DNA of 63,125 nucleotides, the filler included, from Lenisia limosa (lineage: Eukaryota > Protista > Breviatea): the NCBI GenBank assembly GCA_001655205.1. It is 8 parts of 8 records of this genome, joined end to end, with 100 filler letters (N's around TTAATTAATTAA, not from the genome) between each part and the next. Parts side by side here need not be neighbours in the genome. Positions count along the whole stretch, not along the records: positions 1 to 7,955 come from LPNZ01009703.1; positions 8,056 to 16,457 come from LPNZ01006139.1; positions 16,558 to 28,177 come from LPNZ01006893.1; positions 28,278 to 35,604 come from LPNZ01003137.1; positions 35,705 to 42,425 come from LPNZ01008262.1; positions 42,526 to 47,504 come from LPNZ01007217.1; positions 47,605 to 58,227 come from LPNZ01010468.1; positions 58,328 to 63,125 come from LPNZ01010736.1. One strand, 5' to 3'. The translations under genes were made by a program, and so were the position numbers. The notes under the pieces are model-generated. The model was not told the DNA's origin, ran no database searches, and worked only from the letters and a program-made list of their open reading frames with translations. This document shows, in pieces, positions 1-63,125 of the stretch; positions within the stretch are counted from its first letter, which is position 1; each line of letters begins with the position of its first letter.

Positions 1-119
1 TCACGCTTATAAGAAATATTGGATTATAGTATAATACTAATCCATTATTATATGCTTTTTTGTTACATGAATTACATCCCCTAACATTTCTAAACTTCCT
101 TTTTTTCTTACATTTCTAG

Positions 120-3100
120 CAACAACCTGATCAATCAACTTGCGTTGAACCTTCGTCAAAATTCAGGGGATCTTTTCAGAGAAAATGGTAGGAGGGGGTT
201 AGGGGGTAATGGTTGTTGAATCATTTGGTAAATGGGAGATATTATGAGATCACCCCCCCCCCATCCTTTTTGAAAAATTAAATCCTTTAAATACTATTTA
301 AAATAATTCAATATCAATGTCTCTTCAGCGTGATGGTTTGGATGGTTTCACCCAGGTACAACTTTTTTGAACTTCTCATTTCTACATTAAAATGTTTGTT
401 ATTGCTTGTTTTTTTGTGTGTTTGGAGTTTCAGGTTATTCGGTTTGTGTACCTTTCGGAAATTTCCTTCGTTTTACTCTCCACAGCCACCGCAGAGCAAC
501 ATCTCATAGCCCGAGCCGTATTAGATCTCATGATCACCATCAACGCCCTACCCAACAACACGGTGTTCAAGGCCCTGGCAAACTGCCAAAACGTCCAAAA
601 TCTAGGTATATAGGGGGAGGGGGGTCTAGCAATGACCGGAATAGGTCTTGACCGATTATCTCTGGGAAATTATTCGGCAAATAGGTCAAGACTTATCCCG
701 GTTACTGTATATATACTATATGAGATGGTAGCCAGATACTGACTTGCTGTAGATCTCATCTCTATGTATCAGCTTGATTATTTCTTCAGCCAAACACTTT
801 CCACCTTCTACTCTTTCTTAACGTACTAGTATTCCCTACTGGAGTGTCAGTTCATGTTGGTGGTGTAAGCGGCTTCACAAGATCATATCAATGCGCCTGT
901 GGAGAAGTGGTGAGCATGGCTCTGTTTTGGAAGCAAAAAACAAGACCTGTTTCTTTTTTTTTTTTTCTTTTTTTCTTATTTTTTTGAATAAAAGAAACCC
1001 CCCCCCTCTCCCGTACGCTGGATTAATGGGATGCAGTGCTGCAGTAGCGGCTGGCCTGGTCTTTGTTTGTTTTNNNNNNNNNNNNNNNNNNNNNNNNNNN
1101 NNNNNNNNNNNNNNNNNNNNNNNNNNNTGTTATAACCCCTTGTGATTTGGGCTTATTATGTTTAATACATTTTCCAATTTCACCTCCCCTCCGCGCAGTA
1201 TGCTGTAGGCGATTGTGGGCATCTGAATGAGAACGGAAGATGCGCAAATTGCGGTTCTGCAATCGGCAATAGAGAAAATGCTCAGGCAGTTCAGAACAAC
1301 CATGTCACTTCTGCTGTGAGCAGGGGAGTTTTGAAGGGATTTTGGGTGGACGGTGACCGCGATTGACTAAGATAAAGCTCAGTATTCTTATCAGAACCTA
1401 TCGTGGTCACTGTGCATAACCTAGACGTTTGTGTGTTGTCAGCCAACAATTGATTTGGCTTTTTTTTTTTGTTTCATTAATTTTCCAATTTCACTCCCCC
1501 CCTCCCTCTCAGGGATACCCCGCACAAAGTAACGAGGCTCAACCCACACCGGTCGGCCAAATGAACACCCAAATGGTGGGGGTCCGTTATCATCGGCTTC
1601 ACTTTGGTTCGAAAAAGATTGAATTTCTCGATAAATCCTCGAAAACTATCGATATTTTGCAGGTCTTTTTCTTACCGATGTGAAACACAGGGGGAGGGTT
1701 TGGGGGTCAACTTCCTCTAGAAGCCAACAGAGTTGATAAAGGACGTTTTGTTTTTGTATTTGGTTGTTTCATATTTTTTTTCCAGTTTTACCCCCCCCCC
1801 CCCNNNNNNNNNNNNNNNNNNNNNNNNNNNNNNNNNNNNNNNNNNNNNNNNNNNNNNNNNNNNNNNNNNNNNNNNNNNNNNNNNNNNNNNNNNNNNNNNN
1901 NNNNNNNNNNNNNNNNNNNNNGCACTCTCCGGCAGCCAGCAAGCAGTTTCGCAGTTCGTATTCAAAAACACCACATCAGGTTTGGATTGTATTTTTTTAT
2001 GTGTTTCATAAATATGTCACTAGTAATGTATAATTACGTACATTTACACTGATCGCGATAAGTCATTCCAATTTTACTCCCCGCAGCTCCTCGGATGGTT
2101 GAAATCCTGACCAATCATCTGGAACAAGGCTGGAGGGCCTTGTCCGCCAACGCCGGTCTCCGCCCTGCTATTGCTCACGCCATTGCGCACCACGCGCAAC
2201 TTATGCGCGTGACTACCCACGAGGTCAATCAGAGGGTGGGAGGGGGGTATGCTGTAAAAATATACTACATAGTACATAGCAGCACATATCGATATATCTA
2301 TTAGAAATGTGGTGAGATTAAAAACAAACTGAAAAGTTTCTTATATTTCCCCCATTAATTCCTAATAAAAACAGAACCACGCTGGAATTGTCGCAGCAAC
2401 TCAGCAGTTGACAGCCGTGAATGAGGCCCTTCCCCAGGACAACAACCTTGCAGGTCTCGTACAAGTTTGTGGGGATAATCTTTCTTTTTTCTTTTGACTA
2501 TTATTCTTTTTGATAATTATATTTTTTCTTATTTGATAAATATTGGAGGCTTGTCCCGTAAATACACCCTCACAGAGTTGATTCTGGGCTTTGTTTTGTT
2601 GTTTGTCAATCATCTTGTGTTGTCAGCCAAGAGAGTTGATTTGAGCTGTTTTTTTTTTATCAAAATTTCTTCGTTTTATACCCCCCTTCCCATGTTTGTT
2701 ATTGCTTGTTTGTTTTTGTTTGGAGTTTCAGATTTTTTGGTTTGTGATTANNNNNNNNNNNNNNNNNNNNNNNNNNNNNNNNNNNNNNNNNNNNNNNNNN
2801 NNNNNNNNNNNNNNNNNNNNNNNNNNNNNNNNNNNNNNNNNNNNNNNNNNNNNNNNNNNNNNNNNNNNNNNNNNNNNNNNNNNNNTTCCGCCGGGAGTGA
2901 CCACACCCTTCAACGCCACAGATTTGGCCGCGTTCAAGGAGCACGTGGCGCAAGCCTCGCCTGACGCCACCAGGCTCTGCAAAATGGTGCGGGGTTGGGG
3001 GTTATCATAAAAAAAATAGAAATTATTTAATATTTACTATATTTTACTTTAATTCAAATACTATGAAAACATATAAATAATTAACCATGTGATGGTTAGG

Positions 3101-6100
3101 GGTGGGGGGGTGAATATCATATAAAGTTGAAATCTTTTACTTTATTATCTATATTTTAATATTCTACAAAATATAAAAACATAAATATATCACCAGGTAG
3201 GGGTGGTAAATATCAAATAGAATTAGATATATTTTACAACATACTATATTTCACTCTATTTCACTCTATAATAATACTAAGCACATAACATTCGTTTTAC
3301 CACCCCCCCCCCAACCCAGATGGTAGCCCCNNNNNNNNNNNNNNNNNNNNNNNNNNNNNNNNNNNNNNNNNNNNNNNNNNNNNNNNNNNNNNNNNNNNNN
3401 NNNNNNNNNNNNNNNNNNNNNNNNNNNNNNNNNNNNNNNNNNNNNNNNNNNNNNNNNNNNNNNNNNNNNNNNNNNNNNNNNNNNNNNAATGACGGTTGAA
3501 GATTGGTTGGAAACCCAGCCAAGAAGCGCTAACGCCAATGTCATTTTCGACAATTTGTGTCTGGCTTGGAACAGAGCGCTTCCCTATGTTGAGTGGTGTG
3601 AGTCTGAAAAACACCCCGATATTAAGCTCGAACTTACGACGAACCGTGCAATGGCCCATGTTTTGCCTTCAGAAGCCAACGAAGGGCTGTTGTTCCATCA
3701 CGTGGGGGGGAGGGGTTATCCATATTAGGTATGCATGTTGTATTATGGTATATTTATTATTTGTGTAAATGTACATAGTATGTACTATAATTATTTGTAT
3801 ACTATATATGTACATACATCAAATGTAATATGCATAAAAATGTCCCACTGACCTTGAACTGACCATCTAGATGATCGATAACACTATCAATGAACACAAC
3901 AACTTCGTGGTTGCCGTAAGAGGCGATCAAGTTTCCGCCATCCCCCTCTGGAACGTCAGCAGCGCTGATATGATCCATCTTTCTGCTGAGGGTTTGGGGG
4001 TCAACCAACAGAGTTGATTTGGGCTTCTTTTTTTTTATTTCAGAAATTTTCCAATTTTACTCCCCCCCCCCTCCTCAGACTGTCATACTTTCGGCTTGCA
4101 CGTGGCTAACCAGGACCTTTCGAACCCGATGACATGGCAACTGCCGAGAATCGAGAATGTGGGAGTTGAATTGAGAATGTGGCCAGGTATACAGTATATA
4201 CACGGGATAAGTCTTGAGCGATTTGATATGATTTCCGGTCGACTTATCCCGATCACTGTATAGTATATAATTTAATGGAAATTTTAATGGAATTCGCGGG
4301 GTTTTCTTCTCGATCCTTCCTTATAAGGTGTCTTGGCTTACCATTTTAGGCATCCTGAAAGTCTGACTTACTATATTAGGCATCTTTGTAGAGCCTCACT
4401 TACCATATTAGGCAATTCGGTCCGCTCTCAGCCACGCCAACCCCGTGAAGGCCGTTGACGACTTCCGATACGCGCCTAATACTGACGGTTCCGGCGCCGA
4501 CATCCAGGCCAGTCTTCTGGAAACCGTGGGAGGGGGGTGGGGGGCTTGAGAACAAGAATGTAAATGTATCAATTAATTAACGAAGATACACGTTCTGTAC
4601 AGATAAAAATAAGAAAGGAACAAGGAAATAACTAGTACAACAAAATTATACAACTTCGGCTGGTAGAGTAGGGAGGGGGGGATAGATTACCCTGTTAGTA
4701 AATCGGATTTTCCTTAGGGCGTGTGAGAGAAGCCCCTTAAAATCCCCCTTACGAAACTGACGCAGTCTTCAACCCCCCTCTCTTATCCTATTAGCATCCG
4801 CACACATTGGATGTACAATATATAGGGTTTCACTTCGGTTTGAAAAAAGACTGAATTTCTCGCTATCCTCGAAAACTATCGATTTTTACCGGTTTTTATA
4901 TGACCAAAGTGAAGCCCCATATTTATTTACTGTATTAATCGATATGTAATTCTATGTAGATCCTCACTCAGTCTCAAAAAAGTGGTCATCAGTCTCAAAA
5001 AAATATTTTTCTCCTTTCTTTTCTAATATTTTATCATGTTTATCGATATCATTTGTAGTTCTAGATACAATATATCCTAACTAATAATCCGCAGATTGTT
5101 CGCAACTTGCGCCAAGAACCCATGACAGAGTCGGTACAGGAAAAGGTTGACAGTTACTGCAATAACGCGGATTGCAAGAACGAACTCCGAACCCGTGCGG
5201 GGGGGGGGGAGTAAAATTAGAAAATTACCCTGATAGTTAACTCGGATTTTCTTAAAGACGGGAGAGGAAAGCCCAAATCAACTCTGTTGGAATAACAACA
5301 CACAGGCGCGGTGGGGTGAAGGGATATGAGGGAAGCCGTAATAATATCGCACCCATTTTTGATTTTTTGCTTTCATAAATTTTCCAATTTCACCCCCTCA
5401 GTGCTGTCGATCTGCTGCGCGCTCGTATCCACGCAAATAAACCTCGACCCCCGCACCAAAGCGGTGACCTATGTCATGCAGCATTTGCCAAGTGGGTGTA
5501 TTTTATGGTTTATTATCTGATTTCGTGGAGGTTATACATGTACAATGCGATTTTATTGGGTCTTTTTTATTTCATATCAAATCGGTCGACTTACCCCGGT
5601 CACTGTACATTTCCATGTTATTTCCTCTGTATCTACGCACTTCCCATTTCCATGCCTAACTGCTTTAGATACTGGTAAGTACAAGGACGAGGGAACTGAA
5701 CTGAACTGAACTGAAAGGGGCAGTTTTTGAAATATTGGCTTTTTGAGAACTTTTTTAAGAGAAGAGTATATCATTCATTATACCCACCACCCCCTTCACC
5801 CCATAGACATTTCCCGCATCATTGATGTCGATATTCAACTCAGCCATCTCCAAGCTCTGAGCGCTGCCCTGCAAAGAGACCTTGTTCTTGGCTCAGCCTA
5901 TAGCAATCCTTTCAATGACGTTTGAGGAGTATTATGAGGGTTTCCCTACTGTCTGACAAATATCGATACTGATCGAGAATTTTTCGAGAAATTCAGTTTT
6001 TTTGGGAAGCACTAGGTATTATTATTATTTTAATAATGGAGAGGGGGGAGATAGGAGTTTCTTGCCAACAGAGTTGATTTTGGGCTTTTGTTTCATATTT

Positions 6101-6571
6101 TGAGTTGATTTGGGCTTTTTCTTACCCCCCCCCCNNNNNNNNNNNNNNNNNNNNNNNNNNNNNNNNNNNNNNNNNNNNNNNNNNNNNNNNNNNNNNNNNN
6201 NNNNNNNNNNNNNNNNNNNNNNNNNNNNNNNNNNNNNGCCTTGTGGAGTGTAGTCAAGGCCTATAGAGCCGAGACCGTCCGCACCGTCCTCGAGGATTTC
6301 CAGTCTTTTGTCAGTCAATATATCTCGGTGAGGGGATGAGAGGATTTTTTCGAACCGAAGTGAAGCCCTATTCTGAGCCAATCGCAACTCGAATCTCCTT
6401 ACTCATTAGACTGCACGCTTCAAGTCCGGTGATCCCATGAGCAACCTCGAATACTGTCCCACTATAGCCGACAATGAGAAGGCTTCTGACCTCATAACGA
6501 AAATACAGGAGATTGGATTGGAATGGCGATTCTCTGATGCTCTTCTCAGGCTTCTTCGTGAGGCTCTTTGA
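120..6571 (+). CDS. RNF213/mysterin-like protein, C-terminal part (RZ finger + CTD); 5'-truncated, at least 18 exons
   Basis: Manual splicing gives ...SYQCACGEV|YAVGDCGHLNENGRCANCGSAIG (RZ finger-like). It continues EILTNHLEQGWRALSAN, FDNLCLAWNRAL..LPSEANEGLLFHH|MIDNTINEHNNFVVAV, WQLPRIEN, LLSICCALVSTQINLDP and IQLSHLQALSAAL..NPFND, in the same order as the RNF213 C-terminal motifs as I recall them. Stop TGA at 6569-6571. Confidence 0.8.
394..485 (+). repeat. Repeat family E (second acceptor-end module)
   Basis: TTTGTTATTGCTTG..TTGGAGTTTCAG.TTATTCGG..GTACCTTT..GAAATTTCCTTCGTTTTACTC..CAG. Other copies at about 2694, 9510, 41340 and 61800, and on the minus strand at 28400 and 47178. Confidence 0.75.
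3992..4078 (+). repeat. Family D minimal intron (87 nt)
   Basis: GTTTGGGGG..CCAACAGAGTTGATTTGGGC..AAATTTTCCAATTTTACTCCCCCCCCC..CAG. Confidence 0.7.
5195..5401 (+). mobile_element. Family D intron with both inverted arms
   Basis: The 5' arm GGGGAGTAAAATTAGAAAATT is the reverse complement of the family 3' end AATTTTCCAATTTTACTCCCC. Confidence 0.6.
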
Positions 6572-6890
6572 TTTTGTGCTTCTCGCAGCAGGAATATTTT
6601 CTTTGTTTTTACCTTATTTCTTCGCAGCTGATTCTATTCTATAATGTACACTACTGTTTCTTTTGCTTCAATTTGGAAAAGAAAACAATTCAGTTCAAAT
6701 AAACTAGGGATCCACTATCTTCATTTTATTTTCTCGGCTATTGAGCGTTTTAGCGATTTACAAATAGACTCGGGGTGCTTGTAAAACCAAAGATAATGTA
6801 AAACCAAAAGACAACTGTTTATATCGGAATAGCTCTATCCAACACAAGTCGGTCATACATTCAAACACCTCCAATATACCATACAAAACC

Positions 6891-7520
6891 CTACCTAGTA
6901 AGATTCAGCCACAATTTCGCTGGTTGTTTTACGGGCACTCCGAGGCGCTCTAGAAGGTCATTTGTGTGTTTTTTTTTTGAACGAGAAAAATTAGTATGTT
7001 CTATTGAAGGGAAACAAAAATCATTTGATATAATATGATAAACAATGAGACATAAAAAATGTTGTATCTGAAGAGATATTGAGTTATTGTAAACACAGGG
7101 ATCCCCTAAAAAGGACTCTACAAAGAAAAAATATAAGGCTGTATCTGTCGAAGCCATCCACATCATCACGCTTATAAGAGATATTTGATGATAGTATAAT
7201 ATTAATTAATATACATTACTTTGTATATTAATACCTAGCACCACGTACCTTGCACCCTTCCTTTTCTTGAATGCCAAAACTGGGGTATCATCCGTGGTAT
7301 CTTCCTTGGGGAGAGCCAACTTGGGCTGTTTCCATGTTGGGGCGGACTAATGAATATTAATTGAGTTATTATTATTATTATAGTTTTTATTATTTTTCTT
7401 CCAATGTTAAAGCTTTTTTTCCAAGTAACAAAGATTGGTTGTTTCCATGTCCTTACACCCCACCTTAGCCTCGTCCTTATGTACCCTTGAAGGCGGTTCA
7501 ACGGCCTTGGGCTTTTCCTT
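6891..7520 (-). CDS. Hypothetical protein, 3' exons (KEKPKAVEPP..|SAPTWKQPKL..LAFKKRKGAR|)
   Basis: Open exons bounded by AG/GT, including a GTGGGG donor; the FKKRK motif is only weakly informative. Confidence 0.4.
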
Positions 7521-7955
7521 CTGAAATTATTAGGAAATAGAGATATGAAGTTAGCGACTTTTCCTTCTATAACAGGAAATACGAAATAAAGGGGAGATGA
7601 AGTAAAAAATGGCCTAATTTCAGAAATATTATCAAAAAGGGCCTTCAAAAATCTTGAAAAAAAAAAGATACACAAAATTGGGTGCTTACCCTCCTAAATT
7701 AAAGAAGAAAAACACTGTTTTTGAATCGGGAAATAAAAGAGAGAAACACAACCCTGAAATAACACAACTTATCAAAGAAAATACCAAGTCCCCCATCCCC
7801 CCACAACTTCAAATAGTATAATCTCCCAATTGTGTAGTACTTAGGGCTACTTCGGAAACAAAAAGCCCCGGTGAAATCTCGATATTTATCATCTTTTTTT
7901 AAACCGAACTTTCTATTCTTCAATACCCCCCCCCCCCACACGATAGATCCACCTT

Positions 7956-8055
7956 NNNNNNNNNNNNNNNNNNNNNNNNNNNNNNNNNNNNNNNNNNNNT
8001 TAATTAATTAANNNNNNNNNNNNNNNNNNNNNNNNNNNNNNNNNNNNNNNNNNNN
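7956..8055. other. Artificial scaffold spacer 44N-TTAATTAATTAA-44N (the 12-mer also occurs at 16502, 28222, 35649, 42470, 47549 and 58272)
   Basis: Identical 12-mer with stops in all six frames, set in N runs, seven occurrences. Confidence 0.97.
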
Positions 8056-8253
8056 ATAACCATGGTGAGCCTTGACCCATTTTCTTTCCGAATGGGAAAG
8101 TAACTGAAACTAAAGGTGGCAGTCCATTTCGTATAATCGTGATGGTGTGGACGGCTTCGGCCTGATAATATAATCAAATATACCCTCTTTACATATCATA
8201 GTCTGTTTTCTGTTTGACGTTGATCATATGTGACTATTTAGAATACGGGGGGA

Positions 8254-11200
8254 ATGGCAGCTCCTTCAAACAGTCCTCCCCACATCCACCTAACTCCCCA
8301 AAGTGAGCGAGTTGATAACCGATGAAATATGATTGTTTTTTGAGAGAAAGATATATAAAATTACTATAAACACAACTACATTAACACTTCTCAAAATTCT
8401 AGATTTAACAGTTCATTGTCGTGGTTTTATTATGTACCCAGGGAGGGGATAACCAATGACCATGCTCCCCCATTTAGGGTTTCAATTTGGTCCAAAAAAG
8501 ATTTGTCATGATAAAATCGATTTCGAAGATTTATCGAGAAATTGGAATGAAACTAATCCCTATCTTTAATCTAGCCATGTTAATTTTGCTCTAACCCATG
8601 AAAGCTACTCTAATCTAGAACATTCTCTTTTAATCCATAATAAAGCTACTCTAAGCTATGATTAATGATTAAGTTGCTCTAATCTAGAATATAACTCTAA
8701 TCTATGGCAATGCATAATTCCTGACAGTGCTCCTCGAAGCGTTCCCAATGGAGTTTGGCAAAGCTCGTACGTCGACTGGTCACCATGAAACGGACCTCCA
8801 AGCCTGCCTTCAGGATGACCATGGTGGGAGGGGTTATTCGGGAATTTATTAAACAAAAAAACAAACCCCAGAATCAACTCTTTTGGATAGCCCCAGAAAT
8901 AAAATTTGATGAAACACCGGGAAATTTGATGACTACTGTGATGGGGGGGGGGGGGGNNNNNNNNNNNNNNNNNNNNNNNNNNNNNNNNNNNNNNNNNNNN
9001 NNNNNNNNNNNNNNNNNNNNNNNNNNNNNNNNNNNNNTTTGTGACAATATAATACAATCTTCGAGTCAGGTTGGTGTTATTTTAAATAGAACTTCTCAAC
9101 GGTCCGAAAATGAATGTTTAAATATCGATATTTATCGAGGATTGTCGCTGGGGATATGCAACAAATAGACACTTACTCTTCAGCTAAAATGAAGATCAAC
9201 ACAGTCGTGAGGAAGCGTAGGAGGGAAATACTGTTTCGATCATATTTCTATTTCGATTCAAGGTTGTATGTTTCATTTTACCATCTTTTTTTTTCTTTTC
9301 TTTATTTTCATGCATTATTATTAAGTGGCTATTCTGCCCCAGATGAAGTAAGTGGACGGTTTCGGCCAGATACTACCAATTTACAAGTGGAAAGTCTTGA
9401 TCGATTATGCGCCACCCGAAGAAATCGGTCAAGACTGCCATGGCCACTGTTTACAAAATAATATGACATGCACCCGCAGTAGCATCAAGACTCTTATCAC
9501 AAAGCTTATTATTTGTTATTGCTTGTTTTTTGTTTTTTTGTTTGGAGTTTCAAATTATTTGATTAGTACCTTTACGCCNNNNNNNNNNNNNNNNNNNNNN
9601 NNNNNNNNNNNNNNNNNNNNNNNNNNNNNNNNNNNNNNNNNNNNNNNNNNAATAATTAATTACTTCGCTAATCCCTTGCAGCAGCAAGACGAGACACTAC
9701 GGCGGCGCCGCAGGCTGTGGTGCCGCTTATCTCGATTGGACATGCTGACGGCCGACATCAGCTGATTGTCAGGGTGGGAGGTGATTCCAACAAATGATGT
9801 TATATTCCATAGATATTTATCGAGGTTTTATCGATATATCAGTCTTATATTGGAACTAAATGGGAAGCTCTATAATTAGGGCTTCCCTACGGTCCCAAAA
9901 AGATTATGGACCGTAGTGAAGCCCTATCTATAATAGAATAAGAGAATACACGACCACTTTTTTGGTCTCTCATCGTCGTTAGGAGTTTCCGTTGACAAAA
10001 AGCGGGCAAAGCACCTTCCCGTCTTTGTACCCCTCAGTGCTGGGGGATGGATTGAATCCAAAAAAGCATAAGGCTAAACAGTTGTCGTCCACGCAGGTGA
10101 CTGGAATCGAAGGAGGTGGGGAGGGTAAAGATTGTAACATCATATTCTGATAATTCTTCTGGGGATCATTGACAAACACATAGGCTGTTCAGATGTAATT
10201 ATCTTCTTCCATTTTTTTTGTAAACAAGAGAAATAACAACTTAGGGACACCATAAACAGATTACCTTACTTCCGCGCCCAAACACTAGTCTTCAGTTCCT
10301 TCATCGTGACATTTTAGTGCCACCAAAATCCGATCCGGTTGATGAGAAAGTCAAAGGAAATCGGCATAAGGGCGGCTATTGTGAAAGATGCTGCGTGCGG
10401 TACAACCACTATGAAAATGTAAGGAGGGGAGATACGCAGCAAGATGAGTGTACAGAGTTGTTGTGGAGGCTTTGTTTGTTTTTATTGAATTTTGCGAGGT
10501 ATTTTTCAAGTTGATGTGCCTTCTTATAGCAATAGGTGGTGATGAATAAACCAGTGGGGATATTATCTGGCTGACGCTGCCCACACTTATTCCAAACAGC
10601 ACATTAAAAACGCGAAGCACCAGGAGCAAAATGAGATCGAAATCGTACGGCGGCCTATTGAAGCGCTTGCGATGGAGGTGTGCTGGGTGGCTGATAGGAT
10701 ATACAGTGCTGATAGAATGATATTGTCTCATTATTGGGGCTTCACTTCGATTCCAAAAAACCAGGAAATATCGATAGTTTTCGAGGATTTATCGAGAAAT
10801 TCAGTCTTTTTTCGAACCGAAGTAAAGCCCAACTCATTACCCTGCCAGATTAACAATCTTTTCTCCTACGACGACCCAGAGGATCCGTTCTACCCCATCA
10901 CCTTCGCTGAGCTCGAGAGCCCCTTTTCTTCTGACACTGTCAGGCGCAAGATGTTTTCAAGCGACCCAATGTGAGAAGCTATATTATAACCGGGATTAGT
11001 CTTGGCCGATTTGATATGATTTCCCAAGGAAAATCGGTCAAGACTTATCCCGGTGAATGTAAATGATATCTCCTAACAGAGGGATTCACGTAAATATAGT
11101 GCTCAGCTTACAGAGTTGATTGTGAGTTTATTTGCACGAATCCTGTTTTTACCCCCCCTCCCCAGAGAGCCAGCAACAGACAAAAGGCAACTCGACTCAG

Positions 11201-14200
11201 AGCGCATGCCGGCCTTTATCACGCCATCTCCGACGATCTCTCTCCCGTCGCCGGTACTCCGGCCACTACCGAGCCCAACGCTTACTACTTGCCCAAAACC
11301 CATGTTTTCCTCTGTTGTTTCGCCCCCAGGTTTGATTGTGATTTATTCTTATTTTCTTCGCCATTAGGACTCGATATAATCTTCTTCTAAAAAATGCGAA
11401 ATCCAGCTCACCTTTCCAGTCCCCTCATCTGCATCCAAAAAGGAACACCAGGAAGATCTTGAAGATTTGTTTAGAATGTCCTTCATCAAGCCCACTGCCG
11501 AGCCGACTTCAGTCGAAAGAAAGTTCAACTCTCTCATGGGGGAGGCTGAATCGAAGCCTAAATCATCCGTGTTGCCTGTCAAACTCTTCGACCCCCCTGC
11601 TCTACCTAAAGACAAGAACGCCATCTCAAATAGCGCAAAAGAGCAGGTTGCAGATGTGGGTGGTGTTTTTTTACTATGTATGTGTACCTTGTACTACATA
11701 TATACTATAATGGTATATGAAATAACAGTGAGGACTAATCTTCGGTTACGAACAACAAAGCCTTTAAAATATCAATTTTCGAGGATTTATCGAGAATCTC
11801 AGTCTTCTCCCCCCCCCCCCCCNNNNNNNNNNNNNNNNNNNNNNNNNNNNNNNNNNNNNNNNNNNNNNNNNNNNNNNNNNNNNNNNNNNNNNNNNNNNNN
11901 NNNNNNNNNNNNTTAGTGTTATCTATATATCTCTTGCAAGCGTGATGGTGTCTTTTTTTATTCCTCATCTCTATATATATCGTGATATTTCGATTGTATG
12001 CTTCCTTTGTTGGAAAATAGTCCAATTTTTGAGCGAATTTCTGAAGATTTTTCAAGTTTTTTGCTTGGAACTAAATGAATGTCTTGGGTTGTGTTTTTAT
12101 TTGTCAAAAAAGTCCTCACCTTTTTAGAAAGCCAAGAAATCCGACCATTCCCCTGAATTATCACTTCTGGAAAACAATGATAATCGAAGTAGACTCCGTA
12201 AGAGGTGTTGTGCTATTCCCGTTTGATATTACACAGGACTACCGAATAATGAATCAGCCTCGTATCTCCCTTTATGATCATCTTGGCCCACTAATAAAAT
12301 CCCAGGTACCCCTTCGCCTCCTCTGGTTGTAAGACAAACTCGGAGTGCTACAAAGGTGAAAAACAGAAGGAAGGAAGAGGAGGAGGAAGAAGGGAAAAGG
12401 AAGAAACAGGAGAAGGAGGCAGGTAGAAGGGAAAGTGAAAGGAAGCAGAAGGAGGCTGAAGACAAGCGTAAGAAAGATGAGGTTCGGAAGAGAAAGGAGG
12501 AGAAAAAAAGGAAAGATGAAGATGAGAAGAAGCTAAAGGAAGAAGAGGAAAGAAGGAAGAAGGTAGAGGAAGAAGAAGAAGAGAGAAAGAGAGAGGAGGG
12601 AGAGAAAATGAAGAAAGCAGAAAAGAGGAGGAAAGACGAAGAAAAACGTAAGAGGAAGGAAGAGGAAGAAATGGACAGGAAGAAGAAAGAAGAAGAAAAG
12701 AAGAAGAGAGAAGAAGAAAAACGGAGGAAAAAGGAAGAATCAGAGGAAAGGAAGAAGAAAGAAGAAGAGGAAAGAAAAAGGAAAGAAGAAGAGGAGAAGA
12801 AGAAAAACGAAGAAGAGGAAAGAAAAAGGAAAGAAGAAGAGGAAAAGAAGAAAAAAGAAGAAGAGGAAAGAGGAAGGAAAGAGGAAGAGGAAAAGAAGAA
12901 GAAAGAAGAAGAGGAAAGAAAAAGGAAGGGAGAAGAGGAAAGGAAGAGGAAAGAAGAAGAGGAAAGGAAGAGGAAAGAGGAAGAGGAAGAGGAAAGGAGG
13001 AGGAAAGAAGAAGAGGAAAGAAAGAAAAAAGAGGAAGAGGAAAAGAGGAGGAAAGAAGATGAAGAGGAAAAGAGGTTGAAGAAAGAGGAGGAACAGAAGA
13101 AAAAAGCAGAAGAAAAGACAAAAAAGGAGATAGAGAAAAGAAAGAAGAAAGAAATGGAAGAGAAGAAAAAGGAAGAGGAGGCGAAGGCAATGAAGGAGGA
13201 AGAAGAAAAGCAGCAGAGAGAAGCTGAAGAAAGAAAGCGATTGAAAAAAGAAGACAATCTCAAAAGAGGGCGAATTAGAAGAGAAGAGGAAAAGCGAAAG
13301 AAGGAAGAATTGAAACTTAAGAAAGAAAAGAGGAGGAAAGAGGATAAGAAAAGAAGAGAAGAGGAAAGAAGAAGAAAGGAAGAGCGAAGAATGGAAGAAG
13401 ACAATGGCGAAAAGAAAAGAGAAGAGGCTGAAGACAGGAAAGTAGAGGTGAAAAGGGTGTTTAATACCAGAAGTAGAGGAAGACAAAGTGAGACGAATAT
13501 GGATGATAATGATTCTAAGCCTGACAAGGACAGAATTCGGACAATCACCAGTGAGCTTCGACATCATTATAAGGGACAGCCAGAACTGAGCGCAGTTGTC
13601 GAAAACACCATTGAAACATGGTCAAAAACCGAACTCTGTGAAGAGGTTCATGGAAACGAACAGGAAAAGGAAATGGGGGAGGATGAGGAAGAGGAAAATC
13701 AGGAGGATAAGGAAGAGGGAAAGGAAGAAGATATGGAAGAAGAACAGAAAAGTGACGGTACTCTTGAAGGTGATGACGAGCCACGAACGCCAAATTCAAG
13801 ACGCAAGAGACCAATTGTCTTGTCAGACACGGACACGGAGGAATTGGAACCGACCACTCCAGGACACACCCCATTACGGAGCCGCGTGTTGTCAACAGCC
13901 TCCGCGCCAGTTGAACGCAAAAACTTCGCTGCAGCAGCAAAATCACCGTTGGACAGGTTTTTCTCGAAGACCCCTGAGGAAGACGAGTTCAGCGTTTTCA
14001 GCTTTAGTGATGATCTCGAGAGGGAAACAAGGCTCCCACGGGCGAAACCGCCTCTCACGCCAAGAAAGCGGGCGCTGGCGCCTCCAACAGAAGGTGACAA
14101 CGCCTCGTCGGATGTCGACGTAGGGGAAGTCGTTCCGGTCGCTCGCAGCAACCGGGGGGATCGACGTTCAGCGCGCGAGGAGCGCCAAGTTGCGCGTCAC

Positions 14201-15364
14201 CACTTGAAGAAGGCCTTATCGGAGTCGAGGAAAACGGAGATTGCCGAGAGGAATAAGCGACAAACTCGCGGCAGTGAAGAACTCGAGGACGCTGATTTCA
14301 TTGAAAGTGAGCGGAGTCTTCGGCGGAAGAAAAAGGAGGAAACCAGGCGAAAGGAAATGGAGGAGAGGAGGAAGCAGAAGGAGGAAGCGGAAAAGAAGGA
14401 ACAAGAAAAGGAAACGGAAGATATAAAGACGAAGGAGGAGGAGGAGGATCAAAAGAAACTGGAAGAAAGGAGGTTGCAAGAAGAAAAGAAGAAAATTGAA
14501 GAGGAAAGAAAGATATTGGAAGAAGAGAAGAAGAAATTGAAACTGGAAAAGGAGAAACTTGAAAAGGACAAGAAGAGGATTGAAGAAAAAGAGAAACTTG
14601 AAGAAAAGAAGAAACTCAAAGAAGCAATGATGGAAGAAGAAAGAAAGAAGAAGTTAGAAGAAGAAAGAAAAAAACTGGAAGAGGTAAGGAGGAAGAATTT
14701 GGAAGAGGAGAAGACAAAAATGGAAGAGGAAAAGAAGGAGTTGGAAGAGAAGAAGAAAAAGGTTGAAGAGGAGAAGAAAAGGAAAACAGAAGAAGCAAAG
14801 AGAGAAAAGGAAGAAAGAAGGAAACAAGAAGAAGAGGAAAAAAGGAAAAAGGAAGAAAAAGAAGGAAGAAGAAAGGAAGAAGAAAGAAGAAGGATGGAGG
14901 AAGAGAACACTATTCAAGAAATCACCCCTCCTCCATACAATGAAATCGAATTCCTGCAATCTCCAGTAAGAGCCATACCAAAAGTAAAAGGAACAAAGCT
15001 TGTCTCGCCATACTGCGCCAAAATCCACGCGCAGCCCCCCAGAATCCTCTGCATCGACGACTGCAACCAATACGCTCCAAGCCCGGTCACCCCCGTGTCC
15101 CCGGAGCCATCACCAAACGCCACGTTCGGCAACTGTTTTATCAACCTCGCGTCGACAACCATGCCATCCACAAGCTCAGTCACGATCCCTGATCTGACCG
15201 CCACCAAGTCCCATGACGCCGTGAAGGCCAAGGTTCAGCCAGCTACCCGTACCGGAGCTGAAATCAAGCAGAACCTGTCAGTCTTTTCAGGACCGGTGGC
15301 GAAGCGGCATAAGCCGAATCCAACCCCGGAACGGCTGGGTGTCAAAGTTGGTGGTGGTGGATAA
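8254..15364 (+). CDS. DBF4-type zinc-finger protein with two long K/E/R-rich (single alpha-helix-like) tracts
   Basis: Exons 10371-10418 and 10600-10620 splice to GYCERCCVRYNHYEN|HIKNAKH (C-x2-C-x9-H-x5-H). Downstream exons join through the intron at 12198-12305 into the 12356..15364 ORF. The 5' extent is uncertain. Confidence 0.65.
9877..9926. mobile_element. Family A-related mini-MITE (50-bp hairpin)
   Basis: TAGGGCTTCCCTACGGTCC..GGACCGTAGTGAAGCCCTA, 18/19 inverted match. Confidence 0.65.
10737..10830. mobile_element. MITE family A (TIR GGGCTTCACTTCGGTTCGAAAA)
   Basis: TIRs of about 22 bp. Further full or partial copies at about 1595, 4824, 5939, 6350, 7843, 8476, 11740, 32932, 40550, 40650 and 58460, most with TA flanks. 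Confidence 0.75.
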
Positions 15365-15864
15365 CGGAACCGATAATTGATGGATTTATCGCCTCTGTTT
15401 CGAACGGATAAGACTGTCTTTTATGCATTCAACAAATTCCATAAATTTTATCATACTGCGTAATTTGTTTTACATACTGTTGTTTTAATTTCCAATGATT
15501 GGGTGAAGTATTATTCCACTGCGGCTTCGGCCAGGTAGTCCGTGTTTTCATCTTTGTTTTTATTTTGATCTAGCCTGAGCCGGAAAGATCCCCATCTCCA
15601 AGCCAATCAGCCCACCCCAAAATTCACGGCAGAGAATGTGAGTGGTGGTTGTCACACAAAAGGGTTATATGTTAAACAGAGTGGAGTCTTGATCGGGGGG
15701 GGGGGGTATATTGNNNNNNNNNNNNNNNNNNNNNNNNNNNNNNNNNNNNNNNNNNNNNNNNNNNNNNNNNNNNNNNNNNNNNNNNNNNNNNNNNNNNNNN
15801 NNNNNNNNNNCTGTCACCCTACCATGGCTTCTTAGGTGGGCGTTTTTATTACCTATATTACATA

Positions 15865-15937
15865 CAGTGACCAGGATAAGTCTTTTTTTCCTTGGGAAAT
15901 CTTAGGGCAAATCGGTCAAGACTTATCCCGGTCACTG
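15865..15937. mobile_element. MITE family B copy
   Basis: CAGTGACC..GGTCACTG with TA on both sides. Confidence 0.75.
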
Positions 15938-18900
15938 TAAATATTAAGATGAGCTAATTAGCTTGAACTGATCAGTATCCCCCCTTTGTTTTTGATTAAA
16001 TTCGTTGATTTTATTACCATGTAATGATTGGATGAATTAATATTATACTATAATCCACCTCTTGTACAAGTGTGATGGTGTGTACGGCTTTGGCCAGATA
16101 CAAACCTTGTTTTACCATGAAAGATTTTTATTTGCTAGACCATGTTTTTTTATGATTGTTTATTATTCCTAGATTCTGTTTTACTATGATTTTTTTTATT
16201 TGTTTCGAAAGATTTTTGTCTATCTAATTCTCACCTTATTGTTTATTTCTCATTTCTATATATATATATATCTAATTCTCCAGCTCCTCGACGGTCTCTC
16301 ATCTCAGACATGATGTTCTCAGCGTCACCCCGTCCCTCCCCTCACCACTCCCCTTCTCCCACCATAAAGTGCCCTTTTCCCTCGGAAAACACCCTCACCC
16401 AAGAAGTCTCCAAAGTCGAAGTCTCGCCCAAAACTCCATCACAGGGCTCCACGCAGGNNNNNNNNNNNNNNNNNNNNNNNNNNNNNNNNNNNNNNNNNNN
16501 NTTAATTAATTAANNNNNNNNNNNNNNNNNNNNNNNNNNNNNNNNNNNNNNNNNNNNTTTTGTCCACTGATCCGCATTTTGTCCAGTGATCCGCATTTTG
16601 ACTATATATATATATATTTAATATTAGAAGTCAATGCAATTAATTTTGTCTGAAATGAATTCGAAATTTGATTGCAAATATTTTCAATTATCAATTAATT
16701 TTGTCAATTATTATTTTCCAAAAAGTTATTACCGTATTTAATTGTTTCGCCAAAATGAATACTGCTCTTCCGCTACATCCCCAAGTGTGTGTTCTTCAAG
16801 TCTGGAAAGAGCTTGGAGATCGCTGTGCTGCTTGTATGCGGTTCATTCAACTGGGGTTTTGCGTTCAAGAAGGCTGTGATGGATGTAATAATTAAATCTC
16901 TGATAGGAGAATAGTATGATTGATAGCTTCATAACAACGACGCCATTTCCCGTCAGCTCTAGGATGACGGAGGCATCAGCCCCGACTTCCAGCCCAAGGA
17001 GATGCTGTGCGCTTTGCCCGTGATGAGGTCCATGCGAAAAGGCATACGCAAGGGCTTCAAAGCTGCTAGACTTGCGTCAACAGGTTATTGAGTTAACATT
17101 TTTGAGCTTGGGCTTTTCTGACAGTCAATAGGTAAAAAGGTGGCAAATCAACGCACAATAACCAAGCTTGTGCAGGTGTGTAATGAGGTATCATTTTGGG
17201 ATAAAGCGTAACTAACCTAATAGGGAGACGTCTACCGACTCACTGAGCTGATGAAAGGCACCCTCCTCCACCTTCAAGGTACCCACCGCTCTTTGTGAAC
17301 AACATGGCTGCGCCAGCAAGACGGAGGAGCAGTCATTGATCCTCACGGACACCGGATTTTCTGTGTTAAACGCTGTCTTTGCGGTTTGTAATATGATAAC
17401 TGTGTGATAATAACTCAATTAGAAGTGAACCCATCCTTCAACTAGCTAGTATGTCTGGGTGGTTAAAATATGTATTATCATGTGTTTCTCTTTCAAACAA
17501 ATGTTACCATTTCAGATCACCCGCTTCGTTACAATCCTGTGCGAACGTATACCTCATTATTATAATAAAAATGGAATGTGTCCTTTTCCTATTCTGTAAT
17601 TTAACAAGGATGGTATATTACGATGCTGAGGTTGAGTGAGGAGCATAATGCTGAAGCAATGTGGGGGGGGGGGGGNNNNNNNNNNNNNNNNNNNNNNNNN
17701 NNNNNNNNNNNNNNNNNNNNNNNNNNNNNNNNGCGTACACCGGAAAACGGGTCAAGCTGAGAACCGCAAGAATGAAAACATCATCACGGTCAACCTTCGA
17801 ATATGGCAAAACCCTCCTCATCCCTGCAGAGTGACTTGTGGATGCTTTTCTCCCTCCCTCTTCGCTCAATTTGATAGTCTTATTTCAGTGCTGAGAATTC
17901 ACTCAATTCACAATTTCAACCAAACTTCACCATCTTCTTGTTTATTGATTGACATTATCAGAAACCGAATGAACTGCGGCAAAAAGCGGACCTCTAGCTC
18001 TTCGCTCTTCAGCAGCTGTCAAAGGATGATGATGGGGAATAGGGTAACTGTAATTGTATTGTTTTCTTTTATAGAATATTCTGTGTGGGATGGTTATTCT
18101 GTTGATAATGAGCTTGAGTGTGAAAAGGAGATGTATTACTCAACATCGGTAAAATACTCCCGGACAGAAAAATCTTACACTCCGGAAGAACAACACGACT
18201 TGAGATAGTACCAACTGCACTGCTCTATATACTACTAGCAAAGAATTCACGACGGTGGCGACACCAGTCCTACAAGTGTAAAATAAATAATGAGTTGCAA
18301 CAATCAAAAAGAGAGGAGAGAGGAGGATCGATAGAAAGAAAACCATCACCTGTCCTTTGGCAGGAGGCCCATTCTCCAAGACAACTTGAAGATATTCATC
18401 ATCAGCGCGTAAGTTTTTGAAAATATCATTGAACACGCATTTTTCGAGGAGAAATCGATAAAACTAACCTTCAGCTTTCTCAAACTCGAGGACAGCCAGC
18501 CTCAACGAGGTCGGCGTTTCTGACAATGATGTGGCTAGCATCAACGTCAGTAACACCTTCCTCAACCAAAGAGGCTAGCTGCGGGGTTGATTTTAAGACA
18601 CTTAAGGTGGTTCAATGCAGTTTTGAAAATAATACCTCGGAAATTTTTCCCAATAATGTCCAGGCCATTTTTTGGGGGGATTGGAACATGATTTGACCAC
18701 TCACAGCCAAGAAAATAATAAAAAAAAATGCATATCAATATGTCAACCTTCCAAGAGCATCAATATCAAGGATTGTGAAAGACATGGGGCAAGGTGATCA
18801 CGAATAAGAGTAAACAGTTGTCCGGAATAACGCTAAAGTACTAATCTATAGCATAAAACTGCTAAGAGAGGCGAGGAGGGGGTAAGAGACAAGAGTTTCC

Positions 18901-21569
18901 ACGGAAAAAGACAACAAAACACTAATCACTTCTGAATACATCTCATGCTCCTAAATATGCTTCTATTAACTTATTATTATGCAAAACTAGACAAAAGGAA
19001 CAAAATCAAAAATTCTCTAAAAGCAAAAGGAATTGGCGCACTAGCGCCAACCTTGTATGCACTCTGAACAACTCGAGATGTCCTCTTTTCTATTTAATCC
19101 GGTGATTAGCCCGTAGAAGTTTATAATAGAGAATCTGAGAGTGCTCAGAAGCGACTGTGGTTTTTTTCTTTTCTCAACGGTTTCCCAAGTCTCTCTCCTC
19201 CTGTAAGTCTCGCCTGACCATGTAAACCCTTGGAAAGTTGATGCATGTAATATTTACCATTAAACTAGCTCATCTGTCGATTTCTGGGAATGAATAAGGG
19301 AAGTTCAGCGTCTATATTGAGATACCCAACATGAAACCACCACATTAAGTAGACCCATTGAAACATTTTCAAAATCCCATCTATTATAATGATGGAATGT
19401 GGCCTGAGGGTAAAATGGCCAAAAATGGCTGTTTGAGGAGGGGAAGTACTGTTACTTTTGCGTAGTTTCTCTAACAATTTATATTCGTCTGAAAGTCGGA
19501 TTGCCACCGTGGAATCTCCAAAAAAGCTCTCTAAAAAAAGGCCAAAAATTGGAACAGCCCAAAATCGTGACGCTGTAACTTTTGACAATTTTTTTGTCTA
19601 ATTTTAAATTCCTTTTCTGTCTGTGTACACAAGAAGTTAATTGGAAGGGGAAAACCCCTCAGTGGTAATGCCACTGAATTATGTAAAGCAGTATTTGGAG
19701 GTTTCAAATGTTCAGGGCAAGTCTTGTAAGAACATCAAGAAAAAAGCCGTACAGGATGGGTTTTGGTGCATTTCTGCATCAAAACCAGATGCAAATGCTT
19801 TCCAGTGGTATGTAGGCGATTTAGTTGATCAAACCTATCTATGATACTAGTAGTAGCAAAAAGCAGATGTGGAGTTAAGAAAGTTAATAGTGTTCCTTTT
19901 CAACCAGGNNNNNNNNNNNNNNNNNNNNNNNNNNNNNNNNNNNNNNNNNNNNNNNNNNNNNNNNNNNNNNNNNNNNNNNNNNNNNNNNNNNNNNNNNNNN
20001 NNNNNNNNNNNNNNNNNNNNNNNNNNNNNNNNNNNNNNNNNNNNNNNNNNNNNNNNNNNNNNNNNNNNNNNNNNNNAACTTAAAAACCTGTCAAACTATT
20101 TTTCGGAGACCTGGAAGATTGAAGTTTTGTCCAAGAATAAATTGCAGAGAGGGTCTATTACAACGCTATTGTTTAAATGCTAATTATACAATATTTGAAG
20201 AAGAAATGCAAGCAGAAAATCAGCGGAGTATCGAGAAATTGCAAGGATCACTCTTTGATCACTAAAATGGACCACTGTTATGATAGCAAACCAGCTTTTT
20301 ACTGGTAGAGCTAATTTTCATACTTCGAATATTCATTTTTAGCGTTATTGACAGAATCTGAGCCCAATATATCTTATTTAACTACCTTCGTATATGGAAG
20401 AGTTATCACACCTTGGCTACTCCACTTTTCTGTGCCTTTGTACAGTCTATTTAGTATGTTGATATTCGGGTTGATAAACAGCCAGTTCATCANNNNNNNN
20501 NNNNNNNNNNNNNNNNNNNNNNNNNNNNNNNNNNNNNNNNNNNNNNNNNNNNNNNNNNNNNNNNNNNNNNNNNNNNNNNNNNNGCCTTGATAGATGATTT
20601 CATTTTGGCTTCGATAGTTGTCTTGGATTTTGAGGCAAATTTGACCTTTTTAGCGATTCGAACTCCAGCATTCCAGAGACGAGCCATGATTAAGGTGCTC
20701 TCTGGCTTCGCATGTTAGTGAAATCATAATAATAAATGAAAGAAAATAGAACCATGGCAACAGTGAGAGTCAAGGGAGTTGTAGCCTCGGCACTATAATT
20801 CCGTAAATTCCACTTGACACATCAATAACACACCTTGTTGTACCTGCCGTCGTAGCATATGGGAAAGACTGGTTGCTGCTTGACGTTACGATCCATTTCG
20901 GAGATTTGATCCATCCTGTGAAATGAATAACACTGAACAAAGTGGTTCTTACTTCGCGAAGGTTGTCTCCTTGAGCTTCCGGTGTAGATCTTGGGGCCCT
21001 CATCCAGGACTTACCCCATTTCGTAGTCATGAAACAATACACTTGTTTGTCAGATTACGGGACTATAATCCAAAAAGTTATCACTTTAACATACCAGTCA
21101 ATAAGATGCTGAAGGCACTACGGAGGAGGAGAAAGTTGAAATCCTGGGTCAATAGGAGGAAGTGGGGGGGCATAATCACAGGGTAGGATTCTTGTTATGA
21201 AAATGAAAAACAAAACCAGCATGATCTTATCCTTTTATGGACCACCGGACCATATTGGTCCAGTTTTTAACATGAGAGGAATTACCGAAAATAGAAGCCC
21301 TTTTCCGTCATTTTGAAAAAAGGTCTAGAGATTGACTCCCCAGGAAAAACATTAACCATACCCCAATTTCAAAAACGTTTTCTTTTCCTTTCAAGAACTT
21401 GTTTTTAGTCTCAAGTGTTAGGTTTTATTTGTTAGTTACATCTTTGATGGAGGAGAAGATTCGACCTGCTATTCGACTTCTCTCTGGGTGCTAACCAAGG
21501 GTGGGGCTCTACTGCTAACTAAGGATAACCTCGCACATATCCGCATTATTCCCAACCAGTGACCCCTGT

Positions 21570-21810
21570 AGTGTTGCCATGCTCTGCAAAATGGACACGG
21601 ACGTGGAGGTCGAGAAAGGCGACTCTGAGGAGGCCAAGGCAGGCAAGGCCGTTCTACCTGAAGCTCAAGTGGGAGGGGGGGTTTCATTGTCTTCAGACGG
21701 GAAAGAGAGCGCGTAAGCTCAGTAAGAGAGCGCAAGACAAAGACCAAGGGCCTCCTAAGCCAAATACTGCCTTGCTTGGCCCAACTCCGGAGCGTATTGC
21801 CCTCCTTCGG
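21570..21810 (+). CDS. Hypothetical exons (VAMLCKMDTDVEVEK..EAQ|TGKRARKL..), possibly upstream exons of the piggyBac-derived gene
   Basis: Two open frames joined in register by a 28-nt GT-AG intron at 21669-21696. Confidence 0.45.
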
Positions 21811-22097
21811 CAAATTGAGCCTGTTGGTATGAGGGTTAAACATAAAAGAGAGCTATTGAAGCTGGTTGTCTTCTTCTGAAGAAGATAAATTTTTGTTAAG
21901 TTCCCCTTCTCCTCCTTCTACCCTTTCTTAGACCACATTTTCAATAAAAATAACTTCTCTTGACTTCCCCTTACCCTGAAAACTCTTAATCCACCTCGTT
22001 CCTAAGGGTGATCTTACTGGAAGCATCACTTAATATCCTTTTGATTCATGCTCTGATAAACCTTTCAGACTTGCCTAATATGGTATGTGATTAATTT

Positions 22098-23870
22098 TAT
22101 AGATACTGAGTCTTCTGACGACAGTGATGTCGACTTCAATGTTGGGACAATCACCATTCAAAGGTTTCCTCTTCTTCTGATAATGATTGATACATTGGAC
22201 TGTGGGGTAGATGCGATTGACCGTGCTCCACCAACCCCGACGTTCTTTGCCCCTATCAGAGGTTCAGTTGCCACACGGTTCCCCAACAGGAAAGAAATTT
22301 AAAAAGACTTCCAGCGGAATTCACACAACCACTTGGACAAACAAGCTCAAGAAGATTGGAGAAATTCCTTTCAGCGATTCCAACCATGTCGGACCCTCCT
22401 ACACAACAACTTCCCCTCATGAGGTTTGCGTTTTTTAATAATGTGGGGTTTTCTTTTCTTTTCTTAATTTATTTGGCCTTTCACATCATGATGCCCACGG
22501 CCCTTCTCAGTAAGGTGTCAACATGGTCAAATCTNNNNNNNNNNGGAGTAGTATGTTGGGTAGTTTATATTTTTTGAAACCAAGCATTGTTATTTGTTCA
22601 TAATTGCTTTTTCATTTATTGCTTTTTTTTTTTGTTTTTTTTTCATAAAATCTCTTGTATTGTTAACCTCCATCAGTCTCCGAGATCCATCTACCACTCT
22701 TCCCACCTATCTACGCTTCACCAAGGAGTCTCTGGCTGACATTGCGTTTGTCTCGACCTCCGACATCAAGCGGTACTTTGGCTTTGTCATTGGTAATGGT
22801 GTTTGCCCTAGGTCCAACATCAAGGGTATCTGGTCCCAGGACAACTGGGCCACCTATTGCCCATTCCTGTCGTCCATCTTCTCGCGGACTCGATTCTTTG
22901 AGATCAACCGTGTTCTCCATTTCGCTGCCAGGTCCGAGATGTCTGTCGACGATCCCATAACCAAGATCCGTTCCTTCCTCACCGCCGTCACTGCCGCCTG
23001 GCGCGGTGCGTACCATTGATGAGCAGATGATTGCTACGAAATCGAAGTACGTCACGTTCAAGGTTGGTTAAGTGTATTTTTGTTTGTATTAGTGGGGGTG
23101 GGGGATTCTTTTTTTGGAGTTACGCTTGGTTATTTTTTGTGATTCACTCCATCAGGTCACCTATCGCAGGAGAAGGCGGTTACGTCTTTGACACCTCTTT
23201 CCACCTAGCCGACGCTACCAAGATCAGCGAACACGTCCTTAAGCTCGTCAAGACCCTCAATGCTGACGGCCACATCATTGCTCTTGACACTCTGTTTACT
23301 TCAACTACGCTCTTCAAGACCCTCAAGACTCAAGGCATCAACGTATGTGGCACGAACCGCAACGCAAGAGGCGCCCCCAACACCAAAGAAGAAGCCAGCT
23401 CATTCCTGGATAAGAAAGGTGACTACATCGAAATGTGGTCTGATGATATCCGCTGGAGCTGTGAAGTTACTCACACAATTTTAGCATCAGGAACCAATTC
23501 TTACCTTCATGGGTGAGGGAATATGGCTGTTGGTGGTTGAGAAGGGGGACATGTCGACAAGGGCCTCGGTAACGCGCATGTGGAAGCTCTTGCGGTCAAT
23601 AGATGGGCGTGCGGCAGAGGAGAGGAAATCAGAGTACACAATGTGAGCATTGATCATAGATTGGTCAATTAGATCGTGTACGCACATCTGCCAGCGCCGT
23701 GTTTGGCGGTGGTGCTAAATAGTCAATATTGTCGATTAAAGAGTAAAAGTAAATTTTTATTTTAAACACACAACTCCCCCCTTACAAAGAGCGGAGAGCA
23801 TCGGTGAGATCAACGTACACCATGATGAGGCTGTACCAATGCACAAGCGGACAGGAAAAGGTCTAAAACA
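22098..23870 (+). pseudogene. piggyBac/PGBD-type DDD transposase, intron-containing, frameshifted and internally inverted
   Basis: DIKRYFGFVIGNG..IWSQD..FSRTRFFEINRVLHF..KIRSFL, then TIDEQMI in a shifted frame, and IALDTLFTS..LKTQGINVCGT. The C-terminal RRW..LIDQSMINAHIVY exon lies on the minus strand at 23505-23714. Confidence 0.75.
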
Positions 23871-26800
23871 ATGAAATGAAAGCGATATATAGTCTCAGAT
23901 CTGCAATAGTCTTCTTGGCTACCAATCAGAAAAAGCAATGAAATCTACGCTAAACCCAAGGGGTTGAGCAACGTTTCTTGTGGCCATGTTCCAATAATCT
24001 GCAAACTAAGAGGTTTAAAAAGGATTATCAAGGGGGGGGGGGAAATGACGTGACAAATGCGTTCGCGCCAAGTTTCTTTTATCTATGAGCAAATAAAAAT
24101 TAATCCTTTTCATATAATATCCCGAGCTTTACTTGGGTAGGTAGTTAATATATATATTTTCACATTGTGAAAGTGGTCAAATTTCTGCTGATTGGGTATT
24201 TTCCCTTTAAAATGGTGATTAAAATGGTGAAAAAATGGAGAGAAATGTTCTATTGGGAGGAATTAAGTAGTTTAATTGTGTCTTATTTCATTTTCTAATA
24301 TTCAGAATACCCACAGTCTTCAAAGAAAGCAACAGTATTACCAATGGGCATCTTCTGTGCCTAATGTAAGCAAATTTATTTTTTTTTCTGATTTTTGGAA
24401 AATAATCAGCGTTCTCTTGGTAAAACAAGATGCACACACACAAGGTTTCTGTAGTAGTAACCGAGAGAATGTGGAAATAAACTACGCTGATGCAAGGGGG
24501 AATATATATCGAGTATAAATTTCGCAAATTGCTGTATATTTGCTTATACAACTACTTTCAGGTGGTGGTTCAAAGATGGATTTTGTACGCTTTACGTTGT
24601 TTATTCGCAGGAGTTTTGATTAAAACCTGGAAAAAGCCAAGAATCGTCAAAACAATTCCTACAATAACTCCCTTTTTAGTTTCGAGCAGGATTCCAAAAA
24701 AAAGACAAAAATAAATTTACATTTTTAACTTTTTTTCAATTTTTTGAGAAATTTACGCTCATTTTTGCTCAATTTTCAGTTTTGTCTTTGTCTTATTCAA
24801 TCACCAGACTGGAGATTCTTTGTAAAGGAAGATATTGCGCATCTTCTTTTGACATGTACTTGTAAGTAAATTCAAGGAAGCCGCAAAACAACTCTCGCCA
24901 AACTAAAATAGCAACTTGGAGCAGCATTCGACATCAATGAAGTAGGCGTTCTTCTCGATTCAAGTAGTGTCCTCAAAGTGTGTTTGTGAAGCCCTCCTGT
25001 TACTGTCGTTTTCTATGAGTTTCTTTGTGTACAGTTGAACCACCGGATCTTTATCCTAGTTTCAATAGAGACTTTAATGCAAAAAAAGCGTCCTCCATCG
25101 CAGTCGAGGCGAGCAAAGATTCCTCCTTTCTCAGACTCGACAACAGCCGAGGCTTTGTGGCCATTTTTGATATGTGTGACTTTCATAACACTCTTGAAGA
25201 GGAATAAAAGCTGCTCTTTTTCTATACAAACTGAAACATACTTCTCTTTATCACAAGTGACCATGATTTTATGCAGCGACCTCGGAAGAGGAATGAGGTG
25301 ATGTTATCAAAGAAGAAAGTTTGGTGCTGGGGTTGTAGATTCTAAATGAGTTATTTGGAGTGTAATCTATCACTTCAGTACTTAATCTTTGATTGAGGAG
25401 GTAGGTAGAATTAGCAGGCTGATCATCTTTTTCTATAGATCCAACTTGGAATAAAACAGTGTATCACTGAAACTGGTGCACCAATGAGCCCAGGAATATT
25501 ACCAGAAGTAAGTCTAGAGGATAAGGACACGGAAGAGCTTGTGATCCCTGGTTCCGGGATTAACTATGGTACTGATGTATGCTGGGGAGGGTGTGTGTAT
25601 ATTTTTTAAGATAATGATGAATGATCATAAGATATTAAAAACAAGGGTATATTGTTGTATAATTGATGAAGACACAAGCCGTCTTTCGAGCTTGCAAATG
25701 TTAGTGGGGTTTACCCTTCATTCGTACTGCCACACCCCTTTGCCCCGTAAATGATGTTTTATAGTTAGATCAGAGTGACAAAATATGATTTTTCGCAAAA
25801 AAAAAAGACCTCAAAACCGAAAATATGACTTTCTTATTTTCCCGAGGGTATATGATCCCCAAAGGAAGTTGACAGCAACTGAACTCCTAAAATCATGATT
25901 AATTGCTTATATTTTGTTAATAGTGCTAAGTACTACAGAGAACAACAAAGAAGAGAAAAGGAGGAACCCAGCTTAGAATAAATACCTTTGAGAAGATCCC
26001 TGAAAAGCCCCAGTCGAGCATCCTCAAAAGAAACACTTTGAATGTAAAGGCTGAGAGCAGGGGATTTCAACCAACCAAATAGAAGATCAAATCAAGAATA
26101 ATTTCAGTCAAATTTGGAAATAAAGTGATTATATCTCAAGGCCACCATTATATTATTTGACAAAAAGTGCATGAAACTTGAGGTTTTCGGGTCTGTAAAT
26201 CCAAATAACATGTCAAAAGTAAGTTCAAGTGGGCAAAATGTACCTTAACCCTCAAAAACCGACTTTTTAGGAAATACCTTTAGTCAATATTGACCTTCAG
26301 GTAAGAAAATCTCAAAATGAAAAACTTCACTTTCTAAAATATAACCTCCGAGTGGTTCCCACACCTTTTGTACCTCCAAGCAAACGATCAATCATGAGCA
26401 GTAGAATTGAAAGAGTCCGTGATTTGACAAAAGTCGTACAGGTTTTTGACTTTGCGGATTGGCCAAAAATTTGCTAAAACCCCACACGATATTCATCGTC
26501 CAGTAATTTTTCGGATCGAAATAATTCACCGCCATCATCCGAGTTCATTTTGAAAAGGAAAAGAAAGAAAAATATTTGGTACCAAAAGTCACATAGTTTG
26601 GATACCGGTTGTGAGGGGTGACACGTCATCGGAATGTCATATATATTATATGATGAATATGATGAAAAAAATATGAATGACATTTATCATATTTTACCCG
26701 CGGGAGCATACAATATGACATTTTTCATATTTTTTTTACCCGCGGGAATATGATATATTTATTATTGTATGATGATGATCTTAATATTTATTATATTAAT

Positions 26801-27186
26801 TACCCGGGGCTCTAGTATTTTTATCATATGATGCTGTCATTTGTATAAAGTAAGATTCTAGAAGAGATTCTACAGACCCCCGCTCCCTGATTTAAAATTT
26901 ACGGTTTGTCGTTTTTGTTTTGGAAAAACATTATGCACAAAGATCATACTCAATCTATCCAGGGGTTTTTTGTTTTGTTTTCTTATGATAATTGTTGACA
27001 AGATACAATCCTCGTTATATCTTTAAATTACTTTGCTGGTGGCGTTTCACAATTTTCCTCGTTCCAATTACGAGCCAGCCTGAAGTAATCTGTCCAATTA
27101 ATTGAAGTTAATCCATTTTCGAGAAGCATAATCGGTCATTAATTGGTAATTAATTTTATTTAATTGGTCAATTAATATGTAATTTA

Positions 27187-27323
27187 AATTAATTGGTCAA
27201 TTTTCATTACTAATGTTTCTTTTACCACGAATTCGTGATACTGACCTATTAAACTCCATAAGAAGAGGAAACCACGAATTCGTGGTAGGGAAATATTACC
27301 AATTATTAATTGACCAAATAATT
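27187..27323. repeat. Foldback inverted repeat with two CACGAATTCGTG palindromes
   Basis: Imperfect inverted arms of about 50 bp in an AT-rich intergenic stretch. Confidence 0.6.
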
Positions 27324-29190
27324 GCCAATTATTTCAACATCAAAAAGAATAGTTGAAAAAATTATTTATTTTCAATTAATTGGTCTACTGAAGAGTTACT
27401 GCTTATACCTTTTGACCATGTTGAATATAAAGAGCATATATACTATATATATGTGCTGGAGCGCCAAAACTCCAAATTTTATAATATAACTCCGAATTTT
27501 ATTTTTCCAACAACGCACAAATAAGTTCATATTTCATGAAAACAAAGAAAAAATGTACATAAAACATAAAATGAAGACAATAGAATACTGTTTTTTCCAT
27601 AAAAGAGCAAAATTGGATCACTTTTTTTTTGCTGATCTTGCCTTGATCTTGAAAAAAAAAAAAATTCCCCTGAAACGTCATTCTTTTACCAAAAGGCTCT
27701 TGAAGATATAATATACGAAATAGTTCATAGATAAAATCAGCAAAAGNNNNNNNNNNNNNNNNNNNNNNNNNNNNNGAGAAACCGTTGAGGCGTTTGAGAA
27801 GCTCAACTTTTTTCACCCTGTAAGTTGGAATGTAGTTTGTTTTCCACTCCGCTCCCTGTCTAATATTGAGCATTGCTATTGTAAGAAGCTCTCTATGAGA
27901 GGAAATCACCCACTCACGCTTCTCTATCTGATTTATCTTTTACCATTTGACCTTATTCAGTGGCACCATGGGGAGGAAAAAGGCAGTTCTTTACTTTGAG
28001 GAGAAGCTTCAAGGAATGGAGGTAAGAGATATTTGGGGAGTAAAACCAAATATCCTGACAAACATGGAAAAAGATCATATTCTCAAGGAGATTGCTGAGC
28101 TGATGGTGAATCTGCCACCTGATTCAATCTATGACCAGGCTTCGTTCTGCATGTACCCAATGGCAAGTGGCTACGCANNNNNNNNNNNNNNNNNNNNNNN
28201 NNNNNNNNNNNNNNNNNNNNNTTAATTAATTAANNNNNNNNNNNNNNNNNNNNNNNNNNNNNNNNNNNNNNNNNNNNTGAAACAAAAAAGCCCAAATAAA
28301 CTCTGTTGGGAAATGAGAAGTCTGAAATGGACCTGGTCACCTTCACAGAATACTTCATAATAAAAATATTTGTGTTTAGGGTTTGGGTGGGGAGGGGTAA
28401 GGAAACTGTGATGAAGAGTATTGGCGTAAAAAGGCACTAATCATAAACATTAATCTGAAGCTCCCAAACAAAAAAAAAAACCACAGATTGACAAAAACAA
28501 ACAAAAAAAATGACACAAACACATTGCCCAAGAGGGTGAGGTTTTCCAAGATTGGAATAGGTAAAAAGAAAGCGAATATAAACATGATAGTCATCAGTTT
28601 TACGTTACTATTCAGTAAACAGCAGAATGACCTTCCTTCCCGTACCTGTTTTGCTGAAGCAGACTGTTTGTGATTACTTCTGCTCTTCCCCATTTCAAAG
28701 TATTACGGAAAGAAATAGTACGCCTATTTATACTCAACAGACAGATGAGCAGCTCCCCTTCGATGATAGATGATCTGGAGATGGGCAGATGGTGAGGGCG
28801 GAGGGCTGTTCTTTCCTTCTCCCCCTTTTCTTTATTATCGTTTGTTGAGAGTTGGAGTAGTAGTATGGGTCAAGAAGAGGCTGAGAACGGGAGACGGGGC
28901 TGGACGGAAAACGAAACAAAAGATTGGCGCCGCCGGGCAGTATACGATTCCTTCTATCTCTGGACGGGGAGGAGGCCTTTCAATCAATATATGCAATAAT
29001 TTTGGTTGTTGCCAGTTTTGTTTATCACCTGCATTTTCACATTTTCATTCCCACTCGAGTTATAAATAAGTTATCCCCCCTACACCCACTCACCACCGAC
29101 TCCTGTTGAATACCCCAATAACACAAACGAAATAAACGAACAACGACATGCATCGATCTAGGCATGGAATAAAATAAAGGCGGTAACAAC

Positions 29191-31150
29191 TTAGATGAGG
29201 TCAGCGATGTTCTAAACGGTAAGACCCAGGAAAGAGGAATGGGGAAAAAAAAAAAGACAGCATGATGACATTCCTCTCTTACGACGGGGAGATCCTCAAT
29301 GGCAGTCTGGTAGAAGGACTCGATCTCTTGGAGAGCACCGATGTCCTCGGAAGTGACAAAGTTGATAGCGGCACCCTTACGGCCGAAACGACCACCACGT
29401 CCAATACTGCAACAAGTCAGTCTTATCCATTTCAAGCTATTTTTGGTATTTCAAGCCACAGCAAGAAAGGAGAAAAAAAAGGCATTTTAAAGCATACCGA
29501 TGGATGTAGTTCTCCTTGTCAGTGGGAAGATCGTAGTTGATGACGAGAGACACGGACTGGACATCGATACCACGAGCAAGAAGATCGGTGGTGATGAGAA
29601 CACGAGAGGCGGCGGCGCGGAACTGACGCATGATAAGGTCACGCTTCTCCTGGGACATCTCACCTAGGATGTAAAATGAAGAATTAAAACCACTAAGAAA
29701 AATGTGATAAAGCTCGTTAAGAGAGCCGCATACCGTGCATGCAAGAGACAGTGAAGTCCTTAGCGCGCATTTGCTCGGTCAGCCACTCGACCTACGCAAT
29801 TAGGCGTGGAACGTGAAAGCGCTTAAAGAAAGAAAAGGAACCGTCAGACCCGAAAGATGATAACCCCCATTGTTGTGCAAACGTCAGGAAGATAATAAAG
29901 TGTCATCATTGGTATGATTTAACCAGGGCAGATTATCGCCACCTACACGACGACGGGTGTTGACGAAGATGATGGCCTGGGTGATGGTGAGGGTCTCATA
30001 GAGATCGCAGAGAGTATCGAACTTCCACTCCTCCTTGTCGATAGCAACACGGTATTGGCTGATACCTAGGGTATGAGCAGTTGTCAGTCTTCAGAGAGAT
30101 GAATGGGACAGTGTGCTTACCTTCAAGGGTGAGCTGCTCCTTCTTGACGAGAATACGGATGGGGTTACGCATGAACTTCTCAGTGACCTCGAGGACGTCA
30201 ACGGGCATGGTCGCGGAAAGCAACACAACCTGGACGGACTCGGGGAGGTTCACGAAGATGTCGTAGATCTGAAGAGTGAGGAAAACAATTCGAGATTGGG
30301 ACCCAATAACAATCTTAAAAGATCTTTTATAATGGTATGCAAAGGTAGAAGGCCCAGACCAAGGCATACCTGCTCCTTGAAACCGCGAGAAAGCATCTCA
30401 TCGGCCTCATCGAGACAGAACATACGGAGGGTATCGACCTTGAGGGCTTGACGGTTGATCATGTCGTTAACACGGCCGGGAGTACCGACAACGACGTGAA
30501 CACCTTCAGCGAGACGAGCCATATCCTCACGGACGTTGGTACCACCGATGCAGGCATGAACCTTAGCATCCATGTAGTCACCAAGGGCAACGAGAACCTG
30601 GGAGGTCAGAAATGAATCGAACAAAACTCGGAAACTAAAAACGGGCACTAGAGTCTCACCTTCTGGATCTGCTGGGCAAGTTCGCGAGTGGGGGCAAGAA
30701 CAAGAGCTTGGATTTGGTTGATCTTAACATCAATAGCCTGGAGGATACCGATGGAGAAAGTGGCGGTCTAAATAGGTTACACACCTCAGTATAGGGTTGA
30801 ATAATCACCTTTCCGGTTCCAGACTGAGCCTGGGCGATAACATCACCACTCTTCATGATAGGGACGATACCACGCTGTTGGATGGCTGAGGGAAGCTCGA
30901 AACCATAAGCGTAGATACCCTTGAGGAGATCAGTCTTGAGCTCTAGGAGGAGTGAGAAAACAAATATCAGTCGACACAATTAACAAAGCTGTTTAAAACA
31001 ATCACATACCCATTTTGTCGAAAGTCTCATAGACTTCATCGTAGTTAGAGGCGATTTCGCCTGTTTGTTCTGTGCTAAAGAGGGTAAAGACTGGAATTTG
31101 GGATAGATATCATAATTACACTTCATTAATACTGCTTCAAACCTGGCCAT
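29191..31150 (-). CDS. eIF4A: Eukaryotic translation initiation factor 4A (DEAD-box helicase), 11 exons
   Basis: Complete reconstruction with ten GT-AG introns: [59 protein letters not shown] at 31150-31148, TAA at 29193-29191. Confidence 0.97.
29840..29913 (-). ncRNA. Box C/D snoRNA, snR39B/SNORD2-like, in eIF4A intron 7
   Basis: On the minus strand: box C ATGATGA (29909-29903), D' CTGA (29887-29884), D CTGA (29847-29844), and a short acc/ggt terminal stem. The guide ATCATCTTTCGGGT is complementary to the conserved LSU rRNA sequence ACCCGAAAGATGGT. Confidence 0.85.
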
Positions 31151-33014
31151 ATTTAAAAAGGCTCTTCTTTCACTAAAAAAAAGCCTATAAAGGAGCAGGT
31201 AACCCTATTTGAACTGAACTGAACTGAACCTCCTCCATTAACTCTCTGAGTTACCGCTTGCTATCCCCTCTCTATGTCTCCTTTTCTCTAAGTAGTTGAA
31301 GTCAGTGACAAATTTTTCTAATTTTGAGGGAGGGAGACGTCCACCCTTCTTTACTCGCCTTCACCAAATTTGAATTTACTGAGGCATGGAACACGCCTTT
31401 GGGAACAAAGATGTCCTTAGATGGCTTCAAAACCACAATATTAATTGTCAGTCACTTCTGGAACCGCAGTCCTTGATTGAGGTGGGTTAATTCTCAAATA
31501 TGGCTTGAGCGTCGCAAATTCTGTTTCCGAGAGAATTTCCTCCATTCTTTTCTGATATGAACGGCTTCTTATTTTGTTATCAACAATTGCTGCGCGTTTC
31601 AGGACATCTTTTTAGAGTATTTATCGCTTTAGACAATCGAGCAGTTGGTTGCGATGATAGAGGACAACAAAGATTCCATGGGAGCTAGCCCTGCAGTTTT
31701 AAAACAAGCTGCTTGTATGAAAGGGATACGAAATTATTTAATGAATGTAAATGCCTATTTACACGATAGGCTGGGCTTGTTTTTTTGTTGTTTGTTTTCA
31801 ACTATTGTCTGATTTTTCAATATTTTAGCCAACACAGCGTTGATTTTGGAGTTCTGTTTCATTCCCTATCACTCTCTACTACCCTCATATCCTACNNNNN
31901 NNNNNNNNNNNNNNNNNNNNNNNNNNNNNNNNNNNNNNNNNNNNNNNNNNNNNNNNNNNNNNNNNNNNNNNNNNNNNNNNNNNNNNNNNCAATCGATCAT
32001 TGTATTTCCTGCCGAGCATGGTATTATTGACAGAGTTTATGTAACCCTTTAGCGTATCGAGAAGAAATTGCTGCACTTAACAACGACATTCAAGTCCTTT
32101 CGCTTGTCAAGGAGTCCAAGGATTTTGAGTATGCAATCATTGAATGAGTTGGTCTAACATTGTTATTGAATGTTTGGCTAGTTTGGCACTTTGTTGAGAT
32201 GGTTGGTGATATTTTTGAATATTGGATGTTGAATCAATGGAAGGTCTTAAGGACGAAGTTTTGTCAAAAGATAATTTGTAATGGGACTGTAAAAGTGTGT
32301 AGAAACGGTTTTGGATGTTGCTGGCGTCTGTTTTTTTGGTTCATTCTCCATCCATAACCTATTCTAGGAAGGCGCTTTTGGATCACAAAAATGAGGCCAA
32401 GACACTTCTCACCAAAGCAAGCCAGAGAATGTAAACATTTCTTGTTAGCCCTTTCTATCGGTTCTACTCCGCTTCCTATTATGATTAGGCTGTTTTTTTT
32501 CTTTTTCTTATATGTTCTTCGTATTTGTGCTGATTTTGATGGTATTTAATGTATTTCTTGTAAAGTATGGTTATTGTGGAACCCTAATATTATAATGTAT
32601 GATGTTCATGAACACAGGATATAGTATTTCATCAGTTTATCACCGCTTACTGGGACACTATTGGGGAAAACATAATAAAATACATCCAAAACTTCTCACA
32701 AGCGAAACAAAAGCTCAACACAGCTACCAGTATTGTAAAGAAATAATAAAACCTGTTATGCAGGACTGCGCTGAGATACCAAATTCAGCCACTCATATAG
32801 CTCCTCAAACCCCCGGAGATCCAGGGCTGACGTCACAATCACTAGGGAAATTAATGATTAAGGCAGTTATCAATGAATCATTTCCCCTTATGTAGAAATG
32901 TGAATAATCCATCAAGGGTGTAATACCGTATGGGCTTCACTTCGGTTCGAAAAGACTGAGTTTCTCGATAAATCCTATCAATATTTAACCAGTATTTTTC
33001 GAACCGAAGTGAAA

Positions 33015-34708
33015 CTAATCACCATCCACCATTATGCTAGTAGCGATGTTGATACCCTCAACTCCCAACAGAAAGTCAGACACCTCTCGCCCACTCTGTA
33101 TTCGATCGTCAAGGTTGATGTTGATATTGAGCGCGTTTCTAAGCAACGCGTGATCTTTTCCGATCATTGAGTCTCTGAACTGTAAATTGGGACGCCATCC
33201 AATGCACAGCGTATAGAAATGTAGTAATATGAAAAAGTGCAGGTACAAACGAGAGCAAAGTACTGCAAAAAGCCCCCCACCCTTTATTCATAACCAGCAA
33301 CAACGGCTTTGAACGAGCTTTGTCGTCAGTCATTAATTTGTTGAGCAAGTACGCCGCCGCATTGAGAGACAATAAATTGGAGGCGTCAATGACAAACTGG
33401 AGGGTCAGCACGTGGTGTTTGGGGCAACACGATACGGGAAAACATTGATACCTATCGAGCATAGAAAGCAAACAAATCAAACTTAGATACCCCCACACAA
33501 GTACACTCTCANNNNNNNNNNNNNNNNNNNNNNNNNNNNNNNNNNNNNNNNNNNNNNNNNNNNNNNNNNNNNNNNNNNNNNNNNNNNNNNNNNNNNNNNN
33601 NNNNNNNNNNNNNNNNNNNNNNNNNNNNNNNNNTCAACCTGGGGGTCAAAAATGGAACCTGGAAACAAAAATAAATCGGAGGTATGTTATTATTATACAT
33701 GTAATAGTGGTGAAGTATTCTGTCACTTAAAAACAGAACACCATAGAATATGATATCTTTTGCGTGTAAATTACATGAAAAATATATTATTATTGTTCTA
33801 AAAGGCCAAAAACAGAAATCCAGCCCCGAGGTAAGGTAACAATGGAATCTTACGTAAACTCTATGGAGACCCCCCCCCCCTCAAATCAACTCTGTTAATG
33901 TGAGAAACACACGAGTTGAAAAAAATCAAAATACAATAAAAGGCCGCGCTTCTGCAGCCTCGTATCCCATCAACAAAATAAAATAAGGAGAAGAGCACTA
34001 CCCTGTCAAAAGCAGCTTGGAATCCATATTTTGCTTGTATCCAAATAATGATCAAGCATATACATGACCAGGGGTCGTTGTTTGAAAGAAATCCTTATCT
34101 GTTCCCTAAATATAGAAACAATCGCCTTCACCAAAAATAAAAAAAAAACCGAAGAGAAAAAAAAAAAAAAANNNNNNNNNNNNNNNNNNNNNNNNNNNNN
34201 NNNNNNNNNNNNNNNNNNNNNNNNNNNNNNNNNNNNNNNNNNNNNNNNNNNNNNNNNNNNNNNNNNNNNNNNNNNNNNNNNNNNNNNNNNNCACCAAATT
34301 ATAACCCCCATACCTTCTTCCCTGACAGCTTGATTTGCACGGACTCCACGCCAATCTATCGGGGTGACAACAAAACAAAGAGGAAGCCACGTCATAGAAA
34401 GACATGTTGTGACTGTGGTGATGACCAGAGGTGATTTGACAAGGTTGGGTAACAATGAAACAATTATCCAATTCGCAATACCGTGGGGTGAATAGCATAG
34501 TTAGTAAGGCACTGTAGAGGATGAAGATCAAAAGCCCCAACCGTGGAGAGGTAAGAAGATAACTGACGCTCATAGTTCTTCTTATTTCTTTGTTTATAAG
34601 CTGTTGGGAGGTGAGAAGCCATGAGGAATACACGGACGTACTCTGAATTCGACGAAGCAATGACGTTTTCCCTGATCCCTCTGTTCCAACAAAGAGGATC
34701 GTCTGCAT
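33015..34708 (-). CDS. Arf-family small GTPase, ARL16-like
   Basis: MQTILFVGTEGSGKTSLL (G1), HPT|IGVE (G2), ESVL|FVIDASN, LLLVMNKG|D (G4). The G3 exon probably lies in the N gap at 33512-33633; the 3' end is uncertain. Confidence 0.7.
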
Positions 34709-35710
34709 TTCACCTACATTTACATTTATAGGGTTTGTTTTCAAATCAGCGTTTCTTCTTTTCCAAAAGTAGGGACAACTATTGGTTGAGCGTTATCCCA
34801 GCAATTTTTATTATATTTGTAAAATTATTGTCTTTCATTTGATGATTTGATGAAGCTTTGAAACAGTTTAGTGACAGTATATTTCATTCATCTATCACAC
34901 AATCGAATTACAAACAGCACGAACAATTTTGTGACCTTGCAGTTTCCTCAAAATGTCAACAAAAATGAGTAAGCTGAGCTCTTCCAAGCCTCTTCTATTC
35001 ACCTTTCTCACGAATTTAGTCACAATTAATCCGTATAACCAGTCGGCGGCCAAACAAGCTCTTGATACTGAGGCAATAGAGGTGTGCTTTGATATTTGAT
35101 ATGAGCAGATTACATCTAACTCCTTTTGTTTGGTTCCCAAGTATATGACAGGGCCTTCTTCATATTACGTTTCCATAATAGCATCACAGTAGTACCCATG
35201 CTACCAGGATAGACGATAAGGGGACACCATTCACTACACTCACGCTTGAGTGACTTTTTATTGTTTGACATGGAGGCACGCAGAAAGCTGTGTTCACCTA
35301 GCCGTGAGGCCAATGATTGGATGAATTAAGTTATAGTTTAATCTTATAGCTCTTATAATCGTGATGGTGTGAACAGCTTTGGCCAGATACTGACATTTTT
35401 ATTATAATTATAATCTCTGCATAATATGATAAAGATAACAGTTTTCTATATTCTGAACCACTTATCTGAGAACGATAATCAACATGAAGTTGGTGAAATT
35501 CTTTGTCCTCTTTCATTCTTTACTTCCCCCCCTTTTATACTTTAGCCTTGTTTTGTTTTTCTCTGCTATATTATTGTCACATAAATCCTTGACAGTGAGC
35601 CTCCNNNNNNNNNNNNNNNNNNNNNNNNNNNNNNNNNNNNNNNNNNNNTTAATTAATTAANNNNNNNNNNNNNNNNNNNNNNNNNNNNNNNNNNNNNNNN
35701 NNNNCCCCCC

Positions 35711-36321
35711 CACAACAGTATCCCGAAGACGCTGGACTTCCACTCCGAGTGCCGCCTGATAGTCGGAAGCTGTGGAGTTAGTGCGCTGAAACCGTACTTG
35801 GCAGCAGGGGTTGGAAATTTTGGAAACGAAAACAGTAAGACAACTTTGCTTCAAGAAAGGTGTGAAATGAGGCTAACGAAAACAGTTTGACAACTTTGCT
35901 TCAAGAAAGGTGTGAAATGAGGCTAACGAAAACAGTAAGACAACTTTGCTTAAAGAAAAGTGTTAAATGAGGCTAATTGAGCTCATATTGGGGCTCGGAA
36001 TTAAGATTAGATTAATATGATTGCATTATGCTGTAGATTATTAAGTTCCATAAACAACAATCAAGACAAACGAAAACAATTGCAAAACACCAGAAATAAC
36101 AAACGTAATCGGCACAAATATCCAAACTCAAATAGCTCCATCCTGTCAGCACTGCCTTCCGTCCCACCAAGCCGCTCTTCAATGGCCACGATCACTTCGG
36201 CTGGAGGAGCAGGCGCTGCTGAAGGTGGTAACGGACGACGGGGGATCTTTGATGGCGATGTTGATCTTAAGCTATTGCTTTTGTGATGAGCTCCAGAGGG
36301 TGGAGGCCTTAGGAGGCCCAT
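35711..36321 (-). CDS. Hypothetical Pro/Ser-rich protein, first exons; truncated by the scaffold end
   Basis: ORF 36061..36321 plus a downstream exon ending in a GTGGGGGG donor. Confidence 0.45.
35825..35974. repeat. Tandem repeat, 3 x 50 nt
   Basis: AACGAAAACAGTAAGACAACTTTGCTTCAAGAAAGGTGTGAAATGAGGCT at 35825, 35875 and 35925. Confidence 0.9.
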
Positions 36322-36689
36322 AGTTGATAAAACGGTTCACCAAAATAACAACTGTTCACTCTTGTCGCCTGGCATTATTTTCTTTGTTTAGTATCAGTTT
36401 AGTTGTATCTCAGTAGTAGTATGTACACCTTTTTTGTGTGGTGTTTGGCTGGTTGCTTTTTTGTCTTTTTTAAAAAAATATCGAATAAATATCGACGAAA
36501 TATCGAGGCTTTAAACTGTGATCGAAAATGAAAGGGTAAGTTCTCTTAATTTAACAGGATAGCATCGTTTAGTGATAGATTTCATGTAAAGATAATCAGA
36601 ATGTCTTGTTCTTTTATATACTTTTTCGCATAAGTGATTGTTTAGGCATTTCTAGGAGTAAAATATTACTTTCAACAGATTATAACATT

Positions 36690-37337
36690 ATGACGGATAC
36701 ATTTGAGCCGTTTGGGGATGAATGGAGTCAGCAAACCAAGCTATCTCTTGCTTCAATCGACACTGTCTTGGACTTTATGTTCAAAAAGGGATTTAAGAAG
36801 TCATATGATTGTTTCATCCAGGAAATGGGTTAGTTTTTTTCTTAAACCGCTAGTTTTTACGATTCAGGCACCCTTGCCCTCTCCTCCCTGGACTCGTGGA
36901 AGGAATTCGTGAAACATTCAACACCGTCAAACTTAGAAGGTTTGAAGGATCCTCTGTGGCCCCGCCCTCGGCATATTTCTCCTTCCCCTTCCCAATTTCT
37001 ACCGCTTCTTTTCCGCGTCAACTCTCTCTTTGATTTTCCTCATACAATTAATATTCTTCTTTTGAGTTGTAATCTTTGAATATTCACAAAATCTACTCTG
37101 CTAAAGGCATGATCAGAGTTGTTGGTTGGGGTTGTGTGTGGATCTTTCATCTTGCTTGCAAGTATTTCTTCAAATAAACAGCAAATAGAATCATATATTC
37201 GGAAAGTGACAGGTGTAGATGCGCTGAAAACCAGTAAAACGTTCGATTTGGGCCACGTCAACTTTCTTATCCCCCTTGTTCCTGGGTCGGAGTTTTCTGA
37301 TGGTGAGCTGGCTGAGATTGGCGCATTGGTTGGGTGA
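36690..37337 (+). CDS. LisH-motif protein (N-terminal exons)
   Basis: SIDTVLDFMFKKGFKKSYDCFIQEM fits the LisH pattern; followed by GT-AG-bounded open exons. Confidence 0.55.
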
Positions 37338-37408
37338 TGAGTAGATTATGGGCATTGGTTGGGTGATGAGTAGGTTATGGGCATTGGTTGGGTGATGAGT
37401 AGTTATGG
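37323..37408. repeat. Tandem repeat, 3 x 29 nt
   Basis: GCATTGGTTGGGTGATGAGTAGATTATGG at 37323, 37352 and 37381. Confidence 0.9.
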
Positions 37409-38276
37409 ACATTATTGTTGGAGAAAATGGGGATGACATTCAATCTTACTTATTATGGTAATCGGTATAAAAAAAGCAGAGTTTTGCAAAGCTGTGTCAT
37501 GATACAAACTTCGTGTATCATGTAAGCGTAATACTTTTTTAAATGCCGTATTTGATGAACACTACGAAGAAATAATTAGAGTCCAACTTCTTAATAAAGA
37601 CTGATTTACATATCAGACCATTTGGGAAGTTTTCAGTATTTTGCTACCCCTGTGATTTTTTTTATGCATCCTATGATTTTCAATTGCTCTCAAATAATTA
37701 TGTTCCAGGGTCCCGCAACAGCCACGAAGGCAGCCCAGCCACAACACCATATATTGACGAGCTCTCCATACAGGTTTGGTGGCGGGTGTATTGAGCATTC
37801 CCTTGGTGGATTTTTCATTTCTATCTATGCTAGTACATTATATGATATTAGATATGATATGATATGTGTGGAGATACTATTACTTACATTCAATATGTTT
37901 GTCGTCACACCTTTTCCTTATAATGCTGCAGGTGACAGAATCCCCTGTTGCCGGACCAGACCTCTCTGAGTCATTAGAAAGTAAGTACATCATCATTTTC
38001 TTTGGGGCTCTGTGTAATTAACAATTAATTTCAAAATTTGAAGAGTTACAAGAACTCCGCTTATTTTTGTCACATCACGTATGGAGAAAAGCCTACTTTT
38101 CAGACATTATAACACATTTACGAGGTTGATGACAGTATGATATGTAAAATCATGTGAAGAAAGACGCCATTTCTCGATGATATGCGTTCAACAGGAATCG
38201 ATATGATATTTCCCCGTTCATTGCTAAAATTGTCAAGCTTATAGCGGTCACCAATCAAAAGTAATCACACATCCTA

Positions 38277-39392
38277 GATGAAGTACCAAGTCCCCATGCC
38301 GGCGCGAGCAGCGATGGAGAGGTCTGGGCTGATGCGGTGACCGGAAGTTTGGCGTCATCCCTGGCACCTTCCATATCGGGTATGTTGGGCCTTATTATCT
38401 TACGTTTCGGGTAATATATGTTGTTTTTATCAGTCTTGAGTTGTTTGGTTTTGTTTTATAAATATCCACTTAACTTACATGTACGCTGGGTGTGGTGCTG
38501 TAGAAGCAGCTGGCCTGGGCTTTTTTTTGTTTTGTTGTTCTCAACCCTTGTGTGTTGTCAGTCAACATAGTTGATTTCTTTTTGTTTCATAAATTGTCCA
38601 ATTTTACCCCCCCCCCCCTCCCCAAGGCGGTGCGAGTGGTGGGGTAATTGCTGTGGAAGAAGACATAACAGAAGGACGTCAGATGATTAGCGAAGAGAAT
38701 TCTGAACACATTGAACCTGAGGAGGCAAATGAAAGTGGTCAAGTTCGACAGGACAAGGATTACGAGCAAGAAGATAACCAAAGTGCTGAAATTGAAGAAG
38801 AAGATAACGAAAGTGCCGAAATTGAAGAAGAAGATAACGAAAGTGTTGAAATAGAAGAAGAAGATAACCAAAGTGCTGAAATTGAAGAAGAGGACATCAT
38901 TGTGGAGATTGAGCCCGCTGTAAACGTTCGCGAAGACATTTTCATTGATGCTGATATTGACGGTGATGACGAAGAAAGCTCCGATGATGACTCATCAAGG
39001 TAATGGGGGGGGGGCATACTGAGATCAAGATAGGACATTAAGGGGGTCTTGGGATACAATAAACAAAACAGGAATGTTTAATTTGTATCGATTTACCAAT
39101 ATTAATCTCATTTATATTTGGTATTTATTCGTGTCCTTTTCACTTCTCTCGTTCATCTATTTTCATCTTTTCATCCTTTAGATCCTGGGAGGGAGTAATA
39201 TGGCACGACCAAGCACAGCAACAGGTCTCCAAAACAGTCAGCTCGGACCCCGCAAGACCAGAGTCGCAGAACAACGAAAATGTTCTAGTGGAAGAAGAGG
39301 ACAATAATGTGGCAGAGGAGTATGACGAGGAGGAAGAAGACGAGCATGATGTCGAATATGAGGAAGACGCGCCTATGGAACCGTCTATTCTG
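38277..39392 (+). CDS. Acidic low-complexity exons with about four copies of a 10-aa repeat EDN(Q/E)SAEIEE
   Basis: 30-nt coding tandem repeat at about 38770-38890; spliceable open exons; may belong to the upstream LisH gene. Confidence 0.55.
38485..38626 (+). repeat. Family D copy at an intron 3' end
   Basis: Same block order, ending in a C-run and AG at 38625-38626. Confidence 0.75.
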
Positions 39393-42380
39393 GTGGGATG
39401 ATTGGGAAATGAGAAAGAGGCGCCTATGAAACCGTCTATTCTGGTGGGATGATTGGGAATGTTCAAGTGGCAAGGGCAACTTGGACCATTCAGATCTTGT
39501 AGGGTTGGAATATCAATGTACAAATGGATTGCGAATGGTTAAGTGTTTCAGTTGGAACTTCAATGCCAAAACCTATGCACTTCACCCTCGTGAGTGTTGT
39601 CAGGCAACAGTGTTGATTTCAGTTTTTTTTTTACATTAATTTTCCAATTCCACTCCCCCTCCAGGATAACAGAATTCACCCCCCCCCCCCCNNNNNNNNN
39701 NNNNNNNNNNNNNNNNNNNNNNNNNNNNNNNNNNNNNNNNNNNNNNNNNNNNNNNNNNNNNNNNNNNNNNNNNNNNNNNNNNNNNNNNNNNNNCTGACAA
39801 AGAGCTTGATGAGGCCTGGAAGTTCCTTAAGGCGGGTTCTTGCTTACTATTGTTAAGGCTCCGTGCAATTAATTGATGAAATAATCGCAAAATTTGAAGT
39901 GTGACATATTGTAATGTATTCTCAATTTTGACACTTTAATTTCGAATTTTGTGAATTAATTCAAAACGTTAATTGTACGGAGACCTCCTATTTGTGAATA
40001 ACATTCATGTTTATCTTTTGTGGAAGTGTTGTTTCCTCTCTTTATGATTCTCACCTTTTTATAAAAATACTCTCAAACTTAAGCTCACCTTCCCCTTAGG
40101 ACGTGATATGCTTCAGAGCCTCCTATAGTGCTGGTCTGCTCCCAATGACGTCGATTGAGGTTTGGAGGGTTTTTGTGTGGGATGCGAATAGCCTCTTCTT
40201 TTCCCACTCCTATGCGTTATTATACACAAAACATAACAAGTAACACGATGATAAAGGCCATATCCGGTTTTCAATTTTCCAGCCTCTGCGAATCTAGCAA
40301 AACGCTGTGGGCTGATAGCTGTATGGAACTTTCATCCAATATATATATCTCTTATAAACGTGATGGTGTAGAAGGCTTCGGCTGGATGCAACCTTGTTTT
40401 GTTTTATCGCTATGTATTCTTCTGTATCCCTAGTCATTTAAAGTGTTTTTTTTGTATATCCAAAAAGAAGATTGTGTGGACGGCTTCGGCCCAATACTTT
40501 TTTCAATTAAGAATAGTGAATCGCACATCACATTTTTCACTGATCAGAAATGCTTCACTCTGAGCGAGGAAATGGCTGAATTTCTCGCTATATCATCGAT
40601 ATATTTCGATAGTTAAACGATCTTTTTCGAACCGGAGTGAAGCAATTGTCAAAAACAAATTTGCTTGATAAATCCTCCATAATATTTGATATTTTGACGG
40701 TCTTTTTTCGGACCTGAGGGAAGCCCTACTCAAAAAAATGAATCTCACATCACATTTTCCCGTAGAATGGTCCTAACATCTTAGTCTCCGGAGAGTGTTA
40801 GCCGAGTGGATGTCCATCACGTGTNNNNNNNNNNNNNNNNNNNNNNNNNNNNNNNNNNNNNNNNNNNNNNNNNNNNNNNNNNNNNNNNNNNNNNNNNNNN
40901 NAATTCTGTATTGAAACTAGGATCATAGAGATCCCTTTGAGTTTCTCAATTTGCGTTCACCTCCTAGCGTTTTTGGCCCTGGAATCTCCGGAGTATGACA
41001 GTCAAGGTGGGAGTGGTGTGATATATCAATTATGGGGGTGGGGGAGTGGGGGAGAGTCTTGAGGCACACAGAAAGCTGTACACTGTTGTAGGTTGTTGTT
41101 GGGTGGATTATTGTTCACAGCAAGGGGCTCCTCTTTTTCAACAGAGTTGATTTGGGTTTTTATCGTGTTTTCATAGACACTATCGAAATTTCTTTCATTT
41201 CACTCCCTTTCCCCTGATGGGATGCGGTGCTTCTGCTGAAGGGACTTTCCTGGGCTTTGTTTTGTTGTTTTCTACACTTGTATGTTGTCAGCCAACAGAG
41301 TTGTTATTGGGCTTTTTTGTTTATTAAATTTCCCATTTGCAGTTTCAGATAATTCGGTTCGTGATTAGTACCTTTACGGTACTTCATCGAAATTTGCTTC
41401 GTTTTACTCCCCCCCCCCCCAGTTGACGACTTTGAGCAGCAGCTTGCACAGGCCCTGATGCAGCCTCCCGTGTCTCGCGATGATGATGACATGGTGATGG
41501 GGGAAGGGGTCAAATAGATACACATATGCAGATACATATGTATGTAGTATAGATACAGAAATACTCTTATTTTTTAAACGGACTCACCCCCTCCCCCCAG
41601 GCCATCCCATACCTCTCCCCACCATGTAAGAGCCCGGGGGAGGCCCCAGGGGATATGTCATCGCCGCACCCTGTTGCCATATCCGCACCGGGTGCTGCTA
41701 CGCCCTCGCCTTTTGAGATTACTAAGCAGGTGTGTGTATTATGTTTGAGCTTGCTAGACTGGTGTGTATTTCTAGATATCTACTGTTTTTGAATTTTCTA
41801 AAGAGGTGTGTGTTTCTTTGATGTTTTAAGCTTGCTACACGTGTACTTGGTTGTTAGAGTTTTTAGAACTGACAGTGTTAATGTTATCTCTTTTGTACTC
41901 CTAAATTATATTCGTGTTACTAATACTGCTGTATCTTGAAGCAATGGTATTTCTTTTAGCCTGTCATTGGTTACAGGGTATATTCTCTATTGTAGATTGT
42001 GTCTTTGAGCGTTCAAACCAGTGGTCTTAACACTTGAGCGCACACTGGACCAAAAAATATGTGTATTGTCCGCGAGTTTCTCAAATTATATTATGTCACC
42101 TTCTGTGGTTCCCAAAGATTAGCCAACAGAGTTGATTCTGGGTTTTTTTTTGTTTCAATAATTTTCCATTTTANNNNNNNNNNNNNNNNNNNNNNNNNNN
42201 NNNNNNNNNNNNNNNNNNNNNNNNNNNNNNNNNNNNNNNNNNNNNNNNNNNNNNNNNNNNNNNNNNNNNNCATCTTTCGAACCTCCAGGTAGGACACCGA
42301 TTACTTGCCTTTTTTGTTTTCTACTACTTGCCTTTTTTGGTTTATACTACTTGCTTTTTTAGGGTTATAAGGCGACCCCC

Positions 42381-42425
42381 CTGAGTGCGAATTCCAACCT
42401 GAGTGCGAATTCCAACCTGAGTGCG
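42381..42425. repeat. 18-nt tandem repeat at a scaffold end
   Basis: CTGAGTGCGAATTCCAAC x2.5 running into the N spacer. Confidence 0.8.
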
Positions 42426-42969
42426 NNNNNNNNNNNNNNNNNNNNNNNNNNNNNNNNNNNNNNNNNNNNTTAATTAATTAANNNNNNNNNNNNNNNNNNN
42501 NNNNNNNNNNNNNNNNNNNNNNNNNTGAAAAGCTCTACCCAAGAATGGGAGGGGCGTCAGTCAACCCCTGAACCAAAATTCCAAAATTCAATACCTGCCA
42601 TTTATGTCAACTGCTGAGCAAACAGCCGGACCAACAAATGTGAGTGATCAGTCAAGATTATCACAATCTGCTCTGAAAGGAGCAACAACGAGGGAAAGAA
42701 GAAGGATAATATCATAGAAGTGATTCTGTCCCTTTAATGAGGCGCTAGGCCAACAAGGGTGGTAAAAGATGTGCCAGAGACAAAGGAACCGTCATCAAAG
42801 CTTAGTAGAAACCAGCATGATCTAGTTCAAATAGGCTCATAATAAAGCGAATACGGAGCAACGGCAGAAACTAGCACGAAAAAGGAAAAGAAATTTAACA
42901 ACGGGTAAAAGAGCAAGAGTGACTCATGCCTCAATGAATTATTCATTTCCCCAATTCTCTATTTGTCTT

Positions 42970-43401
42970 AGGTTAAAGATGTAACCCGGCTTACCCCGTC
43001 AACAACAACGTTTCTCCACACTACGACCGCATCTCTGCAGCCTTCGCGCTTCAAAGACTCAAACAGACTAAAACATAGTAAATTTAAAGGGAGTAGCAGC
43101 GTGAAACGCACCTAATCATCTCCAGAGGGGATAGTGGAGGGAGTAACTTTCGAAGTTCGGGGTCAAAGTAAAAGACATGGTCTCGTGGGTTTTCCACGAT
43201 TGTTGGGACGTTATACTGGAAGTCAAGTGAAAGGATTTCGGGACCAGGACAAACCTTCCTTGTTGCGTTCACAATTGAGTCCCCAATCATTGACCGCTGC
43301 AAATGAGGCAGCAGCTCGGGATCAACGGTCTCATCTGCCATGATGGTTTCAAAATGAAAGGAACCAATTGCGCTGTAACAGAAGATATAACTAAACCTCA
43401 A
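42970..43401 (-). CDS. Hypothetical protein exons (MADETVDPELLPHLQRS..)
   Basis: ORF 43084..43401 with protein-like composition, divergent from the gene starting at 43788. Confidence 0.4.
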
Positions 43402-43787
43402 CTAATCTTTCATAATAATCGCCTTTTGGGTCACTTTTGGAATTTCTGAAATTTCGGACAAGTTGTTTTTTTGAAATTGCCCCGCGACCGGGGCCCTACG
43501 CCCAAGCCTATTATAGCCACCATCCGTCCAAATTTACGCAAAAATCAATTCATAAACTAATAAGCTAACTGTTTGACTCCGAAGAAACGAAGTTTATCCC
43601 TTCCCCCGCCCAGTTCCCTTATACTGACTTCTTTGGTCCACGACTGATTCCCCTATTACCCAATTTGGGAAGCCTCTCGCAGCCTTGTTTATCTGACGAA
43701 TTTAATTTAGTCCCTTTTCGGCCTACGTTCCTTGTTGATACGTCGTTGATTCCTCCCTTCGTTGCCTGAGATTGCAACATTGCTACA

Positions 43788-46784
43788 ATGGTTGAGTTCA
43801 GCGACAGAGTTGTGACGACTGCAGCGTGCATTTTGCCACCAAGGTAGGCCTTGGGGTTCTGGCTTTTCTGTCATCGGCCTTGTTTGTTTCAATTAGGTGT
43901 CATTCTGGTTCGTTTTGATTGTAATTGTAGCTGTAATTGTAACATTCCTGATTAGTATACCAATTGTCACTTCAATTGTAATGTCGTACCCCTCAAACAC
44001 ACTGATTGTTACAGTACTTAGATGGGTTTTGAAGAGAATTTCTTTTAAATCACCCATTAATTGTACCCCCGCTTTAACTTCTCCTATTGAGTCCAGCATT
44101 TGACCATTCAGGACCCTGTGGCCTGCAATACAGGCCATTCGCCAAGACCATGACCCTGCGTTCATGAGGTGGGGGGGGGGGNNNNNNNNNNNNNNNNNNN
44201 NNNNNNNNNNNNNNNNNNNNNNNNNTTTTCTTCATACATCCCAAAAATCGGTTTAATTAGCCTCCTTTAATACCTTTTCTTGAGGAAAAGTCGTCGAACT
44301 TTTTCGGTTCCAACATCTCCAACCTCCTGTGGCCACGTGCTGGGAGGCTTGTGTTATTGTTATCTCATGCGGTATCATTACCAGAAACCCAGAAACACTG
44401 ATGAATAATAGACCTATTAGTCATGAATTGAGTTATAATAAAGATTGCATACAAGATTCATAGTTTATCATAGACCGAATTTTTGACCATTATTGCAGCA
44501 TTTATTCCGTACTACATACGAAAACATTGTTTTTAACATTGAAACAGTTTGTACCCAGTAGAACCTACAAAATACAGAACAAAGCTAAGTTGTTCAGGTG
44601 GATGCCTCATTGCAACTTCCTGTACCCTTTTGTCCCGCAGAACGAGTTCAGCGTGGGTCTAGATTAAAATTAAATGTTTGAATTATGATGATTTCTGGTG
44701 TTTGATTTACGATGATTTCTTACATTTCTCTTATTTTTTGTTTGAATGATGATTTCTTTTGATTGTTTCATCTGCTGTTATGGAGGGGAATAATCATTCA
44801 GACACATTCCACTTCTCTCATTTTGATACTCACTCATCACGTCTGCAATCCCCCATGTTTGCTATTGACGTCATAGGAGGCAACCGACTTGATTTGGAAG
44901 GCAGTGAAAGACGTCGAACCTTTCAAGATCACTCTTGACAGTGGGGGGGGCTTATCAGCTTTGATCTTCATGAATTATTCTTTCAAGCATGTTGTTATCA
45001 TGTTGGTATTGAGTTTACAGTTATCCATAAGTTCTATGAAAATAGTGGCGTATGATGTAGTGAATCATATGCGGTCAGTATTATCAACTATTTATGGTCA
45101 GTCATGCTCGTACTTTGTACACAATATGTTTCATATATATTGTATATACAGTGACCGGGATAGGTCTTGACCTATTTTCCTTGGGAAATCACATAGACAA
45201 TCGGTCAAGACTTATTCCCAGTCACTGTATATTCGCACTACAACATACTGTCTGAACAGAGTTGTAATGAAAATGATTGGGTGAATTAATTTTTACTATA
45301 ATAATTCAATATCTCTTATAAGCGTGATGGTGAGGACGGCTTTGGCCAGATATAACCTTGTTTTATCTCTCATCACTATATCATAATATATTATACATAT
45401 GATACTATGTGATAACCGGGTATTCCCACTCCATAAAGTTATTGTAAGGGATGGAGGGTACTTCTTAAATATTAGTTACTGGGGGGGGGGGGGNNNNNNN
45501 NNNNNNNNNNNNNNNNNNNNNNNNNNNNNNNNNNNNNNNNNNNNNNNNNNNNNNNNNNNNNACGGACCTCTTTGAACCCTGTTTTCCTTGCCCCGAGTGA
45601 CACAGACCAACTCTGCGAATTGCACTGCAAGTTGGCGGCATGTATGGATGCCACAGGTATGGTTTGGGTTATTGGTGAGTGTTGGTGTTATTTCGAGAGG
45701 TGGAGTATCGGTTGGTGATGTTTTTTGGACACATCCTTTGTTTTCCTTTGTTTTACTCCCTCCCCTCCCNNNNNNNNNNNNNNNNNNNNNNNNNNNNNNN
45801 NNNNNNNNNNNNNNNNNNNNNNNNNNNNNNNNNNNNNNNNNNNNNNNNNNTACCCCTCGCCAGGAGGCAAGCCCTTCAAGCCGCACTTCACTGTTGCCAA
45901 GATTGAGGGTCTCGAGGCGGAGACTAAAATAGAGGCTTTCGACAAGCGGTGGCTGGACAATACGGTCCGGGGCTGTTTTCTTATTCGCAAACCCCATTAC
46001 CCTCCGCCACCCCGCTAACTTTCACTCCTCCTATTGATGACAATAATGCAAAAGGTAGAGGCTAACCTCTGGGGTTTCGATAATCTGTAACCCGGGTGGT
46101 GGTTGTGGGGGTTACATCTATTCACATGATAATGACGATAATACTTTCAGAATATATTATTATGAAATATTGTGTTTGGGGGGGGGGGGAGCTATAAACC
46201 TATTGTTTGCAACTCCAGCATTTCCAGTTTTGACCTTGTCCAGGAGGCCTTCGAGCGGACTTTTGAGGTGGCTGAGATCTGTCTGATCGCCCGGACCAAA
46301 ACCGGACCTTTCAAAATCATCGCCCGGGTACCACTTGGCGGTGGACCGCCGGAATTTGTGGGTCGCGGCACCACCGTCAGTTACCACCACTACGGCGCAT
46401 CGACTTGGGATTCCCTTATATGACAAGGGTTCCATAGATTTCTTCAAATTTCCATAAAATTACATGGGATTCCCATGTAAAATATGGGAATTCCATCGTT
46501 TTCAAAAGACTCCCGAGTCGACGCGCCGTAGTGTTTCGACTGTAGCTTCTTCTTTTATCAATATCTACACTAAAACATAAAAACTATCAATTGCAGAATA
46601 TTTAAGTGAAACCACTCTGGTTTTACTCCTCTTCTTTGTTTCATCTCATTGCTTCTGGTGCTTATTATATGGCAAGGTTTAAGTCTTTTAAAGTACATAT
46701 GAGGATTAGGAAGGTTTATTCTTTTACTTACTCTATTAGGAAGGTTCCGGCGGACAATACAACGCCGATGAGTGGAAAACCTGA
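43788..46784 (+). CDS. LENG9-like 2H phosphoesterase (2'-5' RNA ligase superfamily)
   Basis: TTAACILPPR|TLWPAIQAIRQDHDPAFMR|WMPHCNFLYPFVP, EPFKITL, PFKPHFTVAK, FEVAEICLIARTKTGPFKIIARVPLG; stop TGA at 46782-46784. Confidence 0.8.
45149..45227. mobile_element. MITE family B (Tc1/mariner-like, TA target duplication, CAGT..ACTG ends)
   Basis: TA|CAGTGACCGGGATAGGTCTTGACC..GGTCAAGACTTATTCCCAGTCACTG|TA. Other copies at about 630-707, 4192-4258, 5579-5606, 10987-11057, 15865-15937 and 46881-46955. Confidence 0.8.
45272..45367 (+). repeat. Repeat family C (about 95 nt, no TIR, GGC-TTCG-GCC hairpin in several copies)
   Basis: AATGATTGGGTGAATT..ATCTCTTATAAGCGTGATGGTGTGGACGGCTTCGGCCAGATAC. Full or partial copies at about 1(-), 319, 7137(-), 8137, 9345, 11927, 15490, 16022, 35313, 40345 and 40472. 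Confidence 0.75.
46388..46533. mobile_element. MITE family F (CACTA..TAGTG termini)
   Basis: TIR CACTACGGCGCATCGACTTGGGA / TCCCGAGTCGACGCGCCGTAGTG; internal sequence shared with 50128-50331. Confidence 0.7.
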
Positions 46785-47367
46785 GATCCGTGTGTACAGT
46801 AGTGTTGTATGAGTATTATTGTAATATTATTAATGTACTTCTATTTAGTATTTATTGATGATAGCAATATTATGCATATACACCGGGATAAGTCTTGACC
46901 GATTTGCTATGTGATGTCCGAAGGATAATCCGGTCAAGACCTATCCCGGTCACTGTAGAGTAGAATATTTATCGACATGTGCGATATACTGATAATACTA
47001 CTCAGCCATATGAGGGGAAAATGACAAGTACATTACATGACCAGAAAAGGGAAAAAGATGGGCCAACAAACCAAATTACGGCCTCAACAAAGGGTTTAGA
47101 GAACCTTCTCGTTCTTCTTGCCGGTGATGGGCCGAAGCATGGTTCCGATGAAGGTGCCTGGGATGGCTGCCAAGAACCTGCGGGGAGTAAAACAAAGGAA
47201 ATTTCGATGAAGAGTATTGGCGTAAAGGTACTAATCACGAAACGAATAATCTGAACCAAGCAAACAATAAAACAAAAACAAGATATAATAAACATGAGCA
47301 ACAAGCGCTAAAAAGCCAGATGACAAAAAAAAAAACAAAAACAAAAACAAGCCCGTTTGTTCCACCA

Positions 47368-47490
47368 CCGCAAATTTATGAAACAAAAAGCCCAAAATCC
47401 ACTCTGTTGGCTGGCAACACACGAGGGCTGATAACAAACAAAGTCCAGTCCAGTCGCTTCTGCAGCACCGCATCTCATCTCGGGGGCAGG
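47368..47490 (-). repeat. Family D copy on the minus strand
   Basis: Reverse-complement match lying in an intron of a minus-strand gene fragment. Confidence 0.75.
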
Positions 47491-47828
47491 GGGGCAATAT
47501 CTATNNNNNNNNNNNNNNNNNNNNNNNNNNNNNNNNNNNNNNNNNNNNTTAATTAATTAANNNNNNNNNNNNNNNNNNNNNNNNNNNNNNNNNNNNNNNN
47601 NNNNTGGGTTTATGAAACAAAATAACTTTTCTATTGGTAAAATGTACAATAGTGTTAATGAGGAATACTGTATATATATCTACAGCATAATGAACAATAT
47701 CAAGATACAAGGGAGTGGGGTTAAAGTTGGAAAATTTATGAAGCAAAAAAAATGAGAGGGGAAAAAAGTAACTACTCAAAGCCCTGTTGGTTGAACATCA
47801 GAACAGATGTAGAGATTAACCAACCCTC

Positions 47829-48298
47829 CTACGAGTTGTTGGCGTTGTACGACACATGATGGTGCTGTGGCTGAACAGTAAATCAGAAACAGCCACATTA
47901 AATGAAAGAGTGGTAAAGATAGACAAAGAAATTGGGAGATAATGGTGACTCACCTCCACGTAGACTGGCTCCGGAACTGTCATTGGTTCTTCCTCAACAG
48001 GGACAGGGGGTTGGGGCTGGGCCTCAAAGGGAGAAAGCTGTTCCTGGGGGGCTTCAGGAGCTGGAGCGTCGAAGATCAGATCCTGGTTGGTAAGAGGAAA
48101 TCAGAGTAAGGGGATCAGTACCGAGACAGGGGTTTGATCTTGACTTGTAGACTCAGAAGGAGCAGCGAAAGGGTCAGTAGCTGGTTGGGCAAAGGCTACA
48201 GCTTGTCACAAAAAGAAGCAAAAAAAGGATGGCTTGCAAAGTGGCTCTTGAGTAAACATACGATCAGCAGTAACTTCAGATGCAAAGGGATCGGCCAT
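47829..48298 (-). CDS. Acidic Pro-rich protein with two DPF motifs (possibly clathrin/adaptor-associated)
   Basis: MADPFASEVTAD|PVAFAQPATDPFAAP..|DLIFDAPAPEAPQ..; exons splice in frame; the 3' end is unresolved. Confidence 0.45.
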
Positions 48299-48563
48299 AA
48301 TCAGAAAAAAAAACACGAAAGGGGAAAAGTTGAAAAAAAGTGGGTTGTTTATAAATGGATAATAGCTAAACAGCAATGATAATTAAATAATAAGGTTCGT
48401 TTTGTGAAATTGCCATAATATGGTCCATCTTTTATAATGTATAAAAATATATGCTGCAGTGTACACATTTATAATTTTTTTATTTTTTGAAAATGGCCTT
48501 TCAGATCGCATTTAATAGCTTGTTGTGTGAGTTTGCATTTATATATTTTGATTAGATTGCAAA

Positions 48564-52670
<4,107 letters not shown>

Positions 52671-52828
52671 TTCCTGTCTCCATTTCAATGCAGTCTTTCT
52701 GCGCCCCTTCCTTATTTCTTGAAGTGAGCGCTTTTCTATGCATTGATCAGATTGTTCAATAAACACATTAATTGTGACAGTAAATTTATAAACGTAATAG
52801 AAATGATAATATAAATAACTTGGTGGGC

Positions 52829-55800
52829 TTATTCGCTAACAAATTCAACGATAGCAACACCCGTGCTTCTGACAGACGGACCAGAAGAACTTGAGAATCC
52901 GCTGCGGTAGTAGCTGGTACCAGCATAGCCATAACCAAAATATGACGTTCCGCCCTGGAGGGTAAATGCTGAAAACAATGTCATACACTTTTCACCGAAT
53001 CCTTACCTGAAGGCCACCTGAGCCTCCAACGGACGTAGCTTGTGAAGGATCATGGCACCCTCCACCGCCAAATCCCCCGAAAACGCCCTCATTACCAGCA
53101 GCCATACCACCAACCCTAAGGAAGTTGTCAAAGCCAATTATGATACCAGATACCAGGACTGTTTCCAATGTCAATACATCACACTGTGTATCATGCAGGA
53201 GAGTATCCAAATATAGTGACAAAAACGCTGAAGCCTTGAAGCATTATCACCAAACCCACCATTTGCCAAAGAAACCTTTGCCGTCTTCCAAATGTTTTGT
53301 CGAACCAGTTGTACCCATAATACTCGCACCATTTCCTCCGGCGTTCGAAGTTGGCTGATTCTGTACCATAAGGCGGAATACGCATAAATCCGTTGCCATT
53401 ACATGAAAAGGAGGGTCAATGGGTAGTGAAATTCTGTTTTTTTCGAATGTTCTTGAGCAACTTGTTCGGTCAATAACTTAATACTCACTCATTTTTTCAA
53501 ACATATTATGCCCTTAAAAAAAATCGAAAAATTGAGGAAGCATAGGCAAGGGGCCTATTGAAACCAAAAGCTTCTAGAATGTTCGAAAAATGGCAAATCA
53601 AATATCTTACACTTGAGGTACTCATTAAGGCCCTCCCCCCAAACATATTGTGTTCCAAGATTGGTCGTGCCCTCAGATCGACATCTGTCATCTTCATAAT
53701 CAGAAAAACATGAGTCTGATTGTAGAATGACAGATGGCATAAAGTTGGATCACTCAAATACGACTTGGGCGTAGAGTGGAAAGTGATAATTTTCACATTT
53801 GTAGCACTATTTCAACCATGACATGTCAAAAGTGTAATTCACTTATGACATGCAGTTGTAAAACATTCACATTCACCAGTTGGGGTTTGTTAAGAATGTT
53901 AGGAAAGCCAATATGCACTTGATCAAAACCCACCACTCCTGTAAGGGCCTCCTCCTCCTGCCACATTGATCCAGTCAATGTCATCAATCTGAAGTTGAAG
54001 TAAAACAAACAACCGGCTGGGAATCCTAGGCATTTGATTACAGTGATATTGATTTGTAATGCTCCACGTACGACATACGCATGCTTTCTGCCAATTCCAA
54101 ATGAAAAACACCGACATCCTACTTTGAGCTTACCGGGTAGGTATCAGGGAACTTGAACACGGCAGTCATACCATTGCCGCACCTGGTACACCCCCCAGGC
54201 TGACCAACAACAAAGTATAAGACATCACCATAGTTCTGAAGGGTGAGAGATAAAGTGGCATTTTACACGTTGTTGGTCAATGTTTGAACATTGCCCCAAG
54301 GAATTTTTGAATTCTTAAACGGAAAAACTCTGTCACCACAAATCTTTGCTCAAATTTATGAAGAAGATGAGCGATATTTTCGACAGTGGGGTTTCAATTC
54401 ACCCTACCAGGGAAATAACTCCATTGATTGATTGCCCCCAACAGTTGTCATAGTTACTACTTCCAACAGTAGTAATACGGTAGTTGCCTGACCTTTTGAT
54501 GATGATTTTCTGAAGTATAAATAAAAAGAAGTGAGGCCTCTTTACGAACTTAGTGAAACACTGCTTATGTTTGGTATGACTTTTTGCAAACGAGGCCCTA
54601 ACAAATCCATTTCAAACACGCCAAATCCCACCAACTCGGTATGTGTCATCCTTTTCCACCGTCCAGAAGTCCGACTCAGGAACATCTTGTGACATATCTG
54701 CTCGCGGGCCTGACCCTCCGATAAACGTCACCTTATCTGCATAATAAGAGTTTCGATGAAGTTGAATGTTTCTAAATATCACATCGTCATACATAATTTA
54801 TTATGATAATAGTGTATTAGATTTGGAGTATCACTTTCCCTACTTGGAATGTCTGAGAACGCCGAGGTTATTGAATTGAACTCAGAATATAACCTGGATT
54901 GTTAAAAAAAAATAGGCTTTAATGTTTGTTTTTTTGAAAAAAACAATCACTATCAGCTTACTTTACAGGTTTGGTGGCAACAAATGATACTTCGCAGGTA
55001 AAACTACCGGGGGAAACATAGGAGATTGCCCCGACTGAAACAGAGGCGGAGCTTCGGGCGTGGAGAGTGATGTCCTGTATAATTCATTAGTCATTGAACA
55101 TGTCAACTCCCTGTGTGTTCCTTATATCACTGGAATCGACCTTTCAAAAACCCAATGTTGCAAATCCATCACCATGACTCGATTGCCGCCCCGTACTGGA
55201 ATGAGAGTTTCATCACCGACGAGAACGCCAAAACGGTCGTGCAAGGTGATGCTGCAAGAGGCAACTGTGGTACTTTTCTCAACGCAAATGTGTTTGACTG
55301 TGGCGACACTGCCCAATCATTTGTAGATATATGAATCTCAGAGTGATGGCAAAAAGGAGGACAGTTTCTCACATGAAATGAGGAAAATTGCTCAAGGAAT
55401 AGAAACATTAGGATTGCCAAAAGGTGTTATTTGGGTGGTCATTCCTTTTTCATCATCAGTAATCATATGTTTTTGTTAAAGGATTTTGAAAATCATATTA
55501 TGTCTAATGTCACCCTCCCTATGATTCAACAAATAAAAATATATGGATCCATCCGAATACCTTGCAGAAGATGAGCCAGCTGAAATTGCGGATAGGCAGC
55601 TCCCATCGTCAAAGCGGAGTGCTATGCCAAATGAGCAACTACGATAGATTTGTTAACGATGATTTAAGTTCATAAATAAATAAATATTTTGACGGTGGTT
55701 AATCCATAATATGAAATTGGATTGGAATAATGTTGAAAGAATGGAATGTAAGGCGGATGGAATGTTAGAATAGCGGGTGAAAAAGGATGATTGATGATGA

Positions 55801-55927
55801 GTTGACAGATAGCACTACCTTTGACAGAGGCGAAGTCTGAATGCAAAGTTCCTTCATTGTTGATATTAATTGCAAGTATCCCGACAGAGAGTGTTACTAG
55901 GAGAAGCAAGCGGAAGAGAAGTTGCAT
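52829..55927 (-). CDS. Putative secreted protein with an ALK/LTK-type glycine-rich domain
   Basis: Signal-peptide-like MQLLFRLLLLVTLSVGILA; motifs FWTVEKDDTYR, GDVLYFVVGQPGG, NVAGGGG, GGFGGGG, and C-terminal TGVAIVEF*. I did not resolve the full exon chain. Confidence 0.5.
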
Positions 55928-56156
55928 CTCTTGAGGTGTTGGGGGCTGTATATTCTCTCTTCTTCTAGTTCTCTCGTTCTCTTCCTCTCAGTTCTCTCCT
56001 CGTTCTCTTTTTTTCTTACATCCTTCCCCAACTTTTTTTGGTGACGGTGGGGGATCTTGATGATCTACCCGCTCCCCCCCCCCCNNNNNNNNNNNNNNNN
56101 NNNNNNNNNNNNNNNNNNNNNNNNNNNNNNNNNNNNNNNNNNNNNNNNNNNNNNNN

Positions 56157-56614
56157 NCAACAATCTGCAAGCAATGGGTGAGGAGCGTGTGAAGATTTTC
56201 TGGTGGGAACTTATTGTTATATCCTTATGTCCTATGGGAGGGAGACAGCTGATTATGCCGTGTTTGTTTGAATAATCAGACGAAACGGAGAAAACCTACG
56301 ATCGCGCTGAAATTGTTTATTGTTGGCTGACATTTTTAGCTTCATTCAAAAGACCTTGCTGATAGGTTGTAGCATAATGTATATCTTTAAGGGCTACGCA
56401 TCGCGCGCGATGTACCTGGCCGCAAAGTATGAGGGAGGGGGTGTCATTGTGGCAATGTTATTTAACATTAACTCCAATCAGGTATGACACAGCCAATGAT
56501 TTCTTCGAAGCTCTAACCCGACATCGCACTGCTCTCTCACAGCTTAATGGCAATGGCAATAAGGTCCCTGGAAATGCCTACAACCAGACCCTCATCGTTG
56601 AGGAGTGTGACTGA
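56157..56614 (+). CDS. Hypothetical protein, 3' exons
   Basis: Short open exons ending ..YDTANDFFEALTRHRTALSQL..EECD*. Confidence 0.4.
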
Positions 56615-56683
56615 GAGGAATGCAATTCCGTGAGAAAAAAGTGATATTAGACTATATTAGAAACCGGAAGACAGCGCGCAGTA

Positions 56684-58228
56684 CTACAGCACGCGGGATA
56701 GGACCTTGGCCACAGCCGCACGGACGGTAGGCGCATCAGCCATGATTAGGGACAGCATGTGTGTTTTGATGTGCGGGAAAACGGCATTAAACCTGGGGGG
56801 GGGGGGATAACATGGAATTAAAGACTGTTTAATTTGAAATAATACGAAATAAAAGGTGCAGCAGCGACTCATAAGAAGCCTACCATTCATCATCGAGGTC
56901 AGCAACACCTTGCACACAACAGGACATTACGTAGGTAAATGACTTAGTAGATGGGCCAGTGGGTGTGGCGCCTGTGGCCAGTCCTGAAACCTAAAGGAGT
57001 CAAATAGACATTAAAAGTGCATAAAAACAACTCAGTTCAATAGCATGTAAGAAATGAACATCAGGGAGTAGTAAAATGATGGTATAAGACATCCATCAAA
57101 TATCACACACATAGATGCCAATAAAGAAGGATAGTGGGGGTGGGGAACAGCGTAAATTTGAGAAATTATAGAAGAAAATTTGGGTAACCATTCACCCATG
57201 GAGAAAATCTAAAGATACCAGAACAATTTGTAAAGGAGTCATAGAGAAGTGATCCACAACGGCATGTTAATAGTCATATATCCATATGTGGTGATGATGG
57301 AATAAGATTGTCAGATGTCTAAAAGTCATCATAATTCATGCAATGTTCATACATTGACATAAGCGGAGGTGACATTGGAAACCAGGTCCACAAAGAGAGC
57401 AGACACCTGTGCACTGTATTCCACCTTGTTCTCAAGCAAACGACACTGTTCCAGTCAAAAGAGAAGAATCAAAATAAGGTCAGCTCTACAGAAATAGAAC
57501 CGTAACCTAACAAGTACACATATATTTATTCATGAAACTTGCAAAATAACAGTATGGGTTTGTCAGGTCATCATTCTTATCATAACATGTGTGGCAAAGC
57601 TGAGTCACAATTCCTGGTATCAGCTTACCTGAATTCTCTGAGCGGAGAGCGACGCGCAAGTTTCTTGTTTGATGAGGTTCGGGACCTAATTCAGTTAATA
57701 CTCTGTCTTATGATAAAAAGGATACATTGACGTTAACGATAGGGGGAGAAGCCTCTATTATTGAACAAGAAGCATCCCAGCACCCACCTGTGTCATGATT
57801 TTGGCCTTGTAGAGAGCTGTGCGTCTGTCAATGTCCCGGTTGAAACGAGCAGCAAAGAATCTGGGGGGTTATAGCTGCCATCAGCCTTGAAAAAAGATTG
57901 TAGATGAATACTGGTAATCCCAGTACATTCACCACTGGGCATTAGGTATGGTGTGATAGGTTCCTGGTAACCCGCAATACAGTCCAGGTTCCCACCGTGA
58001 CCCCTCAATGCAGTCCAGAAGGCGCTGCACGTTGGAACTTCCAAGGTAGTTGGCAACCAATGTGGAGGGACAGGCTTTAGGCTTGAGTGGTTAATGGTGA
58101 TGCTTTTGGAAACTAGGCTGATCCAGCGGTTATTTTCAAGAGCCTCAGTGTAGCCCACCTTCGGGCCTGGGCACTGCAGGAAGTCGAACTTCGGTGACAC
58201 GTCATTGGTCTTGACGGCCTTGGAGTCN
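56684..58228 (-). CDS. Hypothetical protein, C-terminal helical/HEAT-like exons
   Basis: Last exon FNAVFPHIKTHMLSLIMADAPTVRAAVAKVLSRVL* loosely resembles Mon2/Sec7-type C-termini; upstream open exons. Confidence 0.35.
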
Positions 58229-58327
58229 NNNNNNNNNNNNNNNNNNNNNNNNNNNNNNNNNNNNNNNNNNNTTAATTAATTAANNNNNNNNNNNNNNNNN
58301 NNNNNNNNNNNNNNNNNNNNNNNNNNN

Positions 58328-61300
58328 GATGTCGGCGTCACGCTCACGCAACTCAAGGAGTTTCTCAAGACTATTGTGGGGGAAGGGAGGATATAAGCAA
58401 ATGGGTTCTGAGTTGATTTTGCGGGCTTTTATATTATTATTATTATTCTTTATTTTTTGAATTTCTCGAGAAATCTTTGATAAATATCGATATTTGACTG
58501 GTCTTTTTTTGGACTCTAGGGAAGCCCTAGTCGTGGGTTTTGGGTTGATATTGCCCTTGTCGTGGGTTCTGAGTTGATATTGCGACGGTTTCTTTTTATA
58601 AAACAAGAGAAATGATATAGTACAAATCTAGGGAAACAAATAAATACATAGGGATACCATAAACATTTTACCATGCTTCTGCGCCCACGCTCCTCGGCGC
58701 CCTCTTCCCCGAGATTGTTGCTGTTGTTTTAGTGGTTAATATAGTTTCATTACCCCCCCCCCCCANNNNNNNNNNNNNNNNNNNNNNNNNNNNNNNNNNN
58801 NNNNNNNNNNNNNNNNNNNNNNNNNNNNNNNNNNNNNNNNNNNNNNNNNNNNNNNNNNNNNNNNNNNNNNNNNNNGTCTCTGGTGGGGTGGTGGTGAATT
58901 GTCCAAGCAGAGGTATTTTAGAACTTTGGAATGCGGTACAGAAGCGACTGGCCTGGGTTTTATTTGTTTTGTTATCAACCCTCGTGTGTTGTCAGCCAAC
59001 AGAGTTGATTTTGGGCCCTTTTTTTTTTTTCCATTCCATTTTACCACATCATTTACCTGCTAGATTCCATTCTGGCTGATCTCTGACGACTGCTTACTGA
59101 CAGCGTTGAAGACGGTGAATGCCCAGTCAGGCTGGAGGGAGGTCAACTCTTCGGTTCCATCGTCGTATTTCCATGACGACTTCATCACCACGGTAAGCCT
59201 TGGCCTCTGTTTTCTTGAATCATGACCATCGTATTTTCTTTTCTTTCTTATTCCCTATTAGGCAATTAGTGTCTCGGATTCCTACGGATTTGAGGCAAAT
59301 ATCGTCATTTCCGGCCCTATTAGCGACTTCACCGCTAAGGTTGGGAAGACTATTTTTTAGTGTTAAACTCTTCAAGGGTTATTTGCTTGCTTTGTGCTAC
59401 TTTGAACTTGCTTTTTTTTTTTTTTTTTTTNNNNNNNNNNNNNNNNNNNNNNNNNNNNNNNNNNNNNNNNNNNNNNNNNNNNNNNNNNNNNNNNNNNNNN
59501 NNNNNNNNNNNNNNNNNNNNNNNNNNNNNNNNNNNNNNNNNNNNNNNNNNNNNNNNNNNNNNNNNNNNNNNNNNNNNNNNNNNNNNNNNNNNNNNNNNNN
59601 NNNNNNNNNNNNNNNNNNNNNNNNNNNNNNNNNNNNNNNGCATGCGTGTGACCATGGTGATTATTGGTAGGGCTGTCTATTTCTTGAATTTGTCTCCTCA
59701 GATTTCCATGATTTCTTCCCCTCACAACTCAGGCGTCGTAATGACGATTCTGTCAATGGCAGTTGTCGGGTTCATTACAATGCAGTTTACCCGCCCCCTG
59801 CGATTAGTGGGCGAAAAGCTTGATGCTGTCTCACGTCTGGAGTTCCCGGAGAATAAGTGGGGGGGGGGGGGGNNNNNNNNNNNNNNNNNNNNNNNNNNNN
59901 NNNNNNNNNNNNNNNNNNNNNNNNNNNNNNNNNNNNNNNNNNNNNNNNNNNNNNNNNNNNNNNNNNNNNNNNNNNNNNNNNNNNNNNNNNNNNNNNNNNN
60001 NNNNNNNNNNNNNNNNNNNNNNNNNNNNNNNNNNNATTCTTCTATAGAAGGAAACTAACACCTCAGACGGTCGCGGTCAAGATTTACAGAAATTGCCGAC
60101 TTAGACCATCGAGTCCGGGCCGTGCATCAAAGCTTCAGGCACTTTAGGGCTAATATGGTACGCAGGGCCGGTTACATCCCTATGATATAGTATGTTGTAC
60201 CCCCTCCCCCCCATTTTTCATCTTTTCAGCAAGATCGCCTGGCTCAGATTACTGTGCTCAATGTCAACATCTCTAATGGTGCGGTGGAGTTATCTCATCA
60301 AGCAATTGAACCGTCTTCCGTTTTCCTAACTTATTTAGTTAACGCCGAAGATCTCGAAGTTCTGCCGAATATCCTAGCTGAACTATTCATGATTTGCACG
60401 GATAACCACGCAGCTGTATGAGTGACTTTTTATTCTCCATTGGGGGGTCATTTGTTCTCGCGTTTTGAAATTGCCACCCAATGATATGCGGTGCTGCANN
60501 NNNNNNNNNNNNNNNNNNNNNNNNNNNNNNNNNNNNNNNNNNNNNNNNNNNNNNNNNNNNNNNNNNNNNNNNNNNNNNNNNNNNNNNNNNNNNNNNNNNN
60601 NNNNNNNNNNNNNNNNNNNNNNNNNNNNNNNNNNNNNNNNNNNNNNNCTTTTTGTTTCATAAATTTTCCAATTTTCTCCCACCCCTCTTCTTTCACTTTT
60701 GGGGTTTGTAACACTGATCTCCTAGATGTCAGTAGTAGTCAAAAAATAATAAAAAAAACAAACCGTTTTGACCTCCGTAGATGTCGGTAGTCACAGAGCA
60801 AGGTCTGCAGTGCTTCTGGACCGACGCGCGGACAATCGAAAGTCACCCTTCTGTCGCCTGCAAAACCGCCATTAAGCTGTCTTCGTGTTTCCCGCAAATA
60901 GTGGTACGGGGGGGGGGGTGGNNNNNNNNNNNNNNNNNNNNNNNNNNNNNNNNNNNNNNNNNNNNNNNNNNNNNNNNNNNNNNNNNNNNNNNNNNNNNNN
61001 NNNNNNNNNNNNNNNNNGACATCCAGGTTCGCCCGTCCCCTACTATTTGCGATTTTCATCCAATATCCTTCATACAAGCTTCCTTCATCAAAATCACCCC
61101 TTTTTTGAACAAGAAAAGATAAATAGTATTATTATTTGTAGAGATGAATGAAATATCTTCTGTACAGTGATGGAAATCTGTGTTACTTTCGCATTTCTTG
61201 TTTTAATGACACACTTGCCCTCTTTGTTACTTTCTTTTGGTACACTTTCCTTATTTGGAAACTGATATGCTAGGTTGGTGTGGCAACAAACCACGCTAGT

Positions 61301-62869
61301 ATCCTACAAGCTCCTGCCACCAAGCACAACCTGCCTGTCCATGAGTATGAGGGGTGGCATATGTTGAATATTGTACAGATATCCTAACTGACCTCCCACC
61401 ACCACCACCATAACTTGTTTTAAATGACAGAGTTGATTGTCTTCAAAATATGCCCTTTTACCCCTATGGAGGCTTGGGAGGCTTTGTTTGTTTTGTTGTT
61501 GTTCTTAAACCCTCGTGTGTTGCTAGCAAACAGAGTTGATTTTGGGCTTTTTGTTTCATATAGTATTTCACGAGTTGATTTTTGGGCTGGTTTTTTTTCC
61601 TAGCTTCTACCATTTCACCCCCAAGAAGGTGCTCGCAGACCGACCTTATGGCAGTTCAAGGCCCGGCAGTGGAAGAGGCTGAAACTATGATGCGCCTCTG
61701 CGTCACGTACCAGGTGGGGTGATTTTTGGGTTTTCGCTTGCTATAGCCAACAGAGTTGTATTTTTTTATTTTTTTTTATTTTCCAATTTTACGTTTCAAT
61801 GCTGATTGCTCATGTTTTTGTTGCTTGTTTTCAGTTTTGTTTGTTTGGTTTCAGATTATTTGGCCTTTACGGCAATATTCTTCATCGAAATTTCCTTCGT
61901 TTCACGCCTCACACCTCACCCTCCAGTTGCCCGTGGTAATCAATGACGTTGTTCGAGCCCACGCCGGAGGCACTTTTGTGACCCGGTGCATTGACGGCAT
62001 TATGGTGCGAGAGGGGATTTTGAGTTTAATTATTTTATTTTTTTTGTTATTTCCTCTTACTCCNNNNNNNNNNNNNNNNNNNNNNNNNNNNNNNNNNNNN
62101 NNNNNNNNNNNNNNNNNNNNNNNNNNNNNNNNNNNNNNNNNNNNNNNNNNNNNNNNNNTCCTTCCAGATGAACTCGGGACTTGCCCCCGAAGCCTTCCAT
62201 CACCTCCTTGGCCCTCGCACGCCCTTGCATGACAAGAAAAATCGGTATGTCCAGGCTACCAAGTGGAACTCTTTCCAGTAATCTTTATCCCTTCTCAGCA
62301 ATTCCTCAATTGATAATCATATAACCCATCTTTCTGGACCCAAAATAAAGCTGTAACCCTTTGTAACTCTCCCCCCGACAGCTGTCAAATATTGACAAAC
62401 TTACCATATTAGGCATGTGACGGAAGCGCTGGAGTCCCAGGCCCGGGCCTACACAAAGCTCCTCCGCACGGCGTGGGGTGCCGGTGTGTGTACGGCCAAT
62501 GGCGGCGGCGATGAACGAGCGTCTTGTCTACATAGCCCTGAGGTTGGTTCCCAAATAGGCAGTTCCTAAAAAGGAATCTGGTCACGTTTTCCTACGTGAT
62601 GGGATGCAGTGCTGCAGAAGCGACTGGCCTGGGTTTTGTTTGTTTTGTTATCAACCCTCGTGTGTTGTCAGCCAACGGAGTTGATCTGGGCCTTTTTTAT
62701 TTCATACATTTTCCAATTTTACCTCTCCCCCCAGCTATCCACCCCGAAGCGACACGAGAACCTGCAAAAAGCCCAGACCTTAGCCTCGCAATACAGCATG
62801 ACGTACAGCCACGACTTTGCTGGCCGAGCGCTTCTCAAGGCAATCGAGGCCGCTTTGGAGGTGCCTGAG
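58328..62869 (+). CDS. Large multi-exon hypothetical protein (fragment)
   Basis: More than 12 GT-AG-bounded open exons, e.g. QFLKRNLVTFSY|LSTPKRHENLQKAQ; no family recognised. Confidence 0.55.
58930..59063 (+). repeat. Family D copy at an intron 3' end
   Basis: CAGAAGCGACTGGCCTGGG..CCCTCGTGTGTTGTCAGCCAACAGAGTTGATTTTGGGC. Confidence 0.8.
62596..62734 (+). mobile_element. Repeat family D: whole intron made of the repeat (Introner-like)
   Basis: 139-nt GT..AG intron, GTGATGGGATGCAGTGCTGCAGAAGCGACTGGCC..GCCAACGGAGTTGAT..TTTTCCAATTTTACCTCTCCCCCAG, near-identical to intronic copies elsewhere in the window. Confidence 0.7.
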
Positions 62870-63125
62870 GTGAGGTGCTATTTTGAACAAGAGAAATAGT
62901 TTACATTTGAAATCTAGGGCTATATTTGTCAAGGATGGGGTTTTGATCTCTCCTTCCTCCATTGTCGCAAAATGAGACAGGAATCTGCCCCAATCAACTC
63001 CTTACAATTCCAGCACACGTCCCATAACAATAGCAAGCGATTTGATAGGAACCTTCGGCTCAACCTTGACCCTGTCTCCCCCAGGTCCAATGATAATCAT
63101 GTGGGGGGCTGATCCTATCTCTGGG

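What the first reader, a model, noticed from the sequence alone, without database searches (positions are those of the whole stretch)
1015..62734. Candidate Introner-like intron-generating element: one repeat family builds the 3' end of dozens of introns across all scaffolds
Seen: about two dozen copies (counted by eye) of a block (GTACGCTGGA)GTGATGGGATGCGGTGCTGCAGAAGCGACTGGCCTGGG-T-rich-CCCTCGTGTGTTGTCAGCCAACAGAGTTGATTTTGGGC-TTTCATAAATTTTCCAATTTTAC-C(n)-(C)AG. They lie in introns of unrelated genes (RNF213-like, RuvBL2, ARL16-like, the acidic-repeat gene, the 58-63 kb gene). Nearly all are in the host's sense orientation and abut the 3' splice site, including copies at about 33880 and 47370 in minus-strand genes. 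At 62596-62734 and 3992-4078 the repeat is essentially the whole intron. Established: Introners are transposon-derived repeats that create spliceable introns. Inference: a lineage-specific, partly decayed Introner family may explain much of the extreme intron density.
Basis: partly seen in the sequence, partly recalled or inferred. Interest (0 to 1): 0.85.

Follow-up and report, generated by a model that had tools for sequence, protein, structure and literature searches.

The report
Intron-shaped repeat invading old intron ends
A 140-base repeat sits near the ends of many introns in this single-celled-looking eukaryote, but two of those introns are ancient ones shared with fish, so the repeat likely copies itself into existing introns, probably through RNA, rather than creating most of them.

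Summary
The repeat (family D) is real: 26 copies in 7 of 8 scaffolds, none in controls, 24 in the host's sense orientation. The Introner reading is mostly not supported. D-bearing introns have unrelated 5' ends; D reaches the 5' splice site in 1 of 15; 62596-62734 is not a whole intron; only 7 of 24 sense copies visibly abut the acceptor (9 do not, 8 unresolved). Yet D is intron-shaped: full copies begin with a donor-like GT and end in a branch-point-like motif, C-run and AG. Copies lose 5' parts, stack at intron 3' ends, and face G-runs when antisense; no terminal repeats or stable fold were found. Best reading: an intron-derived unit copied, likely through RNA, into C-runs of old introns, often supplying their branch point. 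Whole-D introns elsewhere in the genome are not excluded (no genome held). Two stretches complementary to U6 snRNA are unexplained.

The parts
1013..1183 (+). D, full-length start (donor-like GT), N gap inside; in RNA-supported intron 910-1198, 104 bases after the donor, ends 15 before the acceptor end
1424..1494 (+). D 3' half in RNA-supported intron 1316-1512, abuts acceptor
1722..1800 (+). decayed D 3' part followed by C-run and N gap, intron starting 1576
2584..2686 (+). D followed by family E (2690-2750) in intron starting 2454
3992..4078 (+). 87-base RNA-supported intron made almost wholly of the last 40% of D; best candidate for a D-made intron
5201..5309 (-). antisense D whose 3' end faces the G-run after the donor of intron 5195-5401; a short sense D stub (5359-5392) ends the same intron
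6064..6126 (+). D 3' part plus second stub, then C-run and N gap
8837..8888 (-). antisense D facing the G-rich donor at 8824 of a + strand gene
   Evidence: host strand by eye
28278..28309 (-). D stub at scaffold edge, downstream of a family-E copy (28395-28499)
31769..31863 (+). decayed D in a + strand intron, acceptor in N gap
33880..33972 (-). decayed D, sense, mid-intron in minus-strand small-GTPase-like gene; does not abut acceptor
38481..38608 (+). D, full-length start, abuts acceptor of intron 38380-38626; preceded by an older branch-point-like motif
39586..39653 (+). D 3' half, then C-run, AG, a second C-run and N gap
41139..41409 (+). stack: D stub, near-full D (41214-41340), family E, in intron 41007-41422
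42121..42171 (+). D 3' part running into N gap
47372..47482 (-). near-full D, sense in a minus-strand gene; family E (47184-47296) lies between it and the acceptor
47722..47819 (-). decayed D, sense in a minus-strand gene
49657..49696 (+). D 3' part abutting acceptor of RuvBL2 intron 5 (49491-49712, phase 0 after Q120); age of position not tested
51947..51984 (+). D full-length start in RuvBL2 intron 12 (donor 51815, phase 2 in R373), 133 bases in; position shared with distant eukaryotes
52224..52313 (+). decayed D in RuvBL2 intron 13 (52152-52345, phase 0 after K416); position shared with distant eukaryotes
58927..59044 (+). near-full D in intron 58883-59063; a second branch-point-like motif follows it
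60477..60683 (+). D with N gap inside, about 100 bases before the acceptor of intron 60416-60780
61425..61622 (+). stack of three D pieces (main hit 61480-61564) in intron 61345-61625
61745..61908 (+). D 3' part then family E in intron 61714-61926
62593..62722 (+). best-kept D copy; intron is 62543-62734 (ORF-inferred), D starts 50 bases after the donor
48564..52670 (+). RuvBL2 gene, 14 introns, used for the intron-age test

Best explanation
Family D is a roughly 140-base intron-shaped repeat found inside existing introns, at least two of them ancient, and it likely spreads as a copy of intron RNA that is primed at the C-runs and G-runs lining this host's intron ends. Shown: sense bias, position in the 3' part of introns, unrelated intron 5' ends, ancient position of RuvBL2 introns 12 and 13, donor-like GT at the start of full copies, branch-point-like motif at the end, stacking of D and family-E modules, two antisense copies facing G-runs. 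Inferred: an excised intron RNA ending in C-run plus AG anneals to the G-strand of a broken target C-run and is reverse-copied from its 3' end, giving sense copies that keep the 3' end and often lack the 5' end; the same priming at a donor-side G-run gives antisense copies; a copy beside the acceptor is tolerated because its own branch-point motif replaces the old one. The copying enzyme is not identified.
For: Orientation 24 of 26. Hit starts spread over model positions 2-111 while 22 of 27 hits end at 120 or later. All 4 copies that reach the model start begin GTAYGC, like host donors. 39 of 43 introns have a YTNAY motif 8-25 bases from the end (shuffle mean 22, maximum 30 in 200); D's terminal motif is the last such motif in 6 abutting introns. 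5' ends: mean local score 10.7 among D introns against 10.9 among D-free; 3' parts 21.8 against 12.8. Old positions. No shared upstream flanks among 528 pairs beyond AT-rich or short matches. No terminal inverted repeat (best 8-11 of 20 in 4 copies, no random control); folding z -0.08 to 0.66 in 5 sequences. Nine more hits of the same make in four contigs fetched because they hold D.
Against: No reverse transcriptase among the 77 of 204 ORFs scanned; the mobile genes found are DNA transposases. 5' loss can also come from later insertions or decay: one copy in L084 is split by a 2.3-kb inverted-repeat element (by eye), and 9 of 27 starts cluster at model positions 85-91, which may be a subfamily or a scoring effect. 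Selection on the branch point alone would also keep 3' ends. In 4 introns another branch-point-like motif lies downstream of D, so D does not always supply it. One sense copy (33880) is mid-intron and ends at a G-run. Only 2 intron positions were dated; the branch point is inferred from sequence, not mapped.
Confidence: 0.5

Rival explanations
1. D is a true Introner-type mobile intron; whole-D introns exist elsewhere in the genome and the window shows nested or merged remnants made by reverse splicing into unspliced pre-mRNA, as reported for Micromonas.
For: Unit runs from donor-like GT to branch point, C-run and AG; sense bias; 3992-4078 is nearly all D; PMC3879977 reports 32 Introner remnants buried in conserved introns plus nested or merged copies.
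Against: 0 of 15 delimited D introns is a full D from end to end, whereas in Micromonas remnants are the minority (463 against 6,112); two antisense copies; reverse splicing does not explain 3'-end clustering or 5' loss.
Confidence: 0.22
2. DNA-level repair or ectopic gene conversion copies intron 3' ends between loci, anchored on the shared C-run and AG; D is a passenger.
For: Anchoring at C-runs and G-runs, variable 5' extent, D-E composites, a second family (E) behaving the same way.
Against: Four copies stop at the same GT boundary; upstream flanks are not shared; D-E junctions differ between loci (by eye).
Confidence: 0.12
3. One reading: D is an Introner that inserted into exons and made these introns, whose 5' parts later decayed; it explains much of the intron density.
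For: Sense bias; 7 copies abut the acceptor; intron 3992-4078; RuvBL2 intron 5 position is undated.
Against: RuvBL2 introns 12 and 13 are at shared positions; intron 5' ends unrelated while near-full copies are still 79-94% alike; 32 of 47 annotated introns lack D; D-free RuvBL2 introns 8-10 also appear shared (read-through fragments).
Confidence: 0.08
4. D is a randomly inserting DNA-transposon derivative; selection removed antisense, mid-intron and intergenic copies.
For: The genome is rich in palindromic MITE-like families and holds DDE transposase genes.
Against: No terminal repeats; the MITE-like families sit anywhere in introns while D is end-bound; antisense intronic copies should be harmless.
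Confidence: 0.08

Closest known systems
Introners (Gozashti et al. 2022 PMC9860276; 2025 PMC12130899)
   Same: Repeated intronic sequence in unrelated genes, carries splice signals, strongly genic.
   Different: Those surveys require similarity to reach both splice boundaries and filter out secondary insertions into existing introns; D fails the 5' boundary in 14 of 15 introns and sits in ancestral introns.
Micromonas IE remnants and nested or merged IEs (Verhelst et al. 2013 PMC3879977)
   Same: Sense-only repeat pieces buried in conserved introns; nested copies; RNA route proposed.
   Different: There remnants are a minority and have lost splice signals; here they are the rule, keep the branch-point end, stack at 3' ends, and 2 of 26 are antisense.
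Fungal introner-like elements and stwintrons (PMC8469720, listing only; ILE features from PMC3879977 passage)
   Same: No terminal repeats; intron-shaped unit inside another intron.
   Different: ILEs have a conserved fold; D has none. Removing a full D from GT to AG leaves no outer acceptor at 1013 or 38481 (by eye), so these are not working stwintrons.
Sequence-targeted SINE or non-LTR retrocopies; antisense Alu supplying acceptor signals (recalled); snRNA-headed SINEs (PMC4494074, abstract start only)
   Same: 5' loss with fixed 3' end, tandem stacking at a simple-sequence target, repeat supplies splice signals.
   Different: No tRNA, 5S, 7SL or snRNA head found by Rfam; no poly-A tail or target duplication seen; orientation is sense.

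Membership tests
Introner | Family of sequence-similar introns in unrelated genes | tested here: met
   26 copies, near-full copies 79-94% alike
Introner | Similarity begins within about 10 intronic bases of both splice sites | tested here: not met
   5' side met in 1 of 15 delimited introns, and there from the middle of D; 5' ends unrelated
Introner | Insertion creates a new, lineage-specific intron position | tested here: not met
   2 of 2 tested positions (RuvBL2 introns 12, 13) shared with distant eukaryotes; other D introns undated
Introner | Host introns are spliced, GT-AG | tested here: met
   RNA-contig lengths fit 5 D-bearing introns in 1-6640; transcript-derived protein P0125 defines 3 in RuvBL2
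Introner | Presence/absence polymorphism between close relatives or strains | not testable with these tools
   No genome or relative held; both runs found come from one study
MITE-type Introner / MITE | Terminal inverted repeats | tested here: not met
   best 8-11 matches of 20 in 4 copies; no hairpin excess
MITE-type Introner / MITE | Target-site duplication | tested here: inconclusive
   None seen by eye in flanks; C-runs on both sides of some copies could hide one
Fungal ILE | Stable conserved secondary structure | tested here: not met
   z -0.08 to 0.66 for 5 sequences
SINE | Head derived from tRNA, 5S, 7SL or snRNA | tested here: inconclusive
   No Rfam match; two short stretches complementary to human U6, not collinear within one unit
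SINE | Partner reverse transcriptase in the genome | not testable with these tools
   No genome; none in 77 of 204 ORFs scanned

The most novel reading that the evidence does not exclude
D is a mobile spliceosomal intron RNA that homes to the ends of existing introns instead of to exons, repeatedly replacing the branch point and acceptor region of ancient introns genome-wide; its two U6-complementary stretches, which become collinear across the lariat branch, hold it on the spliceosome and make it mobile, and truncated copies starting at an internal GT (3992-4078) occasionally found new introns.
Probability: 0.15. Interest if true: 0.82.

Novelty: new variant of a known kind. Interest (0 to 1): 0.45.

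Why it matters
If the best reading holds, splice signals of very old introns are being overwritten by a mobile intron-shaped repeat while intron positions stay fixed. That is a route of intron sequence turnover that Introner screens filter out by design, and with hundreds or more copies it would make the disputed RNA route of intron mobility testable by junction statistics and lariat sequencing. It also warns that repeated intron 3' ends are not evidence of intron gain. It does not explain this genome's intron density, which in RuvBL2 looks largely inherited.

Tried and rejected
No whole genome held, so no genome-wide count. Metagenome scan for RuvBL2 loci kept 80 of 537, nearly all intron-free; the few introns seen in 6 loci were at other positions and say nothing on introns 5, 12, 13. 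Viral-contig scans: no D motif, no paired motif, no RuvBL2. Plasmid blastn: only E>=1 matches. Rfam: nothing at gathering score in the window, only E>=4 on two D copies; no U6 over cut-off in G001. RNA contigs on 58328-63125 confirmed two D-free introns but bridged no D intron; short RNA contigs with D sequence there are not evidence of a D transcript. Contig depth over D bins (about 2,800-15,000 against 17-39 in unique bins) suggests many copies but the tool warns it is no copy number, and some bins also hold MITEs. G-run/C-run pairing of intron ends: no correlation (rho 0.16, p 0.29, n 43); rejected as a general terminal repeat. Stwintron reading rejected by eye for 2 full copies. RuvBL2 intron 5 could not be dated. 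Three 14-base D motifs were absent from the supplements of PMC9860276 (1 file) and PMC12130899 (12 of 14 files searched); those files may hold no sequences, so this is weak. Earlier-findings look-ups were empty. N-run lengths are not true lengths (157 N bridged by 90 bases), so distances across gaps were left unresolved. The host lineage was not placed.
Full report
Setting. The window is eight eukaryotic scaffolds joined by spacers, with many N runs that mostly follow C-runs or G-runs. No genome is held. One DNA-like and one poly-A RNA run from a single study hold the sequence. Transcript-derived proteins identical to the window's eIF4A (P0002) and RuvBL2 (P0125) exons were found and used to fix exon borders. 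The host RuvBL2 is 68% identical to a turbot protein, and over 207 residues where turbot and sea anemone share 86.5% it shares 72-74% with them, so the host likely lies outside animals; its lineage was not placed.

The repeat is real. A profile from 14 natural copies gives 27 hits at E<=0.05 (26 copies, 0.44 per kb), none in the reversed window or in 10 local shuffles. Copies lie in 7 of 8 scaffolds. Nine near-full copies are 79-94% alike over aligned columns. Four contigs reached through an exact D motif in a prokaryote genome bin hold 9 further hits among the same intron style and the same companion repeats; they were chosen for holding D and give no density.

Where copies sit. I annotated 47 introns: 13 from RNA contigs (11 in 1-6640, where the exon model reproduces both contig lengths exactly, 627 and 838 bases; 2 in the last scaffold), 21 from the two proteins, 13 from reading-frame continuity. 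Fifteen carry a D hit, 32 do not. Of 26 copies 24 are sense (p 1e-5). The two antisense copies have their 3' ends against the G-run behind a donor. Seven sense copies end within 21 bases of the acceptor, nine do not, eight are unresolved because of gaps whose lengths are unreliable. In six of the nine, another D piece or a second family (E, 7 copies in the window, all read as sense) lies between, so modules stack at intron 3' ends.

Introner test 1, both ends. The published screens require similarity to start within about ten intronic bases of both splice sites and discard secondary insertions (PMC9860276, parts 1-2 of 7 and passages; PMC12130899, passages). D starts 31-233 bases after the donor in 14 of 15 introns. 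Bases 3-40 of D introns are no more alike (mean score 10.7, 105 pairs) than those of D-free introns (10.9, 435 pairs), while their 3' parts are (21.8 against 12.8). The exception, 3992-4078, begins at model position 85.

Introner test 2, age of the positions. RuvBL2 introns 5, 12 and 13 carry D. A profile of the 43 residues between introns 12 and 13, built from 28 intron-free loci, found 767 proteins, of which the best 150 were listed. Many are gene calls that read through exon borders. In 97 of 150 the upstream flank is not RuvBL2-like (46 are, 7 too short); all 97 have R or S just before the exon and 65 have a residue whose codon must end in a pyrimidine one place earlier (2 cannot), as a YAG acceptor in phase 2 demands. 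In 118 of 150 the downstream flank is unrelated (22 related, 10 too short) and 104 begin with V, as a GT donor in phase 0 demands; 86 show both breaks. Five of them have the exon stretch identical to the named turbot protein. The library is clustered and unnamed, so these are not species counts, and R is also the native residue, but the signature cannot come from the query design. Both positions are therefore old, and D arrived later; independent gain at two neighbouring positions is possible but unlikely. D-free introns 8, 9 and 10 show the same kind of break in a handful of fragments, and 35 eIF4A relatives break near a host eIF4A intron. From recall of the human gene, not from a call, introns 2, 4, 6 and 7 match as well and intron 5 does not; intron 5 stays undated.

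What D looks like. All four copies that reach the model start begin GTAYGC, like host donors. The unit ends in a motif of the host's branch-point type: 39 of 43 introns have YTNAY 8-25 bases from the end against a shuffle mean of 22 (maximum 30), mostly at 9-11; D's motif is the last one in six abutting introns, at 14-21, but in four introns another lies downstream. Hit starts scatter over positions 2-111 while most ends are at 120 or later. No terminal repeats, no unusual fold, no Rfam family, no shared upstream flanks.

Mechanism. An intron RNA copied from its 3' end and primed at C-runs explains sense bias, 5' loss, the GT boundary, stacking and the antisense copies at G-runs in one scheme (0.5). 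It is inferred: no reverse transcriptase was found in 77 of 204 ORFs scanned, which gave only DNA transposases, and decay plus selection on the branch point can mimic 5' loss. The main rival (0.22) is a true Introner whose whole copies lie elsewhere: in Micromonas 32 remnants lie in conserved introns and nested copies occur, though remnants are 463 against 6,112 (PMC3879977, passages and section 11); reverse splicing has been proposed for such elements (PMC4540971, passages).

Unexplained. Two D stretches (model 23-37, and about 128-138) are complementary to human U6 snRNA at 14 of 15 and 11 of 11 bases (U6 as printed in PMC4457786 Table 1, one passage, compared by eye). Rough chance expectations are 0.0008 and 0.0045, but the comparison was post hoc, the order is not collinear within one unit (it is across a tandem junction or a lariat branch), only 4 of 11 copies keep the first stretch exactly, and Rfam sees no U6. 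It is a lead only.

Prior description. Nine paper searches found no account of such a family; PMC11282704 (part 2 of 5) reviews transposon-derived introns without one. D motifs were absent from the supplements searched (two files unseen, sequences may not be held there). The library lacks most subscription papers, so absence is weak.

Verdict. Observation partly confirmed; intron-generating claim not supported where tested; a real, odd, intron-shaped coloniser of old intron ends. New variant of a known kind, interest 0.45.

Noticed in passing
window 391-478, 2690-2750, 9510-9578, 28395-28499 (-), 41332-41409, 47184-47296 (-), 61812-61908: Family E: a second non-palindromic repeat, read as sense in all 7 copies, often between D and the acceptor and ending in the same branch-point-like motif.
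   Followed up: partly
window 7126-7216 (-), 8123-8176, 9352-9379, 11923-11951, 16022-16113, 35311-35400, 40335-40403, 40470-40507, 45272-45369: Family F: a third non-palindromic repeat, mid-intron, apparently sense-biased where the host strand is clear.
   Followed up: partly
window 1594-1686, 4825-4918, 10736-10831, 32931-33015, 40552-40727; 631-711, 10985-11063, 15864-15941, 45148-45231, 46878-46959; 46382-46534, 50128-50331: Three palindromic MITE-like families in introns; ends resemble Harbinger, Tc1/pogo and CACTA types (labels recalled). The first has the highest contig depth.
   Followed up: partly
window 22564-23513 (+); L085 234-1109 (-): piggyBac-like DDE_Tnp_1_7 transposase in pieces; a DDE_1 transposase in L085.
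   Followed up: no
introns across the window, e.g. 3702, 4526, 5195, 50107, 50472: Long introns often start with a G-run and end with a C-run (14 of 43 each, 7 both); both rise with intron length but not with each other. G-runs occur at old positions (RuvBL2 introns 8, 9).
   Followed up: partly
D model positions 23-37 and about 128-138, e.g. window 62605-62619 and 62711-62721: Two stretches complementary to human U6 snRNA; not detected by Rfam; unexplained.
   Followed up: partly
window 1697-1710 and 3992-4005: Two D-bearing introns of one gene share a 14-base G-rich donor-like stretch just before the D 3' part.
   Followed up: no
L084 1420-3755: A 2.3-kb element with inverted ends splits a D copy in two (by eye).
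   Followed up: no
L081-L087 (G001): A prokaryote genome bin carries several contigs of this eukaryote or a very close relative (contamination), one with a sugar-kinase-like gene with D at two intron ends (kinase label by eye).
   Followed up: partly
window 12278-15361 (+): A 1028-residue intron-free ORF rich in Glu, Lys and Arg inside an otherwise intron-dense gene; no Pfam match.
   Followed up: no
window 60715-60745 and 60770-60795: A short duplication of an acceptor and the first exon bases; the downstream copy keeps the frame.
   Followed up: no

Follow-up and report, generated by a model that had tools for sequence, protein, structure and literature searches.

Intron 7 of an eIF4A gene of Lenisia limosa carries an element that we predict to be a box C/D methylation-guide snoRNA, an ordinary new member of a guide family already described, though its host is unusual. 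Most probably it is a functional homologue of yeast snR39b, vertebrate SNORD2 and Neurospora CD47 that was relocated into eIF4A independently of the vertebrates. The presence of a related guide in an eIF4A family gene of both vertebrates and this organism looks like coincidence or convergence among translation-gene hosts, and not like ancient inheritance.

The element lies in the piece covering positions 28278-35604 of the window (the whole stretch of DNA that was analysed, 63,125 nt). This piece contains three N gaps, and its minus strand carries an intron-rich eIF4A gene, whose exons are given here by their ends, with translations checked:

29191..31150, minus strand: eIF4A gene, 11 exons, predicted product of about 392 amino acids
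31150-31143, 31074-31010, 30942-30809 and 30767-30660, minus strand: eIF4A exons 1-4
30597-30370, 30268-30121, 30065-29947 and 29791-29734, minus strand: eIF4A exons 5-8
29663-29498, 29406-29283 and 29211-29191, minus strand: eIF4A exons 9-11
29946-29792, minus strand: intron 7, 155 nt, GTAGGT...GCGTAG, phase 0

Reading frames were checked one exon at a time, and homology searches were likewise run on individual, unjoined exons. Exon 1 of the model (8 nt, ATGGCCAG, 31150-31143) was placed from frame and splice consensus only, and the numbering of intron 7 as the seventh depends on it. All ten introns have GT...AG ends and sizes of 41-155 nt, and a CTRAY-like branch site is present near the 3' end in most of them. 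Intron 3 (30768-30808, minus strand) is unusually short at 41 nt, a feature that may help to place the organism.

We assign the host gene to canonical eIF4A (eIF4A1/2-type) because in the PDB exons 6 and 9 favour eIF4A-I over eIF4A-III (65.6 bits vs 54 for exon 6 and 82 bits vs 62 for exon 9), because of the names of the database matches, and because exon 5 is recognised as a DEAD-box segment (Pfam DEAD, 3.6e-14). A word search with the exon-5 ORF returned the organism's own protein at 100% identity, followed by matches 64-80% identical and named 'translation initiation factor 4A'; in an index of 5.8 billion protein clusters no eIF4A relative more than 80% identical in exon 5 was found. Intron 7 is indeed the longest intron of the gene, as had been claimed beforehand: the other nine measure 41-101 nt, at least 54 nt less, and this extra length is consistent with the carriage of a 74-nt insert. 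The intron splits ...FVNTRRR from VEWLTEQ..., a site that maps via PDB chain 6zmw_j to residues 284/285 of human eIF4A-I, where the second RecA domain begins. A CTAAT branch-point-like site is found about 10 nt upstream of its 3' splice site.

Within intron 7, the predicted snoRNA is separated from the 5' splice site by 33 nt and from the 3' splice site by 48 nt. Read along the minus strand, its order is ACC-A-ATGATGA-CACTTTATTATCTTC-CTGA-CGTTTGCACAACAATGGGGG-TTATCATCTTTCGGGT-CTGA-C-GGT, and its ends match exactly those of the snoRNA with boxes C, D' and D that the earlier note had put at 29840-29913. Its parts are:

29913-29840, minus strand: candidate box C/D snoRNA, 74 nt, in intron 7
29913-29911 with 29842-29840, minus strand: end stem, ACC paired with GGT, 3 bp
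29909-29903, minus strand: box C, ATGATGA, perfect RUGAUGA
29902-29888, minus strand: D' guide, the 15-nt spacer CACTTTATTATCTTC
29887-29884, minus strand: box D', CTGA, perfect
29877-29871, minus strand: CACAACA element, between box D' and the D guide
29870-29864, minus strand: C'-like element, ATGGGGG, degenerate and weak; in the cmscan alignment it falls on the AUGAUGG box of SNORD2
29863-29848, minus strand: D guide, 16 nt, TTATCATCTTTCGGGT, abutting box D
29847-29844, minus strand: box D, CTGA, perfect

The marks of the box C/D class are present, with box C near the 5' end, box D near the 3' end and a short end stem closing the element. The internal pair is uneven: box D' is a perfect CTGA, whereas C' is the degenerate ATGGGGG. 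A generic C/D scan of both strands of the 7.3-kb piece, for RTGATGA followed 45-120 nt later by CTGA with an end stem of at least 3 bp, returned the intron-7 element as its sole candidate, with 0.095 expected from shuffled sequences. The 18-mer composed of guide and box D (ATCATCTTTCGGGTCTGA) has a single occurrence in the window when up to 2 mismatches are allowed (0.00 expected, 100 shuffles), and a chance origin of this motif is excluded. The predicted fold of the snoRNA is no better than that of shuffled sequences (z +0.73); such a lack of excess stability is usual for C/D snoRNAs. In the MFE structure box C pairs with the guide, a trivial result of the complementarity of GAUGAU and AUCAUC.

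Rfam, which the earlier note had named as a check, gave sub-threshold matches only. The snoRNA was missed when the whole piece was scanned at E<=10. A scan of 171 nt produced weak matches to SNORD2 (RF01299; 16.0 bits, E 1.3) and to TtnuCD19 of Tetrahymena (RF02295; 17.1 bits, threshold 70). Both align on the guide and box D, the SNORD2 alignment being local and confined to the 3' half. The SNORD2 score stays under the gathering value of 37 bits.

The D guide TTATCATCTTTCGGGT pairs with LSU rRNA ACCCGAAAGAUGGUGA through 16 contiguous pairs, 14 of them Watson-Crick and two G·U, with no mismatch; the pairing was scored against ACCCGAAAGATGGTGA in contig L118, a natural LSU-like fragment. Counted five bases back from box D, the D+5 rule arrives at C29852, which stands opposite the G of the CCCG within ACCCGAAAGAUGG. 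In yeast, 25S-Gm805 is guided by snR39b (PMC8053091). The corresponding assignments are human 28S position 1509 (Gm1509), guided by SNORD2 (PMC10324135; PMC3511168), Arabidopsis Gm812, guided by snoR39BY (PMC3511168), and Neurospora 26S-Gm785, guided by CD47 (PMC2780460). The D guide is predicted to select the G equivalent to yeast Gm805, human Gm1509 and Neurospora Gm785. The 16 pairs and these assignments sustain what was proposed at the outset, namely that the guide before box D pairs with conserved LSU rRNA and points to the G of CCCG that is Gm805 in yeast.

Two contigs deserve a remark of their own. L118, an IMG/VR contig, contains about 100 nt of eukaryotic LSU rDNA, a fragment that gave no Rfam match at gathering, and L121, from a viral collection, contains 360 nt of eukaryotic LSU rDNA (LSU_rRNA_eukarya, 172.7 bits). 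Both are probably chimeric or misclassified contigs.

The complement of the D' guide CACTTTATTATCTTC is GAAGAUAAUAAAGUG, on which the D'+5 rule would point to the A at position five. In the window this complement was found nowhere except at the guide itself, and the D' guide remains an orphan. Together with the 3-bp end stem, the weak C' element and the sub-threshold Rfam scores, the orphan guide could be taken to indicate an inactive relic or a chance look-alike that is unexpressed or does not assemble a snoRNP. Against this, boxes C, D and D' match their consensus perfectly, nothing breaks the 16-nt guide, the site that it targets carries a methyl group in yeast, human, Arabidopsis and Neurospora, and close to zero such elements would be expected by chance. 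Functional intronic snoRNAs, moreover, commonly have short stems and weak C' boxes. We consider an inactive or chance element very improbable.

Relatives of the guide were sought in a metagenome collection with the pattern TAYCATCTTTCGGGNCTGA, which is unmatched by rDNA itself. At least 112 loci were obtained, most of them evidently real snoRNAs of both architectures, in which the C box precedes the motif by 55-65 nt (D type) or by 10-17 nt (D' type, plant-like tandem clusters included). Many of these homologues show a canonical C box at the spacing of a snoRNA and lie in introns of ribosome-related genes. The collection is biased to fungi, algae and plants, vertebrates and many animal lineages being absent from it, and many of its contigs are short. 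At 34 of the 112 loci listed the guide is hosted by an intron of RPL7 (uL30), on the sense strand and about 70-230 nt upstream of an exon; this next exon downstream encodes KEKR..IFKRAE.YVKEYR. Run in tblastn, the ten exon peptides of the window gene revealed eIF4A exons beside the guide at none of the 112 loci listed. The hosts recognised are given below; those other than RPL7 come from visual inspection of the flanking ORFs or from tblastn with locus peptides:

RPL7 intron (first part): L006, L009, L013, L014, L016-L019, L025, L031, L044-L049, L053, L061
RPL7 intron (second part): L063, L069, L073, L074, L077, L083, L084, L086, L090, L104-L107, L109, L111, L115
NOP56/58-like gene: L007, L113
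RPSA: L005
FGAM-synthase-like gene: L039, L095, L103

Among the loci listed, a Gm805-type guide of fungus-like eukaryotes seems to reside most often in RPL7. In yeast, the RPL7A/B introns contain snR39/snR59 (Am807), which guide modification of a neighbouring site; this hosting matches the most frequent metagenomic host and not the window locus. Yeast snR39b is not known to be hosted in TIF1/TIF2. In Drosophila, Me28S-G1083b, which we take to be the counterpart of this guide, is hosted in Nop60B. When the window snoRNA was aligned with the homologues, the best local score was 31, within the null distribution (95% = 33) and not significant.

We also compared the eIF4A genes of three lineages among the closest that were found, with exon 5 identities of 80% (L001), 78% (L002-4) and 76% (L119/120). 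In all three, exons 7 and 8 are contiguous, with no intron at that site, and neither the guide motif nor a C/D candidate was found in the gene.

Vertebrate SNORD2 resembles the window snoRNA in its rRNA target (28S G1509, the yeast G805 equivalent), in the guide core UAUCAUCUUUCGGG followed by CUGA, and in a host of the same family (EIF4A2). The vertebrate guide stands after box C and before D', however, whereas the window guide stands before the terminal box D, and the window snoRNA scores 16 bits in the RF01299 model against a gathering value of 37. The introns differ in number as well: counted along the gene, the vertebrate copy occupies intron 3, in the stretch of EIF4A2 towards its 5' end (up to exon 6), and the window copy the seventh of ten at residue 284/285. 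SNORD2 is located in the third intron of EIF4A2 (PMC10324135), which is also where the chicken homologue, with its guide on the 5' side, is found (PMC2653536). The Rfam SNORD2 consensus likewise has its guide directly after box C, i.e. at D', and agrees with the chicken homologue in confirming the earlier note's statement that human SNORD2 sits in an EIF4A2 intron with this guide at D'.

Fungal snoRNAs offer another close parallel. Neurospora crassa CD47 is an intronic snoRNA of 75 nt whose D-box guide AAAUACCAUCUUUCGGGU-CUGA pairs with the target over 16 positions with 0 mismatches (PMC2780460); CD47 and the fungal snR39b-type snoRNAs form family CD_47 of 'The fungal snoRNAome'. The window snoRNA shows the same CD47-type traits, being intronic, about 75 nt long and equipped with a D-box guide to the G805 equivalent (26S-Gm785 in Neurospora), in which ...AUCUUUCGGGU is followed by CUGA. 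It differs from the fungal-type metagenomic copies in several respects. Their host is an RPL7 intron and the window host is eIF4A; they have in common an internal GCGACTAG...GATGYTGTYGC element, which the window snoRNA, with its unrelated internal sequence, lacks; and they are without a canonical D' box and guide, whereas the window snoRNA has the D' CTGA. S. cerevisiae snR39b shares the target nucleotide. In Tetrahymena TtnuCD19 (RF02295) and Arabidopsis snoR39BY the guide core is the same and precedes a D or D' box, but the genomic organisation differs, and the similarity is sub-threshold (17 bits vs 70). A move of the guide from D' to D, as earlier suggested, is unnecessary, the D-box guide being found also in Neurospora CD47, in TtnuCD19 and in most metagenomic homologues.

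The CACAACA element may preserve something of the history of the molecule. Of the 105 non-redundant upstream regions taken from homologues, 13 contain the motif C[AC]CAACA, as compared with 0.66 expected (the loci include L007, L039, L064, L066, L087, L095, L098, L103 and L113), and in the homologues it mostly serves as the D' guide (..CCCAACAGTCTGA). In the window snoRNA it precedes GGGG and not CTGA. A C[AC]CAACA D' guide would presumably pair with rRNA just 5' of the G805 site, going by the yeast 25S sequence. CACAACA here may be a remnant of an ancestor with two guides, or it may serve as an accessory pairing element.

We favour independent capture of the guide by eIF4A because the number of the intron, the guide side and the majority host are different and because such a guide is absent from the intervening lineages that were compared. 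The sharing of this host family with vertebrates could also have been selected independently in the two lineages. A selected pairing might mean that the snoRNA feeds back on eIF4A splicing or output, as human SNORD2 does, or might couple this LSU modification to the dosage of eIF4A; we think selection of this kind very unlikely. It is likewise very unlikely that the snoRNA acts in cis on eIF4A splicing in addition to guiding methylation and that this explains a convergent pairing. There is a human precedent in the structure formed by the SNORD2 intron of EIF4A2 (PMC10324135), and the MFE structure of the window intron pairs box D and its tail (GACGG) with the end of exon 7 (CCGUC), beside the 5' splice site. 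The whole-intron fold is, however, no more stable than shuffled sequences (z +1.26), no long stretch complementary to the branch-point region was seen, no alternative exon is evident, and the intron is short.

The earlier note had left a choice between a very ancient snoRNA-host association and convergence, and the distribution of hosts, the intron and the guide side speak against the first and for the second. An ancient association would have a snR39b/SNORD2 guide residing in eIF4A since before the vertebrate split, lost or moved elsewhere in other lineages and switching between D' and D. It has in its favour that the host gene family and the rRNA target are those of vertebrate SNORD2, and that both snoRNAs use UAUCAUC (with its two G·U pairs), UACCAUC being common elsewhere; the count of none in 112 loci also leaves room for eIF4A hosts outside a sample from which vertebrates and many animals are absent. 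It is nevertheless very improbable, given that UAUCAUC is used also by homologues in NOP56/58-like and FGAM-synthase-like genes, that intron numbers (third vs seventh, residue 284/285) and guide sides differ, that 34 of the listed loci lie in RPL7 and none in eIF4A, that three of the closest eIF4A lineages found are without the intron, and that yeast, Drosophila (Nop60B) and plants use other hosts.

The boxes, the complementarity of the guide, its place in the intron, the departure from chance and the spread of hosts among homologues are direct observations. For the preferred reading, that of a functional guide captured independently by eIF4A, we infer expression, snoRNP assembly, methylation and the direction of the host change from sequence comparisons. 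The snoRNA would be released from the spliced and debranched intron 7 by exonucleolytic trimming down to the C/D core, and the kink-turn core would be bound by Snu13, Nop56, Nop58 and fibrillarin to form a snoRNP. The D guide would then pair with LSU ACCCGAAAGAUGGUGA and direct 2'-O-methylation of the G805 equivalent during LSU maturation. Its move into eIF4A, one more highly expressed gene of translation, would have been specific to this lineage and independent of the SNORD2-EIF4A2 pairing of vertebrates.

With this analysis, intron 7 of eIF4A gains one well-supported snoRNA annotation together with an rRNA target. Guides are known to hop among highly expressed genes of translation and ribosome biogenesis, and a Gm805-type guide is now seen in at least five host genes: RPL7 (most often, among the listed loci), NOP56/58-like, RPSA, FGAM-synthase-like and eIF4A (in this organism and in vertebrates). 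It is a small data point on snoRNA mobility, in which the target stays fixed while the guide changes host.

Elsewhere in the 7.3-kb piece, Pfam searches of the remaining ORFs gave nothing informative. A sub-threshold Rfam match to snoZ30 (22.9 bits, E 0.57) at 35313-35417 on the plus strand was taken as chance, the U6-methylation guide part of the model not being conserved there. On the minus strand at 34640-34744, beside an assembly gap, there is a short P-loop-like coding segment, ILFVGTEGSGKTSLLRRI, with a weak Pfam match to ABC_tran (E 0.002); the segment may belong, as an exon, to a gene of the small GTPase or NTPase type.
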